Made by a program: the position numbers and the translations under genes
Shown: positions 1-64,000 of the stretch, one piece after another
How the letters are laid out: the number at the start of each line of letters is the position of its first letter
How positions within the stretch are numbered: position 1 is the first letter of the stretch
The notes under the pieces: model-generated
What the model was told of the DNA's origin: nothing
Seen by the model: the letters and a program-made list of their open reading frames with translations, nothing else
Database searches by the model: none
Origin: a virus
Reading direction: 5' to 3' (one strand)
IMG/VR virus record: IMGVR_UViG_3300025534_000007
Location: 5,657-69,656 of that record
DNA length: 64,000 nt

Positions 1-2
1 CC

Positions 3-257
3 GAGCGCACCTACGAGTACCTCCTCGAACTCGGCATCGCCAAGGAGCACGCGCGCCTCGCCCTCCCGGTCGGCGTCTACACCGAGTTCCGCTGGACCGT
101 CAACGCCCGCGCGCTGATGAACTTCCTCGCGCTGCGCAACCACGCCTCAGCCATGCGCGAGATCCGAGGCTACGCCCAGGTCGTCGAGCGGTTCTTCGCC
201 GACTTCATGCCGGTGACCCACGAAGCTTTCGTCGAGTACGGGCGCGTCGCTCCGTGA
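3..257 (+). CDS. thyX: FAD-dependent thymidylate synthase, 3' part (5' truncated by window edge)
   Basis: Frame 3 translates to ERTYEYLLELGIAKEHARLALPVGVYTEFRWTVNARALMNFLALRNHASAMREIRGYA..., matching the ThyX C-terminal pattern (ARxxLP...TxNARxLxNFLxLR...xEIRxYA); TGA at 255-257. Confidence 0.9.
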   Translation, partial: ERTYEYLLELGIAKEHARLALPVGVYTEFRWTVNARALMNFLALRNHASAMREIRGYAQVVERFFADFMPVTHEAFVEYGRVAP

Positions 258-264
258 GTCTGCC

Positions 265-762
265 GTGTACTCGTTGAAGCGCCGCTTCGCCAAGGTCGTG
301 CGCTCCTATCAGCGCCTCAACGACCTCTACGCCAAGTCTCGGGCCCGAGAGGAAGCGCTCAAGGAGAAGGTGCGCGAGCTGCGCGCCGAGAACCGCGACC
401 TCAAGCACGAGCTGAAAGAGCGCGAGCGGTCGGCCACGAGCCTGGATGCCCTGCTCGCGGTCGTCCGCTATGCCTCCGCGCAGGCAGCGATCGCAGGCGA
501 CGACGCGACCTCCGAGAAGCTGGCCGAGTGGTACGAGGTCATGAGCGGAAACCTCAAACCGCCACCGCCCCACGCGGTCCATCGCATCACCGCGCTCTTG
601 AAGGCGTGGCTCGACTACCTCGACCTCGCAGACCGGGCGCCGCGCGATCTTGTTGATGATCGCAGAGACCATCTACGAAGGGAGACCATGCATGTCCTCG
701 ATCAGCTTCAGGCGCAGACTGCCGGACTCTTCGCTGGAGCCGACGGCGTTGCGCTGTCCTGA
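265..762 (+). CDS. hypothetical protein with N-terminal coiled coil
   Basis: 165-aa ORF directly after thyX, phage-like codon usage. Confidence 0.6.
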   Translation: MYSLKRRFAKVVRSYQRLNDLYAKSRAREEALKEKVRELRAENRDLKHELKERERSATSLDALLAVVRYASAQAAIAGDDATSEKLAEWYEVMSGNLKPPPPHAVHRITALLKAWLDYLDLADRAPRDLVDDRRDHLRRETMHVLDQLQAQTAGLFAGADGVALS

Positions 763-976
763 CTGCGGCAGCCGACACGTCCACATCCAGACCGCCAACC
801 CGAGCCGCGACTACTACGTCGAGCAGCTTGTCTGCTCGAAGTGCCGCGCCAAGACCAAACTCTGGGACGGCAACACGGCCGAGATGAACAAGCGCAAGCG
901 CTCCCGCAAGCTGTTGCGCAAGAAGATGCGCGCCGCCGCCCGTCGGCTAGATTCAGGCGGCGACGCGGATCTCTAG
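692..976 (+). CDS. zinc-ribbon protein with basic C-terminus
   Basis: CPDC...CSKC; GGGAGA RBS upstream of ATG 692; overlaps the previous ORF. Confidence 0.5.
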   Translation: MSSISFRRRLPDSSLEPTALRCPDCGSRHVHIQTANPSRDYYVEQLVCSKCRAKTKLWDGNTAEMNKRKRSRKLLRKKMRAAARRLDSGGDADL

Positions 977-977
977 G

Positions 978-1655
978 CTAGTACCAGCCGTTTGCGCGCT
1001 GGAATCCGTCAGCGCCGCACATGCTGCCGTAGCGGCCGACACTGTAGGAGATGAACCACCGGATCTGCGTCTCGGGGTTCGTCGCCCAGTCGGCACCGTG
1101 GGAGGCCATCTTGCTCCCCGGTAGCGCCTGCCCGATGCCGTAGGCACCGGACCCGCTCGTGTTGTAGACGTCGTGGCGCCAGCCAGACTCGCGCCACGCC
1201 AGCGCAACCGCGCAGTGAGCCTCCGCCATGCCTCGACGCTGCGAGACCATGAAGAGGATCAGGTTGCGGTTGCAGGTCGGCGTACCGCAGCGCATCGTCA
1301 TCCTGATGCGACGCTGCTCGGCGAACTTCTTCTCGTTCGCACGCATCCTGCGCAGCGCGGCCTTTGACTTCGCGCACTTGCGCATCATCGCGAGCTTGTG
1401 TCTCGCCTTCGCTGAGATCCGCGTTCGCCGGTAGACCGCCTTCGCATAGCGGCGGTGGGTGCTCACGGTCGCAACGCAGGTCGGCTTTGCGGGCTCGACC
1501 TTCTCCATTGCCACGACCGGTATGACGACCTCCTGAACGATTGGAGTCGGCGCCTGCTCAGGTGTGATTTCAGCGTCCTGAGCGAGCGCAGTCGTCGCGA
1601 GAGACAGGGATGCTGTCGCGCCTGCGACAACAAGAACTCGCGGCACAGGTCTCAT
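978..1655 (-). CDS. secreted lytic transglycosylase (actinobacterial SLT-like domain)
   Basis: Signal-peptide-like N-terminus (MRPVPRVLVVAGATASLSLATTALA); C-terminal AWRESGW...SGAYGIGQALPGSKMASHGADWATNPETQIRW...YSVGRYGSMCGA...GWY. Confidence 0.85.
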   Translation of the reverse strand: MRPVPRVLVVAGATASLSLATTALAQDAEITPEQAPTPIVQEVVIPVVAMEKVEPAKPTCVATVSTHRRYAKAVYRRTRISAKARHKLAMMRKCAKSKAALRRMRANEKKFAEQRRIRMTMRCGTPTCNRNLILFMVSQRRGMAEAHCAVALAWRESGWRHDVYNTSGSGAYGIGQALPGSKMASHGADWATNPETQIRWFISYSVGRYGSMCGADGFQRANGWY

Positions 1656-1796
1656 GGGCTTCCCTTCGCCAGCCTTCGCAGGTACCACGCCCTCGGGCTA
1701 CTTCCCCACGGTGCTGCGGCCGGGCGAGACGCCTAGGGGCCGCATGGCTGGTCGAGTGGACTCCTCCTTCCTCTGGACTACAGGTGCAGCCGATAC

Positions 1797-1810
1797 CCTA
1801 TCATCATAGG
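1797..1810. promoter_or_regulatory. palindromic motif CCTATCATCATAGG between divergent genes
   Basis: CCTAT/ATAGG arms; a TANNNT hexamer on each strand; ATG at 1812 starts 7 nt after TATCAT. Confidence 0.7.
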
Positions 1811-1811
1811 T

Positions 1812-2345
1812 ATGCGTGTTCTAGGCGTCGACCCATCCAGCCGTTCGCTCGGCTGGGCGCTCGTCGTCAGCAACACGCCGGTCGCTATCGGTGTCTGGAC
1901 ACCAAAGCCGAAGTCCGCGCCGTCGCTCCAACGCCTCATGCAGTGCTCCGAGGCAATGGACGTGCTCATGAACATGTACGAGCCCGACGAACTCGTCATC
2001 GAGGTCATCCGGGTCAGCACATCGCACGATACGACTCGCGTCCTCAGCCGTATCGAAGCTGCCGTCCTCATCGCCGCCCACCGGCACGGGATCACCCCGG
2101 ACCGCATCCACGAGCACGCCGTCGGCGAGGCACGCGCCGCCTACTTCAAGGAGGGCGGCATCAGCAAGCACGACGCCCACGACGTCGTCCGCACCCTCTA
2201 CCCCCAGCTCGACTGGCTGCCGAAGCTCACGGATTCCGGCCGAGACGGGCCTGGGCTTGACCAGTCCGACGCGCTCATCGCCGCGCTCGCCCGCGACAAG
2301 CTCGCCGCGCGGCCCAAGAAGAAGCGCCGCCGCAAGTCCGGCTAG
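1812..2345 (+). CDS. ruvC: RuvC-like Holliday junction resolvase
   Basis: MRVLGVDPSSRSLGWALV, LVIE, DQSDALIAA catalytic pattern. Confidence 0.8.
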   Translation: MRVLGVDPSSRSLGWALVVSNTPVAIGVWTPKPKSAPSLQRLMQCSEAMDVLMNMYEPDELVIEVIRVSTSHDTTRVLSRIEAAVLIAAHRHGITPDRIHEHAVGEARAAYFKEGGISKHDAHDVVRTLYPQLDWLPKLTDSGRDGPGLDQSDALIAALARDKLAARPKKKRRRKSG

Positions 2346-2363
2346 CGCATCAACATAGGTCGC

Positions 2364-2567
2364 GTGGATAGATCACTGTCACGCGCGATCTACACCGAAT
2401 CCGGACGGCGATCCGTCCTCATGTGCCCCTACTGCGAGGTCGAGCAAGATGTGCTCGCGTTCAAGTCGCTGTCCGTCGTCGCCAAGTACGCGGATCGCCT
2501 CAATCCGGTGCTCAAGTGCGTGCTGTGCCGACACGTCTTCAGCCCTAAGGAAGACGAGATCGCATGA
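2364..2567 (+). CDS. small zinc-binding protein
   Basis: CPYC...CVLC; coupled to the next gene by ATGA overlap. Confidence 0.6.
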   Translation: MDRSLSRAIYTESGRRSVLMCPYCEVEQDVLAFKSLSVVAKYADRLNPVLKCVLCRHVFSPKEDEIA

Positions 2568-2989
2568 ACCAACTCGACGTCGAACACGATCGCCTGCTCG
2601 CTGAGCGATTCGAGCACGTGCTCGCCACCAAGCTCGAACTCAGCGCCAAGAATGTTACGCCGGACGAGCGCCGCAAGCTCGCCGGGCTCTTGAAGTACTA
2701 CGCCAAGAAGCGCCACCCGTTCCGTGCCTGCGTGCGCGACAACACGAAGCGCTTCGGGCCCGATGGTGCCAAGCGCATCTGCGCGACGCTCAAGGACATC
2801 ATCAGGGGCACTACGCGCTGGCGCGGCAAGAACAACCCGCGCGACAAGGGCGCACCCGGGATTGTCGGCCTCAACGAGGACTACCTCGGTCCCCCAGAGA
2901 TCGACGAACGCCTCGCATCGATCATCGAAGAGCTTTCCGAACTCGACCTCTACGAGCTACTCGATCTCGCCGCGCTTGACGACGATTAA
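2564..2989 (+). CDS. hypothetical protein upstream of head genes
   Basis: 141-aa ORF (HPFRACVRDNTKRFG...CATLKD), translationally coupled. Confidence 0.65.
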   Translation: MNQLDVEHDRLLAERFEHVLATKLELSAKNVTPDERRKLAGLLKYYAKKRHPFRACVRDNTKRFGPDGAKRICATLKDIIRGTTRWRGKNNPRDKGAPGIVGLNEDYLGPPEIDERLASIIEELSELDLYELLDLAALDDD

Positions 2990-3047
2990 CGTTCTGCGCT
3001 CCGAATCTGATGTCAGGGTGGCGGTCTAACTTGATAGGTGAACTGCC

Positions 3048-4520
3048 ATGCCGACGAGTTTCATCCCAACCCCACCGATGGTTGAGGCCGCATTTCGCGG
3101 TCTCCATCTCGCAGAGGGTCGTGATCTGGAGATCGCGCCCGACGCCAAGGCGTGGGCACAGAAGATCTCCGAGGGCGAGTCGCTGACTGCCGACGAGGTC
3201 AAGGCGATCGAGGCCACCTTCTCGGAGACGCGCGCTCGTCGCACGCCCGAGTGGGGCAAGCCCGGCGAGGAGACCGACGCCTACGTCGCGCACATGCTCT
3301 GTGGCGGCGACGCCGGTCTCATCTGGGCGAAGAGCGCCGTCCGCGAAATCGGACTCTCCGAGGACAAGGACGCCGAGAGCACCACGGACGAGCCCACGGT
3401 CCACGTCTACAAGGAGCTGTTCTTCGACGAGGCCGGCGCCGTCACGATGGACAACGACGGGCGCATCTGGAAGCCGGTCCTGCGCGAGGGCACCTGGGCT
3501 GTCGGTCCCAACGGCCGCAGTCTCAGGGTGATCCCCGGTCGCTCGCATAACCAGCGCGAGGTGATCGGCATGCAGGACATCGTCGACGCCCATAACGAGG
3601 GCGCCGTCGAGCACGTCACGATCCCCTTGTCGCACGACGACCGGGTCGACGAGAACACCGGCTACGTCGACAAGGGCTGCGTGAAGATCGTCCGTGGCGA
3701 GGACGGCGTGCATCGCATGTACGTCGGCCATCGCTTCACCGAGCCGGACGTCAAGGCCAAGGTCGAGCGCGGATCGATCGCCAACACGTCGGTCGGTCTG
3801 GAGTTCGACTACGTGCGCAAGGAGGACGGGCGCCGCTTCCCCGTCGTCCTCAAGCACGTCGCCCTGACGAACCGGCCGTGGATCAACCGCCTCACCCCCT
3901 TCGGCGTGCAGGCGAGCGAAGGCGACGCCTACGAGGTCGAGTCGCTCGTCTTCGCCGAGCCCAACAACGACTCAAGCAACCACTCCGAGAAGGAGATGAG
4001 TGAAGCCATGCCCCAGGAGATCAAGGACTTCTCGGAGACCGAGGAGTACCAGGCGCTCAAGCAGAAGAACGAGGAGCTGGAGGCGCAGCTCGCCCGCCAG
4101 AATGAGCTGATCGCGCACTTCGCCGAGAAGGAGCGTGAGCGCGAGGCTGATCAGCTCATCGCCGACCTCAAGGCCGTCGGTTTCACCGAGGAGGCGGGCT
4201 GCACGGAGTTCCTCAAGTTCAGCCGCTCGCTGATGCTTTCCGACAAGGGCGAGACCGCTGTCCTGCTGTCGGAGGACGGCCAGGCTGAGCGCCCGCTGTC
4301 GATCGCCGGTGTCCTGCGCGAGCTGTTCTCGAAGCTCCCGCAGACCAACGGCGAGGGTAAGCGACTCCAGGTCCAGTTCTCCGAGATGGTCAGCGACCCG
4401 CTGGGCCTCAGCGAGTTCACCCGACCGGACGCCGAGCCCAAGCACAAGCCCACCACCGAGGAGCTGGACAGGGAGTACGAGGCGATGTTCGGCTCCATCC
4501 AGGTTCCGACCCAGGTGTGA
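3048..4520 (+). CDS. capsid maturation protease/scaffold fusion (Mu gpI-like)
   Basis: LSHDD...ANTSVG...VVLKHVALTNRPW protease core, then an acidic coiled-coil scaffold; lies before decoration and capsid genes. Confidence 0.8.
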   Translation: MPTSFIPTPPMVEAAFRGLHLAEGRDLEIAPDAKAWAQKISEGESLTADEVKAIEATFSETRARRTPEWGKPGEETDAYVAHMLCGGDAGLIWAKSAVREIGLSEDKDAESTTDEPTVHVYKELFFDEAGAVTMDNDGRIWKPVLREGTWAVGPNGRSLRVIPGRSHNQREVIGMQDIVDAHNEGAVEHVTIPLSHDDRVDENTGYVDKGCVKIVRGEDGVHRMYVGHRFTEPDVKAKVERGSIANTSVGLEFDYVRKEDGRRFPVVLKHVALTNRPWINRLTPFGVQASEGDAYEVESLVFAEPNNDSSNHSEKEMSEAMPQEIKDFSETEEYQALKQKNEELEAQLARQNELIAHFAEKEREREADQLIADLKAVGFTEEAGCTEFLKFSRSLMLSDKGETAVLLSEDGQAERPLSIAGVLRELFSKLPQTNGEGKRLQVQFSEMVSDPLGLSEFTRPDAEPKHKPTTEELDREYEAMFGSIQVPTQV

Positions 4521-4540
4521 AGAAGGAGCCCTGAACAACG

Positions 4541-4939
4541 ATGTACGGAGTCAACCAGGTCAAGGTCGGCACGGAAGAGATCCTCGTCTTCCCGGCTGGT
4601 CTCGACGCGATCAAGAACGTCGCCCTCGACGCTTCACTCGTCCAGCCGGATCCGACCAACCACAACCGGCGCATCCTCAAGGCCGGGACGCTGCTCACGA
4701 GCGCTGGCACGGTTTCGCCGACCGGCGATAAGCAGTACAAGCGCTACACCGGCACCGGGATCATCGAGGGCGTCCTCGCCGACGACGTCGAGTTCCTCGA
4801 CGGCTCGTCCAACTCGGATCGCGCGTGGGGCATGTACTACCACGGCTGCGTCTTCCGAGCTTCCAAGATCGTCGACTGGTCGCTGTACGGCCCTGACGCC
4901 AAGTCGACGCTGAACACCTGCAAGTTCGAGACGTTCTGA
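4541..4939 (+). CDS. head decoration protein
   Basis: 132 aa between scaffold and capsid genes; RRILKAGTLL...EGVLADDV pattern. Confidence 0.65.
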   Translation: MYGVNQVKVGTEEILVFPAGLDAIKNVALDASLVQPDPTNHNRRILKAGTLLTSAGTVSPTGDKQYKRYTGTGIIEGVLADDVEFLDGSSNSDRAWGMYYHGCVFRASKIVDWSLYGPDAKSTLNTCKFETF

Positions 4940-4980
4940 CGCTGGGCTGACACCAGTTTCAGACAGGAAGTGAAGTAGAG

Positions 4981-6090
4981 ATGCCTCAGACCACGTTCGA
5001 CATCTGGGATACCGCCCAGCTCACCCACATGGTCGAGCGTCGACTGACGGTCGGCAAGGAGAACACGCCGTCTCTCGGCGATCGCCTCGCCCCGTTCGTC
5101 GACGTTCAGTCGCGGAAGGTCAAGTACCGTGTCGCCGAGGTCGATGCGTTCGGCATCGGCAAGCTCCGGGCGCCCGACGGCAACCCGCAGCTCTACCGCT
5201 CGTCCATGACGTACACGGACCAGCTCGTGGAGCTGGCCCTGCCGGACGAGATGGAGCGCATCGACGAGGACACGATGCTTCGGCTCAACTCCTCGGACGA
5301 GAACATCCGTCGCTCGGCCGGTGCCGACGTCATCACGCGCGGCTCGATCCTCGCTCTGCGCAACTACCGCAAGATCGAGGCCATGCGGTGGGAGATGTTC
5401 CTCACCGGCAAGGTCACGCTCGATTACGACGACTCCAACGTCCAGATCGACTTCGGCCTCCCGGCCGACCACCAGGTCATCCCGACGATCGCCTGGACCA
5501 ACACGCAGGCGGCGAACATCGTCGACCAGGTCCGCGCGTGGCAGAAGAAGGTCGCCGACGACGTCGGCCACCTGGCGCTGCACATCTACATGAACTCCAC
5601 GACCTGGGAGTACGTCTACAACAACAAGGGCATCCGCGATCTGCTGTCGACCTGGGGTCGTTCGCTCATGGTCCCGACGCGCGAGGAGGTCGCGCGCCTG
5701 TTTCACGAGGGCACGACCATCGAGATCTACGACGGCGGCTACCGGCCCGAGGGTGCGGTCGGCCGTGGCGACTCGTCGCTGACCAAGTGGCTGCCGGACG
5801 GCTACGTCCTCATGACGACCGATCACATCATCGACGGTCAGCGGATCGCGGACACGCCGAACGGCCAGGTGCTCGTCTCGACGGGCTACAACAGCGCCGA
5901 GCCGCGCCAGGGCCCGGCGTCTGAGACCATCCTGCACCCGGTCTCCCACAACACGTTCCTCCGCTACGCGCGTGCGGCCATCCCCCGCATGCTCGTCCCC
6001 GAGGCGTTCTTCGTTGCCGACGTCTACCAGGGCGTGGAGGAGCCGCCCGGGTCGGAGGAGGGTGGCAACGGCGGTTCGGGTCAGAGCTGA
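4981..6090 (+). CDS. major capsid protein (lambda gpE-like)
   Basis: 369 aa; position; IEAMRWEMFLTGKV, IDFGLP, IYMNSTTW; Gly/Ser-rich C-terminal extension. Confidence 0.85.
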   Translation: MPQTTFDIWDTAQLTHMVERRLTVGKENTPSLGDRLAPFVDVQSRKVKYRVAEVDAFGIGKLRAPDGNPQLYRSSMTYTDQLVELALPDEMERIDEDTMLRLNSSDENIRRSAGADVITRGSILALRNYRKIEAMRWEMFLTGKVTLDYDDSNVQIDFGLPADHQVIPTIAWTNTQAANIVDQVRAWQKKVADDVGHLALHIYMNSTTWEYVYNNKGIRDLLSTWGRSLMVPTREEVARLFHEGTTIEIYDGGYRPEGAVGRGDSSLTKWLPDGYVLMTTDHIIDGQRIADTPNGQVLVSTGYNSAEPRQGPASETILHPVSHNTFLRYARAAIPRMLVPEAFFVADVYQGVEEPPGSEEGGNGGSGQS

Positions 6091-6100
6091 TTGGTAGTTT

Positions 6101-6114
6101 CCTATCAACATAGG
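6101..6114. promoter_or_regulatory. palindromic motif CCTATCAACATAGG
   Basis: Copy of the genome-wide motif, 15 nt upstream of the ORF at 6130. Confidence 0.65.
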
Positions 6115-6129
6115 TAAGGAGAGCTACCG

Positions 6130-6591
6130 ATGGCATTCAAGGTCCGACTCGATCTCAACCGCGCGGTCTCGGTGACCCTGGTCACCGGGTACGACAAGAC
6201 CCGCCCGGGCAACTACTCCACCAAGGAGGTCATCCTCCTGCCCGGTGCGAAGGTCCCCGACAACGTCGACCCGTTCATCATCGAGCGCTGGAACGCAGGC
6301 GACCGTGCCCTGCGAGCCATCCTCGAAGTCGACGAGGACGGCGTTCCGGAGTCCCCGTTCGCGCCGAAGGCCGAGCAGGCCGCGCCCGAGCCCGAGCCGG
6401 AAGCCCAGACGACCGCGACGACCGACTACAGCTCGCTCACCAACGACCAGCTCGCGCAGCTCGCCGACGAGCGTGGTCTGGACGTGAAGCGTCTGGACGG
6501 CAGCGACGGAAAGCCTCGCAAGGAGGACTACGTCGCGGCCCTCAAGGCGGCCGACGCGGCGCCGGTCAACCCGTTCGGCGCCGTGGCCTGA
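6130..6591 (+). CDS. hypothetical protein with C-terminal HeH/Rho-N-like helical domain
   Basis: DYSSLTNDQLAQLADERGLDVK...KEDYVAAL; ends VNPFGAVA. Confidence 0.65.
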   Translation: MAFKVRLDLNRAVSVTLVTGYDKTRPGNYSTKEVILLPGAKVPDNVDPFIIERWNAGDRALRAILEVDEDGVPESPFAPKAEQAAPEPEPEAQTTATTDYSSLTNDQLAQLADERGLDVKRLDGSDGKPRKEDYVAALKAADAAPVNPFGAVA

Positions 6592-6619
6592 TCGCCACGA
6601 GCCGGTTCAGGACCCAGAT

Positions 6620-6660
6620 GAGGGGCGAGCGCAGCGAACTGCCTCGCCCCTCGCTTCTTC
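6620..6660 (+). terminator. intrinsic terminator-like hairpin
   Basis: GAGGGGCGAG/CTCGCCCCTC plus GCAG/CTGC stem, followed by GCTTCTTC. Confidence 0.6.
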
Positions 6661-6667
6661 TAGGCCG

Positions 6668-7438
6668 ATGCCCACAGTCACGTTCAAGGACATAGCCCCG
6701 CCATCTCGATCCAACGGCATCGCTTGGGTCGCCGTCAACGTCTACTACGCGGACACCGAGAGTGGGCCGTTCTCGATCATCGATCAGCTCCACCTCTCGC
6801 CGCTCGACGTCGACCCCGAGCACCCGATGGCGCGCACCTTCATGACGTCGAAGGCCCCTGCCGACAGCGGGTGGTTCGAGCTGGAGTTCATCGATAACTC
6901 GGCTGACTCCGAGAAGCTGCCGGTCATCTACATCGAGGCCGAGCCCGTCAGCGAGATCGCCAAGCTCGTGCGCTCCTACATCCCCGAGAGCTACCGAGCG
7001 CTGGTGAACGATGATGACTACGGCCAGGAGATGGTCAACCTGCGCATCGAGGCCGCGCGCTACGAGGTCCTCCCTGCCGCGCTCGCCAACGCCGACGAGT
7101 CCACCTACAGTCCGCTGATGAAGGACTACGTCGCCTGCACGGCAGCGCTCCAGCTCATCCCGGCAGCGCGCGACTACTGGATGCGCCAGAAGATCTCCCT
7201 GTCCAGCGGCTCCCAGGAGAATCTCACGCTGCCGGACCCGATCCAGGCGCTCAAGGACCAGGAGACGAACCTGATGCGCCGTCTGGCGAACCTCTCAGCC
7301 AACCCGGCGATCGTCGCGCTCGGCTCCCAGAGTCTCGACTACCCGCAGGTCAGCTCGACCGGCGACTTCATCACCACCGATCCGTTCGAGTGGCCTCCGG
7401 CCTTCGAGACCGGCACCACGACGCCATCCGAGGTCTGA
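6668..7438 (+). CDS. putative head-tail adaptor
   Basis: 256 aa; first gene after the capsid operon; assignment mainly from synteny. Confidence 0.5.
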   Translation: MPTVTFKDIAPPSRSNGIAWVAVNVYYADTESGPFSIIDQLHLSPLDVDPEHPMARTFMTSKAPADSGWFELEFIDNSADSEKLPVIYIEAEPVSEIAKLVRSYIPESYRALVNDDDYGQEMVNLRIEAARYEVLPAALANADESTYSPLMKDYVACTAALQLIPAARDYWMRQKISLSSGSQENLTLPDPIQALKDQETNLMRRLANLSANPAIVALGSQSLDYPQVSSTGDFITTDPFEWPPAFETGTTTPSEV

Positions 7439-7443
7439 CCCCA

Positions 7444-8076
7444 ATGGCGCAGTTCGATTCCCGCATCGACGTCGAGCGTCTCCAGCTCGCGCTCTACACC
7501 GTCATCTACCGCAACATCAACTCCTACGTCGTCGCCGAGCAGAAGGCGTCAGTCGCGCTCGACGAGAAGCTCGCCGAGATCCGCCAGACTCCGGTCACGC
7601 CGGTCGTGCTGGAGCAGTTCGAGCCTCGCAACATCCACTACGGCCACAAGCCGTCGATGATCGAACAGCCGATTGAACGCTTCCCGACGCTCTCGGTCAT
7701 GGCCTGGACCGCATCGCAGTCCGCCTTCAACATGCAGATGAGCGCCGGGTTTAACGTCCAGATCGGCGCCACTGTCGAAGCCATCGTGCGATCTGACCCG
7801 CTCCCGATGAACGGGTCTCAGGACGAGTTCGGCGAAGAGCAGGTTGGCAAACGCATCAAGCGCACGATGGAGGCGATCAATCAGATCATCTCCGACAACC
7901 CGTCGCTCGACGGCGAGTTTATGCCCAGCGACCAGCCGCCGCGTGTCATCTTCGGCGACATCTTTGAGCGTGAAGGCGACGACCCGAAGAACGCGACGAA
8001 TCGCTACATGTGGCAGGGCGTTCGCATGGAGTACGCCTTCACCAAGCAGCTGTTCACGTACAACATCGATCAGTGA
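7444..8076 (+). CDS. putative tail terminator/neck protein
   Basis: ATG 7444; position before the major tail gene. Confidence 0.5.
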   Translation: MAQFDSRIDVERLQLALYTVIYRNINSYVVAEQKASVALDEKLAEIRQTPVTPVVLEQFEPRNIHYGHKPSMIEQPIERFPTLSVMAWTASQSAFNMQMSAGFNVQIGATVEAIVRSDPLPMNGSQDEFGEEQVGKRIKRTMEAINQIISDNPSLDGEFMPSDQPPRVIFGDIFEREGDDPKNATNRYMWQGVRMEYAFTKQLFTYNIDQ

Positions 8077-8086
8077 CGGAGCACAC

Positions 8087-8305
8087 ATGAAGAACTACGT
8101 CTACAAAGGCAATCGCTCCGATCGAGATCTGACCTCAGAGATCGCCTTCGGTGATCAGCGGGTCGGGCTCGGCGGCACGATTCGTCTCTCTGACGAGGAC
8201 TATGAGCGCATCAGCAAGCTCTTCATCCTCGAAGCGGTCGAAGCGCCGAAGTCCGGTTCGGACGGTACTGTGAACAAGGAGTCCAGCCCCTCAAATAAGC
8301 GCTGA
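8087..8305 (+). CDS. small hypothetical virion-region protein
   Basis: GGAG RBS, ATG 8087, 72 aa (MKNYVYKGNRSD...). Confidence 0.55.
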   Translation: MKNYVYKGNRSDRDLTSEIAFGDQRVGLGGTIRLSDEDYERISKLFILEAVEAPKSGSDGTVNKESSPSNKR

Positions 8306-8350
8306 GACCGACCCGTTCAACGTGACACCTGAAAGGGGCTGATCAAGAAA

Positions 8351-8971
8351 ATGGCCGACCAGTTCTATCCCGTTCGCATGGACCCGACGGAAGGGCTCTT
8401 CCGCGCGCCGGGTCGTCTCCTCTTCGCCGATCTGTCGCAGCCCTTCCCGACCCAGATCAGCGACATCATCGACATGTCCACCTTTGCTGCGAAGCAGGGT
8501 TGGACCGACGTCGGCGCGACGAAGGGTGGCGTCTCCATCTCGTTCAACAACTCCGAGGAGTCGCTCACCATCGACCAGTCCACCGCCGAGATCGCGTCGA
8601 TGCCGACCACGGTCGAGATGACCGTCTCGACCCAGCTCTCGGAGGCTACGCTGGAGTGGCTCGCGTGGGCCTGGGAAGGCGACAGCGTCACGACCAACGT
8701 GTCCCCGACCGTCGCCGAGAAGGTCACGCACTTCGGCCCGTTCGAGAGCTACACGGTTCGTCGCCTGGCTGTCGGCGCGCGTCGCCCGCAGACCGGCCGC
8801 ATCCGCTTCTTCGTCTTCCGCAAGGCGCAGCGCGCTCCGGCCGACTCGTCGCTGGAGTTCAACTCGACGGGCGACCAGCAGACGATCCCGGTGGAGTTCC
8901 GCATCCTGCCCGACACGTCGGTGCCGAACATCAAGCAGCAGTTCGCCACCGTCTTCGATCAGGTCGCCTGA
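8351..8971 (+). CDS. major tail (tube) protein
   Basis: 206 aa; GWTDVGATKGGVSISF...IDQ...LSEATLEWLAWA siphovirus tube pattern. Confidence 0.8.
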   Translation: MADQFYPVRMDPTEGLFRAPGRLLFADLSQPFPTQISDIIDMSTFAAKQGWTDVGATKGGVSISFNNSEESLTIDQSTAEIASMPTTVEMTVSTQLSEATLEWLAWAWEGDSVTTNVSPTVAEKVTHFGPFESYTVRRLAVGARRPQTGRIRFFVFRKAQRAPADSSLEFNSTGDQQTIPVEFRILPDTSVPNIKQQFATVFDQVA

Positions 8972-8999
8972 CCCTCTCACCCGAGCCATGTGCGGCGAG

Positions 9000-9029
9000 C
9001 GGCCCGGCCTCAGCGCCGGGCCGTTTCGT
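9000..9029 (+). terminator. intrinsic terminator-like hairpin
   Basis: CGGCCCGGC-CTCAGC-GCCGGGCCG followed by TTTCGT. Confidence 0.65.
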
Positions 9030-9182
9030 GTCTGAAGTCCGGCTCGCCTGCAACTATCTACATAGCTGACACCCCTCCTTGCAGATCCGAGCAGCGAAGG
9101 CACCGGGTCACGTTCTCCACCGATCGGGGAGAGCAGGCACGTCGACCACGCGCCCGCTCTCCCCGTTCTTGTAGGACCGCGC

Positions 9183-9722
9183 ATGATCAGGATCGAGTCA
9201 CACAATGTCTCGCCGAACAAGCTCCGGGCGTTCCCGATCTACGTCGATCACCAGCTTCACGACTTCGTCGACGAGGCGCTGGACTACGGCGAGAACTACA
9301 TGACGTCGATCGTCCCTCGCGGCAGTACGCACCGCCTTGCCGAAGCCATTACGCGGACTGGCCCGGTCTCTCCGGCCTTCGGCCACCACATCGGCTCGAT
9401 CATGGTCGACCCGCTCATCGCCCCATACGCCCACTTCGTCGATCGCGGCACCGGCGTCGACGGCCCCTACAAGACGCCGAGCATCGTCATGCGACCGTCG
9501 CGCACCGGCCGCCCGGACCGGGGCGTCCACCGCTTCTTCAAGAACGGCGAGGAGCCTCGCTTCCGCAAGGTGGTCAAGGCGCGCCCCAGCGCCAAGATCG
9601 AGCATGGCAAGAACTTCTCCGGGCGCACCTATCAAGCGATGCGCGACTGGCTGCGCATCCGCACCGGCGTCCTCGCCAACCGTCTCGCCAAGTACTTCGC
9701 CGACCCGAGTCGGCCGATGTAA
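9183..9722 (+). CDS. HK97 gp10-like neck/tail completion protein
   Basis: VPRGSTHRLAEAI...APYAHFVDRGTG pattern. Confidence 0.6.
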   Translation: MIRIESHNVSPNKLRAFPIYVDHQLHDFVDEALDYGENYMTSIVPRGSTHRLAEAITRTGPVSPAFGHHIGSIMVDPLIAPYAHFVDRGTGVDGPYKTPSIVMRPSRTGRPDRGVHRFFKNGEEPRFRKVVKARPSAKIEHGKNFSGRTYQAMRDWLRIRTGVLANRLAKYFADPSRPM

Positions 9723-9745
9723 CGCCAAGTCCAAAGGGAGCACAT

Positions 9746-10402
9746 ATGACCGATACCGAGAACATCGATCTCACCGAGGCGATCAGCCCCGGCTCGACCG
9801 ATCCCAGCGTCGAGCCGCGCCAGCAGCGCATCCGTGGCCTGACCGGCAGCGAGCTGGAGGGCTTCGACCGCACCTACGTGCAGCGCAAGCTCTCGTTCTT
9901 CAACAAGATCGCACTCGGCAAGATCATCGCCAGGCTCGCCAACGCAGCCACCGACGACGGCGACACCGAGCTGCTCTCGCGCCTGGGCGCGATGTACCAG
10001 CGCGACGAGGACAACAACGTCATCGTCGATGAGAACGGCTTCCCGGTGCGCGACATGCGCGGGGTCATGCTCGCGATCACCCCGAAGATCATCGAGCTGG
10101 TCCCCGATCAGCTCGCCGAGCTGTACATGCTCGCGCTCGGTGTCCCGGATCACGAGAAGCCGATCGTGCGCGAGATCCTCCAGCAGCCGCACGGCGATGA
10201 CGGTACCGGAGGTCTCTCCGACGAGGACGGCATCGCGATCCTGGAGACCTTCATCGCCCAGAACAAGAAGGCCATCGAAGACCTTTTTTTCGAGCACCTC
10301 GCACGAGTGGTGCGGATGTTCAGCAAGACGGAGACCAACTCCCAGACGGAGGGCTCGTCGGCGCGCTCGAAGCGTACTCGGCGGAGCACCCGGAAGGAGT
10401 AG
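9746..10402 (+). CDS. tail assembly chaperone (gpG-like)
   Basis: GGGAG RBS, ATG 9746; upstream of the tape measure; contains slippery T TTT TTC. Confidence 0.75.
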   Translation: MTDTENIDLTEAISPGSTDPSVEPRQQRIRGLTGSELEGFDRTYVQRKLSFFNKIALGKIIARLANAATDDGDTELLSRLGAMYQRDEDNNVIVDENGFPVRDMRGVMLAITPKIIELVPDQLAELYMLALGVPDHEKPIVREILQQPHGDDGTGGLSDEDGIAILETFIAQNKKAIEDLFFEHLARVVRMFSKTETNSQTEGSSARSKRTRRSTRKE

Positions 10403-10770
10403 ACGAACTCCTTGCCTGGCCTGAGGAGAAGTTCCACCTCTTCTACCAAGCGTTCGTTCGACGAAAGGCGGTAGAGCGAGTCCTCGAACAGAAGACGCTC
10501 AGCATCGCAACATTCACAGCGGCACTTTACGCCAACCCGAACTACGACTCGGAGTCAGGCGTGAAGCATCGGGCCGACCGGATCGAGCGATTCACCCGCG
10601 AGATGGAAGAGATCGTGCGCAAGTCGATCATCGAGATCTACACGGGTGAGAAGCCGAACACCGAAGACCCCGATTGGGAAGACCCGTTCTTCGCCGCGAT
10701 GGACCTGCCCTACGACCCGAAGACCGGAACGCCGAACCCGACTTACAAGACGACCGACGGGAGCCGATGA
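9746..10770 (+). CDS. tail assembly chaperone, frameshift product (gpGT-like) via -1 shift at 10285-10291
   Basis: The -1 frame from 10291 has no stop until TGA 10768-10770, which overlaps the tape-measure ATG. Confidence 0.75.
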
Positions 10771-13700
10771 ACCCATACGACTACATCATCCGTATCCTCA
10801 TCGACGCCCAGTCGAAGGTCGGCCCGGCGTTCGAGCGTACTGCGGCCCAGATCGAGCAGCTCGACAAGAAGCTCAAGGACCTGGACCGCAGTACGCGCCC
10901 GGTCAACCAGCGCATCAGCCAGCTCGAAGCGCACGTCGAGAAGGCGCGCAACACGATGCGCTCGTGGAATCCGACGCTCGACGCGATCAACCGCAAGAGC
11001 AAGGACTACTCCGACACGCTGACGCGCGTCAACCGCAATATGAACCGGCTGGAGCGGAACGCCGACAAGGCCGGTGGCGCGCTTGCTCGACTGAACAAGG
11101 TCATCGACGGCCTGGAGCGCAAGCTCAACAACCTCGACGCCAAGATGACCGAGATGGGCGCGCGCACGTACTCGCCCAAGGTCGAGCTGGACGGCAACGA
11201 ACACACCAAGCGTCAGATCGACGCGCTGCTCATCAAGCTCGGGCAGCTCGAACGCAAGCGCACGAAGGTCCGCATTGATACCGAGCGCGAGATCCTCGAT
11301 CGCGAAATACGGTCGATTGAGAAGCAGCTCGACGAACTCGGCGCCGAGAATCGACGCATCAAGTACCAGGTCGAACTCGACCAGGAGTACCAAGGGAAGT
11401 TTCGCGAACTGGAACGAAAGGCTCAGGAAGAGCACACGCGAAACCTCAACCGCCAGCGAGAGCGGCGGCAGAAGTTCCTCTCCGACGTCCTCAACGACGT
11501 CACCAGAGAACTCGAATCAGAGACACGTGAGCACGAGCGCGCAATCGCTGAGCGCGAGGCCGCCGACCGTGCGTATGACGAGCGCCGCCGTCGTGCCCTC
11601 CAACTCTCTGCCGAGTACCAGCGCCAGCTCCAGCGTGAGCGCGAGCGCGAGGAGCGCGAGGAGCGCGCTCGCACCAAGAAGCGCCTCTCCGAACTGCTGG
11701 AGCAGATGCGCGAGGCCACGTCGTCCGAGATCACGATCCGGACGATCCTCTCGACGCGCCGGTTCAACGCCGAGTACGACCGGCTCAAGGCACAGCTCAT
11801 CGAGCTGAGCGGCCTCGACATCAACCCCGAGGTCCGGCTCAACACCAAGCAGTTCCAGGCCGAGCGCATGATGCTCGAAGCCTGGCTGCGCGAGATGGGC
11901 ATGCGGAAGGTCGAGGTTCGCGCCGTCCTCGACTACGACCGCTCGGCCACGGACCGCTTCTCGCAAGTCCTCGACCAGATCGCCGACCACCTCGACAATC
12001 GCTTCCAAGTCTCGTTCATCAAGGCGATCAACGCCGCCCTGAACCTCGCGGTCATCTTCTCCGGTCCGCTCCTGTCGTCACTGACCGCAGTCGTCGGGGC
12101 GTTGACCGCCGTTGCCGCTGCCGCCGGTGAGGCCATCGCCGGACTCGGCGGTCTCGCCAGCGCCGCAGTCGCACAGGCCATCCCAGCCGTCGGCCTGCTC
12201 GCCGCTGCATTCAGCCGCGTCGGCGCCGTCATGAAGGTTGTCGAGCTGGGCGAGAAGCAGCGCACCCAGGGTGCCGCTTCAAGCGTCCGAGCCGACACCC
12301 AGCGCGCCAACGCGCTTGAAGCCGTCCGCAACGCCCAGCAGGGCGTCGCCGATGCGCAGCGCAACCTCCTCGAAGCCCAGGATCGGCTCAACAAGACCCG
12401 CATCGACGGCGTCCGCACGCTCCAGGACATGGTCCTCGCTGAGCGCAACGCGCTGCTCGCATTCCAGAACAGCCAGCGCGCGCTCGACGACGCCATCGCC
12501 ACCGGCCAGGGCGGGTCGATCCGCGCCCTCCAGCTCCAGCGCGACCGCGACGCGATCAACCTCGCCCGCCAGCGTCAGGACACGTCCTCTGCGATCGCAG
12601 GCGGCGTCGAGAACCTCGAAAGCGTCCGCAACGCACGCCAGGCGGTTGAGCAGGCTGCCGCCCAGCTCGACCGCGCCAACCGCAGCCTTGATCGCGCCAA
12701 GCGCAACGTCGAACAGGCCGGACAAGCGGTCGGCGGCGCCACCGACAAGTACGCCGAGGCGCTCGACCAGCTCAGCCGTGGCGAGCGTCGGCTCTTGCAG
12801 TCGATCAAGCGCCTCAAGGCGCTCTGGGACGACACCGACGGCGCGCTTCGCGGCATCTCCGACACGATCGTCACCGCGTTCGCCTACGCCGTCGATCAGG
12901 CGACCGACATCCTCCAAGACCCGCAGATCCTTGACGCCCTTCGCACTCTCGCCGAGAGCATCGCCGCATCGCTGCGCGGGCTCACCGACTTCTTCTCCAG
13001 CGACCGCATGCGCGACGCGCTCGCCTTCTTCTCAGGCGAGGCAGCGGAGAACGTCCGGGTCTTCGGCGACATCCTGCAAAGCCTCGTCGGCATCTTCGTC
13101 GATGTCTCGCGCGCCGCCAGCGGCATTTTCGCCGACGCGCTGCGATCGGTCGCCGAATGGCTGGCCAGCATCGATCGGTCGCTCAGCTCCAACTCCGGCC
13201 AGAACAAGCTCGCCAACTTCTTCGAGCAGACCAAGCGCCCGCTCAACGCGGTCATCGACCTTTTCGGCGCACTGCTTGGCCTGTTCGCCGCGCTCGCGGG
13301 CCCCGGCGGCGCTGCCGACGCTGGCACCGAAGGCATCGAGCGACTCACGCGGGCCATTCGCAGCGCGACTGCCTGGGTCGTCAAGAACGCCGAGGAAGTC
13401 CGCAAGTTCTTCCGTGACTCGATCGAGTCGACCGGCGAGATCTTGAAGGTCATCTTCGAGATCGGCCGCGCCCTCGTTGAAACCTTCGACCCCAACTCGG
13501 TCCGGGTCTTTGCCGAGTTCATCCGCACCGCCGTCATTCCGGCGCTCGAAGGCTTCGTCACCATCATGAACGAGGTCGCCAAGGTCATCCTCGGCATTGT
13601 CGACCTGATCCCCTCTGACGTCTTCAAGCTGCTCGGCGGCACGGCGGGCATGCTCTTCGCCATCACGCGCCTCAACGGCCTGCTCAAGGGCATCGCCGTC

Positions 13701-16700
13701 CTGCTGCGCAGCGACGTCTTCAAGAACGCCTTCGCGCCGATGCTCGCGACGCTCAAGCAAGTGATCGCGCGCATTCCGATCCTCAACCGTCTCCTTCGCA
13801 ACACCGCAGGGGCCACGATCATCGGGCCTGGCGCAGGCGGTGGTCGCGGTTCCGGCGGAGGCCCCGCTGGCGGCGCCGGTGGAGGCACCGTCGTCGCAGG
13901 CCCGGGCGGTGGCCGGACGACGGCACCAAAGGGTGGGCGATTTGGGCGATCCGGCAACATCTTGCGCGCCGTCGGTCGCGGCGTCGGATGGTCCGCTCTC
14001 CTCTTCGGCGGCCTCGACTTCATCCAGAATCGCGACATCGTCAGCGCCCTCCATGCCGCCGACCCGTTCAACATCCTCGAAATCTTCGGCCTCAAGTCGC
14101 CGTTCGCCGTGGACGGCCCGCTCGGCCGCTACACCGGCCACGATGGCTGGAAGAACCTCTGGGCCGACATCACCGGCCAGAAGACCGAGATCGACAAGAC
14201 CAAGGACGCGATCAAGGGCTTCAACAAGGTCGTCGAAGATCTCGGCGGCATATCGCGCCTGCCGAGCAAGATGATCAACGAGCTGGCAAGGTACGCCGAG
14301 CAGCTCCAGGATCAAGCTGAGCGTAACGGCCTCAAGGACGCCGCCAAGAGCCTGTCCGAGTTCGCCCGCAACGCTCGCACAGCCGCCCAGGAAGCCAAGG
14401 CCACCGAGGACGCCATGCGCGGCCTGCGCCGCGAGGGCGTCAACCTCACCACCGACGTCGCCCGGACCATCGGCGCCGGAGCGGTCAGCGACATCGAGTG
14501 GGGCCTGCGCGGTCTGCGCCAGGGCATCCCCAGCTCGATGCGCGAGTTCCAGCGCATGCTCACCGAGCAGGTCAAGCTCATCCAGACCACGCTCGTCGAT
14601 GAGTCCGGGAAGCGCATGCCCGGCTGGTACGAGGCGATGGCCAAGACCTATGAGCTGGCCATCGAGAACATCAAGCGCCTGCGCGACGAGGGCAAGATCT
14701 CCGCCCGCGAAGCCAACCAGACCCTCGCCGAGCTGGAGCGCAAGTACCGCTCGTTCAGCGCCAAGAACCCCTTCGACATCAGCCGCGACTTCGCCAAGCA
14801 GATCGCCGAGGGCCGTGGCGAGCGCCGCAAGGCGATCGAAGACGTCATCAGCCAGATCGAGTCGATGCCCGCTCGCTTCCGTCGCACGGCTGCCGAGTCG
14901 GTCATCGGGCTCACCAAGGGCATGGAGTCTCGCGGCGAAGTGCCCAAGGGCACGGCCAAGCGCCTGGCCTACGAGATCGGCCAGCACTTCGCCGACATGC
15001 GCGACATCAACATCCGTCGCGCTCAGCAGATGGCTGAGGGGATCGCCAAGAACATCAACAAGATCCCCGGCTTCGTCGATCGCGCTCTGAACTGGATCGG
15101 CAACTTCCTCAAGACCGTCATCGACAAGCTCGACCTCAACGAGTTCGTCGACACGGCAAGCGACGCTTGGGACTCGGTCAAACGCTGGACCAGGAAGCTC
15201 CCCAGCATCATCACCCGCCGCGCGCAGGGCGGCCCGGTCATCGGCCCTGGCACCAGCACCAGCGACAGCATCCCCGCTCTGCTCTCCAACGGCGAACATG
15301 TCTGGACCGCCGAGGAGGTCAAGAACGCTGGCGGCCACGGCGCGGTCTACGCCCTGCGACGCATCTTCGGCGGCGGCGGGCAGAGCAACAAGGTCGGACG
15401 CTACGCCGCTGGCGGCGCGGTTACGCCTCCCGGCATGGCCGCCATCCCCGGCCAGGGCGGCAACGGCACCCCGGCGGGAGTCGAGTACGTCAATGTCGCA
15501 ATCGCGCGCCTCGTCCGCGATCTCATCCGGCGCTTCAACGTCCTTGTCACCGACGGCTTCGACCCGACCGGCCGCAAGCACAAGAGCGACGGGCACATGC
15601 GAACCGGCACCGCCGTCGACTTCGTCCCGAAGGACGGCAACTGGGACAACGTCGACAAGCTCGCACGCTGGGCCGTCAGCAAGGGTTACACCACCCTCTA
15701 CGACGGACGCTTCGGCACCACTGCTGCATCCGGCCACGGTCGCGGCCACCACCTGCATATCGACTTCGCCAAGGCCATCAGCGACGGCGCCGGGGACTCG
15801 GTCAGAAACACTCTCGAAGAGACCGTCCAGAACGTCGTCCGGCGCTACCGCCAGCTCACCGACTTCAAGCTGCGCGGCCCCTCGTCGCCGCTCAAGAACT
15901 CGCTCCAGGCGATCTTCAACGAGGCTGTCCGCGCGGCCAACAACGAACTCAAGCCCAAGCGTCGCCAGCGCGACCTCGCCGACTACGCAGACGACGGTGG
16001 AGGTTCGTCCTCTTCGCTGCCATCCGGCAGCACTGCCGCGCGGATCTACAGCTTCTTCCGCAGCAAGGGCTTTACCGACGCACAGGCCGCAGCCTGGGTC
16101 GGCAACGCCATCCAGGAGTCCGGCCTTCGACCGAACGTCGTCAACAACATTGGCGCCGCCGGACTCTTCCAGTGGCTCAACGAGCGTCGCGCTGGTCTGC
16201 ACGCCTTCGCTCAGCGTCGCGGCACGAGCTGGGCCAACGTCGACACCCAGCTCGCCTACGCCTGGCACGAGCTTCGCACGACTGAGCGCGCTGCCTACGC
16301 AGCCATCAAGGCCACGAAGTCGCTCGAAGCGGCCGTTCGCGCGATCACCGACCACTACGAGCGCCCCGGCAAGCACGAGGCGGCCTACGACACGCGCATC
16401 CAGTACGCCCGCGAAGCCCTGCGCAAGTATGCCAAGCGCTACGCCGCTGGCGGCCCGGTCCGAGGCCGTGGCACCGGCAAATCCGATGACATCCTCGCGC
16501 TCCTGTCAAACGGCGAGCACGTCTGGACGGACCAGGAGGTCCGCGCCGCAGGCGGACACAAGGCCGTCGAAGCCATCCGCCGACTCGTCCTCACTCCGCG
16601 CATCAGCGGCGACAGCGACATCGCTGGAGCTACGAACGCCATCAACGTCTTCCTGCGCGGCCTTGCGAAGTTCGCCAAGACTGCCAAGAAGGGCCCCGCA

Positions 16701-18701
16701 GCGTTCGCCTCGGCCATCGACGTGCTCTTCCGCGACAACGATGGCGCGTTCTCGCAGATCCGCGAGGCCATCGGGCGCTTCTCCGAGTCAGCCGCCCGCG
16801 TGGTCCAGGACATGCAGGTCCGCGTCACGCGCAGCGGTATCTTCCGCGTCGGTGGCGCTGCTGCCGACCCTGCGATCCAGGGGCAGATCGACATCGCCAA
16901 CCTGCGCACCGAGCGTCGCATGATCGCGCAGGCGCGTGCCGAGACGACCAAAGACATCAGATTCCTGCGCGAGCTACTTCGCTACACGACCAACGAGAAA
17001 GACCGCGAGGCCATCAGGGGTCGTATCCAGACGCTGCGCAAGGATCGCAGCCAGTTCACCACCGATTACCGCGACAATGCGCTTAAGCTGTTCGCACGCC
17101 AGGAGCAGATGCAGGAGGAGATCGACGAGCGTCAGTCGAGCTTCTTCGATCGCCTGGAGAGACAGAACGAGCGGTCGCGCCGCATCAACACCGCCCTCGG
17201 CAACGACCAAGGCAACATCGCTCTCTTCGACGTCGAGGAGGCCAACACCAGAAGTCATCTCGCGCAGCTGCAAGCCCTGTACGACGAGGCGGTCAAGACC
17301 GGCAACCAGCAGCTTGCCGAATCGCTCAACGACCGGATCGAAGAGAAGAACACGCGCCTGATCGAGATCCCCGTTGAGAAAGCGCAGGCCAACGTCGAAC
17401 TCATCGACGCCAAGTTCAGCCAACGCGCCGCTGCGACCGAGCGCCGCTTCCGTCTCGGCGAGATTCTCGGAGTCTACGGCAACGCCACGGCCAAGATCGA
17501 CGCCCAGATCACGGACAACCTCAGCTACATCACCGAGCTAGAGCGCGCACTCACTGTCGCCCAGGAAGCTGGCGCTGAGGGGCTCGTCCGCGACATCAAG
17601 GGCAAGATCGAGGACCTCAACGCGACGGTCGCCGAGCTTGCCGCCCAGCGCCTCCAGGTCGCCATCGACGAGATCAACCGCCGCGCGGCCTTCCAGCTCG
17701 GCCTCAACGACATCGTTCAGCGCCTCGCCAACCTCGGCGTGACCGGCGGCATGGCAGCGACCGGCATGTACAACATCGCCGCGCTCGGGCGCACCGACTT
17801 CGCCTCCCTCGACCTCGCCCTGCGCGAACGCGGCAACATCCTCCAGCAGCAGCTCGCCGCCCTCCAGCCGTTGCTCGCTCAGGCATACGCACAGGGCAAC
17901 CAGAACGCGATCGAGTCGCTCACCACGCAGATCGCCAGCCTCCAGGCCGACATCGTCGAGAACACGAAAGCGATCCGCGACAACACCGACGCCGCGTTCG
18001 CCTACCGCGTCACGCAGATGGCGCAGATGAGCGACTTTAAGCTCGCCATCAACGAGATCGCCACCCAGATCAATGGCGCGCTCGGCTCTCTCAGCGGCAC
18101 GCTCGACATTGCCACGCAGGTCCGGCTCCTGCGCGAGCGCGGTGCCGAGCTGGAGGCGCGCATCCGCGAGGAGAAGGCGTTCCTCGAAGAGCTTGTCGGC
18201 CCTGACCGCACCGGCGACCTCATGCTCCTGCGCGGCAACGACCTCGCAGCGTTCCTGACCCAGCAGTCCCCAAGCTGGCTCGACCAGAACGTCTTCGATG
18301 ACGCGCAGCTGGAAGCGATCCGCAACCTCGTGCAGGCCATCCTGGAGCACGAGCGCGCGCTCATCGAGAACACGAAGGCACTCAAGGACGTCGAGAACTC
18401 GATGACGCAGACGTTCTCGACGTCGATGTGGCGCAATTTCCGCGCCTTCATCTTCAACGGCATGGGCGGGCTCGTGGGCGACTACACGAGCAGCACCAAC
18501 TTCACCAGCGCCGCCTTGACCGGCTTCTCGCTCGCAGCCTCGCAGGCTGGCGGTCTGACCAACGGTGGCACCACCAACAACTACGGCGGCGACCACATCG
18601 AGAACTACACTATCAACATAACCCAGCCGACCGAGGTGCTCGACCCGACCTACGTCGGCCAGCAGATCGCATTCGCAAAGGCTGGAGCTGGAAGGATCTG
18701 A
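10767..18701 (+). CDS. tape measure protein with embedded metallopeptidase and phage-tail-lysozyme domains
   Basis: ~2644 aa from ATG 10767 (ATGA overlap); coiled coils; two GGPV.G.GT..SD.I.ALLSNGEHVWT motifs; HKSDGHMRTGTAVD...HLHID; GNAIQESGL...AAGLFQW...HYERPG. Confidence 0.92.
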   Translation: MNPYDYIIRILIDAQSKVGPAFERTAAQIEQLDKKLKDLDRSTRPVNQRISQLEAHVEKARNTMRSWNPTLDAINRKSKDYSDTLTRVNRNMNRLERNADKAGGALARLNKVIDGLERKLNNLDAKMTEMGARTYSPKVELDGNEHTKRQIDALLIKLGQLERKRTKVRIDTEREILDREIRSIEKQLDELGAENRRIKYQVELDQEYQGKFRELERKAQEEHTRNLNRQRERRQKFLSDVLNDVTRELESETREHERAIAEREAADRAYDERRRRALQLSAEYQRQLQREREREEREERARTKKRLSELLEQMREATSSEITIRTILSTRRFNAEYDRLKAQLIELSGLDINPEVRLNTKQFQAERMMLEAWLREMGMRKVEVRAVLDYDRSATDRFSQVLDQIADHLDNRFQVSFIKAINAALNLAVIFSGPLLSSLTAVVGALTAVAAAAGEAIAGLGGLASAAVAQAIPAVGLLAAAFSRVGAVMKVVELGEKQRTQGAASSVRADTQRANALEAVRNAQQGVADAQRNLLEAQDRLNKTRIDGVRTLQDMVLAERNALLAFQNSQRALDDAIATGQGGSIRALQLQRDRDAINLARQRQDTSSAIAGGVENLESVRNARQAVEQAAAQLDRANRSLDRAKRNVEQAGQAVGGATDKYAEALDQLSRGERRLLQSIKRLKALWDDTDGALRGISDTIVTAFAYAVDQATDILQDPQILDALRTLAESIAASLRGLTDFFSSDRMRDALAFFSGEAAENVRVFGDILQSLVGIFVDVSRAASGIFADALRSVAEWLASIDRSLSSNSGQNKLANFFEQTKRPLNAVIDLFGALLGLFAALAGPGGAADAGTEGIERLTRAIRSATAWVVKNAEEVRKFFRDSIESTGEILKVIFEIGRALVETFDPNSVRVFAEFIRTAVIPALEGFVTIMNEVAKVILGIVDLIPSDVFKLLGGTAGMLFAITRLNGLLKGIAVLLRSDVFKNAFAPMLATLKQVIARIPILNRLLRNTAGATIIGPGAGGGRGSGGGPAGGAGGGTVVAGPGGGRTTAPKGGRFGRSGNILRAVGRGVGWSALLFGGLDFIQNRDIVSALHAADPFNILEIFGLKSPFAVDGPLGRYTGHDGWKNLWADITGQKTEIDKTKDAIKGFNKVVEDLGGISRLPSKMINELARYAEQLQDQAERNGLKDAAKSLSEFARNARTAAQEAKATEDAMRGLRREGVNLTTDVARTIGAGAVSDIEWGLRGLRQGIPSSMREFQRMLTEQVKLIQTTLVDESGKRMPGWYEAMAKTYELAIENIKRLRDEGKISAREANQTLAELERKYRSFSAKNPFDISRDFAKQIAEGRGERRKAIEDVISQIESMPARFRRTAAESVIGLTKGMESRGEVPKGTAKRLAYEIGQHFADMRDINIRRAQQMAEGIAKNINKIPGFVDRALNWIGNFLKTVIDKLDLNEFVDTASDAWDSVKRWTRKLPSIITRRAQGGPVIGPGTSTSDSIPALLSNGEHVWTAEEVKNAGGHGAVYALRRIFGGGGQSNKVGRYAAGGAVTPPGMAAIPGQGGNGTPAGVEYVNVAIARLVRDLIRRFNVLVTDGFDPTGRKHKSDGHMRTGTAVDFVPKDGNWDNVDKLARWAVSKGYTTLYDGRFGTTAASGHGRGHHLHIDFAKAISDGAGDSVRNTLEETVQNVVRRYRQLTDFKLRGPSSPLKNSLQAIFNEAVRAANNELKPKRRQRDLADYADDGGGSSSSLPSGSTAARIYSFFRSKGFTDAQAAAWVGNAIQESGLRPNVVNNIGAAGLFQWLNERRAGLHAFAQRRGTSWANVDTQLAYAWHELRTTERAAYAAIKATKSLEAAVRAITDHYERPGKHEAAYDTRIQYAREALRKYAKRYAAGGPVRGRGTGKSDDILALLSNGEHVWTDQEVRAAGGHKAVEAIRRLVLTPRISGDSDIAGATNAINVFLRGLAKFAKTAKKGPAAFASAIDVLFRDNDGAFSQIREAIGRFSESAARVVQDMQVRVTRSGIFRVGGAAADPAIQGQIDIANLRTERRMIAQARAETTKDIRFLRELLRYTTNEKDREAIRGRIQTLRKDRSQFTTDYRDNALKLFARQEQMQEEIDERQSSFFDRLERQNERSRRINTALGNDQGNIALFDVEEANTRSHLAQLQALYDEAVKTGNQQLAESLNDRIEEKNTRLIEIPVEKAQANVELIDAKFSQRAAATERRFRLGEILGVYGNATAKIDAQITDNLSYITELERALTVAQEAGAEGLVRDIKGKIEDLNATVAELAAQRLQVAIDEINRRAAFQLGLNDIVQRLANLGVTGGMAATGMYNIAALGRTDFASLDLALRERGNILQQQLAALQPLLAQAYAQGNQNAIESLTTQIASLQADIVENTKAIRDNTDAAFAYRVTQMAQMSDFKLAINEIATQINGALGSLSGTLDIATQVRLLRERGAELEARIREEKAFLEELVGPDRTGDLMLLRGNDLAAFLTQQSPSWLDQNVFDDAQLEAIRNLVQAILEHERALIENTKALKDVENSMTQTFSTSMWRNFRAFIFNGMGGLVGDYTSSTNFTSAALTGFSLAASQAGGLTNGGTTNNYGGDHIENYTINITQPTEVLDPTYVGQQIAFAKAGAGRI

Positions 18702-18702
18702 G

Positions 18703-19500
18703 ATGGCAAACCCTCCTCGCGCACAGTTTGTCGACACCGTCCTGTACCGAGACCCGGTCACCGGGCAGGTCAGGATTCCGACGACGGCCAAGGTCACCGT
18801 CTACCTAGCTCCTCCGTTCGCTGGCGCCCCGCTCACCACGACCGCGCAGATCTACTCGGCTGAGACCGGGTCGTCTTCGCCTGGCAACCCGTTCCTCATC
18901 CCCGACGGACGCATCGAGTTCTTCGCCGGGCCCGGCTCTTATGACATCGTCATCGAGGACACGAGCCTCGACCCGCTCTTCGACACCCACGTGGTCCGAT
19001 GGGATGCCATCCCGACCGACGCTGGTCTGCGCAAGGAGATGCTCCCCGCCGACATCATCGAGACGGCGCACATCAAGGACGAGCAGGTCACGTTCAACAA
19101 GATCGGCTCTGGAGAGCTGCCCGCGATCACGGAATCCATCGGCTTCACCGTCCCTGGCCTCGTCCTCATCCCGACCAACAACACGACCGACATCGCGGTC
19201 AACCCAGGCAAGTTCTGGTGGTTCACGGCCACAGAGACCGCCTACATCGATCGCTGCATCTACCGCACGCATTCAGGCTCCGTCACCTTCAAGATCCAGG
19301 TCAACGGCACAGACATCAACTGGACTGGCTCGTCCGGCGGCGAGGTCATCACCGCCACGACGAGCGCCGCCACGACCACGCTCTCGACGCCGCTGGCGAT
19401 CTCGACCGGCTCCTACGTCCAGCTCATCCCGCTGAGCAACCCGAGCAACCAGGGCTACGGCCTCGCCGCTTCGCTCATCGCGCCGCACAAGCCCAACTGA
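18703..19500 (+). CDS. minor tail protein
   Basis: 265 aa immediately after the tape measure; beta-rich. Confidence 0.55.
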   Translation: MANPPRAQFVDTVLYRDPVTGQVRIPTTAKVTVYLAPPFAGAPLTTTAQIYSAETGSSSPGNPFLIPDGRIEFFAGPGSYDIVIEDTSLDPLFDTHVVRWDAIPTDAGLRKEMLPADIIETAHIKDEQVTFNKIGSGELPAITESIGFTVPGLVLIPTNNTTDIAVNPGKFWWFTATETAYIDRCIYRTHSGSVTFKIQVNGTDINWTGSSGGEVITATTSAATTTLSTPLAISTGSYVQLIPLSNPSNQGYGLAASLIAPHKPN

Positions 19501-19994
19501 TGCCGCAGATCCTTCCGACAACGCAGATCACGGTCAACGACGGGACGCACTCCGGTGCCTACTGGTCTCCGGCCAATGGTGCCCCGTTCACGAACCCGAC
19601 CGCGACTGTCCCGGTCTCAATCCCTGGCGGCCACGGGCTCGTCGGCGTCGAGGTCTACATGGACGCGGGCGGCAACTGGTTCGGTAGTCGAGCCGTCAAC
19701 ATCACCGTCCGCGTCAACGACTCCAACGGCCTGCACATCGGCGACGGTGGCGTCGACGCTGTTGGCCCCAATCAGTTCGGTGGCATCAACTTCGTCGGCC
19801 TGCGCCACACCGGCATCTCCTACAACCGCAACAACGGCGTCGACGAGCCGCTGGCCAACGTCAGCGCACTCTGGTATCAGCTCTTCCCTCAGGGCGACGC
19901 ATCCGGCATGGGGCCGAGCACGTTCTCTCCGGGAACCAGCGTGCAATTCGTCCTGTACGTCGCGCCTGTGCGGCGCCGAGGGGCGGTGCTCTAG
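19500..19994 (+). CDS. hypothetical beta-rich tail-region protein
   Basis: TGATG overlap at 19498-19502; 164 aa. Confidence 0.5.
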   Translation: MPQILPTTQITVNDGTHSGAYWSPANGAPFTNPTATVPVSIPGGHGLVGVEVYMDAGGNWFGSRAVNITVRVNDSNGLHIGDGGVDAVGPNQFGGINFVGLRHTGISYNRNNGVDEPLANVSALWYQLFPQGDASGMGPSTFSPGTSVQFVLYVAPVRRRGAVL

Positions 19995-21494
19995 ATGCCG
20001 ATCCTCCTCGAAGCATTCGCGCGTCAGATCTGGAAGGGCGACCCCGAGTTCGCTCTGCCAGGTTCCGGCCTGGCCGCGCCGCTCAGCATCCGCGCCACGC
20101 TGTCGTTCAACGGCATCACGATCAACGATCTGACGACGATCGACCGCTACGTCGTCACCAGCGTTGACGGCTTCTACAGCGCCGACATCCGATCCAACAG
20201 CATCCCCAACCCCGGCGACCACGGCGAGACCCCACTCAACAACTTCGTCGGCGGCCGCACGATGCTCATCACCGGCTACATCGAGGCCCACAACGCCGAG
20301 CGCCTCGAAGACCTCACTCAGGCGCTCGTGTCCTCCTTTTACTCGATGACCGAGAAGCCGCTCGTGCTCTCGATCGCAGACATCGACCGCGACGTGCAGA
20401 TCATGGCGCGCCTGGCCGACAAGCCCCAGTTCAGCGATCGCTTCGATGGCTTTCAGTTCCGCCGCAACTTCCAGCTCACCCTCCGCGCCACCGACCCTCG
20501 CTGGTACTCACTCCTCAAGCGCCACTACACCGCCAACTTTGGCCTCTACGACCAGTTCCTCGCCCCCAGTCCGCTCGCCAACTGGACGCTCATCGACGGT
20601 GACGAGCCCGACGTGCAGACCGGCGAGATCGCCGCGAGCACGTCAGACAACTCCCTCATCCTGCTCGACAGCCTCGGCTACCAGCCAATTGACGCGCGAA
20701 TCACGACCAAGGTCACGACCGGAAACGCCGTCAACGACAACACGTTCATCGAGATCCGCCCGAAGTTCATCGACGTCAACAACTCGCTGTCGATCCGGCT
20801 CACGACCAACGGGTCCAGCTCGACCATCGCCATCTACTCGATCTCGGGCGGTTCGGCCACCAAGCTCGCAGAGAGCAGCACATTCACCCCGTCAGCCAAC
20901 ACGTCCTACTGGCTCAGCTACGTCCAGCAAGGCAACCTTGTCGGCGCCACGCTCTACTCCGACGACGACCCCTACGACTCGTCGGGCACGATCGTCGCCA
21001 CCGTCGGCACCACGCTCGCAAACAACGACGCCCTCCAGTTCGGCGAGGGCACTGTCGGCCACATCGCACTCTTCCTCCAGCAAAGCACCCAGATCGTCGT
21101 CAACGACTTCCGCGTCGAGGCTCTCTCGCTCGACCACGACGTCATCACGGCCGTGAACGTCGGCAACTGGACTGCGCCACCGACAATCCGCATCCACGGC
21201 TACATGAAGAACGTCGTCATCACGAATCGCACGCCTCTTCGAGACGAGACTCAGCCGCGATTCATCAAGATCAACGGCGAGATCCCAGCAGGCACCTACT
21301 ACGAGTACTCCGCTGCCGACGGGTCGCTGGTCAGCGCCGACGGAACCGACCACTTCGCGCAGATCGACGTCGCTTCACGTCCCTTGCTGATCGAGGGTCT
21401 CAACGACGGCCCCAACATCATCGCCATCAAGGCCGAAGAGGTGAGCACGATCGATGCTCGCATCGAGGTCATGTTCAACAACACCTGGCTCTGA
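19995..21494 (+). CDS. distal tail protein (Dit) with inserted lectin-like domain
   Basis: GGRTMLITGYI...FQLTLRATDPRWYS Dit pattern; C-terminal VGNWTAPPTIRIHG...; ~200-aa central beta insert. Confidence 0.7.
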   Translation: MPILLEAFARQIWKGDPEFALPGSGLAAPLSIRATLSFNGITINDLTTIDRYVVTSVDGFYSADIRSNSIPNPGDHGETPLNNFVGGRTMLITGYIEAHNAERLEDLTQALVSSFYSMTEKPLVLSIADIDRDVQIMARLADKPQFSDRFDGFQFRRNFQLTLRATDPRWYSLLKRHYTANFGLYDQFLAPSPLANWTLIDGDEPDVQTGEIAASTSDNSLILLDSLGYQPIDARITTKVTTGNAVNDNTFIEIRPKFIDVNNSLSIRLTTNGSSSTIAIYSISGGSATKLAESSTFTPSANTSYWLSYVQQGNLVGATLYSDDDPYDSSGTIVATVGTTLANNDALQFGEGTVGHIALFLQQSTQIVVNDFRVEALSLDHDVITAVNVGNWTAPPTIRIHGYMKNVVITNRTPLRDETQPRFIKINGEIPAGTYYEYSAADGSLVSADGTDHFAQIDVASRPLLIEGLNDGPNIIAIKAEEVSTIDARIEVMFNNTWL

Positions 21495-21497
21495 TCC

Positions 21498-23267
21498 ATG
21501 TCAGACCACGGTCTCGTATACCAACAGCTCCCCGAGCGCAAGCACGCGAGCGTCAACGTTCGCTACTACCTCTACGAGAGCAACCTCTTCAACACCGACC
21601 CGCACCCTGTCACCGGGCAGCCGACGCCCGGAATGCACACGCGCGTGCGGCAGCTCCGTCCCTCGGACCGCAGCATCACGCTCCTGCTCAACAAGCCGGG
21701 CAGCGCCAGCTTCACCGTCCCGATCACGAGCGCAGACGCAGCCGCCATCGCAGGCCACCAGATCGACCGCTGCATCGTTGTCCTCTGCGACGGCGCCAAC
21801 CCCGGCGACGACGACATCGTCCTGTTCTCCGGCCCTATCTGGAACTACACGCTCAACGGCGCCAACGAGACGATGCAGGTCAACTGCGTCGGCTGGCTCC
21901 AGTTCCTCGCGGGCCGTGAGCTGCGCCTGCCGTACATCTTCAACCAGGTCGACGCCGGGCAGATCGCCAAGCGCCTCGTCACCACCGCCAACCGTCAGAA
22001 CGCCAACCAGAACGTCCTCAACGACGGCGCCACGAGCGCCGAGGACCTCCTCTTCGGGCGTGGCGATCTGGAGAACGAACTCGATATCGGTTTCGACGGT
22101 GACTGGAGCACCGACCCCGAGATCAGCAACGAATGGGCGATCTCCGGAGCCAACAGCCTCAAGTTCGTCTACTCGGCCAACAGCACCGGGATCGTCCGCG
22201 TCGGCGAGAAGTTCGAAGTCACGCCCGGCAAGACCTACATGGTCCGTGGCGTCGTCAACATCACCTCGCGCAGCGGAACCGCCCACACGCGCATTGATGT
22301 CGCCTACTACAACAACAGCGACGTCCTGATCGCCACCGATCAAGGCACTCAGCAGAACACGGTCGGCGTCCATGACGTCATCCAAACCGTCGTCGCCCCG
22401 CTCGGCGCAACCAAGGCTGCCGTCCATCTCGTCTGCGCCGCGTCCGCAGGAGGGGCGATCACCGGCTACTGGGACAACTTGCTCTGCTCCGAGAACGACG
22501 TCGAGATCTACCCGACCCCGATCGAGGTCGACGATCTCTACGTCGACTACCCGGCCAACCCGCCCGGCGCCGACCGCATTCGCACCTACCAGCAGGACCA
22601 GAAGATCCTCAACGCGCTCGAAGAGTTGGCCGGCGTCGAGGCCGGATTCGACTTCGGCGTCGTCATCGTCAAAGACAACCCATCCGGGCAGCCCGGAGGT
22701 GAGACCTACAGGCGCTTCTTCCGCGTCTGGTGGCAGCAGGTCAAGAGCGGCGCGAACATCTACGGTCGCGGCTCCGATCGCCCAGACGTGGTGTTCAGCT
22801 ACCGCTGGATGATCCCGAACCTGTCGGACTTCACCGAGAACTCCCAGGTCGACAGCCTCAGCAACCGCATCAAGGCGCGCGGAGCCGTAGGTGTCGGTAT
22901 GGCCCAGGACATGGACTCCATCCGCCGCTACGGCATCTGGGAGGACACCGAGCAAATCACCGACGTAGGAATCAGCGCCGAGATTCTCAAAGCCTACGCG
23001 GGCGCCGAGGTCGTCTACCGCTGCCAGCCGATCAAGCACTGGTCACCGACGCCCTTGCCTTACGACGGCACCAAGAAGGTCCCGCGCTTCCCCGTCGACT
23101 ACGACCTCGGCGACATCTGCTACGTCGTCGCTGACCACGGCGCACTCCAAGTCGGCACCGATCCCGCGATCGGCAAGCAGCCCATCCGGTTCTTCGGCGT
23201 CACGATCAACTTCGACGACGCCGACAACATGACCGTCTCGAACGTCCAGACGAGCTACAGCGCATGA
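21498..23267 (+). CDS. baseplate hub/Tal-like minor tail protein with inserted carbohydrate-binding module
   Basis: LLLNKPGSASFTVP...FSGPIW N-terminus; insert GANSLKF...FEVTPGKTYMVRG; C-terminal YDLGDICYV. Confidence 0.65.
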   Translation: MSDHGLVYQQLPERKHASVNVRYYLYESNLFNTDPHPVTGQPTPGMHTRVRQLRPSDRSITLLLNKPGSASFTVPITSADAAAIAGHQIDRCIVVLCDGANPGDDDIVLFSGPIWNYTLNGANETMQVNCVGWLQFLAGRELRLPYIFNQVDAGQIAKRLVTTANRQNANQNVLNDGATSAEDLLFGRGDLENELDIGFDGDWSTDPEISNEWAISGANSLKFVYSANSTGIVRVGEKFEVTPGKTYMVRGVVNITSRSGTAHTRIDVAYYNNSDVLIATDQGTQQNTVGVHDVIQTVVAPLGATKAAVHLVCAASAGGAITGYWDNLLCSENDVEIYPTPIEVDDLYVDYPANPPGADRIRTYQQDQKILNALEELAGVEAGFDFGVVIVKDNPSGQPGGETYRRFFRVWWQQVKSGANIYGRGSDRPDVVFSYRWMIPNLSDFTENSQVDSLSNRIKARGAVGVGMAQDMDSIRRYGIWEDTEQITDVGISAEILKAYAGAEVVYRCQPIKHWSPTPLPYDGTKKVPRFPVDYDLGDICYVVADHGALQVGTDPAIGKQPIRFFGVTINFDDADNMTVSNVQTSYSA

Positions 23268-23581
23268 GCATCCCACAGTTCACCCCAGACGTTCGTCGCA
23301 CGATCCAGAACCTCGAAGACGGTCTTGCGCGCGTTAAGGCAGATCTGCTCGCGCTGCAAACGTCGCCCGGCGGTGGGGCTAACGACGGGTCGACGCACGT
23401 CCATACGCAGTCAATCCCGTCCTCCACCTGGACGATCAACCACAATCTTGCTCGATACCCGTCGGTGACGGTTGTCGATTCCACAGGAAGGGTGCTGTTT
23501 GCAGCAGTCGAGTACGTCAATCAGAACACGATCACCATCACGTTCGGTGGTAGCACTGCTGGCCAGGCATTCTTGAACTAA
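23264..23581 (+). CDS. small tail-fibre-associated protein
   Basis: HTQSIPSSTWTINHNLARYPSVTVVDSTG...EYVNQNTITITF. Confidence 0.65.
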   Translation: MSIPQFTPDVRRTIQNLEDGLARVKADLLALQTSPGGGANDGSTHVHTQSIPSSTWTINHNLARYPSVTVVDSTGRVLFAAVEYVNQNTITITFGGSTAGQAFLN

Positions 23582-23593
23582 CGGAGAACGACA

Positions 23594-24955
23594 ATGGCGA
23601 ATGACGAGGCACCTTTTGGTGTAAGCATCAACCTCAACCAGTACGAGCTTCGCAACGCACGAGTCCAGAACCTCGCTAGCGATCCGGGAAGCCCGGTCGA
23701 AGGTCAGGTCTGGTGGAAGACGGCGACGAAGCGACTCGCCATCTATGACGGGTCAACGACCCGCGAGCTGCTCGTCTCTGGCACCATCAAGAACAGCGAC
23801 ATCGCGTCCGACGCCGCGATCGCAATCAGCAAGCTCGCTGTCGATCCTCGCGACCGATCGACCCACACCGGCACTCAGACCGCCAGCACGATCAGCGACT
23901 TCAACACGGCGGTCCGGTCGAACCGTCTGGACCAGATGGCGGCGCCAGCGGCGAACGTGTCGCTCAACAGCAAGAAGATCACGAATCTCGCTGATCCGAC
24001 GTCCGACACCGACGCAGCGAACAAGAAGTACGTCGACACGAGCATCTCGAACGTCGTGACCGGCCTCAAGCAGCAAGCCATCTCGGTGTTCGCTGCCAGC
24101 GGCGAGAACCTGAACGATTCAGTCGGCGGTCTGAAGATCGATGCGTCGAACCTCGGCGACAAGCTCCCAGGCGTTTCCTCCGAGGACCTTGTCGAGGGAG
24201 AGACGCTGATCCTCGTCAAGGACCAGTCGTCCGCAAATGAGAACGGCATCTATGTCGTCGACGAATGGGACGACGCCTATAACAGCTGGAACTTGATTCG
24301 CGCCGATGTGATGAGCACGTGGGACGACGTGCCGGGGCGCCTCATCATCGTCGAGTCCGGGGGCTTCGAGGACACGATCTGGCTGTCGACTGCTGATCGC
24401 GGGGGCACCCTGGAGATCACGCCGATCACGTTCACCCAGCTTCCGATGGACGTCGAGACGGTCACCGCCGGTGATGGTCTCCAGAAGACGGGGAGCACGC
24501 TGGCGGTCAAGCTCGATGGGTCGACGCTCTCGGCCTCGTCGATCGGGCTCAAGATCGCTAATGGCGGCATCAGTAACGTCCAGCTTGCCAGCAATGCGGT
24601 GACGGGCGACAAGCTCGCCGACAGCGCCATCGTCCTCAACGGCACCAAGGTCACGGGCGCCCTCCCCATCAACAAGGGAGGCACGGGCGCGACGTCTGCC
24701 GCAGCCGCGCGCACCAACCTCGGCGTCCCGGGCAAGTACACGAACGGAGGCGTCCACGCGGCTGGGGCCACGATCTCGATCCCGGCCTCGACTCACGGTC
24801 TTGGCTCTGGTCGAGCGAAGATCGTCCAGGTGTGGCGACTCTCCGATGGCGTTGAGATCATCGCGAACAAGACCATCGCGGCCAACGGCGACGTCACCAT
24901 CACGTTCGGTTCGTCGGTTGGCGCCAACACGCATGAGGTGGTGATCGTGGGGTGA
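23594..24955 (+). CDS. tail fibre protein
   Basis: VQNLASDPGSPVEGQVWW, KITNLADPTSDTDAANKKYVD fibre repeats. Confidence 0.75.
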   Translation: MANDEAPFGVSINLNQYELRNARVQNLASDPGSPVEGQVWWKTATKRLAIYDGSTTRELLVSGTIKNSDIASDAAIAISKLAVDPRDRSTHTGTQTASTISDFNTAVRSNRLDQMAAPAANVSLNSKKITNLADPTSDTDAANKKYVDTSISNVVTGLKQQAISVFAASGENLNDSVGGLKIDASNLGDKLPGVSSEDLVEGETLILVKDQSSANENGIYVVDEWDDAYNSWNLIRADVMSTWDDVPGRLIIVESGGFEDTIWLSTADRGGTLEITPITFTQLPMDVETVTAGDGLQKTGSTLAVKLDGSTLSASSIGLKIANGGISNVQLASNAVTGDKLADSAIVLNGTKVTGALPINKGGTGATSAAAARTNLGVPGKYTNGGVHAAGATISIPASTHGLGSGRAKIVQVWRLSDGVEIIANKTIAANGDVTITFGSSVGANTHEVVIVG

Positions 24956-26316
24956 GCGCAATCGAGGTCAGCGGCGATCTTCGAGTTACGAACGGGACGC
25001 TCTACCTGCCGAATCTCTCGGGTACGAACGGCGGAGCGCTCGTAGTCGACACATCCACGGGTGAGGTTTCGGTCGGCGCCAAGCCCGGCGAGGGTGGCGG
25101 CGCCGGCCCCGTCGACGCCACGAAGGTGGGCGAGATTCGCACTTGGGCGCGGGCCACGATCCCCGACGACTGCGTCCTCGCTGACGGCGGCACCTACACG
25201 CAGGCCGACTACCCAGAGCTGTACGCGGTGGCGGTGGCCGAGCAGACCGCAGGCAACCCGCTGTGGACGGCGAACACGAGCGCCAAGACGTTCACGGTGC
25301 CTGACCTGCGCAACCGGTTCATCTACGGCAAGGGTGCGAAGTCGCTGGGCGCGACGGGCGGCTCGGAGACGCACACGCTGACCGTCTCCGAGATGCCGTC
25401 GCATAGTCACGCGATCAACGCCTACACCACGAATCACGAAGCGGGAGGCCACGGTACCCGCGTTGACGCTCATGGATTCCAAGACCGTGTACTTGTAAAT
25501 GTGAGCGGGGGCCAGTCGTCAGCAGCGGCCGGTAGCGGTCAAGCGCACAACAACATGCCGCCCTACGTGGTCTTGGCGTTCATCGTGCAGGCCAAGCCGG
25601 TGGCCGTGTCCGAAGGGGGCGAGCTAGTCGACGGCTCGGTCACCGAGCAGAAGCTCGCCGACGGCGCGGTCACGACGCAGAAGCTGGCCAACGGGGCGGT
25701 GACCGCCGCGAAGATCGACTACGGCGACGGCCTGGAGGCCAACGGCAACAAGCTCCAGGCGAAGCTGGGTGCAGGGCTCGCGTTCGACGGCAGCGGCGCG
25801 ATCGAAGTGACCGGCGGCGGCGGGTCAGGTGGTGCTGTCCGATGGCGCGGCGCTTGGTCATCGGCCACGAGCTACGATAAGGACGACGTCGTCTCGTACA
25901 GCGGCTACTACTGGCGCGCAGTCTCAGCGCACAGTGGAGTGACAGCTCCGTCGTCTAGCACGAACTGGACGTTGTTCCTAGCATTGGTTGCTGGAGCGTC
26001 TATCACGTTCACGCCGCGCCAGAACGCGATCTACCGCATTCGTGCCGAAGTCATCGCGTACCCGTCTGGCGTCAACAACGGCACTTACTTGCAGGCGTAC
26101 CTTCGCGACAACGGCAGTCCTATCCACGCCGCAGAAAACGTCGGCTATATCGACAACTGGGCAGGCTATCGCCAGTACCAGTACCAACACTGGTCCCGAG
26201 AGGTGTGGCGCGACGCACCTGCGAACGTAGCGAGGACCTACGACATCACGTACAACAACAATCAGTGGGCGGTCGACTCAAATCGCCTGATCATTCAGGA
26301 GATCGCCCACGCCTAG
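24952..26316 (+). CDS. tail fibre protein with tail-collar domain
   Basis: VGEIRTWA...LADGGTY...YPELYAV...VPDLRNRF...GGSETHTLTVSEMPSHSH...HNNMPPYVVLAFI. Confidence 0.8.
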   Translation: MSAIEVSGDLRVTNGTLYLPNLSGTNGGALVVDTSTGEVSVGAKPGEGGGAGPVDATKVGEIRTWARATIPDDCVLADGGTYTQADYPELYAVAVAEQTAGNPLWTANTSAKTFTVPDLRNRFIYGKGAKSLGATGGSETHTLTVSEMPSHSHAINAYTTNHEAGGHGTRVDAHGFQDRVLVNVSGGQSSAAAGSGQAHNNMPPYVVLAFIVQAKPVAVSEGGELVDGSVTEQKLADGAVTTQKLANGAVTAAKIDYGDGLEANGNKLQAKLGAGLAFDGSGAIEVTGGGGSGGAVRWRGAWSSATSYDKDDVVSYSGYYWRAVSAHSGVTAPSSSTNWTLFLALVAGASITFTPRQNAIYRIRAEVIAYPSGVNNGTYLQAYLRDNGSPIHAAENVGYIDNWAGYRQYQYQHWSREVWRDAPANVARTYDITYNNNQWAVDSNRLIIQEIAHA

Positions 26317-26355
26317 GCGACCCGTCAAGACAGGCTGGAAACGTAACATTCACCC

Positions 26356-26772
26356 GTGGCCTCCAGTCCTGAACAGGGTCGAACCATGTGGCCTGATGAG
26401 CGCATCGACGACCTCGCTCGTATGGTCCGAGACCTGACCCCACTCGTCGCCGATGTCGCTCGTCATGACGCCTTGATCGCGCAGGTCATCGATCGGCTCG
26501 ACGGCATCGACACCGCCATCGCCAACATCGACGCGACGCTGACGAAGCGCATCGAGGAGGTTGTCGAGGCCCAGTCAGAGTTCCGCGAGGAGTACAGGGC
26601 TAATCGAGAAGAGGATCAGATCGCCCAGGCGAGACGCACGGCCGAAGAGCGCAAGCAGCGCGGCGCCATCATCATCTCTCTCGCAGGCGTCTTCGTGCCG
26701 GTCTTCGTCGCGCTCATCTACGTCGCAGCCTACTTCCTCTCCAACGGAATGGTCGAGGTACCGAAGCCATGA
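26356..26772 (+). CDS. coiled-coil protein with C-terminal transmembrane helix
   Basis: AIIISLAGVFVPVFVALIYVAAYFL hydrophobic segment. Confidence 0.65.
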   Translation: MASSPEQGRTMWPDERIDDLARMVRDLTPLVADVARHDALIAQVIDRLDGIDTAIANIDATLTKRIEEVVEAQSEFREEYRANREEDQIAQARRTAEERKQRGAIIISLAGVFVPVFVALIYVAAYFLSNGMVEVPKP

Positions 26773-27200
26773 CCAAGGTCTTTATGTTCTTCGCGCGGCC
26801 TAGGGTCCAGGCAGTCACGGTCTTCATCGTCGGCGTGCTCGCGTCCATCGCTCTCATCCTCGCTGGTCTTGCTGTGGCCCGCATCAGCGATCAGGCTGAG
26901 AGTCTGGCCGAGTTCAGCCACGCTACCGTGCAGGCGAACATCGACGCGCGCTACGACGACTGCATCACGCTGGAAGAGGTCAAGGCCGCAGGCCGTCAGT
27001 CTGTTGAGGCTGACGAGCAGGCGGAGTCCATCCTCTTCGACATCCTCCCCCAGCTCGACACACCTAAGATCCGCGCCATCATCGCCAAGGCGCGCGCTCG
27101 ACAGGTCGATGCCTACGAACAGGACGACTGCTTGGCCTACGCGCTCGAAGCCCTGCCCGAGGGCGCCGATCCCAACGACTATCTGATCCCAGAGGGTTGA
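26769..27200 (+). CDS. membrane protein with N-terminal transmembrane helix
   Basis: VTVFIVGVLASIALILAGLAVA; ATGA overlap with the previous gene. Confidence 0.65.
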   Translation: MTKVFMFFARPRVQAVTVFIVGVLASIALILAGLAVARISDQAESLAEFSHATVQANIDARYDDCITLEEVKAAGRQSVEADEQAESILFDILPQLDTPKIRAIIAKARARQVDAYEQDDCLAYALEALPEGADPNDYLIPEG

Positions 27201-27283
27201 GCGAGAACGTCCCCGGATGGCTCGATACCACGAGGAGCGTGGCTAGCCTATCTTGATAGCCACGTGCTATGCTCTCGCGCGCA

Positions 27284-27484
27284 ATGAGCGTGTCAGCGAA
27301 CCCCTTCATCCCTGAGATCCTGACTCCAGAGGAGGTCGCAAACCTCCTCCGCATCTCGCGCAAGACCGTCATGACCTACGCCCGCAGGGGCGACATCCCC
27401 AGCTTCAAGGTCGGCAAGTATGTCCGCTTCCGGCGCGAGGACGTTCAACGCTATGTGGATCAGGCGTCTGCTCATCCGTCCTGA
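27284..27484 (+). CDS. xis: excisionase-like helix-turn-helix protein
   Basis: ILTPEEVANLLRISRKTVMTYARRGDIPSFKVGKYVRFRREDV; adjacent to the integrase. Confidence 0.8.
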   Translation: MSVSANPFIPEILTPEEVANLLRISRKTVMTYARRGDIPSFKVGKYVRFRREDVQRYVDQASAHPS

Positions 27485-28800
27485 ATGCGGCTGAGTAGGT
27501 TGGCGTCCTCACGCTTGGGCATCCAGTGGATGTAGACCATCGTCGTCTGGATATCGGCGTGCCCCATCCACTGCTGGATTGTCGTCAGGGGGACGCCTGC
27601 CGCCGCACACATAGTGCCGAATGCATGGCGTAGGCCATGAAACTTCAGCTTCGGCAGCTCAATGCCTTCCTTGGCCTTGGCTTCGATCACCGCATCGCGA
27701 GCCTGGTTGTATTTCCGTTGCACGCAGCGTGGGTGGATGTGCTTGCGCGGGTCGCCGTGGTTGAAGACAAGCCAGGACGGATGCGCGCCTTCAGGAATCA
27801 AGGGCTCCAGGATGTCGCGAGCCTTATCGCTCATCGGCACGGTTCGAGCTACGCCAGACTTCGGGTCATCCTCGCCAACTTGAGGCCCTCCGTAGGTTTT
27901 CGGAGTTCGGATCACGCGACCGTCGAAGTCCAGGTTGCCTACCCGCAGCGCAATCAGCTCACCCAACCGCAGTCCGGTTAGAACACCCAAACGAATGATG
28001 TCGTCGATCGGGTGGTCGTCGCACGTTGCAGCGATCTCTTCGATGACATCCATGTCGTAGACCTTGATCAACTGGCGGCGCCGACGAGATGTTCGGCGCT
28101 CCATCTGATCCATCGGATTGCTGTCGATGTACTTCTTCGCGATTGCGTACTTGAAGATCGTCGACAGAACAGTCCTGTACTTGTCTCTTGTGCGCGTTCT
28201 GTATCCGGCGGATCGAAACTCTTCGTCAAGCTTCGCAATGTCGTCAGCCGTCACCTTGTCGATCGGTTTCGATCCGAGGAGTTCGTGCACGATGGCTGGT
28301 GTCTTCTTCACCCCGTCCCGTCGCGTTGTCGCACCCTTGGTTACGAACATCGACCTATAGCTGATGAAGGACGAGCGCTTCAAGTAGCCGTCTTCTACTT
28401 TGTCTTTGCAGTTCTCGACCCATTCATCGACAACCATTGCGAACGTGACGGTCGGCTTGCCGTTTGCATGGTTGGCGTCTCGCGCCTGATGAGCGCGCGC
28501 TATCTCAGCTTCGCGCTCGTCAATCGCAGCTTCGAGCGCCTTGATGGCGTCAGCATGAGTGAGGAACCCTTCGGGGCAACGATCGCGCCGCTTGGCCCAG
28601 AAGTTCTGCCAGGAGTCGTAGAGGCGCTTCTCGCGCAGCTCTTTGGCGACGAACGGGTTGTTGGCGACCGCTTCCTTCTTCTGGAGCCACGCCGGGCCAA
28701 GCTTCTTCTGTCGCTTGATTCCAGCTGAGTCGCGCCAGTAGCCATACCACTGCGGCCCGCTCTTGCGCTCGACGACGTTGAGGCTTCCGTGCGTGGGCAT
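27472..28800 (-). CDS. int: tyrosine integrase
   Basis: TGLRLGELIAL, KSG, FHGLRHAFGT, WMGHADIQTTMVY: catalytic R-K-H-R-H-Y present. Confidence 0.95.
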   Translation of the reverse strand: MPTHGSLNVVERKSGPQWYGYWRDSAGIKRQKKLGPAWLQKKEAVANNPFVAKELREKRLYDSWQNFWAKRRDRCPEGFLTHADAIKALEAAIDEREAEIARAHQARDANHANGKPTVTFAMVVDEWVENCKDKVEDGYLKRSSFISYRSMFVTKGATTRRDGVKKTPAIVHELLGSKPIDKVTADDIAKLDEEFRSAGYRTRTRDKYRTVLSTIFKYAIAKKYIDSNPMDQMERRTSRRRRQLIKVYDMDVIEEIAATCDDHPIDDIIRLGVLTGLRLGELIALRVGNLDFDGRVIRTPKTYGGPQVGEDDPKSGVARTVPMSDKARDILEPLIPEGAHPSWLVFNHGDPRKHIHPRCVQRKYNQARDAVIEAKAKEGIELPKLKFHGLRHAFGTMCAAAGVPLTTIQQWMGHADIQTTMVYIHWMPKREDANLLSRIQDG

Positions 28801-28818
28801 GCCGGGATGCTAGTACGC

Positions 28819-29050
28819 CGTGTAACTCGACGTGTAACTCCGCTAGCGGAGCAACGGGGATCAAAGGCCCCCATCAGCAAGCCAAAAAACCGCTAGGAGC
28901 GCGAAATCAGCCTACTGCGTGGAACTCGAAGTTCCGCGACTACCAGGCCAGCGCATCCGTCATAGGTCGCCAAAATGCCTGCATACCGGCCCATTTTGCG
29001 AATCACCACCTTGCACCAGACCACTACGTGTAACTGGGGTCGTGTAACTC
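28819..29050. other. putative attP region with paired arm-type repeats
   Basis: CGTGTAACTC at 28819, 28831, 29041 and CGTGTAACTG at 29027, in non-coding DNA next to the int start. Confidence 0.65.
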
Positions 29051-29323
29051 GGCGCGGTTTCCCTCCCAGAACCGAGCAAGCTCATGAGGGACCGAGAAGG
29101 CCGATCAAGGCGCGAATGCTCCAATGGATCGAGAGGGATCGAAAGGGGTCGAAGCGGCCAGAAATGGGACGACGTGTTTCAATCTGGTGCGTCGTCTATG
29201 GTCTGCACTGGCCGTTCGGCACGCTGTGCGCCCGACAAAGCTCTAACATCTGGCCAAATCTGCCGAAACCTTCCAAATTTCGACAGAACCCTTGATTGAC
29301 TCGAAGAGACCTATGTAGTTAGA

Positions 29324-30718
29324 TCAGCCTATGATCCTTAGATCAAGGTGATCGCGCTCATAGGTCCCGCGTCGGACAGCGAACTGGTCTCGGAGCACCG
29401 TCACCTTGTCGTCGTAGAAGTCGTAAACGATCGGGGGTGCCTTTTCCGAGTGGACGCGCTTGACACGACCAACCATCTGGCGAACCGGAAGCGGCTGCCT
29501 CGTCGGCCAGACCAAGAAGAAGCGATCGAGGCGCGGGATGTCGAGCGCCTCTTGGCCGACCGTCGAGATGATGAGGATGTCGCCGTCATTCGCAGCCTCG
29601 ACGATCTTCGCGCGCTCTGCGCCGGACTCATCGCCCGTCATCATCATGACACGGTCCCTAGGCCATCCGTGCGCCATCGCCCATGCTGCCAGCTCATGGG
29701 CATGAGACTTCTGATCGGTGTGGGCGAGGCAGGTGTGACCACGACAGCTGGCCATGATCTTCGCGATCACGGTGTTGCGTCCGCCGTGGACCTTCAACTC
29801 CTTGATCATCTTCTGCCACTGGCGACGCTTGTCGCGGGCGTTCGCCTTCCACGGGAACTCGAACGGAGTTCGCACCGCGATGACCTGCGGACGAACGAGC
29901 ACGCCAGCCTTTTCGAGCATATTGTCCGTCGTTCGGCAGATGATCTCACCTATGATCCCGCGCGACGCGATCGTCATCCACATGAACCGATCGGGCGTCG
30001 CAGACAGGCCGATCCTGTACTTGGCCGGGAAGCGCTGGAACAGCTCACGCACGGTTTCCGCGCTCACTGCGTGGCACTCGTCCAGGATCACGGCCCCGAA
30101 CTGGCACCACCAATTCCGAGCATCGAGATCATCCTTCCGGCGCCACAACGCCTGGCGCAGCGCGACTGTGATGTCGCCTTCGCTCCACGACCCTTCGCCG
30201 ATCAGGCCGACCGTCATCCAGTCGCCGAGCACGCTGCGCAGGCGCTCGATCCACTGTGTGGCGATGTTGATCCGGTCGACGATCACGAGCGTGCGCTGGC
30301 TTGCGCGTGCGATGAAGTGCGCTGCCGTGATCGTCTTGCCCGCGCCCGGTGGCGCCTCGTAGATGCCCTGCTCGCACGCAAGCATACGCTCGATGGCGAC
30401 AGCCTGGTAGTCGCGCGGCCGGTACTCGTCCGAGATCTCGACGTTCAGGTCGATCGGAGCTTCGACGCGCCGGTCGTCCCAGACGGCCTTGTAGCCGCAC
30501 TGCTCAAGTCCCTTCGCGAGCTTGTATGCGAAGCCTCGCGGGATCGTGAGCAGCCCGTCGGTGTCGCGGCGCAGCATCGGGACGAACTGCATCGGGTCGT
30601 CCGGGTTGCGCACGTCGAGCGCGCTCTCCAGCAGTCGCCTCGTTCGATCGTCGAGAAGCCGATCGTCGAGGCGCAGGAAAGCGTCTACGCGGATAGGGAT
30701 CTCGGTGTGATGAGCCAA
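29324..30718 (-). CDS. superfamily II (DExH) helicase
   Basis: PRDYQ, APPGAGKT, ILDECH, GLSATPDR, QMVGRVKR motifs. Confidence 0.9.
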   Translation of the reverse strand: MAHHTEIPIRVDAFLRLDDRLLDDRTRRLLESALDVRNPDDPMQFVPMLRRDTDGLLTIPRGFAYKLAKGLEQCGYKAVWDDRRVEAPIDLNVEISDEYRPRDYQAVAIERMLACEQGIYEAPPGAGKTITAAHFIARASQRTLVIVDRINIATQWIERLRSVLGDWMTVGLIGEGSWSEGDITVALRQALWRRKDDLDARNWWCQFGAVILDECHAVSAETVRELFQRFPAKYRIGLSATPDRFMWMTIASRGIIGEIICRTTDNMLEKAGVLVRPQVIAVRTPFEFPWKANARDKRRQWQKMIKELKVHGGRNTVIAKIMASCRGHTCLAHTDQKSHAHELAAWAMAHGWPRDRVMMMTGDESGAERAKIVEAANDGDILIISTVGQEALDIPRLDRFFLVWPTRQPLPVRQMVGRVKRVHSEKAPPIVYDFYDDKVTVLRDQFAVRRGTYERDHLDLRIIG

Positions 30719-30721
30719 CGC

Positions 30722-30735
30722 CCTGTCAATATAGG
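30722..30735. promoter_or_regulatory. motif copy CCTATATTGACAGG (minus strand), 3 nt before the helicase start
   Basis: Matches the genome-wide palindrome at 13 of 14 consensus positions counting the variable core. Confidence 0.55.
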
Positions 30736-30759
30736 ACCTTTGTCAAGGCCCCAGGAACG

Positions 30760-30793
30760 AGAAACCCCACCGGCCGGGGCCGATGGGGTTTCT
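30760..30793. terminator. hairpin, terminator-like on both strands
   Basis: AGAAACCCCA/TGGGGTTTCT plus CGGCC/GGCCG. Confidence 0.55.
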
Positions 30794-30827
30794 CCGGGCA
30801 TCGGGGTCATGGACCTATGTTGATACC

Positions 30828-31235
30828 CTGGGTGCGCTCATCACTTCGCAGACCCAGTGACGAGGATACCAAGTCCAGAGGTCTGCGAGGTGATCAAAGC
30901 GTAGCAAGCGATGCTGCGCGCACCCGGCTACGGGAGTCGAGCAGACCTCCTCCCTGCGGCACCGGGGTCGCCCGTCAGAGGGGCATCAAGTCTCGCTGCT
31001 CAGGTTGGCAACTGAGACAGCGTGGGTGAGATGGCGATCCCGACAAGGGATAGGGCTCCTTCAGGGCGCCCTGTGTCCAACTGCGGAGCGATCCAGCCAA
31101 GCACGGCTGCGAGGCGAGCGTCAGCGAGCCGAGAAGCCGTGCGCTGGTCAGATGTCAGACGAGATGTCGTCGACATGACCATCTACCAGGGCGAGTTCCG
31201 TTCGCGAGGGCGCTAGCCCGAGCGAACAACTCGCC
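30828..31235 (+). ncRNA. candidate structured non-coding RNA, family unknown
   Basis: At least nine helices in ~400 nt with no convincing ORF; non-Watson-Crick pairs read as G-U or tandem GA on the + strand; TATGTT hexamer within the motif copy at 30814-30827. Confidence 0.55.
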
Positions 31236-31369
31236 AAAGAAACCGATGTCATCCTTGACATCTATGATCATAGGTCAGGAGTAGTGATGAAGAAGAACGC
31301 CCAAATTCAGCGAGAAGCCGTCGGCTATTTGCGCCCTCTTTCCTGCGGCGCCAATCGGAAGGGGACCTC

Positions 31370-31858
31370 GTGAACGCCATGAGCGAGAAGCGATACTCCA
31401 TCACCCAGGCTGCGGCTCTCTTGGACCGATCGGTCAACACGCTGCGGTCCTGGGATCGGAACGTCAACTTCCCCGAGGAGCTGCGTCCGTATCGCGACGA
31501 TCGAGGTCACCGCTACTGGACGCCGGAGCTGATCAAGAAGATCCAGAAGTGGATCGACGAGGCCGGCTTCTACCCCGGCAACTCGATCGCGTACAAGCCG
31601 GATTCCGAGCGGCGCGCCGAGCACCTTCGCCGCATTCGGGAGTCGCGCCGCCGACAGAAGGCGGGCAGCTCCACTGAGATGGAAGAGAAGCTCGACGAGC
31701 TGTACGAACTCGTTGTCGAGGCGTTCGAGAAGCACAACCGCTCTCTGGAGGATGTCGTCGATCTGCTCCCCACCGTCGCCAAGCAGCGCGGCATCCCGAT
31801 GGAGGAAGCGCTCGAAGTCGTCCGCGACGCCGCAAACGACGTCCAGGCCCACGCTTAG
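31370..31858 (+). CDS. MerR-type HTH DNA-binding protein
   Basis: YSITQAAALLDRSVNTLRSWD...RDDRGHRYWT. Confidence 0.8.
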   Translation: MNAMSEKRYSITQAAALLDRSVNTLRSWDRNVNFPEELRPYRDDRGHRYWTPELIKKIQKWIDEAGFYPGNSIAYKPDSERRAEHLRRIRESRRRQKAGSSTEMEEKLDELYELVVEAFEKHNRSLEDVVDLLPTVAKQRGIPMEEALEVVRDAANDVQAHA

Positions 31859-31946
31859 ACTCCTTCTCCCGCGTGATGGGCTTGTAGCCGTGCTCCTGTG
31901 TTGATAGGATCAGCGGCGCAAGCTCATCACTCGCGGAAGGAGACCA

Positions 31947-32441
31947 TTGCCTACTAACGAGATCGTCTACTCGCAGTCCGAGCAGATCGGGCTGCCGAAC
32001 TGGTCATACATCAACCTCCTCGCTAGCGCGAAGGCGACCGTCGAGCTTGGCAACGAGCCCGTCGCGTATGACCACCTGCACGCAGTCATCAACGACTTCA
32101 TCTTCGATCGCGCCGAGCGCATCGTGAAGGCGCTGAACGTGGCGTTCGAGTGCGAGCACGAAGACCGCGAGCGCGTCGTGGTCGGCCAGCGCCACGACGA
32201 CCCGGACTCGATCTTCTCCGGAGGCGTCGAGTGCACGTTCAGCCTCACGGAGCAGATCGACATGACTGCCGTCAAGGGACAGACCTGCAACACGAGGCTC
32301 ATGGCTTCGTCGAAGGTGGTCTGGCTCCCGACGAGCATCGAGGAAGGCTTCAACTACCTGGCCGACTTGGTCTCCGCGCAGATGGGGCAGAAGCGAAGCG
32401 CTGTCCTGTCGAATCCGCGCCCCTGGATCAACAACCGATAG
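31947..32441 (+). CDS. hypothetical protein
   Basis: AAGGAG RBS, TTG start, 164 aa; motif copy upstream at 31895-31908. Confidence 0.6.
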   Translation: MPTNEIVYSQSEQIGLPNWSYINLLASAKATVELGNEPVAYDHLHAVINDFIFDRAERIVKALNVAFECEHEDRERVVVGQRHDDPDSIFSGGVECTFSLTEQIDMTAVKGQTCNTRLMASSKVVWLPTSIEEGFNYLADLVSAQMGQKRSAVLSNPRPWINNR

Positions 32442-32496
32442 GGCATCTGTCGGGGCGCCCTGCACGGCGCCGAGATCACGACCAAGAAGGACCCAG

Positions 32497-33846
32497 ATGG
32501 ATATCGAGCGTGCGTTGCTCAGTCGTTGCATCAACACTGGTGACGTCGAGACTCTGATCTCGCGTGGCGTCGGGCCTCAGCACTTCTCAGACCAGAGCAG
32601 GCCGATCTTTCAGACCATCGTCCGTCACCTGGCGCAGTACGGAGAGCCTCCAAGCCGGGAGGCCGTGCTCATGGAGCACCCGAACTACCGCCTCGACGCT
32701 CCGACCGACAGCGTCGAGTTCCTGCTCGACAAGTTCGTCGAGCACGTCCAGCGACGCGAGGCAGAGCAGGCTGTGATCGACCTGGCTGAGCGTCTGCGCG
32801 ACCCGCACGAGCAGGCGACGCCTGAGCTGCTCTTCATGGAGTACACCGAGCGCGTCGCGCAGATCATCCCCAACAGCAAGATCTCGCGGCTCAGCGATGC
32901 CCCCAAGCGCATCGACCTGTTCCGCAAGCAGCAGGAGCTTGGACGTCTCCCCGGCATCCCCATTGGCATTCCAGAGCTGGATCGCATCATCCTCGGCGTC
33001 CAAGGACACGAGCTGGTAGTCATCAGCGCGCCGTCGAGCTGGGGCAAGTCCACGTTCCTGCAACACATCTGCCTGTCGGCCTACCTCAACGGCGCCAGCA
33101 AGAAGGACACCCCGGCCTTCATCTCGCTGGAGATGGAGGGCGACGCGCTTCTGCGCAAGTTCGACACGATGGCGACCAACTTCTCCTACACGCTCCTGCG
33201 CGCGATGGAACTCGGCGTCGGCGACATCGAGCGCTGGGAGAAGTGGGGCGAGCGCGTCTCCAACGCGCCCAACGATATCATCATCATTGACGACATCGCC
33301 GAGTGCACCGTTGAGCGCGTCTTCGCCGAGGTCCTGCGATGGAAGCCGAACGCCATGTTCGTCGACTACTTCGGCATCATGACTCCCAGGCGCGTCGGCG
33401 GCGATGAGCACGTCTCGATGGCCAACATGGCCAAGGCGCTCAAGCGCATTCCGCGCCGCACCAACATCCCGCTCTTCACGGCTGCGCAGACCAACCGCTC
33501 CGGCTTCAAGGACGGCGTGCGCGCCGACAACGTCGCCGACACGATCGAGATCTTCCGCTCGGCCGACATCATGCTCGGCCTCCAGTGGGACCCCGATGAT
33601 AACCCGGAAGAGATGACCGTCGAGATCATCAAGAACCGCGATGGTCGCAAGGGCTCGGCAACGATCGCCTGGGACCTGGAGCACATGCTCATCGGCGAGA
33701 AGAAGAAGTGGGCCTCGCGCTCTGAGATGCAAGCCATGATCGGCGCCAAGATCGACCAGGTCCCGCAGCCTCAGAAGCCCAACCTCTCCGTCATCAACAA
33801 CCCCTTCGCGCAGGCCAACATCAACCCGGAGGTCGCTGCGGCGTGA
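32497..33846 (+). CDS. dnaB: replicative helicase, DnaB-like
   Basis: APSSWGKS Walker A, ISLEM, FVDY, AAQTNR, ADIMLGL, KNRDG. Confidence 0.9.
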   Translation: MDIERALLSRCINTGDVETLISRGVGPQHFSDQSRPIFQTIVRHLAQYGEPPSREAVLMEHPNYRLDAPTDSVEFLLDKFVEHVQRREAEQAVIDLAERLRDPHEQATPELLFMEYTERVAQIIPNSKISRLSDAPKRIDLFRKQQELGRLPGIPIGIPELDRIILGVQGHELVVISAPSSWGKSTFLQHICLSAYLNGASKKDTPAFISLEMEGDALLRKFDTMATNFSYTLLRAMELGVGDIERWEKWGERVSNAPNDIIIIDDIAECTVERVFAEVLRWKPNAMFVDYFGIMTPRRVGGDEHVSMANMAKALKRIPRRTNIPLFTAAQTNRSGFKDGVRADNVADTIEIFRSADIMLGLQWDPDDNPEEMTVEIIKNRDGRKGSATIAWDLEHMLIGEKKKWASRSEMQAMIGAKIDQVPQPQKPNLSVINNPFAQANINPEVAAA

Positions 33847-34913
33847 GCCGCAGACTCGACCTCTCCCAAGTCGATGTCGTCGAGTTCCTCACCAAGCTCG
33901 GCGTCCAGATCGGCGAGGTCGGCCAGGAAGAAGTCCGCTTCCACTGCCCATACCCGGCGCACGAGTTCGGCGACCGACACCCGAGCGCTTATATCAACCG
34001 GCACACGACCGCATGGACATGCTTCTCATGCGGCGCCTCTGGCAACGCGATCACCTTCCTGGCCGACGTCGCCGACGTCCCGCGATCGACCGCGCGCCGC
34101 TGGATCATCGAGGCATGGATGCCCGACGCCAGCGAGATCGAAGACCTCGCAGACTGGGTACGCAGCTACTTCGCCCAGGGCGATCGCCAGACGGACGAAC
34201 GCAAGCCAATCGCCTACCTCGACGAGCGCTACTACCTCGACCGCGCCGTCGACTGGCACGACCCCGAACCGACCCCGTGGAAGGCGTACATGTTCGGGCG
34301 CGGCTTTACCCCTGACATCCTCTCCTTCTACGAGGTCGGCTACGACCCGATCTCCAACCGGCCCTGCATCACCGTCCGCGACCCGAACGGCAAGCTCGTC
34401 GGCTTCAAGGGCCGAGCGATGGACGACTCGCACCCGAAGTACATGGTGCTCGGCGATACCCCGTCCAGCTTGCAGTACTTCGGCGAGCGCTACGGGTTTG
34501 CGCCATACGACGCCAAGCGCCACGTGTTTGGGCTCGACAAGGCCGAGATCGTCGACGACACGCTCATCGTCATCGAGGGCGAGCTGAACGTCATCGCCGC
34601 GCGCCAGAAGGGACTCCCCAACGTCTGCGGACCATCAGGCTCGACGTTCAGCGACGAACAGGTTGAGCAGATCACCGACGCCTGCTCGCGCGTGGTCTTG
34701 CTCATGGACTCGGACATCGAAGACCCGATGAGCGCCGCGACGGCACGATCCAAGGTGCTCGCAGCCATCGATCAGTTCGGACACTACGTCGATGTCTGGG
34801 TCGTGCCGGAACATGAAGGCGACCCGGCAGAGATGAATGCATCTGATCTGCACGCGCTCGTCGACGAAGCAATGAACTCGTTGACGTACCGATTGAAGAT
34901 GCGTCTTGCATAG
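33843..34913 (+). CDS. dnaG: DNA primase (zinc finger + Toprim)
   Basis: CPYPAH...PSA...WTCFSCG; LVGFKGR; VIEGELN; LLMDSD. Confidence 0.88.
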   Translation: MSRRLDLSQVDVVEFLTKLGVQIGEVGQEEVRFHCPYPAHEFGDRHPSAYINRHTTAWTCFSCGASGNAITFLADVADVPRSTARRWIIEAWMPDASEIEDLADWVRSYFAQGDRQTDERKPIAYLDERYYLDRAVDWHDPEPTPWKAYMFGRGFTPDILSFYEVGYDPISNRPCITVRDPNGKLVGFKGRAMDDSHPKYMVLGDTPSSLQYFGERYGFAPYDAKRHVFGLDKAEIVDDTLIVIEGELNVIAARQKGLPNVCGPSGSTFSDEQVEQITDACSRVVLLMDSDIEDPMSAATARSKVLAAIDQFGHYVDVWVVPEHEGDPAEMNASDLHALVDEAMNSLTYRLKMRLA

Positions 34914-35000
34914 GCGAACGACTGCCGCTATATTGGTACCTGCGTCTAGCAACTAGCTGCACTAGTCCGTATCGCAGCACGATCAAAGGAGATTCAGCAC

Positions 35001-35810
35001 ATGCCTAAGGGATTCGAGAGCGCGAAGAAGGTCGGTGGTCGGCGCACCGGCTACGGTTTCATGCCACGCCCGCGCGGGATCAACTACTTCCGCCTCAAGC
35101 TCGACGGTGAGTCCGCCGTCATCCGGTTCCTCGACAACCACGACGAGATCAGCTGGGTGCGTCAGTGGCGCCTCCCGCCGTCGGCGAACTTCCAGTACGG
35201 CGAGTACGTCAACGCCGTCGACCAGTACGAGGACGGGACGCCGGACCCCGGCTACGCGGCCAACCTCCGCGCCTCGGTCCGCGCCTACCCGATCGTCATC
35301 TGGCGTAACGCGCCGGTCTACCAGCGCGACAACGATGGCAAGCTCGTCACCGGCAGCAACGGCGAGCGGATCATCATGGGCTACCAGGACCAGCTCGCGG
35401 TCTGGGAGATCTCGTACCGCACCTACGAGATGCTCGGCGAGCTGGACAAGAAGCAGCGCGCCAGCTCGCGCCAGGCTGGGCCCGAGGTCGGCCTCCCCTT
35501 CGTCGACTTCGAGGTCACGCGCAAGGGGCGCGGCACCGACACGCAGTACGTCTTCTACCCCGAGGGCGTGCCGGGCCAGATGTCGACGCAGGACCAGCAG
35601 CTCGTCGCGCAGTTCAAGCAGCAGTACGTGCAGGCGGTCGAGCAGCTCACTAAGGTCCCGACCTACGACCAGCTCGCCAAGTACATCAACGAGGGCGTTC
35701 CGTACCAGGATCAGCGAGCGCAGTCGCAGGAGGACAACAACGTCACCCAGATGGTGTCCAACAACGCGATCGGTCTGGACGGGGTCAACCCGTTCCTGAA
35801 CGTCGCCTGA
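35001..35810 (+). CDS. putative single-stranded DNA-binding protein (phage type)
   Basis: YFRLKLDGESAVIRFLD...DFEVTRKGRGTDTQY; located after the primase. Confidence 0.6.
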   Translation: MPKGFESAKKVGGRRTGYGFMPRPRGINYFRLKLDGESAVIRFLDNHDEISWVRQWRLPPSANFQYGEYVNAVDQYEDGTPDPGYAANLRASVRAYPIVIWRNAPVYQRDNDGKLVTGSNGERIIMGYQDQLAVWEISYRTYEMLGELDKKQRASSRQAGPEVGLPFVDFEVTRKGRGTDTQYVFYPEGVPGQMSTQDQQLVAQFKQQYVQAVEQLTKVPTYDQLAKYINEGVPYQDQRAQSQEDNNVTQMVSNNAIGLDGVNPFLNVA

Positions 35811-35847
35811 TCGCATCACAACAGATCCAAGTCAAAGGAGGATCACG

Positions 35848-36360
35848 ATGCCAGCAGCAAAGAGAGGCAGACGTCGGGCGACGGCCTCGTCAGGCCGCAA
35901 GCCCGGCGCCACCCGCTCCGGGCGCGTCTACAAGCTCTACGCGCTTGGTGACGACGGCAACGAGCTGACTTATCTCGCCGATTCGCCTCCCACCACAACC
36001 GGCCAGGCCGCTGTCCTGGCCGCTGTGAAGGAGGGCACGGTCGAGGCCGGTGTCAAGATCGTCCCGCTCCCCGAGTCGGCGCTGTCGGCGACCGAGATCG
36101 AGGCGCAGGAGATCCGCGAGACCGTCTACACGATCAAGGCCAGCGACGAGCCCAAGAGGCGCGGAGGCCGCCGTCGCAGGGTCGACGACGCAGGCGAGGA
36201 GGAGACGACGACTCGCCGCGCCACGAAGGCCAAGAGCGCCAACGGACGTCGCCGGTCTAGGACGGCCAGCGAGCCTGTTGAGAAGCCCACCGCTCCGGCG
36301 CCCGAGCCCCCGGAGCCTCCGGCGACGCCGGATAACCCCTTCACCGCCCAGGCAGAGTAG
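35848..36360 (+). CDS. hypothetical protein with basic and Pro-rich low-complexity tracts
   Basis: AAAGGAGG RBS; Arg-rich ends; ends PDNPFTAQAE. Confidence 0.65.
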   Translation: MPAAKRGRRRATASSGRKPGATRSGRVYKLYALGDDGNELTYLADSPPTTTGQAAVLAAVKEGTVEAGVKIVPLPESALSATEIEAQEIRETVYTIKASDEPKRRGGRRRRVDDAGEEETTTRRATKAKSANGRRRSRTASEPVEKPTAPAPEPPEPPATPDNPFTAQAE

Positions 36361-36370
36361 TGGGCGACGC

Positions 36371-36421
36371 TGGAGCCCGGCCGTAGGGCCACAACGACCC
36401 TGGGAGGTCGGCCGGGCTCCA
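36371..36421. repeat. 13-bp inverted repeat (hairpin)
   Basis: TGGAGCCCGGCCG (36371-36383) / CGGCCGGGCTCCA (36409-36421), intergenic. Confidence 0.7.
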
Positions 36422-36459
36422 GTACATCCTCTCCCATAGACGACTAGGAGGCAAGCCCT

Positions 36460-36795
36460 GTGATCGATCTCGTCCAGGGATGGGAGTACGACGTCCTTCT
36501 TCCGTCCCTCACGACCGACGACGGCCGCACCTATGAGAACAGCCAGTTCCGCGCCACCTACAAGGAGCGTCGAGTGGCTCCACACACCCCGCAGTCTGAC
36601 GACGTCAAACGCAAGAACGTCACGATCTACGTCTTCTGCGACCGCCTCGGCAAGTCCATCGAGGTCGAAGAGCCCCACCTGAGCGCTGCACACATCACTC
36701 CGATCCGGACGCCGAACACGGTCAAGAGGGTCAAGACCATCAGGTCGGGCGGCCCGGACAAGCTCACCAAGGACGACGACCCCCTCATGCTCTGA
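36460..36795 (+). CDS. hypothetical protein
   Basis: AGGAGG RBS, GTG start, coupled to dcd. Confidence 0.6.
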   Translation: MIDLVQGWEYDVLLPSLTTDDGRTYENSQFRATYKERRVAPHTPQSDDVKRKNVTIYVFCDRLGKSIEVEEPHLSAAHITPIRTPNTVKRVKTIRSGGPDKLTKDDDPLML

Positions 36796-37343
36796 TGATC
36801 CTGTCGGACCGCGACATCGTTGACCTCTGCCGAACCGGCGGACTTGTCGAGCCCTTCATCATCGACAACGTCCAACCCGCATCGATCGATCTGCGACTCG
36901 GCAACGACTTCCGCGTCTTCGTCCCTCACTCCGAGGGCACGATTGATCTCGCTAGCCCGACCGACATCACCAAGCCCGTCTACGTCGACGACGATCGATC
37001 GTTCGTCATCCACCCTGGCGAGTTCGTCCTCGGCGTGACGATGGAGCGCGTCAGCATCCCCGGCGACCTCGTCGGCCGGGTCGAAGGCAAGTCGTCACTC
37101 GGCCGCCTCGGGCTCATCGTCCACGCGACTGCTGGCTACATCGACCCGGGTTTCGTGGGCCGAATCACGCTGGAGATGGCCAACCTAATGCGCGTCCCGC
37201 TGCGCATTTACCCAGGCCAGCTCATCTGCCAACTCAGTTTCCACCGCCTCGCCACCCCGGCTCGCTCGCTCTACCAGGGCCGATACCAGGGCGACATGAC
37301 GGTGGCCGCCTCGCGATTCAAGATGGGAAGGGCTCATGACTGA
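36795..37343 (+). CDS. dcd: dCTP deaminase
   Basis: MILSDRDI, QPASIDLRL, PGEFVLG, EGKSSLGRLGLIVHATAGYIDPGF. Confidence 0.95.
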   Translation: MILSDRDIVDLCRTGGLVEPFIIDNVQPASIDLRLGNDFRVFVPHSEGTIDLASPTDITKPVYVDDDRSFVIHPGEFVLGVTMERVSIPGDLVGRVEGKSSLGRLGLIVHATAGYIDPGFVGRITLEMANLMRVPLRIYPGQLICQLSFHRLATPARSLYQGRYQGDMTVAASRFKMGRAHD

Positions 37344-37641
37344 CTCGCACGACGAATTCAAGGCCGATCTGCGCGCGGTTCTCGACGACCTGTACGACTT
37401 CCTCGTCTTCAAGAACCGCATGTACGGCGACTCGGCGCTCAACCCGGTCCGGTGCTTCTCCAAGCTGTCGTCGCTCGACGCCATCCGCGTCCGGATCGAC
37501 GACAAGATCAGCCGCCTGATCAGTGGCCAGCAGGACGACGACGAAGACGTCGTCCGCGACCTCTTCGGCTACCTCGCCCTGTACCACGTCGCCAAGGAGC
37601 GAGCTGGAAAGTCGTCGCGGGCCGCACATTCGGTCAGCTAG
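37336..37641 (+). CDS. DUF1599/Nmad1-like (MazG-fold) nucleotide-modification-associated protein
   Basis: KNRMYGDS...IRVRIDDKISRL...EDVVRDLFGYLAL. Confidence 0.7.
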   Translation: MTDSHDEFKADLRAVLDDLYDFLVFKNRMYGDSALNPVRCFSKLSSLDAIRVRIDDKISRLISGQQDDDEDVVRDLFGYLALYHVAKERAGKSSRAAHSVS

Positions 37642-37650
37642 GAGGCACTA

Positions 37651-40600
37651 TTGAGAGTTGAGCTTCATCGCCACAGCATGTGGAGCCTGCTCGACGGCTC
37701 TGGCACCGGCGAGCAGTACGCCACGCGCGCCGCAGAACTCGGCATGCCAGCCCTGGCGATCACCGACCACGGCACGCTCGCAGGCGTCCTCGAACACGTC
37801 GCTGCATGTGAGCAGGCAGGCGTCTTCCCCATCATCGGCTGCGAGATCTACTTCCGCGAGAACCGCCTCATCGACCCCGGCCAAGATGAGAATCGGTTTC
37901 ATTTGACGCTGCTGGCGATGAACGGCAACGGCTGGATCAACCTCCAGCGGTTGACCTCCGAGGCATACGCGACCGGCATGAAGTACATGCGCGGCTCCTA
38001 CAAGCCGTGCGCTGATTGGGACCTCCTCGCCCGCTACAGCGAAGGCATCTTCTGCCTGGCCGGGTGCTTCAACGGCGTCTTCGCGCAGTCGGTCCTCCGA
38101 GGCGACGAGCCTTCCGCTAAGGCCATCATCCGGCGCTTCCAGTCCATCTACGGCGACAACTTCGCGCTCGAACTCCAGCCCCACGATTGGGACGACCAGC
38201 GCATCATCAACCTCGGCACCCTGCGCCTGTCCATCGAGCACGGCGTCCCGATGGTCGCTACAGGCGACGTCCACATGCCCTACCGGGAGTGGACCGACGT
38301 CCATGACGCGCTGTTGAAGATCAGCACCGGCACCAGCAACCTCAAGACCAAGAAGAAGAAGGCCGCAGGCGAGGACGTCTTCACGATGGAGCAGGACTAC
38401 CCAACGCTCCATCTCATGGGCCACGACGAGATGCTCGCCGCGTTCGCTCACGGGCACCCCGATCTCCCGCAAGACGTCGTTGTCGACGCGATGCGCGAGT
38501 CTGTCGAGATCATCAAGCGCTTCATGCCGTTCTACATGAGCCGCGACATCAAGATGCCGCGACTCACCCACAGCATCATCCGCAAGGTCGACGAACATGG
38601 GCCTGACGTCGACCTCAACCGCGACCCCGACGAGATCATCAAGAACATCGTCAAGCGCTGGTGCATCGAAGGGATCGACGACCTCAAGACCTTCTACAAC
38701 GCCGAGCATTGGCTCAAGTATCCTGTCGAGCGCTACCAGCGCCAGCTCGAACACGAGTGGGACGTCTTCGATCAGATCGGCCCGCACGTCTGGCGCTACA
38801 TGTTCGTCGTCGCAGGCGAGGTTCGCTGGGCGCGACGCAACGACATCATCGTCGGCGCCGGTCGAGGCTCAGCCGCAGGCAGCCTCACCGCCTACCTCAC
38901 CGGCATCACCGACATCGACCCGCTCCCCTACGACCTCATGTTCGAGCGGTTCATCAACCCGAACCGCAAGGGCATGCCGGATATCGACATCGACTTCATG
39001 CCCGGCGCCGAAGGGCGCGACAAGGTCGTCGGCCACACGGCATCCATCTACGGCGAGCGCAACGTCATCAACATCGCCGCCTACCAGACCTATGGCCCGA
39101 AGGCTGCCATTCGCGCTGTCTGCCGTGTCTTCGACGACGAGATCGACTACCCGACCGCCGAGCGCTACGCGAAGGTGCTCGACCAGCTCAAGCCCACCGA
39201 CCGCATCGACCTGGAGGGGTGCGCCAAGCGCTTCCCTGAGATCGCGCAGTTCAAGTCCGAGTACCCGAAGCTCTGGCGAATCGCTGCGCGCATCGAAGGC
39301 CACCCATCCGCGCAGACGGTCCACGCATCCGGCGTCCTCATCAAGCCGTCGGAGGTCGAGATCCCGACCGCTGTTCGCATCGACACCGACGCCGCCGACA
39401 AGTACCAGAAGATCACCGCCTGGTCTGACAACCGCGAGCAGCTCGCCAACTACGGCTTCCTCAAGATCGACTACCTCGTCATCGAAGGGCTCGTCCGCCA
39501 GCACAAGGTCCTCAAGGCTCTGCGCGAGCGCGAGAACACGCCCATCGACATCCGCAAGCTCCCGGTCCGCTACGACCCCTACGCCGTCGACCCCGAGGTC
39601 ATGAAGTCGTTCGCCAAGGGGCGCACGATCGGCGTCTGGCAGATGGAGGGAAAGGGCACGATTCCGGTCCTCAAGGCCGTGCGCCCCGACAACATGCACG
39701 ACCTCGCAGCCATCAACGCGCTCATCCGGCCGGGCGCGCGTGGTGCCGGGATCACCGACGCCTACGCCCGCCGCAAGCACGGCATCGAGCCCGTCGAGTA
39801 CTGGCACGAGAGTGTCGAGCCCATCCTGCGCAAGACCTATGGGCTCATGGTCTACCAGGAGCAGATGATGGAGATCGCCGTCCAGCTCGGCGACTTCACG
39901 CGCACCGAAGCTGACGACCTCCGCAAGGCGATGGGCAAGAAGTACCGCGAGGGTCTGCCTGCGGTCATCAAGTTCCTCGACGAACTCGGCTACGGCCCGA
40001 AGTTCATCCACAACGCCAGCTTTAAGGTCGGCGAGGAGATGGCGCGCTGGATTTGGGAGGAGCAGTGCCTCAAGTTCGGGGAGTACAGCTTCAACGCCTC
40101 CCACGCCTACGCCTACGCGCTCATCTCCTACCACGACATGGTCCTCAAGCTCATGGCCCCGGCCGACTTCTACGCTGGGTACCTCACGGCCGCCAAGTCC
40201 AAGGACCTGCCTGACCGGCTTAAGGGCACCATGCGCGAGGGCGCCGCGTTCGACATCGAGATCAAGCCGCCGCACATCAATAAGTCCGACGCCGACTTCA
40301 AGGTGCTCGATCGCAAGACGATCCTCTACGGCCTGCTCTCGGTGAAGAACATCGGCCCCACCGCACTCAAGGCCATCTACGAACACCGTCCATTCAAAGA
40401 TTACATCGATTTTGACGAGTCGGTTCCGCGCAATTCAGTCAATAAGCTTGGACGCGAAGCCTTGGTCGGCGCTGGAGCGTTCGACGACTGGGGACTGCGC
40501 AACTTCATGTCCGACGAGCAAAAAGCTTCGAACGAAGAGGCATACCTTGGCATGCGACTCACCGGCAAGTCAGACCTTGCCAAGTACGCCGACTTGATCG

Positions 40601-40941
40601 AAGATACGATCCATACGGAGGACGAGTTCGACGCTGCCAAGGATGGTGATGCGCTATGCGTTGGCGGTGAAATCGTCGGCGTCAAGCCGACAGTCACGAA
40701 GACCCAGAAGGAGATGGGCTTCGTTACGGTCGCCTATGGGACGGATTCGATCCGGGTGACCGTCTGGCCCCAGCTCTGGGAGCTATATTCATCGGCCTTC
40801 AAGCTTGGGAAGGTCGTCTTCTTCGAGGGGCGCAAGCAGATCAGCGAGAGGTATGGTCCAGGCTTTATCGCTTCGAGTTGCGTGACGCTCGAAGAGCTTG
40901 TTCAGATCAAGTCACGACGCGGGGAGGTACTTGCTGCATGA
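37651..40941 (+). CDS. dnaE: DNA polymerase III alpha subunit
   Basis: PHP domain (HRHS..SLLDG, ITDHG, GCEIY); GRGSAAGS, FERFINP.R..MPDIDIDF, KIDYL, FNASHAYAY. Confidence 0.96.
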   Translation: MRVELHRHSMWSLLDGSGTGEQYATRAAELGMPALAITDHGTLAGVLEHVAACEQAGVFPIIGCEIYFRENRLIDPGQDENRFHLTLLAMNGNGWINLQRLTSEAYATGMKYMRGSYKPCADWDLLARYSEGIFCLAGCFNGVFAQSVLRGDEPSAKAIIRRFQSIYGDNFALELQPHDWDDQRIINLGTLRLSIEHGVPMVATGDVHMPYREWTDVHDALLKISTGTSNLKTKKKKAAGEDVFTMEQDYPTLHLMGHDEMLAAFAHGHPDLPQDVVVDAMRESVEIIKRFMPFYMSRDIKMPRLTHSIIRKVDEHGPDVDLNRDPDEIIKNIVKRWCIEGIDDLKTFYNAEHWLKYPVERYQRQLEHEWDVFDQIGPHVWRYMFVVAGEVRWARRNDIIVGAGRGSAAGSLTAYLTGITDIDPLPYDLMFERFINPNRKGMPDIDIDFMPGAEGRDKVVGHTASIYGERNVINIAAYQTYGPKAAIRAVCRVFDDEIDYPTAERYAKVLDQLKPTDRIDLEGCAKRFPEIAQFKSEYPKLWRIAARIEGHPSAQTVHASGVLIKPSEVEIPTAVRIDTDAADKYQKITAWSDNREQLANYGFLKIDYLVIEGLVRQHKVLKALRERENTPIDIRKLPVRYDPYAVDPEVMKSFAKGRTIGVWQMEGKGTIPVLKAVRPDNMHDLAAINALIRPGARGAGITDAYARRKHGIEPVEYWHESVEPILRKTYGLMVYQEQMMEIAVQLGDFTRTEADDLRKAMGKKYREGLPAVIKFLDELGYGPKFIHNASFKVGEEMARWIWEEQCLKFGEYSFNASHAYAYALISYHDMVLKLMAPADFYAGYLTAAKSKDLPDRLKGTMREGAAFDIEIKPPHINKSDADFKVLDRKTILYGLLSVKNIGPTALKAIYEHRPFKDYIDFDESVPRNSVNKLGREALVGAGAFDDWGLRNFMSDEQKASNEEAYLGMRLTGKSDLAKYADLIEDTIHTEDEFDAAKDGDALCVGGEIVGVKPTVTKTQKEMGFVTVAYGTDSIRVTVWPQLWELYSSAFKLGKVVFFEGRKQISERYGPGFIASSCVTLEELVQIKSRRGEVLAA

Positions 40942-41378
40942 GTGTCCTGCGACTGGAGATGGGGTCGGGGTTCGACTCGATCTCCGCGCAGTTCGAGGAA
41001 GCCGTTGTCGAGTCGTTCTACGGCGACGGTGAGCCGGTGGCTGCAATCATCGGCGCCTACAACGACCGTCTCGAAGAACTCGTCGTCCTCAAAGTCAAGG
41101 ACTCATACCTTCGCGACGACAACGGCGACATCAGCCTCGGGATCTTCCACAATCTCTGTGCGATGTTCCTGGGCCATGACTTGCGCCAGTTCCTCGGCCT
41201 CGGCATCCTGCTCGATGATGGCAACCTCGCGGTGATCCAGTCGACGCAGTTCAGGACCATTGCCTATCGCCAGACGGCCGCGCAGGGGGTGTACGGGCGA
41301 AAGCATAAGATCGAGGCCGGATCACGGGCCTGGGACTTCTACGCCCCGATCTACGCGCGGCTCAAGTTGCTCACCTGA
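40938..41378 (+). CDS. hypothetical protein
   Basis: GGGGAGGT RBS and ATGA overlap with the dnaE stop. Confidence 0.6.
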   Translation: MSVLRLEMGSGFDSISAQFEEAVVESFYGDGEPVAAIIGAYNDRLEELVVLKVKDSYLRDDNGDISLGIFHNLCAMFLGHDLRQFLGLGILLDDGNLAVIQSTQFRTIAYRQTAAQGVYGRKHKIEAGSRAWDFYAPIYARLKLLT

Positions 41379-41450
41379 GCAAACCCTTCGCAATCTGCGC
41401 GGATCGTGCTATGATGATAGGTCTACACGATCCGCGATTGCGAACAAGGA

Positions 41451-42527
41451 ATGCCTGTCGACCCCAGCCTTCTCCCCCAGATCCTCAAGGAAGCCGAGAA
41501 GCGCTACGGCCAGAAGATCTACACCGGGCGCGCTCGACCGAGCGTCACGCGCATCCCATTCCCATCCCTGGAGATGAACCTCGCCACGCACGGTGGGGCT
41601 CCGATGGGCCGCATTATCCGTCTGTGGGGCGGTCCGTCGTCGTGCAAGACTCTCAGTGCCATCGGGCTCGCCGCATCCGCGCAGAAGTTCCGCACCGATG
41701 AGTTCCCCGATGGCCTGAGTGTCGCCTTCTACGACCTCGAAGGCGCATTCGACTACGACTTCGCTGAGAAGGCGCTCGGCCTCGACACGAGCGACGACAA
41801 GTTCGTTTACGTCGACGCCAGCGTGATCGAGGACGTCTCGCGCATCCTCGATTCGCTCCTGCACGCGGTCAATATCCACATCATCGACTCCACGACTTAC
41901 GGGATCTCCGAGCACAAGATCGAGGCCGGGGTCAGCAGCCGTCAGCCAGGCTTCGACGCCATCGCCTGGAAGGAAGCCTTCAAGCTGGCGCGCGAGAACA
42001 TGGACCCGATGCAGAACATGATCGTCTGCATCTCGCACGAGACCCAGGACTTCAAGACCAGCGCGATCAAGGCGTCCGGCGGTCGCTTCCTTGACTACTC
42101 CGCTTCGATGTCCATGCGCCATCGTGTCGCCGCGAAGCTCTACCGAGGCTCCGACGGCGAGCTGGGCGAGACGCGCCCCAAGGACGGCAACGACCCGCTC
42201 ACCGGCAGCGTCCGTGTCGACGGCTACTTCCTGGAGATCGAGATCGTCAAGACCAAGGTCAGCCGACCTTTCAACAAGGCGAACCTGATCTACGACGTTG
42301 ACAGGATGCAGTTCGACCGGCGCTACGAGCTGATGAAGGCCGGTCAGTTCCTCGGCGTTATCCAGAAGAGCGGCAACTACTACTACGTCCCGACGAGCGA
42401 TAAGGCCATCAACGGGCAGAGGGCGCTCAAGAAGCGCATCGAGGAAGACGACGTCCTCGTCATGCAGATCTACGAGGCCGCCGACAGGTGGATCGCTGAG
42501 CAGCAGGCCAACGAGCGCGCGGCGTGA
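41451..42527 (+). CDS. recA: RecA/UvsX-like recombinase
   Basis: GGAPMGRIIRLWGGPSSCKT, YDLEGAFD, IIDS, SGGRFLDY; divergent phage type. Confidence 0.85.
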   Translation: MPVDPSLLPQILKEAEKRYGQKIYTGRARPSVTRIPFPSLEMNLATHGGAPMGRIIRLWGGPSSCKTLSAIGLAASAQKFRTDEFPDGLSVAFYDLEGAFDYDFAEKALGLDTSDDKFVYVDASVIEDVSRILDSLLHAVNIHIIDSTTYGISEHKIEAGVSSRQPGFDAIAWKEAFKLARENMDPMQNMIVCISHETQDFKTSAIKASGGRFLDYSASMSMRHRVAAKLYRGSDGELGETRPKDGNDPLTGSVRVDGYFLEIEIVKTKVSRPFNKANLIYDVDRMQFDRRYELMKAGQFLGVIQKSGNYYYVPTSDKAINGQRALKKRIEEDDVLVMQIYEAADRWIAEQQANERAA

Positions 42528-42835
42528 CTCAGTCGGACGGCGACATCGTCACGGCGTACTGGAAGCCTGGCTTCGGGGTTGAAGGCGTCGCCTGTCGCGG
42601 CTATCTCGTCCGCAACGAGAACGGCCTGATCGAAATGGTGGACGAACGTCGGATGCGCCACCATCAGCTATCCACTAAGTTTGTCTCCATCGTTAGTGAC
42701 AAGGAGATCGAGGCGAACCCGTTCGTAACAGCGCAGCAACAGGAGGGAGACGGCATGAACATCAACGACAACCCGTTCGCCAACGCGAACCCATTCGCTC
42801 TGGCAAACAACCTCTTCGCGCAGGCGACCAGCTGA
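42524..42835 (+). CDS. small protein with NPF-repeat tail; possible internal start at 42755
   Basis: EANPFV...MNINDNPFANANPFALANNLFAQATS. Confidence 0.65.
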   Translation: MTQSDGDIVTAYWKPGFGVEGVACRGYLVRNENGLIEMVDERRMRHHQLSTKFVSIVSDKEIEANPFVTAQQQEGDGMNINDNPFANANPFALANNLFAQATS

Positions 42836-43872
42836 TGGCGACACTCAAGGAACTCCTCGTCGCGTTCGGCAAGTACCAGGTCGTCGAACCTGTCGTTGAC
42901 GTCTCAGCCACCAACGCCCTGCGCGCCGATTTCGTGAAAGGCGACGTCTCCCCTCACGGCCGCCCCTGGCACACGAGCTTCCACGCCTCGCAGTTTCCGG
43001 GTGATAGCCCGCATGCGTGCGGTCGCCTTGCGATGTACGGGCTCATGGACATCCCCCAGGAGTCCCCGATGTCGCGCTGGCTCGCGCAGACCGCCGCCGT
43101 CGGCAAGGCCGTCGAGCTGAGCGTCGTTCGCGCGATCCGAGACGATGGGCGCCTCGTCAAGAGCGGCCAGCCAGGACGATCGAGCGACCCTGACGCCTGC
43201 GACGACAACGGTCGACCCATGCCGCAGATGGGCTTCGTCGATCGCGAGCACTGGCTCACCGGCTCGGTCGACATGCCCATGCTGCCCTTCGGATACCGCA
43301 CGCCGCATATCGTTGAGATCAAAAGTAAGCACGAGTCCAAGATCTTCGAGATGCAGGAGGGTAATCGCGGCCCCGACGAGAAGCATCGGCGCCAGCTCCT
43401 CTGCTCGCTCGGCCTCGCACATGAGAATCCGGACGCCTTCCTGCACCCGCAGACCGGCCAGCAGCTCGAACCGGCTATCGACGGCTCCGTCTACTACCTC
43501 GCTCGCGACAGCGAGTGGCCCGGTCCGATCCCGACGCATGAGTTCTACTTTTCCTACGACCCCGGCTTCATGGAGCAGGGGCGCGCGCACCTCAAGCAGT
43601 GGCGCGTCTTCTTCCTCGAAGGCCGCCTACCCGAAGAGACCTCGCACAAGAACGCGCGATCGCACCCGTTCGGATGGCGTTGGTCGGAAGGCGAGTGCCG
43701 GTTCTGCCCGTTGAAGAAGATCTGCCGCGAGGACTACGAGAACAAGGTCACCACGCTCGCCGACTCCGCTGCGATCGACTACGCGAAGTCGATTCGTCCG
43801 CAGTATGACTACGCCCAGAAGCGCGCCGCCGTGCTCAATGCCTGGGACGAAGACGACCCGCTCGCCGACTAG
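42835..43872 (+). CDS. Cas4-like PD-(D/E)XK exonuclease
   Basis: FHASQF...CGR, GSVD, IVEIKS, RQL, C-terminal CRFCPLKKIC (Fe-S cysteine pattern). Confidence 0.75.
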   Translation: MATLKELLVAFGKYQVVEPVVDVSATNALRADFVKGDVSPHGRPWHTSFHASQFPGDSPHACGRLAMYGLMDIPQESPMSRWLAQTAAVGKAVELSVVRAIRDDGRLVKSGQPGRSSDPDACDDNGRPMPQMGFVDREHWLTGSVDMPMLPFGYRTPHIVEIKSKHESKIFEMQEGNRGPDEKHRRQLLCSLGLAHENPDAFLHPQTGQQLEPAIDGSVYYLARDSEWPGPIPTHEFYFSYDPGFMEQGRAHLKQWRVFFLEGRLPEETSHKNARSHPFGWRWSEGECRFCPLKKICREDYENKVTTLADSAAIDYAKSIRPQYDYAQKRAAVLNAWDEDDPLAD

Positions 43873-43962
43873 CGCACCGGCGCCGCCGAGCTGGCCGTTG
43901 CGCCTCTGGAAGACATGGGCTATGATGATAGGTAGGTAGTCCGACTTCATGGAGGCAACTGC

Positions 43963-45561
43963 GTGACCCGAATCACCGATGTGAACCTTGCAACGCAGGT
44001 GATCGACGCCTGCATCAAGGCGAACGTCCACAAGGACGGCATGCCGGATGACGATCAGAAGAAGATCGACACGGCCAACCGCCTCATCGACCTCGCCCAT
44101 CAGGCGAAGGCCGCCAACGTCGGCGAGCCGTTCGCCAGCGACCTCATCAACATGGTTGAGAGCGCCGTCCAGGGTGGCCAGCAGGCTGAGCCGCAGCAGG
44201 CTGACCCCAACCCGTTCGCCGCTGGCAACCAGCCGCAGCCTGCCCCTGCTCCCACTCCCGCCCCGGCTCCCGCCCCGGCTCCCGCCCCGGCTCCGGCGCC
44301 CGCTGCCGTTCCGGCCCCGGCGCCCGCTCCTGAGCCCGCCGCGCCGCCCACCCCTGCCGAGGTCCCGGCCCAGGCGACCGCTCAGCAGGCCCCGCAGCAG
44401 CTCCAGCAGCAGGAGCCGGAGACGCCCAAGCTCGAAGAGCCGTGGCCGGGCTATGACACGCTCGGCGTCGACGAGCTGATCGCCCGCATGGAGGCGTTCA
44501 CCGACGAGCAGATCGACTACGTCAAGAAGTACGAGGCGCAGAACGGGCAGCGCGCACAGATCCTCAACTTCGAGCGCCACCCGATGACGGAGGTCCCGCA
44601 GCAGCAGGCGTCCGTCGCCCCGGCTCCGCCCGAGCCCCAGGAGGCGTCCCAGACTCCTGCCCAGCCGCAGGAGCAGACCGGGCAGGACCTCGCGCAGGTC
44701 GAGCCGTGGCCCGGCTACAAGGGCTCCACGATCAACACGATCATGGACCGGGTCAACCAGGCGCTCGCCCAGGAACCGGCGAACGCGGCCAAGCTGTTCG
44801 CCCACGTCTTCGAGTACGAGCGCGCCCACGACAACCGCAAGCGCCTGCTCAAGAAGCTCTCCGACCTCGCCAAGAACGGCGTCGCCGTCGACACCCAGCC
44901 GCAGGAGCAGGCCCAGACGGACGTCGAGCAGGTCAAGCAGGCCGAGGGCCAGGACGTCGTCCCCACGCCGCCGTTCGCTCAGCAGGCCGAGCAGCAGGCC
45001 GAGCAGCAGCCCGAGCCCGCATCGGCCCCGGCCCAGCCGCAGCCTGCCGCCGAGGCGCCCGAGCCGACCCAGGACAATGGCGAGAGCATCCAGCCCATCG
45101 AGGGCGGCGCCACCCAGCGGGCTATCGAGGCCGTCGCCACCAAGCTCCCCGCCCCGCCGCCGTGGGAGGGTGGCTTCCCGCAGGTCGGCCCCGACTTCAC
45201 CGCCTACAGCGACGTCGACATCGCCCGCTTCCAGTCGCAGTTCGCCAGCCTCTACGCCTACGGGTTGCGCGAGCTGGCGATCGCAGAGGGTTACGCCGCC
45301 GACGCCAAGGATGAGGCCGACGCGCTTGTGCGCGAGTACATCGCCTCTCGGGACTGGCCCGCTAAGGCGACGAACGCTCAGCAGGAGGTCGAGGCGACCC
45401 AGAACGTCCCGCAGATCCCCGAGTGGCGCAAGCGCCAGAAGGAGTGGACGCGCGTCGCCCGCCAGATCCAGGCGCTCGTCGATGGCTACAAGGAGATCGC
45501 CGACCGCCTCTCTCGGGAGCAGACCCGCCGCGACAACGAGCGCATCTCCGCTCGCGGCTGA
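43963..45561 (+). CDS. modular Pro/Ala/Gln-rich protein with a duplicated PWPGY domain and C-terminal helical domain
   Basis: 532 aa; two EPWPGY...YE...R...L repeats; ends LSREQTRR... Confidence 0.75.
   Translation: MTRITDVNLATQVIDACIKANVHKDGMPDDDQKKIDTANRLIDLAHQAKAANVGEPFASDLINMVESAVQGGQQAEPQQADPNPFAAGNQPQPAPAPTPAPAPAPAPAPAPAPAAVPAPAPAPEPAAPPTPAEVPAQATAQQAPQQLQQQEPETPKLEEPWPGYDTLGVDELIARMEAFTDEQIDYVKKYEAQNGQRAQILNFERHPMTEVPQQQASVAPAPPEPQEASQTPAQPQEQTGQDLAQVEPWPGYKGSTINTIMDRVNQALAQEPANAAKLFAHVFEYERAHDNRKRLLKKLSDLAKNGVAVDTQPQEQAQTDVEQVKQAEGQDVVPTPPFAQQAEQQAEQQPEPASAPAQPQPAAEAPEPTQDNGESIQPIEGGATQRAIEAVATKLPAPPPWEGGFPQVGPDFTAYSDVDIARFQSQFASLYAYGLRELAIAEGYAADAKDEADALVREYIASRDWPAKATNAQQEVEATQNVPQIPEWRKRQKEWTRVARQIQALVDGYKEIADRLSREQTRRDNERISARG
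44257..44292 (+). repeat. 3x 12-bp tandem repeat CCCGCCCCGGCT encoding a (PA)n linker
   Basis: Exact tandem copies at 44257, 44269, 44281. Confidence 0.85.
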
Positions 45562-45582
45562 CCTGCCTTCATAGTCGGACAG

Positions 45583-45609
45583 CCAGGGCGGGTCACGCGC
45601 CCGCCCTGG
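45583..45609. terminator. hairpin after the recombination operon
   Basis: CCAGGGCGGG/CCCGCCCTGG, 7-nt loop, no clear U-tract. Confidence 0.45.
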
Positions 45610-45620
45610 TCATCACGCCC

Positions 45621-46058
45621 ATGTTGACATCGCGAGTCTGCACGCTCTGCGGGAAGCGTAAGCGTGTCTCTCTTGATCCGAGCAAGAGTGAGTTCGATCG
45701 ATTCAAGCACAGGCCCGCAGACAAGCTTTACGGATGGAGATCAGCCTGCAAGAAGTGTCATGCGCGTTACAGCCGTGAACGACGCCGCACTGGCGCTGCC
45801 AATAGTCGCGAGTACGTTCCGATCGGACCGTTCGCTGAATGGGTGCGTAAGTGGGTTAGCCAGAACCACTACTGCTATGTCAACGGAAAGCCCGCTGGCG
45901 GCGTCGTGACACTTGCCAAGGTGGTAGGTGTCGACGAGTCCAGAGTCCGCGCAATCATGACGGAGAAGTACAAGCGCATTGACCTCTCCGTCGTCGACCG
46001 ATACCTCATCGCAACGAATTCCGACACGCAGATCTGGGAGTTGTACCCGGACTACTGA
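45621..46058 (+). CDS. zinc-finger plus HTH protein
   Basis: CTLC...SACKKC N-terminus; LAKVVGVDESRVRAIM HTH-like C-terminus. Confidence 0.6.
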   Translation: MLTSRVCTLCGKRKRVSLDPSKSEFDRFKHRPADKLYGWRSACKKCHARYSRERRRTGAANSREYVPIGPFAEWVRKWVSQNHYCYVNGKPAGGVVTLAKVVGVDESRVRAIMTEKYKRIDLSVVDRYLIATNSDTQIWELYPDY

Positions 46059-46063
46059 ACTAG

Positions 46064-46702
46064 ATGATTGCACCGTCCACCACCATCCACGCCAAGGTCG
46101 GCAAGACCGCATTCGAGGTCTACGCCGACAAGTATCGGCGCAAGGACTGGTGGTGGGTGCGTTGGGAGGACCACGCGCGCCGCATCATCGTCCGTCGCGT
46201 TGAGGCCGTCAGCAAGGTCGACGAAGACGAAGCAGTCGCCTTGGCCAAGGAGGTCATCAAGGACTACCAGTCCAAGCACCGCGAGGCTCTTCAGCAGAAG
46301 TGGGACATGAAGATCCCCGACCTGTGGGAACTCGCGCAGACCGCCTCCTTCCCACGAGAGATCGTCGCCGCAGTCCTCACCGACTTGCGAGAGCGCATCG
46401 TCCGAGCCGAAAGCATCGAGGATCGCGGCGTCGGGCACCAAGGACTCCAAATCCTCGCGGAGCGCACCGGCATCTCGCCACGAGAGCTGCACCGCATCAT
46501 CGAGGACCGCACCCGGATCAAGGTCGGCTTCCCCACTGTCGACCGTCTCTGCGTCGAGTTCGACATGCTCGTCGACGACTTCATCGAGGAAGCGCTCGCT
46601 TGGTCCGGCAAGTACGGCCGCTGGGCAGACCGACCAGGCGAAGAAGACTCTTGGCCGATCGGCTACACGACCGACGCCAAGGAAGACGAGCCCATCCTCT
46701 AG
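46064..46702 (+). CDS. protein with C-terminal Cro/C1-like HTH
   Basis: LQILAERTGISPRELHRII...VGFPTVDRLC. Confidence 0.6.
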   Translation: MIAPSTTIHAKVGKTAFEVYADKYRRKDWWWVRWEDHARRIIVRRVEAVSKVDEDEAVALAKEVIKDYQSKHREALQQKWDMKIPDLWELAQTASFPREIVAAVLTDLRERIVRAESIEDRGVGHQGLQILAERTGISPRELHRIIEDRTRIKVGFPTVDRLCVEFDMLVDDFIEEALAWSGKYGRWADRPGEEDSWPIGYTTDAKEDEPIL

Positions 46703-47284
46703 TTGGCAGGCATGGCACATATCATCATGGGGATGGATCTGTCCGACAACCCATTCGTGCAGGCGACCAACCCCTTCGTCGACAAGGACATGCAGATCGT
46801 GGCCTCCGAGGCGAAGGCTGCGATGGAGCGTGCCAGCAAGAATGGTCGCAAGCTCCGACCGGACGGAACCCCCTACTCCAGCGACCCGTCCATCCGCATG
46901 CGCCAGCTTCACGAGGACGGCCGCGCCGGACCAGCGTTCGGCCATCTCGGCGGAGCGCGACGCAAGGCAGACCGCCGCGCTACCGAGGTCGTCGCCGAAG
47001 CCGCACGCGAGCACGCCGAGAAGATCCGCGACGTCCTGATCGACGGGCTCGACGAGGACCGTCCCTACACCGTGCGGATGAAGTCCGCTCTTGAGCTGCT
47101 CAAGATCGACCAGCAGGACGCCGCCCAGCAGCTCGAACGTGAGAAGGCCGAGTTCGAAGCCATGAACAAGGCCCAGCTCGTCGACAACATCATGCGGATG
47201 CTCAACGATCTCCAGCGCGCTGGTCAGATCACAGCCGAGATCGAGGAGTACGCTGACGCACAGGTGGTCGATGACGACGCTTGA
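46703..47284 (+). CDS. putative terminase small subunit (start uncertain)
   Basis: Helical 193-aa ORF overlapping the start of terminase large; assigned by synteny. Confidence 0.55.
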   Translation: MAGMAHIIMGMDLSDNPFVQATNPFVDKDMQIVASEAKAAMERASKNGRKLRPDGTPYSSDPSIRMRQLHEDGRAGPAFGHLGGARRKADRRATEVVAEAAREHAEKIRDVLIDGLDEDRPYTVRMKSALELLKIDQQDAAQQLEREKAEFEAMNKAQLVDNIMRMLNDLQRAGQITAEIEEYADAQVVDDDA

Positions 47285-49112
47285 TCTCACGAAGATCGAT
47301 CCGAAGACCCTCCTCGGGGCCAGCAAGACCGACCTCATCAAGCTCGCCACCGAGCTGTCCGAGCTGAAGGCGCGCGCCGGACAGATCGGTCCGCAGACCC
47401 CTGACGAGCTTCACGAGTACATCCATAAGAACTATGGAATCTGGGTCCCGCGCAAAGCCGTGACGCCGGGACACTGCGCGCCTTTCGACTTCCTTGCAGA
47501 CGCATACTTTCAGAAGGAGACCAGCCAGCTCGTCATCGCGTGCCGGGAGGGTTCGAAGACCTTTACGGTCGGCCTCCTCCAGGTGCTCTTTGCCCGCTTC
47601 TTCCCTGGCTACGAAGGGCTCACCGCAGGCGCGATCGAGTACCAGACCGTCCGCGCTTACCAGGCCATCAGGAAGCTCAACAACATCTTCGGCAAGGACC
47701 AGGTCGAGGACTCCCAGCAGAGCCGGACCATCTGGAAGAACGGTTCCACGGTCGAGATCCTCACGATGACCTACGAGGCGATGAACGGACCGCACACGTG
47801 GTTCCTTCATCGCGACGAGATTGAGCTTGCTCGACGCAACGCCTTCGACGAGGCCGACAGCATCACCCGGTCAGGCGTCACCAAGGACGGGCGCTCTTTC
47901 CGCGCACACGACGTCCTGACCTCCACGCGCAAGCTCGCCCGAGGCAAGGTCCAGGAGCTGCTCGACCAGTGCGAGGAGGCCGAGCGCGCCGGTCGCAAGC
48001 CGCCTTACAAGGTCTACAAGTGGGGTGTTGCCGAGACGGTTCAGAACCAGCCCAACTGCCGCTATCACGCGCCGCCGGGGACCCCCGAGGACAAGCTGTG
48101 CCCCTGCAACCAGTACGTCAACGGCTTCATCGGCGACCCGAAGAACGGTATCCCGCGCACGTTGGAGGCCGTCTGCGGCGGGCGCTTCGGCAAGTCGGAT
48201 GGCTGGCGGCCGCTTGAAGACATCGCCGGGAAGTTCATGAAGACGAGTCAGGCGATGTGGGATGCGCAGTACGAGTGCAAGAAGCCCGCGTCCGAGGGCC
48301 TCATCCTCGTCAACTACGACGAAGCCATCAACGGCATCCGCAACTACATCCCTGACCCCGCGAACGGACGCATCTTCAACTCCAACGACTTCGGCGGCGC
48401 CAACCCGTTCGCATCGCACTGGTACCAGCTCCTTGATCGCGACGTCGAGGTCCGCAGCTTCGCCAACGAGCCCAAGGTCCTGCCGAAGGGCTCGCTCGTC
48501 TGCTTCGACGAGATTTACCGCGCCGATATCGGCAACAACGAGTTCTTCTCGATGATCGTCGCCAAGGAGCGTCAGTACAAGGAGCTGTTCGGCGACGAAT
48601 GGAAGGTGTTCGAGCGCTACGCTGACATCGCCGGTCGCGCGCAGCGCAAGGACATGCTCAACCACGATCCGCCGCTGCCCACCGTCTGGCGGATCGAGCG
48701 CGACGTCGAGTCGCACATCAACACGATCAACGAGCGCATCGACCAGGGTCTCCTCTACGTCGACGTCGACAAGTGCCCGAAGTGGAACGAGGAGGCCCAG
48801 TTCTGGCAGCGCGACCCGAACACGGGCCGGGAGCTGCAAGTCGCCAACCACGCGATGGCTGCGCTCCGCTACGCCGCCGAAAACATCAAGGCGCTCATCC
48901 AGCTGGAGCGCAAGGCTGGACGACGAAACGACGGCCCAGTGGCCCCCGGCAGCGAGCACGTCGCCGAACTCAGCCGTGTGCCCGTCACTGGACCGGCGCG
49001 AAGCGCCATTACTGAACTGCCGCACGACATCCCCATCCACCGCCAGCCGGTTCGCCCCGGCGACGGCCCGCACGCCGGGCGCAGACATATCATAATGGAC
49101 GATATATGGTAG
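47271..49112 (+). CDS. terL: terminase large subunit
   Basis: ACREGSKT (Walker A-like), NGSTVEIL, NGPH...HRDEIE (Walker B), NDFGGANPF, YADIAG, NHAMAALRYA; precedes the portal. Confidence 0.85.
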   Translation: MTTLDLTKIDPKTLLGASKTDLIKLATELSELKARAGQIGPQTPDELHEYIHKNYGIWVPRKAVTPGHCAPFDFLADAYFQKETSQLVIACREGSKTFTVGLLQVLFARFFPGYEGLTAGAIEYQTVRAYQAIRKLNNIFGKDQVEDSQQSRTIWKNGSTVEILTMTYEAMNGPHTWFLHRDEIELARRNAFDEADSITRSGVTKDGRSFRAHDVLTSTRKLARGKVQELLDQCEEAERAGRKPPYKVYKWGVAETVQNQPNCRYHAPPGTPEDKLCPCNQYVNGFIGDPKNGIPRTLEAVCGGRFGKSDGWRPLEDIAGKFMKTSQAMWDAQYECKKPASEGLILVNYDEAINGIRNYIPDPANGRIFNSNDFGGANPFASHWYQLLDRDVEVRSFANEPKVLPKGSLVCFDEIYRADIGNNEFFSMIVAKERQYKELFGDEWKVFERYADIAGRAQRKDMLNHDPPLPTVWRIERDVESHINTINERIDQGLLYVDVDKCPKWNEEAQFWQRDPNTGRELQVANHAMAALRYAAENIKALIQLERKAGRRNDGPVAPGSEHVAELSRVPVTGPARSAITELPHDIPIHRQPVRPGDGPHAGRRHIIMDDIW

Positions 49113-51586
49113 AGCTGGTCGACAATCCGTTCGCGCACATCAACCTCGCGCAAGACCCGACCAAGGACCCCTCCAAGGTCACGCAGGCGCTCCAGCGCTC
49201 GGCGAAGGGCAAGGACACCGCGCCGACGGCTCAGGAGGCGACCACCGCACTCCCGCAGGCCACGCTCAACCGCGCCACCGGGCAGTTTGACGTCACGCGC
49301 ATCCCGCTGTCGATGCTGCGCCAGATGCAGCGCGACCCGATACTCGCGTTCGCTCTCTTCTACATCCGCGCGCAGAACCTCCGCGCACGCTGGCACATCG
49401 AGTCCTCCGACCCGCAGGTCGCTGGCTTCATTGACCGAGCGCTGCGTGAGATCTACCCGAGCATCATCAACAACTACATCCTCAAGCTCGTCTATGGATT
49501 CCAGGCGTGCGTCAAGCGCTTTACGACCGGCGAGGTGATCGACTGGACCTACATCCATCCAGAGACCGGTGAGGAGACCCGCGTCTGGGACGAGGGCAAC
49601 ATCAACGCCATCATCTGGAAGCCGTTCATCGGACTGCCGCCCGAGGCCGTCGAGCCTGTCTGGAACTCCAGCGGCGAGTTCGACGGCATCAAGTACACCC
49701 CGGCCAACGCATCCTACGCTTCGGCAGGCATCACCCGGTCCGGAGAGGAGCGCACGTTCGACGTTTTCCACTCCCTGTGGTTCGTCAACGAGCGCGAATC
49801 CGTGCACAATTCCATCTGGGGATACCCGCGTCTGGGCTATGCCTACCGCTACTGGTGGTCCTTCTGGTTTGCCTGGGGCCTGGCCGACCGCCACTTCGAG
49901 GTCGACGCCGACCCGCCCGTCATCACCCGCTTCCCCACCGAGGACGACGGCAGCGGCATGAAGAACAGCCAGCGCGCGCTCGCGATCGGTGCACAGCTTC
50001 GCTCCGGCTCCACGATCGCGCTCCCGTCCGACCCCTACACCGACTCTTTCGACGGCAGGACCGTCAACATCCAGAAGTGGGACATCGACGTCCTGAAGTC
50101 CAGCGGCAACTTCCAGGCGTTCCACGATCGCTTCGAGCAGCTCATCGCCCTCATGCTGCGCGCCATGATGATCCCGCCGGAGGCGTTCGAGGCGCGCGGC
50201 GGGTCGGCTGGATACAACTCCACCAGCCAGCTCCAGGAAGCCTTCGTCATGTCCCAGATCGTGCTCATGCAAGAGCTTGACTGGGACCTCAACCGCTACG
50301 TCATCCCGCAGCTCGTGATGGCGAACTTCTCCGATCGCAAGGCCACTGCCCGCAAGGTCACGCGCGGCTTCGACGTCGAGGACATCGAGTTCGCCAAGCT
50401 CCTGCTCCAAGGCAAGGCCAACTCAGCCAGCGGTGACCTCCCCATTGACTACGGCGCCCTGCTTGAATCCGTCGGCATCCCGCGTCTGTCGGCTGACGCG
50501 CTGGCCGAAGCCAATGCCCGCATCGAGCAGCAGGCCCGCGAGGCGCGCCCCGAGCCCCAGCAGGCCGCCCCAGGCCGCGCAGGCGTCAACGAGAACGGCC
50601 TCTACTACGCACCGCGCGACACGATCCATCTCGACACGATCCAGATGGAGGCCGAGAAGGCGTTCTTCAACGAGCTGACCCAGGTCGGCCCGCTCAAGGA
50701 CCCCGAGATCATGGTCTACGCACGCCAGCTCCGCCAGATCTGGAACGAGGCCCTGAACTTCGACTACAGCGTCGCAGCTACGCTCCTCCAGGACTACGGC
50801 GATAACCTCGATCTCGACGAGACCTTCTTCGAGCGCTTCATGCGCCGCGTCAAGAACCGCGCGCAGGACCTCGCCTTCCGATCGCGCCGCGTGCTGGAGC
50901 AGATTATGCGACGCGCCTCTAACGTCGAGCTGGAGCGCGCCGGTCTGCGTCAGGACTACTTCTGGGACCCGGTCGGCAACGATGACGCCTCGCGCTACCT
51001 CCAGGAGCGCGCCAACATCATGGTCTCCGATATCTCCGAGACCACGCGCGACGAAATCCGCGCCTTCCTGCGCGATCAGGTCGCCAAGGGCACGCCGATC
51101 CAAGACCTCCCCGGCCTGCTTCGAGCGCACTTCGACATGGTCAGCCAGTGGCGCGCCGATCGCGTCGTCCGCACAGAGATCGGCAAGGCGTACAACATGG
51201 CTACCCTCTTCGCCGCGCAGGACGCAGGGGTCGATCAGGTCCAGGCGATCGACGCGCAGCTCGGGCCCCAGCGCAGCGACCCCGAGTGCATCCGCCGCAA
51301 CGGGCGCCTCTTCACGGTCAACGAGGCGTTCGCCGAGACGTTGAAGGAGCACCCCTACGGCACGCTCCAGTGGCGCATCCCGCGCAAGCGCATCGCGATC
51401 ACGAAGCTCTCGCAGCGCGCCAAGACCAAGGCCACCTACGTCGAGCACGATGACCACGTCGAGGTCAAGCTCTCCGACCGCCTCAGCGAGCAGGAGCGCA
51501 ACATGTACCTCCTGGCGGTCGTCGATCGCATCGAGCTGGACGCCAAGCTCGCCAAGTCCGACGACGAGTTGCGATCGGCTTTCTAA
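49106..51586 (+). CDS. portal protein (DUF935/Mu gp29-like) fused to a MuF-like minor head domain
   Basis: GYPRLGYAYRYWW...LDWDLNRYVIPQLVMANF portal part; RADRVVRTEIGKAYN...CIRRNGRLF...EHPY MuF part; no stop between them. Confidence 0.8.
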   Translation: MVELVDNPFAHINLAQDPTKDPSKVTQALQRSAKGKDTAPTAQEATTALPQATLNRATGQFDVTRIPLSMLRQMQRDPILAFALFYIRAQNLRARWHIESSDPQVAGFIDRALREIYPSIINNYILKLVYGFQACVKRFTTGEVIDWTYIHPETGEETRVWDEGNINAIIWKPFIGLPPEAVEPVWNSSGEFDGIKYTPANASYASAGITRSGEERTFDVFHSLWFVNERESVHNSIWGYPRLGYAYRYWWSFWFAWGLADRHFEVDADPPVITRFPTEDDGSGMKNSQRALAIGAQLRSGSTIALPSDPYTDSFDGRTVNIQKWDIDVLKSSGNFQAFHDRFEQLIALMLRAMMIPPEAFEARGGSAGYNSTSQLQEAFVMSQIVLMQELDWDLNRYVIPQLVMANFSDRKATARKVTRGFDVEDIEFAKLLLQGKANSASGDLPIDYGALLESVGIPRLSADALAEANARIEQQAREARPEPQQAAPGRAGVNENGLYYAPRDTIHLDTIQMEAEKAFFNELTQVGPLKDPEIMVYARQLRQIWNEALNFDYSVAATLLQDYGDNLDLDETFFERFMRRVKNRAQDLAFRSRRVLEQIMRRASNVELERAGLRQDYFWDPVGNDDASRYLQERANIMVSDISETTRDEIRAFLRDQVAKGTPIQDLPGLLRAHFDMVSQWRADRVVRTEIGKAYNMATLFAAQDAGVDQVQAIDAQLGPQRSDPECIRRNGRLFTVNEAFAETLKEHPYGTLQWRIPRKRIAITKLSQRAKTKATYVEHDDHVEVKLSDRLSEQERNMYLLAVVDRIELDAKLAKSDDELRSAF

Positions 51587-51661
51587 GCTGCTATCATTAT
51601 AGCTGCGCACTGAACCTCCACACAGTGACATCCCCGCAACATCGGCTTGCTTCTGGTCTGA

Positions 51662-51699
51662 GAAGCCCCGGTTATGGTCCACTCCATAGCCGGGGCTTC
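51662..51699 (+). terminator. 16-bp hairpin
   Basis: GAAGCCCCGGTTATGG/CCATAGCCGGGGCTTC, one U-G pair on +. Confidence 0.6.
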
Positions 51700-51820
51700 G
51701 CCGCTTCATGGGCCGTCGCCTTCTGCTATCATCACAGGCGTAGCTCAGGGACAGGCGCCCGGTGGAGAGCAAATCCCCTCTCGTCCATCACCGTCTCTCC
51801 ACCGGGCGCACTGACGCGAC

Positions 51821-52384
51821 ATGTACACAACCGGGGTTCTTCGCTTCGACTACCAGATCGCCGCTGTCGCACACACGCGCGGCATCGTGCTCAACATCGG
51901 CGCTAACGAGGACCCGGCCGGTCTTCGCGCCCGCTTCGGCAGCCGGGTTATCAACTGCGATCTGGAGCTGTGGGACGCGATCATGGAGCGCCCGAACGTC
52001 GTCGACCGCGTCTTCGACTGCACCGAGTTCCCTTGGCCCTTCGACGACGACTACGCCGAGCTGGTCGTCCTCGGCGACATCCTGGAGCATTTCCCCTACG
52101 ACACCATCGTCGCCGTGCTCAGAGAGGCGCGGCGAGTCGGCCGCTCGATCTGCGTCACCGCGCCCCAGGACCCGACCGCCGACCCCGAGCTGTACCGGCC
52201 TGGCCGCTACAACCGTCACGTCACCTATGTGACGCACGAGCTGCTCATGCAGGCGTTCGCCGATAGCGGCTGGACGCCCTACCACTCGATCACCGCAGAC
52301 TGGGGCACGAACCCGCCCATGAAGGGCTTCTGCATGATGGGGCAGCGCGAGCCTGAGTCCGTCGGAAGCGTCATCACGAAGTAG
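51821..52384 (+). CDS. class I SAM-dependent methyltransferase-like protein
   Basis: VLNIGAN, INCDL, PWPFDDDYAELVVLGDILEH...VLREARRV. Confidence 0.8.
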   Translation: MYTTGVLRFDYQIAAVAHTRGIVLNIGANEDPAGLRARFGSRVINCDLELWDAIMERPNVVDRVFDCTEFPWPFDDDYAELVVLGDILEHFPYDTIVAVLREARRVGRSICVTAPQDPTADPELYRPGRYNRHVTYVTHELLMQAFADSGWTPYHSITADWGTNPPMKGFCMMGQREPESVGSVITK

Positions 52385-52400
52385 CGGGAGGGAATGGCTG

Positions 52401-52547
52401 ATGGCTGTCGAGGACGAGGGTGCGCAGGATGTGTGCGAGGGCATGAAGGTCTGGACCTGCAAGAGCGCGGAGGCGGTGGAGCGGTCGGGGCTGGGCCTGA
52501 CGTACCGCACCCTCGTGACCGCTTCGAGCCGGGAGCAGGAGCGATGA
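52401..52547 (+). CDS. small hypothetical protein (48 aa)
   Basis: ATG 52401, stop overlaps the next ATG (ATGA); below the ORF-track cutoff. Confidence 0.4.
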   Translation: MAVEDEGAQDVCEGMKVWTCKSAEAVERSGLGLTYRTLVTASSREQER

Positions 52548-52771
52548 CGGTGCTCGGCCGCTGCGCCACATGGGGCTGTGGGTTCTCGGCGGTGCGCCGG
52601 ATCGAGTGGAAGGAGGGCGGCGGGGTCTTCTGCGAGGGGTGCGCGGACGTCCTCGTGCGGGCCGGAGACACCGATGTCACGTTCCGCGAGTCGCTGGACG
52701 ATGACATCGCTGCTTTGACCGAGGAGCGGGACGAAAAGTCCCCGAGCTGCGTCTCAGAGGAGGATCGATGA
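52544..52771 (+). CDS. small Cys-containing protein
   Basis: GGAGCAGGAG upstream; CATWGC...CEGC. Confidence 0.5.
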   Translation: MTVLGRCATWGCGFSAVRRIEWKEGGGVFCEGCADVLVRAGDTDVTFRESLDDDIAALTEERDEKSPSCVSEEDR

Positions 52772-52956
52772 CCCCGGCGTGGGATTGCTGCTGCGAGGAG
52801 TGCGGGCAGACCTGGAGAGACGTCTTCCCCGAGGATGAGGAGGGCGTGATGTGCCCGTTCTGCGACAGCGAGGACATCGACGCCGTGCGAGTCGATGCGG
52901 ACAACCAAGCACGACAAGGAGGCGTGATGGACGAGGAGCGGAACGATGGCCGTTGA
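52768..52956 (+). CDS. zinc-ribbon microprotein
   Basis: CEECG...CPFCDS; GAGGAGG RBS. Confidence 0.6.
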   Translation: MTPAWDCCCEECGQTWRDVFPEDEEGVMCPFCDSEDIDAVRVDADNQARQGGVMDEERNDGR

Positions 52957-53317
52957 GCGCACCTTCCACTGCGACGGCCCCGACTGCGAACGACACGTCC
53001 GCACGCGCCAGGAGTCGCCGCCCTTGTTCCTCACGGTCACCAGGGATGTCGATCCGGACCTGCACTTCTGCGGCTGGGACTGCGTGCTGCGCTACGCCGG
53101 CCAGATCGAGCCGGTCATGCCCGAGGAGGTCCACACGGCGCACTTCTACGGCGGGCCGTGGGACGGCGAGGTCAAGGATCTACGGCCGTTCGTGTCGACC
53201 GTTCTCGTGCCGCAAGGCACGATGGGCGTCTACCGCCACGCCTACGCGATGGGCTCAAGCAATCCGGCCGAGTGTCGCGATCACGTCTTCCGCTACGCCG
53301 GGGAGCGAGAGCGATGA
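52946..53317 (+). CDS. zinc-binding hypothetical protein
   Basis: CDGPDC...HFCGWDC; GAGGAG RBS. Confidence 0.6.
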   Translation: MAVERTFHCDGPDCERHVRTRQESPPLFLTVTRDVDPDLHFCGWDCVLRYAGQIEPVMPEEVHTAHFYGGPWDGEVKDLRPFVSTVLVPQGTMGVYRHAYAMGSSNPAECRDHVFRYAGERER

Positions 53318-53409
53318 GTGCCCCCAAGAGCGACCACGCCGCGCGGTGCGTGTGCGGGTGCGGCTGCTTGCTTCGCGCGGCCGAGCACTAGACGCCAGTT
53401 ACTCCGTCG

Positions 53410-53423
53410 CCTATCATCATAGG
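53410..53423. promoter_or_regulatory. palindromic motif CCTATCATCATAGG
   Basis: CCTATCATCATAGGTATG is identical to 1797-1814; ATG at 53425. Confidence 0.7.
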
Positions 53424-53424
53424 T

Positions 53425-53658
53425 ATGACTACGTCGACTGCGGTGGGCCTGCGCAAGTCGTCCTATCGGCAGAAGTGGCGCAAGGGGCTCGCTGATCCCA
53501 AGTCCTTTCCGGCCTTCGGCCAGAGAGTCAAGACCGATCACGAGGTCTTGCAGTGGCTCGAAGGCATCATCTGGTCTGGCGGCATCCTCACCCCCTTCGA
53601 AAAGCGCATGTACCGCGAGCTGTCGGCCAAGCTCGGTCGGCCGGAGATCGCCACATGA
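53425..53658 (+). CDS. small hypothetical protein, probably leaderless
   Basis: ATG 7 nt after TATCAT, no RBS; coupled to the glycosyltransferase. Confidence 0.6.
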   Translation: MTTSTAVGLRKSSYRQKWRKGLADPKSFPAFGQRVKTDHEVLQWLEGIIWSGGILTPFEKRMYRELSAKLGRPEIAT

Positions 53659-56057
53659 CCAAGATCTGCCTCTGTGTCATCGCCGACGACAACGCGGTCA
53701 ACGACGGTATTGAGCGCATGATTGCGTCGGTCGCCGACCAGATCGACGGCCTCGTTGTCATCTTCACCGGCAAGGACGCAACTGTCGCTAATCGCGTCTC
53801 CAGGGTTGTCTACAACTCGGGCGTCGAGCACTGCCACTACTCCTCCAACCCGTGGAATGACAACTTCGCCGAGCAGCGCAACGTCTCGTTCAAGTCTGCG
53901 CTCAGGCTCGGGTTCGAGTCCGAGACTGACTGGCTGTTCTGGATGGACTGCGACGACGTCATCGGAGCCGGCACCGATCTGCGCGAGTGCATCCGCTACC
54001 TCGTCGAGAAGCGCGCGCACGCCGGGTTCATGCGCTACGACTACACGGTCGACCCGGAGACGCACGAAGCGCTCAACTGGCACTACAAGGAGCGCCTCTT
54101 CCGCGCCGACGTCAGCTGGCAGTGGATCTATCCCGTCCACGAGAACTGCGTCGGCCCCATCGCCACGCGCATGGTCCCGATCCCGTTCGGCTACGTCACG
54201 CACTTGCGCGGCGAGGTCGCGCCGAAGCGCAGCCGCAACCGCATGATCGCCAGGCAGTGGTACGAGACGTCGCGCGACACGGAGCCGATCGCCATCTATC
54301 ACCTGGCGAACCAGGTCTACGCCCTAGCCGACGAGATCAAGGTCGCCGACGGGGCCGACATCAGCGATCCGAACGCGCTCGTCAAGGCCAAGACGCTCGG
54401 CGCCGCGCTGCGGTACTACCGCGACTACGTCGAGGCCGACCCCGACAACCACAACTTCGTCGCGGTCGCCAACGACCAGATGGCCGACATTCTCAAGCGC
54501 CTGGGCAAGTACGACGAGGCCATCGACCTCTACCTCCAAGGCATCAAGCTCGATCTCCGGCGCCCCAGGAGCTACGTCGGCATCGCCGAGTGCCTGCTGC
54601 ACATGGAGGTCCACGAAGAGGCCATCTCCTGGGCCGAGCTGGCGGTCCAGGTCGGCAAGGCCAACGACCCGAACCAGCTCAACGACATCTCCGCCGCCGT
54701 CGACCTGCTCGACTACCAGTACAAGCCCACCGCCATCAAGGCGCACGCGCTCAAAGCGCTCGGGCGCTACCGCGACGCGATCGACGCCTACAGGCACATG
54801 CAGAGCCTCCGCGACGATGACTTCGTGCGCGGCCACATCAAGGAGTGCGAGGACGCGATCGACAACGGACTCGAACGCGCCTCCGACATCGATCGCGCAC
54901 GAGCGCTCCGTATGCGCCATTGGGGCGACAGCGATCACATGAGCATCGCCTTCTACGCGCCGGGTGCTATCGAGAAGTGGGACGGTACGACCATCGCCGG
55001 AGGCTCGGGCGGCACCGAGTCAACCCTCTACCAGATCGCCCGCTACTTCCGATCGCGCGGATGGCGCGTCGCGATCTTCGGCAACCCGCCAGAGGACAGC
55101 GTCGACGCCGACGGCATCGAGTGGTATCGCGCCTCGCTCTTCCACCCCGACGAGCCCTTCGAGGTGTTCGTTTCGCTGCGCGACATGCAGATCTTCGACG
55201 CGCCGATCAGGGCGCGCTCGAAGGTGCTCTGGCTGCACGACGTCACGATCGGCGACCAGCGCTACGGGCCTTACGGTGATCGGGTCGAGCAGATCGACGC
55301 CATCGTCTGCCCGAGTCATCAGCACGCCAAGCACACCCAGATGGCGTATGAGATCGGCCTTGCCGACGCCCATTTCCGGGTGATCCCCAACGGCATCGAC
55401 TGCAAGCGCATCGCCGATCTCAGGACGGACAAGCGCGACCCCAAGCGCTTCGTCTACGCCTCCTCGCCGGATCGCGGACTGGACAACCTGCTCGACCTGT
55501 GGCCGGAGATCTACGACGCGATTCCAGGCGCCAAGCTCGACATCTTCTACGGCTGGAACGCGATCGACGCCCTCATCGCGAAGGGAGCACCCTCAGCCCA
55601 CCTTCTGCGCGCTCACAAGATGCGCATCGAGGGCAAGATCACCGACCTGCGCGAGCGCGGATACGAGGTCAACTGGCGCGGGCGCGTTGACCACGACACG
55701 CTCATCAGCGCCTTCTGGCAGTCGGGTCTCATGCTCTATCCGGCGAACTTCGTCGAGACCTTCGGGATCGTGTTTGCTCAGGCAGCAGCGTGCGGAGTGA
55801 TCACTGTGGCGTCGGAGGCCAGCAACGTCGGCAACGTCGTCGACAGCGCGCTCGCCGTCCCAGGCCCAGCTGACGCAGAGACGTTTGCCCCTCGCTTCGT
55901 GACGAAGGTGTGGGAGGCGCACTGCGCCACCACCGACAGCGTTCGCGAGTGGGCCATCAAGGGCGTTCAGAAGTACGACTGGCCGAACGTCTACGACGCC
56001 TGGGACGGGCTCGTCAGCTACCTGCGAACCAGCAGAGAGGGTGCCGAGGCGGCCTGA
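53655..56057 (+). CDS. GT2 + TPR + GT4 multidomain glycosyltransferase
   Basis: ATG 53655; WNDNFAEQRN, LFWMDCDD, ERLFR..W.W.YPVHE (GT2); helical TPR-like middle; IPNGID, FVYASSPDRGL, YPANFVETFGIVFAQAAACG (GT-B/GT4). Confidence 0.88.
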   Translation: MTKICLCVIADDNAVNDGIERMIASVADQIDGLVVIFTGKDATVANRVSRVVYNSGVEHCHYSSNPWNDNFAEQRNVSFKSALRLGFESETDWLFWMDCDDVIGAGTDLRECIRYLVEKRAHAGFMRYDYTVDPETHEALNWHYKERLFRADVSWQWIYPVHENCVGPIATRMVPIPFGYVTHLRGEVAPKRSRNRMIARQWYETSRDTEPIAIYHLANQVYALADEIKVADGADISDPNALVKAKTLGAALRYYRDYVEADPDNHNFVAVANDQMADILKRLGKYDEAIDLYLQGIKLDLRRPRSYVGIAECLLHMEVHEEAISWAELAVQVGKANDPNQLNDISAAVDLLDYQYKPTAIKAHALKALGRYRDAIDAYRHMQSLRDDDFVRGHIKECEDAIDNGLERASDIDRARALRMRHWGDSDHMSIAFYAPGAIEKWDGTTIAGGSGGTESTLYQIARYFRSRGWRVAIFGNPPEDSVDADGIEWYRASLFHPDEPFEVFVSLRDMQIFDAPIRARSKVLWLHDVTIGDQRYGPYGDRVEQIDAIVCPSHQHAKHTQMAYEIGLADAHFRVIPNGIDCKRIADLRTDKRDPKRFVYASSPDRGLDNLLDLWPEIYDAIPGAKLDIFYGWNAIDALIAKGAPSAHLLRAHKMRIEGKITDLRERGYEVNWRGRVDHDTLISAFWQSGLMLYPANFVETFGIVFAQAAACGVITVASEASNVGNVVDSALAVPGPADAETFAPRFVTKVWEAHCATTDSVREWAIKGVQKYDWPNVYDAWDGLVSYLRTSREGAEAA

Positions 56058-56281
56058 TGCGCTCGATCCAAACCATCGACCCTGTCAAGTGGACGGTGCG
56101 CTTGGGGCTCTGCGTGGACAACGACTACGCAGACGGCTACCGCTACCGCGTCATCGAGCACGACATCGTCACCGACGAGCGCATCGAGTTCCTGGCCAAG
56201 AGCCTCCCGCGCGCCGTCTGGATCGCCGTGCGCGAATGGGTCATCAAGCCGATCGTCAGGAGGACACGTAGCAGCCTATGA
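56057..56281 (+). CDS. small hypothetical protein
   Basis: TGATG overlap upstream and ATGA overlap downstream; 74 aa. Confidence 0.55.
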   Translation: MRSIQTIDPVKWTVRLGLCVDNDYADGYRYRVIEHDIVTDERIEFLAKSLPRAVWIAVREWVIKPIVRRTRSSL

Positions 56282-57387
56282 AGATCGCCGTCTACTGCGA
56301 GGGCGCGACCTGGGGCGAGGTCGACGAGCAAGCCCTCCAACGGGGACTCGGAGGCCGCGAGACCGCGCTCGTCCAACTCGCCATGAACTGGGCCGCGATG
56401 GGCCACGACGTCTATGCCTTCGTCCCGCGCAGCGGCACGCGCATCTCGAAGCTCTCAAAGGGCACGGTCACCTGGGCCTCCCACTACCAGGCCGTTGACG
56501 CGATCCCGGTTCTGCATCCAGACGTCTTCGTCTCCTGGGAGAACGCCGACATCCTCGCAGCCGTCCGCGAGGCTGGATACGACGGCCTCACCGGCATCGA
56601 GATGCAGGTCGCCCACCTGAACACCGACATCGAGGTCTCCAGCGTCGCCGACTACGTCTTCGTCCTGTCCGGGTGGGCGCGCGACTTCTTTGTCAGGCAG
56701 CACCCGGACATGCGCGACAAGACGGTCGTCTTCCCCAACGGCGTCGACATCAAGCGCTTCGACATGTCCAAGCACGTTCCGTCGGTCGACGGCCCGGTCA
56801 AGTGCATCTACAGCTCCTCGCCGGATCGTGGCCTGCACCACCTGCTCAAGATGTGGCCCGAGATCCGCTACTCCATCAAGGAGCAGCATGGGCGCGACGC
56901 AGTGCTCTACGTCTGCTACGGCATCGAGAACTTCGTCGGCAACGCCCGCTGGAGCGCTCGTGAAGACGGCCAGCGCGCGGTTCAGATCCTCACGAGCATC
57001 AACCAGGCAGGAGTCGACTACTGCGGCAAGATCGGCCAGCATAAGCTCGCCCAGCTCATGGGCGCGTGCGACCTCATGCTCTACCCCTGCGACACGATGT
57101 CGCCGACGGAGACAGGCTGCATCTCCATCGTCGAAGCGCTCGCGTCCTACACGCCCGTCATCACAACAAACTGCGACTGCCTCGGAAGCGAGTTCGGCAA
57201 CGTCACGTTCCAGGTTGAGCTTCCGTGGAACACCAACGTCGCCGAACGTTTCATCGCCAACGCAACCGATGCGCTCGAACCGGCGCTGTACGTCGAGACC
57301 TCGATCAAGGGTCGTCGGTTCGCCGAGCAGCGCGACTGGAAGCTCATCGCAGCTCAGTGGATTGATTTCTTCGAGGTGAATGTATGA
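56278..57387 (+). CDS. GT4-family glycosyltransferase
   Basis: GLGGRETAL, FPNGVD, IYSSSPDRGL, YPCD...ETGCISIVEALA. Confidence 0.88.
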   Translation: MKIAVYCEGATWGEVDEQALQRGLGGRETALVQLAMNWAAMGHDVYAFVPRSGTRISKLSKGTVTWASHYQAVDAIPVLHPDVFVSWENADILAAVREAGYDGLTGIEMQVAHLNTDIEVSSVADYVFVLSGWARDFFVRQHPDMRDKTVVFPNGVDIKRFDMSKHVPSVDGPVKCIYSSSPDRGLHHLLKMWPEIRYSIKEQHGRDAVLYVCYGIENFVGNARWSAREDGQRAVQILTSINQAGVDYCGKIGQHKLAQLMGACDLMLYPCDTMSPTETGCISIVEALASYTPVITTNCDCLGSEFGNVTFQVELPWNTNVAERFIANATDALEPALYVETSIKGRRFAEQRDWKLIAAQWIDFFEVNV

Positions 57388-57539
57388 GTCTCGTGATTGA
57401 CGCCCCGTCCTGGCTTGCCATCGTCTTCATCGTCCTGTGGTTCATCGCCACCATGTTCAAGGACGTCGTGAGGTCGGCTATCGCCAAGGACCTCATCAAG
57501 ACGACGATGGAGGAACTCAAGCAGGCCAACTTCCGATGA
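57384..57539 (+). CDS. small single-pass membrane protein (51 aa)
   Basis: WLAIVFIVLWFIATMF; ATGA overlaps at both ends. Confidence 0.55.
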   Translation: MSLVIDAPSWLAIVFIVLWFIATMFKDVVRSAIAKDLIKTTMEELKQANFR

Positions 57540-57979
57540 GCGACCGCACGCCTCAGCAGAAGGGGCGTGGCTGGGAGCCGGAGTTCGCAAAGTCCATCGG
57601 CGCAGCTGTCGTCAAGAACAGTGGCGCCGGGTTCAAGAAGGGCGACGTCATCGGCCCAGAGATCCAGGGTTCGAAGATCATTTGGTCGTTGAAGTGGCGC
57701 GGCGACAACAAGTCTGTCCGCGTCGAGGACGCATGGATGGACGAGATGCTCGCAGCCATCAACGCACCAGGAGGCTACGGAGGCGACATGATCCCGGCCA
57801 TCGCCACCAAGACCCAGGGCTATGAACTGGTCATCATGCGCAAGCAGGACGCGATCGCGCTCATGCATGACGCTGCTGCGCAGTCTCTCGACCCTTCGGG
57901 CCGCGCGACCGGTCGGTACGCTTTGCCCCATCATCATAGGCGACTGCCCGAACTCCTTCGAGGCACGCAAGAGGACTGA
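57536..57979 (+). CDS. PD-(D/E)XK-like, Hjc-type resolvase-like protein
   Basis: QKGRGWEPEFA...NSGAGFKKGDV...WSLK; third catalytic position atypical. Confidence 0.5.
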   Translation: MSDRTPQQKGRGWEPEFAKSIGAAVVKNSGAGFKKGDVIGPEIQGSKIIWSLKWRGDNKSVRVEDAWMDEMLAAINAPGGYGGDMIPAIATKTQGYELVIMRKQDAIALMHDAAAQSLDPSGRATGRYALPHHHRRLPELLRGTQED

Positions 57980-57988
57980 CCTACCACT

Positions 57989-58825
57989 ATGGCAAAGCAA
58001 CGCTGGCACAAGAACGCCACGCCACACCGCACACTGCGGCTCGCGTCAGACCCGCAGCAGGGTCGTGACGTCCGAGGGGTCCAGCGCGCTATCCAGCGAT
58101 TCGTCCGCGACCACCCCCGACTCGGGCTCGTCGCGCCGGTCGTTGACGGCGTCTACGGCAAGGAGACCGCGAAGGCGCTCGGTCTCGTGGCCTGGCTCCT
58201 TGGCATCACTAACGACCCCGATAAGACCACCTTCTCAGCCTCCAAGCAGGCGCTCGTCCGATCGCCGAAGCTGCGCACGCCAGTCCAGCGTCAGCGCGGC
58301 AAGAAGCGCCGCGCCGAGCGCCGCCGTGCGATCAGCAAGGCCGGTCAGCGGCCGAACATCATCCGGCTCGATGCGCCGATGGTGAACCGCTTTGGCGGCA
58401 TCGGCCCGTTCCTCGGGCTCGTCGGCCACTACACCGCAGGCCCGCGTGACACCAACGACAAGCACGGTCTCGCGCTGTTCAAGCAGTACAACGCGCAGCA
58501 CCGCAGCCAGGGATGGGGCGCCATTGGTTACCACCTGGGCATCCTTAGCAGCGGAACGCTCGTGCTTCTGCGGCCGACCTCGTGGAAGGGCGCGCACGTC
58601 GCCAACCACAACACCGGTCGCATCGGAGTCGTTGTCAATGGCGGCCCCGGCCAGCGCATGACCCGCGAACAGCTCACGACCTGGCGCTGGATCAAGGAGA
58701 ACGGCCACACGACCGCGATGCCAGCCTCCCATCGCCTTCCGGCCAAGGTCACCAAGGTCTGGGTCCACAAGGACCTGTATCCGACCGCCTGCCCCGGCAC
58801 CTATGAGAAGGACTACAAGTCATGA
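57989..58825 (+). CDS. endolysin: peptidoglycan-binding domain + N-acetylmuramoyl-L-alanine amidase
   Basis: GRDVRGVQRAI...VDGVYGKET; GHYTAG, GWGAIGYH, GAHVANHNTGRIGV, HKDLYPTACPG. Confidence 0.9.
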   Translation: MAKQRWHKNATPHRTLRLASDPQQGRDVRGVQRAIQRFVRDHPRLGLVAPVVDGVYGKETAKALGLVAWLLGITNDPDKTTFSASKQALVRSPKLRTPVQRQRGKKRRAERRRAISKAGQRPNIIRLDAPMVNRFGGIGPFLGLVGHYTAGPRDTNDKHGLALFKQYNAQHRSQGWGAIGYHLGILSSGTLVLLRPTSWKGAHVANHNTGRIGVVVNGGPGQRMTREQLTTWRWIKENGHTTAMPASHRLPAKVTKVWVHKDLYPTACPGTYEKDYKS

Positions 58826-59085
58826 CCGAATCACAGAGCGCGATTAGGCGCATCCTCAACGAACACCCGGCCGGTGTCACCGCCGCAGCGACCGCGATCT
58901 TGATGCTGATCGCGAAGCGGATCGGGGTCAGCCTGAGCGAGGACGAGGCCGTCGCCATCGTCGGTGGCCTCGTCGTCATCGTGTCGGCGTTCACGCCGCG
59001 CTTCCGCGTTGGCGGCGTGCCGATTCCGCGCGACCTGCCCGAGGACGATGCCACCGGCCCGGACGACCAGGACATCGTCGACTGA
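58822..59085 (+). CDS. putative holin
   Basis: Two hydrophobic segments; overlaps the endolysin stop. Confidence 0.7.
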   Translation: MTESQSAIRRILNEHPAGVTAAATAILMLIAKRIGVSLSEDEAVAIVGGLVVIVSAFTPRFRVGGVPIPRDLPEDDATGPDDQDIVD

Positions 59086-59106
59086 CGACCATCGAAGGAG
59101 ACCAAC

Positions 59107-59394
59107 ATGGCGCTCAACAAGAGCGAGCTGATCGGCCGCGTCGCTGAGCGGACGTCCGTAACTAAGGCTGTCGTTGCCAATGTGTTCGATGCGTTCTACG
59201 AGGAGGTCATCGAGCAGCTCCTCACGTCTGGAGAGGTTCAGATTCCGAGGATCGGCAAGCTCACGACCACCACGACGCCTCAGCGCATGGCGCGCAATCC
59301 GTTGACCGGAGAGCCGGTCGAGGTCCCGGCCAAGCGCAAGGTCAAGTTCAAGCCGTCCGGTCCGTTCGCCAAGGAGGTCGACTACCAGAGATGA
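59107..59394 (+). CDS. hup: HU-family DNA-binding protein
   Basis: MALNKSELI...GEVQIPRIGKL...RMARNPLTGEPVEVPAKRKVKFKP. Confidence 0.9.
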   Translation: MALNKSELIGRVAERTSVTKAVVANVFDAFYEEVIEQLLTSGEVQIPRIGKLTTTTTPQRMARNPLTGEPVEVPAKRKVKFKPSGPFAKEVDYQR

Positions 59395-59567
59395 GCGCTG
59401 ACGACCTCGAACGCTTGCGCGCGACCTACATCGAGAAGCTCGACGAGGCGATCGTCATCGGCTTCAAGTTGAAGCGCGCGATGCCTAGTCGTCCGAACTC
59501 GATCTCGCTCTCTCACGCGGAGACAGCCAGGATGTGGGCCGAGCGCGACGACAAGGAGCCCTACTAG
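59391..59567 (+). CDS. small hypothetical protein (58 aa)
   Basis: ATGA overlap with the hup stop. Confidence 0.5.
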   Translation: MSADDLERLRATYIEKLDEAIVIGFKLKRAMPSRPNSISLSHAETARMWAERDDKEPY

Positions 59568-59590
59568 CTCCCACGCCCAGCCTCGCTCAT

Positions 59591-59624
59591 GAGAGCCGCC
59601 GTCACTGGCGGCTCTCTTCGTTCT
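59591..59624 (+). terminator. intrinsic terminator-like hairpin
   Basis: GAGAGCCGCC/GGCGGCTCTC followed by TTCGTTCT; at the convergence of + and - gene blocks. Confidence 0.65.
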
Positions 59625-59707
59625 GCGGGCTCCCACAGGCCCGGGGCCGCCCGGGTGGGTCTGCCCGCGAGGATCGTCTGGGACGACATCGCGGCGCGGC
59701 TGGGGCG

Positions 59708-59866
59708 CTAGGGGTCGATCAGCCGAACGAAGCCGAAGAAGACGGCTATGCCGATGGGGACCGCGAGGTTCGGGTTGATCCCGGCGTCCACCATGCCGCG
59801 CATCGCGAAGCCGATGGTGGCGAGACCGACGATGGCGTAGACGATGGTGATGAGACCGGTGCGCAT
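59708..59866 (-). CDS. small two-helix membrane protein (52 aa)
   Basis: MRTGLITIVYAIVGLATIGFAMRG...LAVPIGIAVFFGFVRLIDP. Confidence 0.55.
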   Translation of the reverse strand: MRTGLITIVYAIVGLATIGFAMRGMVDAGINPNLAVPIGIAVFFGFVRLIDP

Positions 59867-59991
59867 TTGGTGGATGTTCTAGCAGCTTAGAACGGGCGGG
59901 GTTCCCTACTTGTCGCGCGATCGTGCGGTGCCCGCGCGTTCATTGTTGACGCCCTCCCCGACCTGAAGGCCGGGGATTCCTCCTGCGCGGC

Positions 59992-61197
59992 TCATGCCGC
60001 GCTCCGGTGGGTTCCTGCTTCACCGGCCTGAGCCACCGCAGCCGGTGGTCTTACCTGGCCTCCACAGGCGTTTAGCCTCTCCGCCCGTCCGGCGGCGAGG
60101 ATGTTCTTCGCGGCGTTGAGGTCCCGGTCGTGGACGGTGCCGCAGTGCTGGCAGGTCCAGGTGCGGACGTGCAGCGGTTTGGGACCGTCGAGCACGCCGC
60201 AGGTAGAGCAGACCTGCGAGGTGGGCTCGAACCGGCCGATCCTGGCGAAGGTCCGGCCGTACCGTGCGGCCTTGTACTCCAGCATCGCCACGAACGTCGA
60301 CCAGCCTGCGTCGTAAACGCTCTTGGCCAGGCGGGTACGCCCGAGACCGGACACCGCCAGGTCCTCCACGTATACCGCTTGGTTCTCGCGGATGATGCTC
60401 GTGGAGAGCTTGTGCGCCCAGTCCCGGCGCGCGTCGGCCACACGGGCGTGCGCCCGTGCGACCTTCAGCTTGGCCTTTTCTCGGTTCTTGGAGCCCTTCG
60501 CCTTGCGGGACAGCGCCTTTTGCGCCTTGCGGAGCTTTTTCTCCGCTCGACGTAGGAAGCGCGGGTTGTCGATCTTCCGCCCGTCCGAGAGCACCGCGAA
60601 GTGCGTCAGGCCCAGGTCGATCCCAATCTCAGTATCGCCCACAGGAAGCGGCTCGTCCGCTATCTCCACGACGAACGAGGCGAAGTACCGGCCCGACGCC
60701 TCCTTGACGATGGTGACGCTGGACGGCTCGGACGGCAGATCCCGGGACCAGCGAACATCGATCTCGCCCACCTTGGCCACGTACAGGCGACCGTTGGGGC
60801 GGATCGAGAAGCCATTGCGGGTGAGCCGGATCGCCTGTCGGGAGTCCTTGAGGGACTTGAACCGAGGCGCGGTCATCCTCGGCCCCTTCCGCTTGCCGAC
60901 AACTGAGGCGAAGAACGCCCGGTACGCCTTGTGCAGGTCGTTCAACGACTGCACCAACACGACACTGGACACCTCGGCCAGCCACGCCCGTTCGGGGGTC
61001 TTCTTCGCCTCGGTGAGCACCCGGCGCTGTAGGTCGGCGTCCTTGATGTAGGGCAGGCCGGCCGCGTGGGCCTCCTGTCTGGCGCGCAGCCCGTCGTTGT
61101 ACACCACCCGCGCACACCCGAACGCCTTCGCCAGCGCGGCACGCTGACCCGGCGTCGGGTAGAGGCGGAAGTTGTACCGGAGCTGCACGCTGATCAT
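59992..61197 (-). CDS. tnpB: TnpB RNA-guided nuclease
   Basis: YNFRLYPT, GIDLG, VEDL, CSTCG, CQHCG, DRDLNAA: RuvC D-E-D triad intact. Confidence 0.95.
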   Translation of the reverse strand: MISVQLRYNFRLYPTPGQRAALAKAFGCARVVYNDGLRARQEAHAAGLPYIKDADLQRRVLTEAKKTPERAWLAEVSSVVLVQSLNDLHKAYRAFFASVVGKRKGPRMTAPRFKSLKDSRQAIRLTRNGFSIRPNGRLYVAKVGEIDVRWSRDLPSEPSSVTIVKEASGRYFASFVVEIADEPLPVGDTEIGIDLGLTHFAVLSDGRKIDNPRFLRRAEKKLRKAQKALSRKAKGSKNREKAKLKVARAHARVADARRDWAHKLSTSIIRENQAVYVEDLAVSGLGRTRLAKSVYDAGWSTFVAMLEYKAARYGRTFARIGRFEPTSQVCSTCGVLDGPKPLHVRTWTCQHCGTVHDRDLNAAKNILAAGRAERLNACGGQVRPPAAVAQAGEAGTHRSAA

Positions 61198-61212
61198 TCT
61201 AGCATTTGGTCT

Positions 61213-61617
61213 ATGGCTCTAGATGACGGTTACAGGCGTGGCAGGCACTGCGTTTCGGCGCTCCATGTTCATTTGGTCTTCGTGACCAAGTACCGGCGCG
61301 GGGTGCTCACCGGAGAGCACCTGGACTTCCTGTACAGGGTGTTCGCCAAGGTATGCGCCGATTTCGAAGCCCACCTTGTCGAGATGAACGGCGAGGACGA
61401 TCACGTCCACCTGCTGGTGGCGTACCCGCCGAAAGTCGCGGTCTCAGCACTGGTGAACTCGCTAAAGGGCGTGTCGTCCCGGCTTCTGCGCAAGCACTAC
61501 CAGGTGCGGACGCACCGCAATCACCTGTGGTCGCCGTCCTACTTCGCCGCGTCGTGCGGTGGCGCCCCGTTGGAGATCATCCGGCAGTACGTCGAGCAGC
61601 AACGACGACCGGCTTAA
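61213..61617 (+). CDS. tnpA: Y1 HUH transposase
   Basis: HLVFVTKYRR, DHVHLL, LKGVSS, LWSPSYF, YVEQQ. Confidence 0.95.
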   Translation: MALDDGYRRGRHCVSALHVHLVFVTKYRRGVLTGEHLDFLYRVFAKVCADFEAHLVEMNGEDDHVHLLVAYPPKVAVSALVNSLKGVSSRLLRKHYQVRTHRNHLWSPSYFAASCGGAPLEIIRQYVEQQRRPA

Positions 61618-61918
61618 AGGCGGCTAACCCCGGCCTGAATGCCGAGGCTTGCGCCGCCGGGCATGGTAAAGAAGCGGCCCGGCGGAGTTGGCGGCTCCCC
61701 GGGCCCAGCACCAGGAGGTGGGTTCCTGATGCATGGCAAACCCTATGCGGTTGCGCCTGCTGCTGCACGGGCGCTCGTCCCCACCCGCGAGATCCACGGG
61801 AAATGTGACGAGCGCGCCGACAACGTGGTACCCCGTTGCCGACGCGCTCGTGGCGACCCTGACCGGTGCGGCAGTCGAGTCGCGCCCACTACCCGGAGGG
61901 GTAGCTGAGTCGGGGAGT

Positions 61919-62338
61919 CTAGCGCGTGTCGAGCTGGCGTGCACGTCGCTCTCTGAGCCTGGGGAGCGTCTGGCGCACTGCCTTCAATACGCTGGCGCGG
62001 TATTTGAGGCCGCTGGACTCTGCGACCAGATCCAGCGGCATACCAGCCTCCAGCCACGTCTCGATCCGCGTGTACAGCAGGAGCTTGGCAGCCTCGGCGC
62101 GACTCTCGTAGGAGTCGTAGATGAAGCGCAGAGCTGACAGTTCTTCCGCGCACTTCATCTTGTCCTCCTCGGGGATGTTCCGAGGGCCGCCTCGATGATT
62201 GGGGTCGCGGTAGGCGTACTGCGGCTTCGGCTCGCGTTCGATCGCTTCAGCCTCGCGGATCAGCTCATCAAGCTCTTCGTCGCTGAGGAGGCCGTCACTC
62301 ATGCTCGGGAACGTCGCGTGGACGGTCCTATCAGCCAT
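61919..62338 (-). CDS. hypothetical protein, possible C-terminal HTH
   Basis: GAGGAGGG RBS; GMPLDLVAESSGL. Confidence 0.55.
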   Translation of the reverse strand: MADRTVHATFPSMSDGLLSDEELDELIREAEAIEREPKPQYAYRDPNHRGGPRNIPEEDKMKCAEELSALRFIYDSYESRAEAAKLLLYTRIETWLEAGMPLDLVAESSGLKYRASVLKAVRQTLPRLRERRARQLDTR

Positions 62339-62651
62339 CGTTGCCCTCCTCGGCCGTCGCGGTCACGAGGGTGCGGAAGCCCTCGTGGCCGTCCAGCTCT
62401 AGGCGCTTGGCCAGGTAGTCCACCGGGTGCATACCGGTCGGGTTCTGGGCGTGGTAGCCACGTTCGAGCGCTTCCATCACCACGGCCAACGTCTTGTCAA
62501 CGACTGCCTCGGCGATGCGCTGGTAGACGTGCGGGTCGTGGGCATCGTGGATCGCGCGCAGGCCGCCATCCGCGAAGTGTTCGAAGGTGCCCCAAGGGCC
62601 GGCCGCATACAGCTCTTGCGCGGCGCTGTTGATGAGCGTGTCGCGCGTCAT
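62331..62651 (-). CDS. hypothetical protein
   Basis: ATG 62651, member of an overlapping leftward chain. Confidence 0.55.
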   Translation of the reverse strand: MTRDTLINSAAQELYAAGPWGTFEHFADGGLRAIHDAHDPHVYQRIAEAVVDKTLAVVMEALERGYHAQNPTGMHPVDYLAKRLELDGHEGFRTLVTATAEEGNDG

Positions 62652-62860
62652 CCGACGTGCTCCCAACAGCCGATGAGGCCATCCATCGACCAGCCGACCT
62701 CGTGTGCCGGCCCTTCGGCGTCGACAGACAAACGCCAGCGCTCCGGCTGTCCGTCGCGCGCCGGCGAATGGTCTTCGACGGTGGCGTAGAGGTCGCGGTT
62801 GAAGACGTTGCGCAGACGTGATCCCACGGCGATGCTGAGATGGGAAGTATCGCTCATCAT
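62648..62860 (-). CDS. hypothetical protein
   Basis: GAGGAGGG RBS; 4-nt overlaps on both sides. Confidence 0.55.
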   Translation of the reverse strand: MMSDTSHLSIAVGSRLRNVFNRDLYATVEDHSPARDGQPERWRLSVDAEGPAHEVGWSMDGLIGCWEHVG

Positions 62861-63078
62861 GTGCCCTCCTCGGGGGACTGGGATGTGCTGAGAGCGGCGA
62901 CCTCAGCGATTGGCGTAGGTCGGATGCCCCACTCACGACGCAGACAGAGCGTGTGCTCGTCGCACATGTCCTGAGCCCCGCCGATGCCGTGGTAGACGTG
63001 CGTCGCGGGCTCGTCGCAGATGCGGTCGCCGAGCATCATTTGGCACTTCCGATTGGGGAGATGCGGGTTGGAGGTCAT
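62857..63078 (-). CDS. small Cys/His-containing protein
   Basis: KCQ...ICDEPATH...MCDEH. Confidence 0.55.
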   Translation of the reverse strand: MTSNPHLPNRKCQMMLGDRICDEPATHVYHGIGGAQDMCDEHTLCLRREWGIRPTPIAEVAALSTSQSPEEGT

Positions 63079-63356
63079 CGCGGGTCCGCCTCGCAGGCGC
63101 ACCACCAGCGCGTCCAGCCGACGATGGTCCGCCACTTGCGCTCCATCAGCCACCGCACGGTCCTGGCGCGCTGCGGGACGACGACGCGGCCGTCGATCGG
63201 GGCTTCGCTGCCGCCGTATTCCTCGATGTAGGGCTGACCGTCCCTCACGCCGATGATGTAGGCGATGCCTGGCTCCATCTCCCACGGCGGATTCAGCGGG
63301 TAGACGGTGCCCTCGCCGCCCAGACCGCTCGATTCGTTGGAAAGCGGAAAGCTCAT
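63075..63356 (-). CDS. hypothetical protein
   Basis: GAGGGAG RBS; 4-nt overlaps. Confidence 0.5.
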   Translation of the reverse strand: MSFPLSNESSGLGGEGTVYPLNPPWEMEPGIAYIIGVRDGQPYIEEYGGSEAPIDGRVVVPQRARTVRWLMERKWRTIVGWTRWWCACEADPR

Positions 63357-63580
63357 CGCCGCTCCCTCCGCGCGCCGTCGTAGATCTCCGGGTAGCCGAG
63401 CCCATCAGGCCCCGCGTAGCCGGTCGGGTGCGGGTAGAGCCGCCGCGCCGTGTTCGTCGAGTCGACGACGACCCACATCCGCAGCTTGGCCGGCATCTTC
63501 GCCGCGAGCCACAGGCAGAAGCGGTCCACGCGCTTGCCCAGCTCGTAGCGCACGTTGTGCCAGCGCATCCAGTAGCCCAT
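63353..63580 (-). CDS. hypothetical protein
   Basis: 75 aa, overlaps the downstream start. Confidence 0.5.
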   Translation of the reverse strand: MGYWMRWHNVRYELGKRVDRFCLWLAAKMPAKLRMWVVVDSTNTARRLYPHPTGYAGPDGLGYPEIYDGARRERR

Positions 63581-63625
63581 CAGTCATTCCCTCCTGTTGG
63601 TTGGTGTCCTTGAAGAGCGGCCATC

Positions 63626-63820
63626 TCAGGCGACCTCCAGCGTCAGGTGCGCGAGCCGCTGCGCGGCTGCGCACTGGCGGGCGGGCGCCTCGCCGCCCAG
63701 CGGCGCGCACCCCGCACAGCACGGCTCGTCGTCGATACCGATCCGTTGCCAGCACGGGAACTCGCAGCCGCTCGTGCACACGCACCCCGGCATCAGCCGA
63801 TCCCCATCGAGCAGGATCAC
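63626..63820 (-). CDS. Cys-rich microprotein
   Basis: CVCTSGCEFPCWQ...PCCAGC; GAGGAGG RBS, GTG start. Confidence 0.55.
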   Translation of the reverse strand: MILLDGDRLMPGCVCTSGCEFPCWQRIGIDDEPCCAGCAPLGGEAPARQCAAAQRLAHLTLEVA

Positions 63821-63999
63821 GCCGCCTCCTCGTCACGGAACAAGAATCCCTCCGGCGGCACTGGGAACTCCACGATCCCCGTCGCCGACTCCCACACCCG
63901 GCGCACCTCAGCCTTTGACGCCTCGTCCTCCACGAGGCAGTACACGCCCTTCCGGCGGTCGCCGAGATAGCACCGCAGACAGCCGCTAGGATCGTCCTC
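63817..63999 (-). CDS. hypothetical protein, 5' truncated by window edge
   Basis: Open frame EDDPSGCLRCYLGD...FRDEEAA, stop overlaps the next start. Confidence 0.5.
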   Translation of the reverse strand, partial: EDDPSGCLRCYLGDRRKGVYCLVEDEASKAEVRRVWESATGIVEFPVPPEGFLFRDEEAA

Positions 64000-64000
64000 G

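Follow-up and report, generated by a model that had tools for sequence, protein, structure and literature searches.

A probable Asn-Pro-Phe docking motif on replication, recombination, integration and packaging proteins of an uncultured phage

The tripeptide Asn-Pro-Phe (NPF) occurs in the proteins of an uncultured phage far more often than their composition predicts, and selection acts on the NPF peptide, not on the DNA that encodes it. NPF is probably a short linear docking motif that arose in the tail of the phage SSB and that spread, within one subclade, to proteins of packaging and integration; the binding itself we infer. The motif would read roughly [LIV]-x-[DNT]-N-P-F-[small or hydrophobic residue] and would be shown on disordered termini, and its oldest and best conserved carriers would be the C-terminal tip of the gp32-type SSB and the C-tail of DnaB. 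From these two tails the tag would then have been copied onto other proteins, the extras of the subclade being the N-termini of TerS and portal, the excisionase, a loop of the integrase and a linker in a protein that is possibly UvsY-like. The Phe of NPF would fit a pocket in one conserved phage protein, or in a few, that are themselves free of the tag, and this would concentrate the proteins of replication, recombination, resolution, integration and packaging on replication/recombination intermediates coated with SSB.

The record of this phage is 84,553 bp long and its genome has a GC content of 64%. The window, that is, the whole stretch of DNA that was analysed, covers 64,000 nt of the record and yielded no tRNA or tmRNA when searched; the early and middle operon of the phage lies at 29.3-47.3 kb of the window. 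The host is probably an actinomycete. The best matches of TerL to named phages reach only 24-25% identity (Microcystis phage Mvi-JY20 and Myxococcus phage Mx1), and a search of the GTDB species representatives with TerL found no prophage. The relatives used for comparison are fetched loci (L-numbers) or records (P-numbers); for P0007, P0008, P0012, P0017, P0019, P0021 and P0024, which are among the closest, there are contigs of 72-87 kb. Phages that combine a gp32-type SSB, DnaB, DnaE and RecA with the NPF tip are a large uncultured family. The GC content of the phages sharing the NPF motif family runs from 35% to 66%, which indicates that their hosts are probably very different. A GT2-TPR-GT4 cassette is present in the phage and in relatives such as L017 and L008.

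A six-frame scan recovers exactly 16 NPF sites in the window proteins and no further ones. These are the sites reported in a first-pass annotation of this DNA; all of them are real and in the coding frame, and the gene calls on which they were placed are sound. Amino-acid composition predicts 1.2 sites (Poisson P=3e-13), so that the excess is stronger than the annotation had claimed with its chance level of one or two. NPF ranks first among all tripeptides in the window, the runner-up having P=3e-5. The whole record contains 18 copies against 1.36 expected, the two additional ones being terminal copies in minus-strand genes outside the window (record positions 69824-70105 and 71042-71353). The annotation had also proposed a composition-matched shuffle as a check, and none of 1000 within-protein shuffles of the whole record reaches 18 (mean 1.4, maximum 7); the lowest P of any tripeptide over all 1000 shuffles was 1.3e-8. 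DPF, SPF, NPY, NPW, NPL and similar tripeptides show no excess over expectation in the whole record. The preference for protein ends that had been suggested holds as well, since 12 of the 18 sites in the record lie no more than 25 residues from a terminus, where 22% of all residues are placed (P=7e-5). The terminal segments that bear NPF are Pro/Gln/Ala-rich or extreme. Our results show that proteome-wide tripeptide counts are able to reveal viral short linear motifs.

At the DNA level, all 16 matches to AAYCCNTTY in the window fall in frame 0 of GC3-supported genes and none was found in the other frames or antisense of genes, while dinucleotide shuffles of the window give 2.1 +/- 1.2 matches and at most 6. 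Across relatives NPF is encoded by eight different synonymous 9-mers, AT-rich ones included; AAC and TTC are the preferred codons and the Pro codon is variable at its third base only. A DNA-level motif is ruled out because every match is in the coding frame and the synonymous codons vary, and the selection on the peptide that had been proposed is thereby upheld. Two other candidates were rejected. An F-x-x-A (BRC-like) extension of the motif is enriched in the copies of this phage, but it was dropped because it shows no excess in the DnaB and SSB tails of relatives, many of which stop 1-2 residues past NPF. A glycosylation sequon serving the GT2-TPR-GT4 cassette was also discarded, since the cassette is found in relatives with none or few NPF in the fetched loci (L017, L008), and this reading is further disfavoured by the presence of the tag on non-virion proteins.

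The gp32-type SSB (35001..35810, + strand; 269 aa) ends in GLDGV-NPF-LNVA, with the NPF codons at 35787-35795. The AF2 model of this protein, built with 85 sequences, has a core with pLDDT >90 and a tail (residues 233-269) with pLDDT 52-62; this tail, the only one modelled, is predicted to be disordered, and in the full-length model it stays at low confidence and is not docked on its own core. A Foldseek search with the model gives T4 and RB69 gp32 as the best matches (8GME, 1GPC and 2A1K; prob 1.0, TM 0.44-0.56), its structural neighbour in the ESM Atlas is a PF08804 cluster, and a C...CPGC motif is conserved in the family. According to the model the protein has the T4 gp32 fold, an OB fold with a Zn-binding subdomain. 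The earlier naming of this gene as an SSB was right, but the fold is that of gp32 and not that of the bacterial OB tetramer. The consensus of the family alignment (85 sequences) ends in NPF with F265 at least 90% conserved, and the last 30 residues of 84 full-length SSB cluster representatives contain NPF in 34 cases (one also with NPW), [S/x]PF in 21 and N[LIMV]F in 12. The gp32-type SSB family as a whole has NPF as its consensus C-terminal tip, and the parallel drawn in the annotation with SSB tails ending in Pro-Phe was well chosen. The SSB and DnaB tails have 1-25 residues after the Phe of NPF, the position before the motif is often D, T or N, and no acidic run precedes it. The residues that follow are neutral in this phage and basic in distant relatives, for example NPF-[ML]-R-K-R in the SSB tails of L008 and L012; with such variation among lineages downstream of NPF, the readers may differ too.

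The DnaB-type replicative helicase (32497..33846, + strand; 449 aa; Pfam DnaB_C) has the C-tail SVIN-NPF-AQANINPEVAAA, with the NPF codons at 33799-33807. Its 25 full-length homologues at 40-66% identity all have one or two copies of NPF within ~25 residues of the C-terminus, in flanks that are unrelated, and homologues at 33-37% identity have NPW instead. A hexameric helicase would display 6-12 copies of NPF. Co-folding of the DnaB tail (408-449) with DnaE (residues 1-955, 23-row alignment) gave a score of 0.01, which speaks neither for nor against docking on the polymerase. In L170, however, DnaE has an NPF at its own C-terminus, and this argues against the polymerase as a universal reader. 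The third tagged protein of the replication module, a basic, Pro-rich protein of 170 aa (35848..36360, + strand), ends in PATPD-NPF-TAQAE (NPF codons 36334-36342). Its positional counterpart in L163 (224 aa, Pro-rich) ends in SRPD-NPF-AE, and in that locus the orthologues of the replication module, DnaB, SSB and the Pro-rich protein, all have a C-terminal NPF; L162 has NPW on RNase H and DnaB. In relatives NPF is also seen on RNase H, a single DnaE, TerL, a Cas4-like nuclease and small multi-copy proteins, among others.

The RecA/UvsX-type recombinase (41451..42527, + strand; Pfam RecA) is untagged. It was found in 31 of the loci fetched from relatives and in 4 of the 5 low-GC relative records searched, a terminal NP[FW] was found in none of these homologues, and the protein is a candidate reader of NPF. 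The next gene overlaps the recA stop codon and encodes a 103-aa protein (42524..42835, + strand) with three NPF (42716, 42770 and 42788) and a terminal NLF; small multi-NPF proteins downstream of recA also occur in L005 (an 84-aa protein with one NPF at each end) and L044 (113 aa, 2 NPF). Farther along, a beads-on-a-string protein of 532 aa (43963..45561, + strand), labelled UvsY-like/HeH, has repeats, long P/A/Q linkers and an NPF (44209-44217) that separates its N-terminal domain from a (PA)n linker. This NPF is kept in homologues, and residues 385-532 are possibly UvsY-like.

Among the packaging proteins, the putative small terminase TerS (46703..47284, + strand), assigned from its gene position and its overlap with TerL, begins with MDLSD-NPF-VQAT-NPF-VDKD (NPF codons 46748 and 46769). 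An N-terminal NPF is found in TerS of 7 of 8 close relatives, the exception being L002, and the orthologues of L003, L004, L005, L168, L169 and L170 have 1-2 NPF within the first ~30 residues. The portal is a Portal-MuF fusion of 826 aa (49106..51586, + strand; PHROG portal and Pfam Mu_F) that begins with MVELVD-NPF-AHINLAQ (NPF codons 49124-49132). Its N-terminal NPF is likewise present in 7 of 8 close relatives (among them L002, L004 with two copies, L005, L168, L169 and L170) and is NPY in L003; portals below about 45% identity are without it. The loci L168, L169 and L170 were fetched as a prospective test and have NPF at the predicted places in TerS (two copies), portal and the homologue of the 532-aa protein; two of these three loci have NPF as their highest-ranking tripeptide.

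The excisionase (Xis; 27269..27484, + strand; 71 aa; Pfam HTH_17) carries SVSA-NPF-IPEILT at its N-terminus directly before the HTH (NPF codons 27299-27307), and the Xis of the independent relative L167 begins with VVA-NPF-MPSLLT. In the tyrosine integrase (27472..28800, - strand; 442 aa) NPF is found at residue 48 (28651-28659), within the loop that follows the arm-type beta-hairpin of the N-terminus. Its nearest homologue, from P0108 (42% identity), reads ERTVE-NPF-LVD at the same place; NPF occurs anywhere in the sequence in only 3 of 120 integrase homologues. A comparison of homologues had been put forward as a check on the motif, and in the aligned DnaB, SSB, TerS, portal, Xis and integrase sequences NPF is kept while the flanks drift.

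Not every copy belongs to this set. The NPF in TerL (48402..48410, + strand) is part of the conserved fold motif DFGG(T/A)NP(H/F) and is incidental, as the annotation had supposed, because the consensus of 28 homologues at this site is GGTNPH. The copy in the minor tail protein (18886..18894, + strand) lies in a well-aligned folded region and is incidental because the L167 orthologue (43% identity) has GNSF there. The copy in the tape measure protein (14766..14774, + strand; 2675 aa) is 1300 residues from either end; this mid-protein place and the ~1.4 copies expected by chance per genome indicate that it is probably incidental. A protein of 153 aa encoded after the capsid gene (6130..6591, + strand), with a weak PHROG match to endonuclease VII, has the C-tail AAPV-NPF-GAVA (NPF codons 6568-6576), and no homologues of it were recovered.

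The docking reading calls for a reader. The first candidate is the gp32-like SSB core (residues 25-232), followed, roughly in this order, by the RecA-like recombinase, the UvsY-like domain, the primase and the SF2 helicase (29324-30718). About half of the phage proteins (~50 of roughly 100) were scanned with Pfam and PHROG, and no EF-hand/EH domain or clamp came up. Evidence counter to the docking reading comes from L020-22, L037, L046 and L047, which share the core genes and have no NPF in the loci fetched. A more ambitious version, already put forward in the annotation and regarded by us as possible but doubtful, has a single protein reading all NPF tags as an address code, with replication, recombination, integration/excision and packaging joined at one phage DNA 'factory'. 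The most plausible hub would be the gp32-type SSB on ssDNA, in keeping with the many partners that T4 gp32 contacts, or the multivalent 532-aa UvsY-like/HeH protein, whose repeats, long P/A/Q linkers and own conserved NPF would suit a scaffold or condensate. The same core motif on 12 or more functionally linked proteins points in this direction, as do the existence of small multi-NPF proteins and the independent tagging of packaging parts by lineage (TerS and portal in this phage, TerL in L029 and L067). However, the scans revealed no EH/EF-hand or clamp reader, the SSB tail is not docked on its own core in AF2, and the polarity in T4 is the opposite, with many readers and one tail.

Docking of NPF on a conserved host protein (the sliding clamp, the SSB interactome of the host or a division/membrane protein) instead of a phage reader is unlikely. 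One form of this reading is mimicry of the FtsZ peptide that SepF recognizes: the C-terminal peptide of actinobacterial FtsZ ends in VPPFMRR and binds SepF, the NPF-[ML]-R-K-R tails of distant relatives (SSB of L008 and L012) resemble it, and the host of our phage is probably an actinomycete. In addition, the phage DnaE is without the linker that carries the internal clamp-binding motif in E. coli alpha. Against this, the span from 35% to 66% GC implies hosts that are probably very different, and NPF matches neither the clamp motif (QL[SD]LF) nor the need of the SSB tip for a free C-terminal Phe. Very improbable is a degradation or processing tag, in which a host or phage protease would recognise the NPF termini and so set the moment at which proteins of replication, integration and packaging are removed. 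Phage O, Xis and MuA are protease substrates through terminal motifs and several C-termini here have an ssrA-like nonpolar end (VAAA, GAVA, LNVA), but many tails end 1-2 residues past NPF without such an ending, the N-terminal, loop and linker copies misfit a C-degron, and a degron kept for long on a structural portal, TerS, SSB and DnaB is hard to explain. The reading in which NPF has no function as a peptide and reflects composition, low-complexity linkers or a DNA/RNA signal (AACCCNTTC), to which the third-base variation of the Pro codon and the preference for AAC/TTC at 64% GC could be fitted, is effectively refuted by the 16 of 16 matches in frame 0, the eight synonymous 9-mers, composition shuffles that never attain the observed count and the conservation of the motif at orthologous termini with drifting flanks.

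If NPF is the docking motif we propose, it offers a mutable handle on the way in which DNA synthesis, recombination and packaging are connected in a phage, and a simple signature to predict which proteins without an assigned function belong to the network in these genomes. Full-text searches of a paper library in phage, gp32, SSB and helicase contexts found no account of such an NPF motif. The claim of the first-pass annotation that no comparable system has been described is nevertheless too strong, as C-terminal docking on T4 gp32 and the tails of T7 gp2.5 and gp4 are close functional precedents.

The eukaryotic NPF motifs read by EH domains share the identical tripeptide, its location in disordered regions and its often tandem arrangement. 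The phage motif differs in its context, in the substitution of NPW, NLF and SPF in relatives and in the lack of an EH/EF-hand among the ~50 scanned proteins, and the likeness is almost certainly convergent. The bacterial SSB tip, D-D-D-[IL]-P-F-COOH, is imitated by some phage proteins. Like the phage motif, it places a Pro-Phe core behind a disordered linker, and in both cases the tag is portable and occurs on helicases and further replication proteins; in contrast, the phage SSB has a gp32 fold rather than a homotetrameric OB, its tip is without an acidic run or a free Phe carboxylate, copies are also N-terminal or in loops and linkers, and there are many carriers instead of one carrier with many readers. 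In T7, the SSB gp2.5 and the helicase-primase gp4 have common acidic C-terminal Phe tails that dock on the gp5 polymerase. Our phage similarly has one C-terminal, Phe-containing tail motif on both SSB and replicative helicase, but its tails are neutral or basic, the Phe is not the last residue and the polymerase is a bacterial-type DnaE that is tagged itself in L170.

The partners of T4 gp32 are the polymerase, which is recruited by the gp32 C-terminal domain, RNase H, helicase loaders, UvsX/Y and, reportedly, terminase. UvsX, UvsY, Dda and gp59 likewise dock on the C-terminal domain (PMC3016280, PMC11551737), and a complex of gp32 with a Dda peptide is available (PDB 8GME; PMC11551737). Like T4, the phage has a gp32-fold SSB, a disordered C-tail with a family-conserved tip, a RecA/UvsX-type recombinase and possibly a UvsY-like protein, although T4 UvsY assembles as a hexamer or heptamer and has the ssDNA-binding motif LKARLDY ('KARL') and the 532-aa family instead conserves ERLSRExTMR. 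Unlike that of gp32, the tail is not acidic, the tip consists of NPF followed by 1-10 residues, and the same tip is also present on helicase, packaging, integration and other proteins. Docking through the tail of the SSB is central to how replication is organised in bacteria, T4 and T7. The non-acidic tip found here is a different one, and in one subclade it is carried by packaging and integration proteins at N- as well as C-termini.

The recurrence of the tripeptide Asn-Pro-Phe (NPF) that the first-pass annotation had noticed in the proteins of this phage is confirmed by our analysis, and is extended by its measured enrichment, its conservation in relatives and its place at the tip of the gp32-type SSB family. 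The window spans positions 5657-69656 of an IMG/VR virus record. A six-frame scan of the window returned the same 16 sites and none besides. Each of the 16 AAYCCNTTY matches in the DNA falls in frame 0 of a GC3-supported gene, compared with 2.1 +/- 1.2 matches in dinucleotide shuffles, and the 16 copies in the window proteins stand against 1.2 expected from composition (P=3e-13), ranking NPF first of all tripeptides in the window by eight orders of magnitude. The whole virus record (84,553 bp, complete according to CheckV) holds 18 copies vs 1.36 expected, and 1000 within-protein shuffles of it gave at most 7 NPF and a smallest P for any tripeptide of 1.3e-8. In this whole-record test ADL outscores NPF (57 vs 14.6 expected) because of pentapeptide-repeat proteins outside the window. 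These are encoded as a minus-strand cluster at record 76078-80078 (L166:6479-10479), and their possible roles are DNA mimicry or anti-defence. DPF, SPF, NPY, NPW, NPL, NAF, QPF and similar tripeptides occur at expectation in the whole record; of this group only N-P-F itself exceeds it. Of the 18 sites, twelve are at most 25 residues from a terminus, vs 22% of all residues (P=7e-5). Both copies beyond the window are terminal, one at the C-terminal end of a 93-aa protein (SNPFAQAAQVTT, then the stop) and one at the N-terminal start of a 103-aa protein, (V)IDLADNPFVEL.

Three of the copies look incidental. The TerL copy, already suspected of being incidental, sits in a conserved fold motif with the family consensus GGTNPH; the minor-tail copy lies within a folded region and is NSF in an orthologue at 43% identity; and the tape-measure copy, probably incidental as well, is mid-protein. 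A total of three such copies fits the ~1.4 expected by chance.

TerL homologues delimit a family of uncultured phages with a gene order common to all. Intein or LAGLIDADG domains occur in the TerL homologues P0010, P0011, P0015, P0021, P0038, P0042 and P0047, which are 870-990 aa long, and the DnaE of one relative (L169:1-3064) also has an intein. The first-pass annotation took selection to act on the peptide, and in the closest subclade the N-termini of TerS (MGDSYNPFLDQPVQNPFMDQ, VSDNPFIKTAPPPANPFITE) and portal (MVVNLAENPFLPMTDNPFVNVMLAQ, NYLVDNPFISVALAQ) do keep one or two NPF copies while the flanks drift; across relatives the motif is written in eight different synonymous 9-mers. The exceptions are the TerS of locus L002, without NPF, and the portal of locus L003, with NPY. 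Three loci fetched afterwards as a prospective test set (L168, L169 and L170; TerL 51-63% identical) all carry the motif twice near the N-terminus of TerS, once near that of the portal and once within residues 77-82 of the homologue of the 532-aa repeat protein, and NPF is the top tripeptide in two of the three. Further proteins are tagged in other lineages: TerL at its N-terminus (L029 and L067), the Cas4-like protein at its C-terminus (L007), DnaE at its C-terminus (L170, ...ADNPFMKAAA before the stop) and small proteins with two or three copies (L005 and L044). The integrase NPF is present at the same loop in the nearest homologue (42% identity), on whose contig Xis begins with an N-terminal VVANPFMPSLL; NPF occurs anywhere in only 3 of 120 integrase homologues.

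The extreme enrichment is limited to the close subclade. More distant relatives that share the core genes have 0-3 copies per 20-kb locus, and the DNA pattern in their whole records is only 2-3-fold over a reversed-pattern control. Distant portal homologues (L009-L078) carry another short N-terminal peptide where the subclade has NPF, of the types ...[LM]A-x-F-A-[DE]-x-N-G and G-G-M-V-x-L-[AV]-[DE]-S (also written MV-x-L-A-[DE]-S). This conserved peptide points to a docking role of the portal N-terminus family-wide, with conversion to NPF in the subclade of our phage. A second conserved stretch, (T/S)PEEAAxIR(S/A)SVxxKEQAPS, follows the N-terminal peptide in distant portals.

One or two NPF occur in the last ~25 residues of DnaB in 25/25 full-length homologues at 40-66% identity, with unrelated surrounding sequence; at 33-37% identity NPW stands in place of NPF, frequently as two copies and among basic residues, and a few homologues have [DS]-S-P-F or S-x-F, then Lys/Arg. 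In the replication module of locus L163, C-terminal NPF occurs twice on DnaB and also on the SSB-like protein and the next, Pro-rich protein, and locus L162 has NPW tails on DnaB and an RNase H. The SSB-like protein of our phage (269 aa; 35001-35810, plus strand) has no Pfam match, and structure prediction identifies it as a T4 gp32-type protein: the core of its AF2 model (85 sequences) has pLDDT >90, its top Foldseek PDB matches are T4 and RB69 gp32 (probability 1.0), and its structure neighbours in the ESM Atlas include a PF08804 cluster. The tail, residues 233-269, is disordered (pLDDT 52-62). Searching 1.8 billion cluster representatives gave 104 homologues, 84 of them full-length, whose last 30 residues contain NPF in 34 (one also NPW), [S/x]PF in 21 and N[LIMV]F in 12, the remainder having mostly S-A-F. 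Since the alignment consensus of the tail is NPF and the Phe is >=90% conserved across homologues, NPF is the C-terminal tip of a whole gp32-type SSB family, common to that family's DnaB helicases. The subclade of our phage has apparently spread this tip to a dozen proteins, N-termini included. Including flanking positions, the motif reads [LIV]-x-[DTN]-N-P-F-[A/V/L/M/F], and distant relatives have basic residues after the motif, e.g. NPF-M-R-K-R. Some relatives have NLF at the SSB tip (L011/L017 end SANLFLNAQ), which together with the 12 N[LIMV]F representatives indicates that Pro is not strictly required. The 103-aa protein within the window ends in ...NPFALANNLFAQATS (42797-42835), with NLF.

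Annotation with Pfam and PHROG gives a window (GC ~64%) with a structural module of RuvC, E-type capsid protein, tail tube protein, tape measure and tail proteins; the tape measure (10674-18701) has an unusual length of 2675 aa and an internal phage tail lysozyme domain at residues 1787-1919. An integration module (Xis of the HTH_17 type, tyrosine integrase) and a packaging module (putative TerS, TerL, portal-MuF fusion) are present, and the early/middle operon encodes an SF2 helicase, MerR-like protein, DnaB, DnaG-type primase, the SSB-like protein, dCTP deaminase, DnaE, RecA, a Cas4-like protein and the 532-aa protein. There are also a methyltransferase, a GT2-TPR-GT4 protein, a GT4 glycosyltransferase, an amidase and an IS605 element. 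The GT2-TPR-GT4 gene (53553-57387) adjoins the portal gene in 21 related loci, low-GC ones included, often with the methyltransferase and GT4, and the cassette looks like a family-wide virion-glycosylation candidate. The IS605-type element (59992-61197, minus strand, and flanks) lies inside the phage with TnpB intact. This TnpB has copies at 65-75% identity in Kitasatospora, Streptomyces, Nonomuraea, Frankia and related genera, and its closest relatives are all in Actinomycetes genomes; these relationships are the best host clue, and the host is probably an actinomycete. Named integrase homologues come from Solirubrobacteraceae only.

We infer that NPF would serve as a docking motif of the SSB-tail type, as we infer all binding here, and the first-pass interpretation, by which a single hub would read all the tags, is a plausible hypothesis. 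DnaE (Pol III alpha, 1096 aa; 37651-40941) looked attractive as the reader because it and its relatives are without the linker between the HhH (GAFD...R) and OB domains, which in E. coli alpha carries an internal clamp-binding motif. Pfam and PHROG scans of about 50 phage proteins returned no clamp. A single co-fold of DnaE with the DnaB tail gave no answer, neither for nor against. The DnaE of L170 is itself tagged, and we rank DnaE lower. Candidate readers would be the conserved, never-tagged proteins (RecA-like recombinase, primase, SF2 helicase and SSB core), and possibly the C-terminal domain of the 532-aa protein (residues 385-532; gene 43963-45561). This domain is predicted as a long helical hairpin (pLDDT 93), has T4 UvsY as 9 of its 10 top Foldseek PDB matches, and is kept in 23 related loci, in every case with the Cas4-like gene on one side and TerS on the other. 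With the gp32-fold SSB and the RecA-like recombinase, the UvsY-like domain would complete a recombination trio of the T4 kind in a phage that replicates with DnaE and DnaB.

In full-text literature searches we found no publication that connects NPF with the tails of phage SSB, gp32 or helicase proteins, and the finding is a variant of a known principle, docking by SSB-tail-type motifs. In T7 a C-terminal Phe tail common to the SSB and the helicase docks on the polymerase. In T4, UvsX, UvsY, Dda and gp59 all dock on the C-terminal domain of gp32, and a crystal structure shows a gp32 C-terminal peptide bound to Dda (PMC3016280, PMC11551737). The system proposed for our phage resembles both, but its motif is different and non-acidic and is found on far more carriers.

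Follow-up and report, generated by a model that had tools for sequence, protein, structure and literature searches.

A structured candidate RNA gene with a conserved core ahead of the early replication operon of an uncultured phage

Gene order and promoter-like elements

The region studied lies in a 64-kb stretch of viral DNA (the window), between genes on opposite strands (Table 1). On one side, the divergently oriented gene of a UvsW-like helicase has best phage matches annotated as UvsW or RNA-DNA helicase, with 23-27% identity, and a tyrosine integrase gene adjoins the locus. On the other side, an early operon starts with a small ORF followed by genes for a MerR/excisionase-like protein, a DnaB-like helicase and a primase. 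Related uncultured phages share this gene order, with the UvsW-like helicase gene facing those for the MerR-like protein, DnaB and primase. The MerR-like protein had no tblastn match among phages, and a scan of ten neighbouring ORFs revealed no par genes. Readings of the region as a retron, omega-RNA, bridge-RNA or CRISPR element were dropped because no reverse transcriptase, TnpB, IS110 recombinase or repeats were found near the locus.

The original prediction had placed copies of a repeated motif on both sides of the structured region, and both were recovered: a promoter-like copy upstream and a palindromic one downstream. The motif occurs more often in the window than expected (28 matches compared with 4.6), and inverted copies flank the region at 30724-38 and 30811-25. 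At the site equivalent to the upstream copy, about 15-20 nt before hairpin H1, the relatives carry the extended -10 consensus TGCTAGGCT. From the sequence we infer a 5' end of the RNA at about 30828-30833. The palindromic copy is the predicted promoter/operator of the early operon. The relatives have a conserved TATGCTGATAGGC or TGCTATTCTCATAGG 78-204 nt past the RNA core described below, and a Shine-Dalgarno sequence and start codon come after it.

Just upstream of the predicted RNA promoter, a G+C-rich hairpin looks like a terminator on the minus strand, since a U-rich tail follows it on that strand. It would insulate the helicase gene from leftward (antisense) transcription; given its position, antisense transcripts could cross the RNA gene. 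Equivalent hairpins flanked by (G)AACGACGAAGACCCC occupy the same place in six relatives (L031, L032, L033, L035, L036 and L060).

Table 1 Features at the locus (positions in the window)
Feature	Position	Strand	Description
Tyrosine integrase	27472-28800	-	adjoins RNA locus; Pfam
UvsW-like superfamily-2 helicase	29324..30718	-	Pfam ResIII/DEAD/Helicase_C, PHROG 16; divergent orientation
Inverted repeat I1	30759..30794	-	17-bp G+C-rich hairpin, 94% complementary; putative terminator
Promoter-like motif copy GACCTATGTTGATA	30812-30825	+	exact motif match; -10-like TATGTT 30816-30821
RNA gene (candidate)	~30828 to 31235-31262	+	~400 nt, highly structured, non-coding
Closing helix GGGTGC/GCACCC	30830-30925	+	RNAfold minimum-energy structure
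H1, large loop with GAUACCAAG (30865-30873)	30840-54/30880-94	+	15-bp hairpin; RNAfold, inverted repeat
H2'	30899..30919	+	8-bp hairpin; RNAfold
Conserved core	~30921-31092	+	~180 nt; blastn, nhmmer, covariance model R1
P1	30923-27 with 30962-66	+	CCCGG/CCGGG
P2	30932-36 with 30950-54	+	enclosed by P1
J, UGCGGCA	30955-61	+	invariant unpaired motif
P3 hairpin module	30967..30988	+	stem GCCC/GGGC, 7-nt loop
P3	30970-73 with 30981-84	+	loop GUCAGAG
P4	30994-31022	+	hairpin
J, GGGUGAGAUGG	31024-34	+	unpaired junction, core
P5	31037-51	+	hairpin
AGGGCUCCU	31052-60	+	core motif
P6 region	31056-72	+	core
CUGCG	31081-85	+	3' core motif
Minimum-energy hairpins	30994-31022, 31037-31051, 31053-31071, 31101-31142, 31146-31189, 31190-31235	+	RNAfold
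Phage-specific 3' hairpins	31101-42, 31146-89, 31190-235, 31245-62	+	RNAfold; GCGAG-rich tail
RNA-library contigs	31024-31071 (chimeric with 29300-29433), 31211-31516, 31493-31664		low depth, possibly DNA
Palindromic motif copy CATCTATGATCATAGGTC	31259..31276		predicted promoter/operator; then AGGAG and ATG of 28-aa ORF
First early ORF, 28 aa	31287-31373	+	GTGA overlap with MerR-like gene
MerR/excisionase-like gene	31370-31858	+	second gene of early operon
DnaB-like helicase	32497-33846	+	downstream of MerR-like gene; Pfam/PHROG
Primase	33843-34913	+	after DnaB-like gene; Pfam/PHROG

Coding potential, RNA families and RNA reads

Two plus-strand ORFs of 70 and 64 aa had no Pfam or PHROG match, and no ORF is conserved among the loci that carry the core. 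One alternative reading, which denies the region any functional RNA and sees in it either a decayed coding gene or a DNA-level element, is highly improbable. Its coding variant could appeal to the 235-aa ORF that a gene caller placed over the homologous region of the relative L036, but that ORF prolongs the small first ORF in the upstream direction and spans promoter and hairpin elements. Moreover, ORF boundaries fall within the core, none of the frames in the window stays open throughout it, and length differences between cores lie in hairpin tips, with indels that do not come in threes.

A search of the whole window with the 4227 models of Rfam 15 gave no match at the gathering score. When E values up to 10 were admitted for 30600-31500, five chance-level matches of 13-20 bits to snoRNA, miRNA and leader models appeared. 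ARAGORN detected no tRNA or tmRNA gene in the window, and in the relatives the Rfam search returned only two tRNAs, located elsewhere in the intergenic region. The first reading of the sequence had likewise matched the region to no tmRNA, tRNA or riboswitch. With a few hundred nucleotides, many helices and a phage context, the candidate resembles GOLLD, ROOL, HEARO/omega RNA, tmRNA and tRNA-like elements; it differs from them in that the window has no Rfam 15 or ARAGORN match.

No RNA runs were listed for 30815-31270. The sole RNA library with the phage, which may contain DNA, yielded three short contigs of low depth, which cannot serve as proof of expression.

Predicted fold of the region

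The plus strand of 30828-31235 folded in RNAfold at -216.2 kcal/mol, compared with -169.0 +/- 6.4 kcal/mol in 100 dinucleotide shuffles (z -7.3), none of which was as good. For the minus strand the energy was -192.1 kcal/mol (z -4.6), and the strand bias is therefore real. The dense base-pairing and the strand preference that had been described from the sequence alone were thus both confirmed, and every helix listed at that time is present in the minimum-energy structure. A three-way junction had been drawn around H1 and H2' as well. Its helices exist in the sequence and in the RNAfold structure, but the outer helix has no counterpart in the relatives, and its 3' strand (GCACCC, 30920-25) shares nucleotides with the 5' side of the conserved helix P1 (CCCGG, 30923-27, partner 30962-66). 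The native fold therefore probably lacks the junction in that form. At the position of H1, every relative has a hairpin of differing sequence with the loop motif UA(C/U)C; at that of H2', relatives have two small hairpins (GUCGC..GCGGC-RAG plus a mini-hairpin). The hairpins within 31101..31262 lack sequence conservation among relatives, and they are candidates for the 3' end of the RNA or its terminator region.

The other variant of the alternative without functional RNA is a cruciform, a single-strand initiation site or a protein-binding array. Both strands do fold better than shuffles, and the inverted motif copies around the region would suit such an element. However, the plus-strand core folds better than its own reverse complement in all nine loci, and U.G pairs in P6 and G.U pairs in a candidate pseudoknot, allowed on the plus strand only, become mismatches when read on the minus strand. 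In addition, helices are compensated while loops and junctions are invariant, which is an RNA-type pattern.

Conserved core and its distribution

When relatives were searched with blastn and nhmmer, only the core of the RNA region was found. The covariance model R1 retrieved nine distinct loci at 132-163 bits, the window scoring 151 bits. Compensatory changes maintain P1-P5: in the R1 alignment, which comprises only nine sequences, 96.5% of cells pair and 8 of 19 pairs have changed on both sides. The covariation score was 0.437 compared with 0.160 in shuffles (0 of 500 as good), and slid-helix controls reached at most 64% paired. P4 and P5 are hairpins of unrelated sequence that sit at fixed places between invariant motifs in all nine loci. 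The 3' third of the core (P6 and pseudoknot) shows one-sided changes only. A candidate pseudoknot YGCGG/CYGCG pairs in 95.6% of cells and is unproven, since no pair changed on both sides. Several tertiary pairings considered on visual inspection, between the H1 loop and GGGUGAG and between the P3 loop and CUCCU, were dropped as inconsistent between sequences. Judged from this alignment, the core with P1-P6 and its invariant junction motifs is a conserved RNA fold in nine related uncultured high-GC phages.

The window and the eight further loci constitute what we call the 'type A' early RNA of UvsW-helicase/MerR/DnaB phages, a class defined by the present analysis. The window RNA displays all its elements: P1 enclosing P2 and YGCGGCA, P3 with loop GUNAGAN, P4, GGGUGAG, P5, AGGGCUCCU and ACUGCG. 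The original prediction of a phage ncRNA of unknown family is supported by the nine-locus covariation, the empty Rfam, tRNA and tmRNA searches, the lack of a conserved ORF, the plus-strand polarity and the promoter-like element upstream.

The core is absent from six syntenic relatives (L028, L034, L039, L052, L057 and L066) and is thus not essential to the phage group. The MerR-like gene is present in two of them, L034 and L066, which leaves the suggested partnership of the RNA with the MerR-type protein unsupported. A role in RNA-based immunity of the P4 CI type was ruled out because relatives without an integrase keep the RNA.

Beyond these relatives, the DNA of 30700-31400 had no similarity to GenBank phages. 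Scans of IMG/VR with single proteins returned no relatives, and the relatives returned by a scan with a helicase alignment did not exceed 36% identity and all lacked the RNA; the same alignment found nothing in GTDB. The JGI metagenome scan gave one close locus, L039. Scans with the core pattern added one true new locus, L060, whose phage contig had been binned with a Conexibacter MAG; six other matches (L058, L059, L061, L062, L063 and L064) were taken as chance. Among 150 bacterial genomes of L060's class, R1 had no match in those searched beyond L060's own contig.

The P3 hairpin and early RNAs of other phages

P3 occurs once in the window, counting both strands. Its 22 nt are identical in about 140 cluster A mycobacteriophages including Peaches, and with identity over 19-22 nt the hairpin is present in about 160 cluster A phages, in the stretch without ORFs that follows their early promoter. 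Phages such as Alma and Gladiator have a compensatory GCCG/CGGC stem with the loop GUYAGAN, and further copies, likewise identical over 19-22 nt, lie in ORF-free gaps of Curtobacterium phage Sunfish and Gordonia phage Rahul. P3-carrying phages have Mycobacterium, Gordonia, Curtobacterium and uncultured hosts. A host origin of the element was ruled out in the genomes searched: an 18-mer was present in one of 401 actinobacterial genomes, on a 2.5-kb contig.

Cluster A phages produce abundant, stable non-coding transcripts of about 500 nt from Pleft ahead of the first early gene, which are processed into species of 100-500 nt; in L5 and D29 their abundance, stability, processing and toxicity were shown (PMC5712189). 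Peaches, a cluster A phage whose right end is arranged in the same way, has an ORF-free stretch of about 600 nt with the P3 string 70-100 nt past the last Pleft-type promoter. A U-tailed hairpin closes the stretch, and a further promoter and the first gene come next. This layout is described for L5, D29 and StarStuff (PMC5712189). The window likewise has an ORF-free stretch of several hundred nucleotides that runs in the direction of the early operon, from a putative early promoter to the first early gene: the promoter-like motif copy at 30812-25 is followed by sequence without conserved ORF, and the operon starts at 31287. Apart from P3, the two groups of RNAs share no sequence or structure similarity; compared with the core, Peaches matches in the 22-nt P3 alone (13.3 bits), and the L5 Pleft RNA has neither a P3 hairpin nor similarity to the core. 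The tie to the Pleft RNAs is thus positional with one shared module, not full homology. The systems differ further in their neighbours, as the window RNA lies between the UvsW-like helicase gene and the MerR-like, DnaB and primase genes, and in that the L5 and D29 RNAs were measured whereas the window RNA is predicted from its sequence.

The same hairpin gives some support to a role in replication. For non-RepA parABS cluster A phages, the activity of RNA-based prophage origins has been demonstrated; such an origin is an ORF-free segment of about 600 bp that expresses a ncRNA, with a conserved origin RNA of about 300 nt (PMC7157519). P3 is identical to the RedRock origin over 19-20 nt, and the compensatory Alma copy lies on the strand of the reported origin RNA (PMC7157519). 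The window also resembles these origins in its ORF-free stretch of about 600 bp at the genome centre, past the tail genes, with a putative ncRNA, and in the G+C-rich, opposite-strand terminator-like hairpin just upstream of the RNA. An origin, named as the alternative in the original prediction, would fit the position between the UvsW-like helicase and DnaB/primase genes: the transcript or its transcription would prime or open an origin beside the genes for DnaB, primase and SSB. Parallels are ColE1 RNA II, the R-loops of T4 oriF/oriG and the RNA-dependent origins used by extrachromosomal prophages of cluster A. The divergent UvsW-like RNA-DNA helicase would resolve the R-loop. We nevertheless consider this reading, the main rival of the one proposed below, unlikely. 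Only the hairpin of about 20 nt is held in common, and the rest of the origin RNA has no counterpart in the window: R1 scored 13.3 bits on RedRock and 8.9 bits on Alma, and nhmmer with an origin profile gave E values of 0.2-0.8, in each case for the hairpin alone. P3 also occurs in the Pleft-proximal region of integrating cluster A phages and in the Sunfish and Rahul gaps; it is thus a general module and not an origin marker, and sharing it with origins is no proof of an origin. Furthermore, the cluster A origin phages have parABS and no integrase whereas the window phage has an integrase beside the locus, neither iterons nor an AT-rich unwinding element were found in 30719-31369, there is no GC-skew inflection, and the core is missing in six relatives whose replication genes are the same.

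Proposed role of the RNA

The RNA is best read as a new family of early, promoter-proximal phage ncRNA. From position, architecture and the shared hairpin we infer its status as a counterpart of the Pleft RNAs, and with moderate confidence we regard ~30828 to 31235-31262 on the plus strand as a structured ncRNA gene of that kind. The RNA gene, which directly precedes the early replication operon with its promoter, ribosome site and first gene, would be transcribed rightward from its own promoter-like element at once on infection. Most transcripts would stop in the 3' hairpins and a minority would read through to the early genes. The folded RNA may act in trans, its invariant single-stranded motifs and U-turn-type P3 loop serving as contacts for a factor shared among Actinobacteria or among their phages.

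No canonical U-tailed terminator was found between the RNA and the early promoter, and an equally conceivable reading is a leader: the RNA has the orientation of the early operon and lies immediately upstream of it. Such a cis-acting leader would control read-through to the replication operon, either as a processive antiterminator of the put or nut type, with P3 as a boxB-like site for protein or RNA polymerase, or as a ligand-sensing riboswitch. The element heads the operon close to its promoter as nut and put sites do, and the short GC stem and purine-rich loop of P3 are reminiscent of the boxB hairpins of lambda nut sites. Two mutually exclusive pairings are possible for the 3' element CUGCGAGG, which complements J2/1 as well as the 3' strand of P2, and the many invariant junction nucleotides are typical of ligand pockets. 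The RNA-library contig 31211-31516 crosses the early promoter, a weak indication. A leader is nonetheless rather unlikely. All nine loci have a separate, conserved promoter-like element and a Shine-Dalgarno sequence between the RNA and the first ORF, hence the early genes need not depend on a leader, and the spacer between core and gene is variable (78-204 nt) and unconserved in sequence. The P3 loop has 7 nt (GUYAGAN) and is not a GNRA-like pentaloop, and neither nut nor put offers a parallel to the 180-nt fold around P3. Among the neighbouring ORFs no N-, Q- or LoaP-type gene was identified, and no boxA-like partner was recognised; Rfam gave no riboswitch class.

A more far-reaching and distinctly unlikely proposal joins these observations. 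P3 (UCGCCS-GUYAGAN-SGGCA, about 20 nt) would be a portable actinobacteriophage module, inserted into otherwise unrelated early ncRNAs, that recruits one conserved factor coupling early transcription to the initiation of RNA-primed DNA replication. The window RNA would then be its own phage's lytic origin RNA, working with the divergent UvsW-like RNA-DNA helicase, and the mycobacteriophage Pleft RNAs would have the same role.

Significance

Neither the cluster A early ncRNAs nor the RNA-only plasmid-type origins have a known mechanism or a described conserved structure. The window extends this picture to a remote, uncultured lineage of phages, in which a candidate RNA takes the corresponding position and has a fold that can be read from covariation. 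P3, with its GUYAGAN loop and stem, is a mutable handle in the cultivable phages Peaches, RedRock and Alma. Should P3 mark an origin or an antitermination site, it would help to annotate origins or early regulatory sites in thousands of sequenced actinophages. The findings suggest that early structured ncRNAs may be a general and modular part of actinobacteriophage genomes and not the peculiarity of one cluster.

A conserved RNA fold between the helicase and the early genes

At the start of the early operon lies an RNA fold that is conserved and strand-specific and belongs to a new family. The source record is a complete IMG/VR virus of 84.5 kb (G+C about 64%), and the structured region sits in the 650 nt that separate the helicase gene from the divergently oriented early genes. 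All helices of the original prediction are present in the sequence and in the RNAfold minimum-energy structure. The proposed stability and strand bias were also borne out: the + strand reaches -216.2 kcal/mol, where dinucleotide shuffles give -169.0 +/- 6.4 (z -7.3), and the - strand reaches -192.1 (z -4.6). Rfam 15 gave no match at the gathering score in the whole window, and with E relaxed to 10 no credible one turned up in the region, in line with an ncRNA of unknown family; ARAGORN found no tRNA or tmRNA.

No cultured phage was close to the region at the DNA level, and relatives in IMG/VR, JGI metagenomes and GTDB genomes were only distant or few. A large protein collection contained helicase homologues (45-65% identity) whose contigs measure ~80-87 kb; twelve were fetched, giving eighteen loci (thirteen distinct), and L039 was added from the JGI scan. 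The 14 distinct loci are syntenic, with the helicase facing a (small ORF) - MerR-like - unknown - DnaB series across a non-coding gap of 750-1900 nt, where sequence-level conservation is limited to window 30922-31066 (blastn, nhmmer). A pattern scan added L060, a phage contig of 4.8 kb that had been assigned to a Conexibacter MAG. Among everything searched, the family, which has no Rfam match, occurs only in uncultured phages, at nine distinct loci in total. Six syntenic loci (L028, L034, L039, L052, L057 and L066) lack the element even with Infernal filters off. The MerR-type protein, once proposed as RNA partner, found no support, its gene occurring both in relatives that have the RNA and in relatives that lack it.

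Features of the window around the RNA and copies of the repeated motif
Feature	Position	Strand	Remark
Structural genes	up to ~27.2 kb	+
Tyrosine integrase	27472-28800	-
Superfamily-2 helicase	29324-30718	-
G+C-rich hairpin	30759-30794		terminator-like on - strand
H1	30840-30894		long 5' hairpin
P1	30923-27 with 30962-66		CCCGG/CCGGG; encloses P2 and invariant junction YGCGGCA
P2	30932-36 with 30950-54		hairpin
P3	30970-84		4-bp stem, 7-nt loop GUNAGAG, then junction containing AAG
P4	30994-31022		variable hairpin
Invariant GGGUGAGNNGG	31024-34
P5	31037-51		variable hairpin
Invariant AGGGCUCCU	31052-60		its CUCCU able to pair with later AGGGAG (P6)
3' element ACUGCGAGG	31080-88
28-aa ORF	31287-31373	+	good AGGAG site
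MerR/excisionase-like gene	31370-31858	+	GTG start overlapped by 28-aa ORF via GTGA
DnaB-like helicase	32497-33846	+
Primase	33843-34913	+	SSB-like gene also on + strand
Motif copies	1795-1812, 2348-2361, 6103-6116, 29308-29321, 30724-30737, 30812-30825, 31259-31276, 41406-41423, 43917-43934, 53408-53425, 57925-57942

RNAalifold recovered P1, P2, P3 and P6 with two-sided changes at 9 pairs. In the alignment of R1, the covariance model of the core, 96.5% of cells are paired and 8/19 pairs show two-sided change (26 cells); the covariation score was 0.437 against 0.160 +/- 0.028 for shuffled alignments, with 0/500 shuffles as good. When partners were slid by 1-3 columns as a control, pairing reached only 43-64%. 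Compensatory changes, the yardstick proposed with the original prediction, were thus found across the nine loci. P4 and P5 form clean hairpins in 9/9 loci despite unrelated sequences. A pseudoknot between the 3' element and the junction YGCGG, which 95.6% of cells are able to form, is only a candidate because its variation is one-sided (G.U to G-C).

H1 is found at the same position in all loci, with the loop motif UA(C/U)C, and one or two small hairpins follow on its 3' side. The 15-bp and 8-bp stems of the three-way junction predicted earlier therefore belong to the conserved RNA; the outer helix of that junction (GGGTGC/GCACCC) does not, as it overlaps P1 and has no counterpart in other loci.

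Strand, transcription signals and coding potential

The + strand of the core folds better than its reverse complement in 9/9 loci, and the wobble pairs of P6 and of the candidate pseudoknot are possible on the + strand only. It is very improbable that the region acts purely as DNA or is a decayed gene. The + strand ORFs (70, 34, 57 and 64 aa) are unconserved, those of 70 and 64 aa have no match in Pfam or PHROG, the core crosses ORF borders, and length varies only in hairpin tips. A 235-aa gene called over the homologous RNA region (L036:1714-2421; also L037 and L038) in G+C-rich DNA looks like an artefact, in which the small first early ORF has been extended upstream across promoter/hairpin elements.

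Relatives carry a near-perfect extended -10 (TGCTAGGCT) ~15-20 nt 5' of H1; at the corresponding position the window has a TATGTT motif copy. Further upstream, all loci have the G+C-rich hairpin, terminator-like on the - strand, which is flanked in the window by inverted motif copies (30724-38 and 30811-25). In all loci another conserved element that resembles a promoter (TATGCTGATAGGC or TGCTATTCTCATAGG; a palindrome at 31259-76 in the window) lies 78-204 nt downstream of the core, with a Shine-Dalgarno sequence and then the first early ORF immediately behind it. The stretch between is unconserved and holds four hairpins and several GCGAG repeats in the window. A GCGAG-rich segment (ACUGCGAG...GAGCGAAGCGAG) is common to L028, L034 and the window.

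These signals bear on a cis-acting leader, which would be either an antiterminator or a riboswitch. No canonical U-tailed terminator is evident on the + strand and the 3' element has alternative pairings, as such a role would allow, but a conserved promoter separates the genes from the RNA, which speaks against their dependence on it, and we hold this explanation to be distinctly unlikely.

The one RNA library containing the phage yielded no more than three short, shallow contigs, too little to show expression. A 210-nt metatranscriptome contig in run X4 joins 29300-29433 (helicase 3' end) to 31024-31071 (part of the RNA core) on opposite strands and is probably an assembly chimera.

The flanking motif copies of the original prediction are real and belong to a genome-wide, partly palindromic motif (consensus about CCTATSATSATAGGT) with 28 matches against 4.6 expected, mostly in gaps and often directly before a Shine-Dalgarno sequence and start codon. 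TATGCTGATAGGC is kept ahead of the first early ORF in related phages. The full palindromes suggest the operator of a dimeric regulator, and the TATGNT half fits an actinobacterial -10. Window 31255-31289 resembles positions 1187-1218 of Peaches (L077) before gene 86, with TTGACATC..TCAGGAGTAG..ATG in both; CTTGACATCGCAC is a repeated promoter/operator-type site in Peaches. This likeness may reflect chance or a shared regulatory grammar.

Other occupants of the gap were seen in core-less relatives. L034 (3384-3455) and L052 (2453-2527) have a tRNA gene on the helicase strand, and non-coding genes seem to occupy this gap quite generally. L039 and L057 have another conserved non-coding block in common (GGCAAARCUGGUAACU...GAGUC, at a distance of ~505-548 nt from the start of the helicase), which may represent a second type of RNA at this locus. 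The longest helicase ORF has a TTG start at 30718, only ~6 nt past a - strand motif copy; the transcript may lack a leader, or translation may in truth begin further inside. At the place of the 28-aa ORF most relatives have an 81-105-aa ORF with zinc-ribbon-like CxxC...CGGH motifs.

The P3 hairpin in other actinophages

One hairpin module, P3, is common to the window RNA and experimentally studied actinophage ncRNAs. With filters off, the two best (weak) matches of R1 in 48 kb of test loci both lie within the RNA-based prophage origins described for mycobacteriophages RedRock and Alma (2020, PMC7157519), in the same sense as the published origin RNA. The RedRock origin is identical to the window P3 hairpin over 19-20 nt; in Alma and other parABS phages the hairpin is kept by a compensatory stem change (GCCG/CGGC; loop GUYAGAN). 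BLAST with 35 nt around P3 returned 169 phage records, ~140 of them from cluster A mycobacteriophages, which match over 22 identical nt near their right end; the match falls in DNA that carries no annotation and is on the leftward (early) strand. Curtobacterium phage Sunfish and Gordonia phage Rahul also have the hairpin, in gaps free of ORFs and in the orientation of the early genes on either side. The 64-kb window contains it once, counting both strands, and its 18-mer occurs in 1/401 actinobacterial genomes searched, which marks it as a phage rather than a host element.

An RNA-based replication origin would suit the adjoining replication genes, the nearby helicase, most similar among annotated phage proteins to UvsW-type RNA-DNA helicases (23-27% identity), and the presence of the hairpin in proven RNA origins. 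However, the hairpin clearly also occurs outside origins, and the core is missing from six sister phages that have the same replication genes; we consider an origin unlikely.

In Peaches, the hairpin lies 70-100 nt past the last Pleft-type (early) promoter within an ORF-free stretch of ~600 nt. A U-tailed hairpin closes this stretch, and another promoter and then the first gene come after it. Dedrick et al. (2017, PMC5712189) describe the same layout for L5, D29 and StarStuff, where an extremely abundant, stable non-coding early transcript of ~500 nt is made and ~90% of these transcripts end before the first gene. The L5 RNA differs in lacking the P3 hairpin. Near its 3' part (L078, RNA-sense ~515-545) it has a T-arm-like GGGTTCGATTCCCGAC string, possibly a tRNA-like element. 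Profile and covariance comparisons of the window, origin and Peaches RNAs found nothing common outside the hairpin.

Since position, two-promoter layout, ORF-free length and the shared module all fit, the window RNA is plausibly an early ncRNA in its own right that corresponds to the Pleft RNAs, a reading to which we give about an even chance. Structured early ncRNAs and RNA origins are already known in actinophages, though not understood. The parts consulted of PMC5712189 and PMC7157519 make no mention of a near-identical hairpin recurring across phages of several host genera. What is new is an RNA family with a readable fold, and the recurring hairpin provides a directly testable handle.
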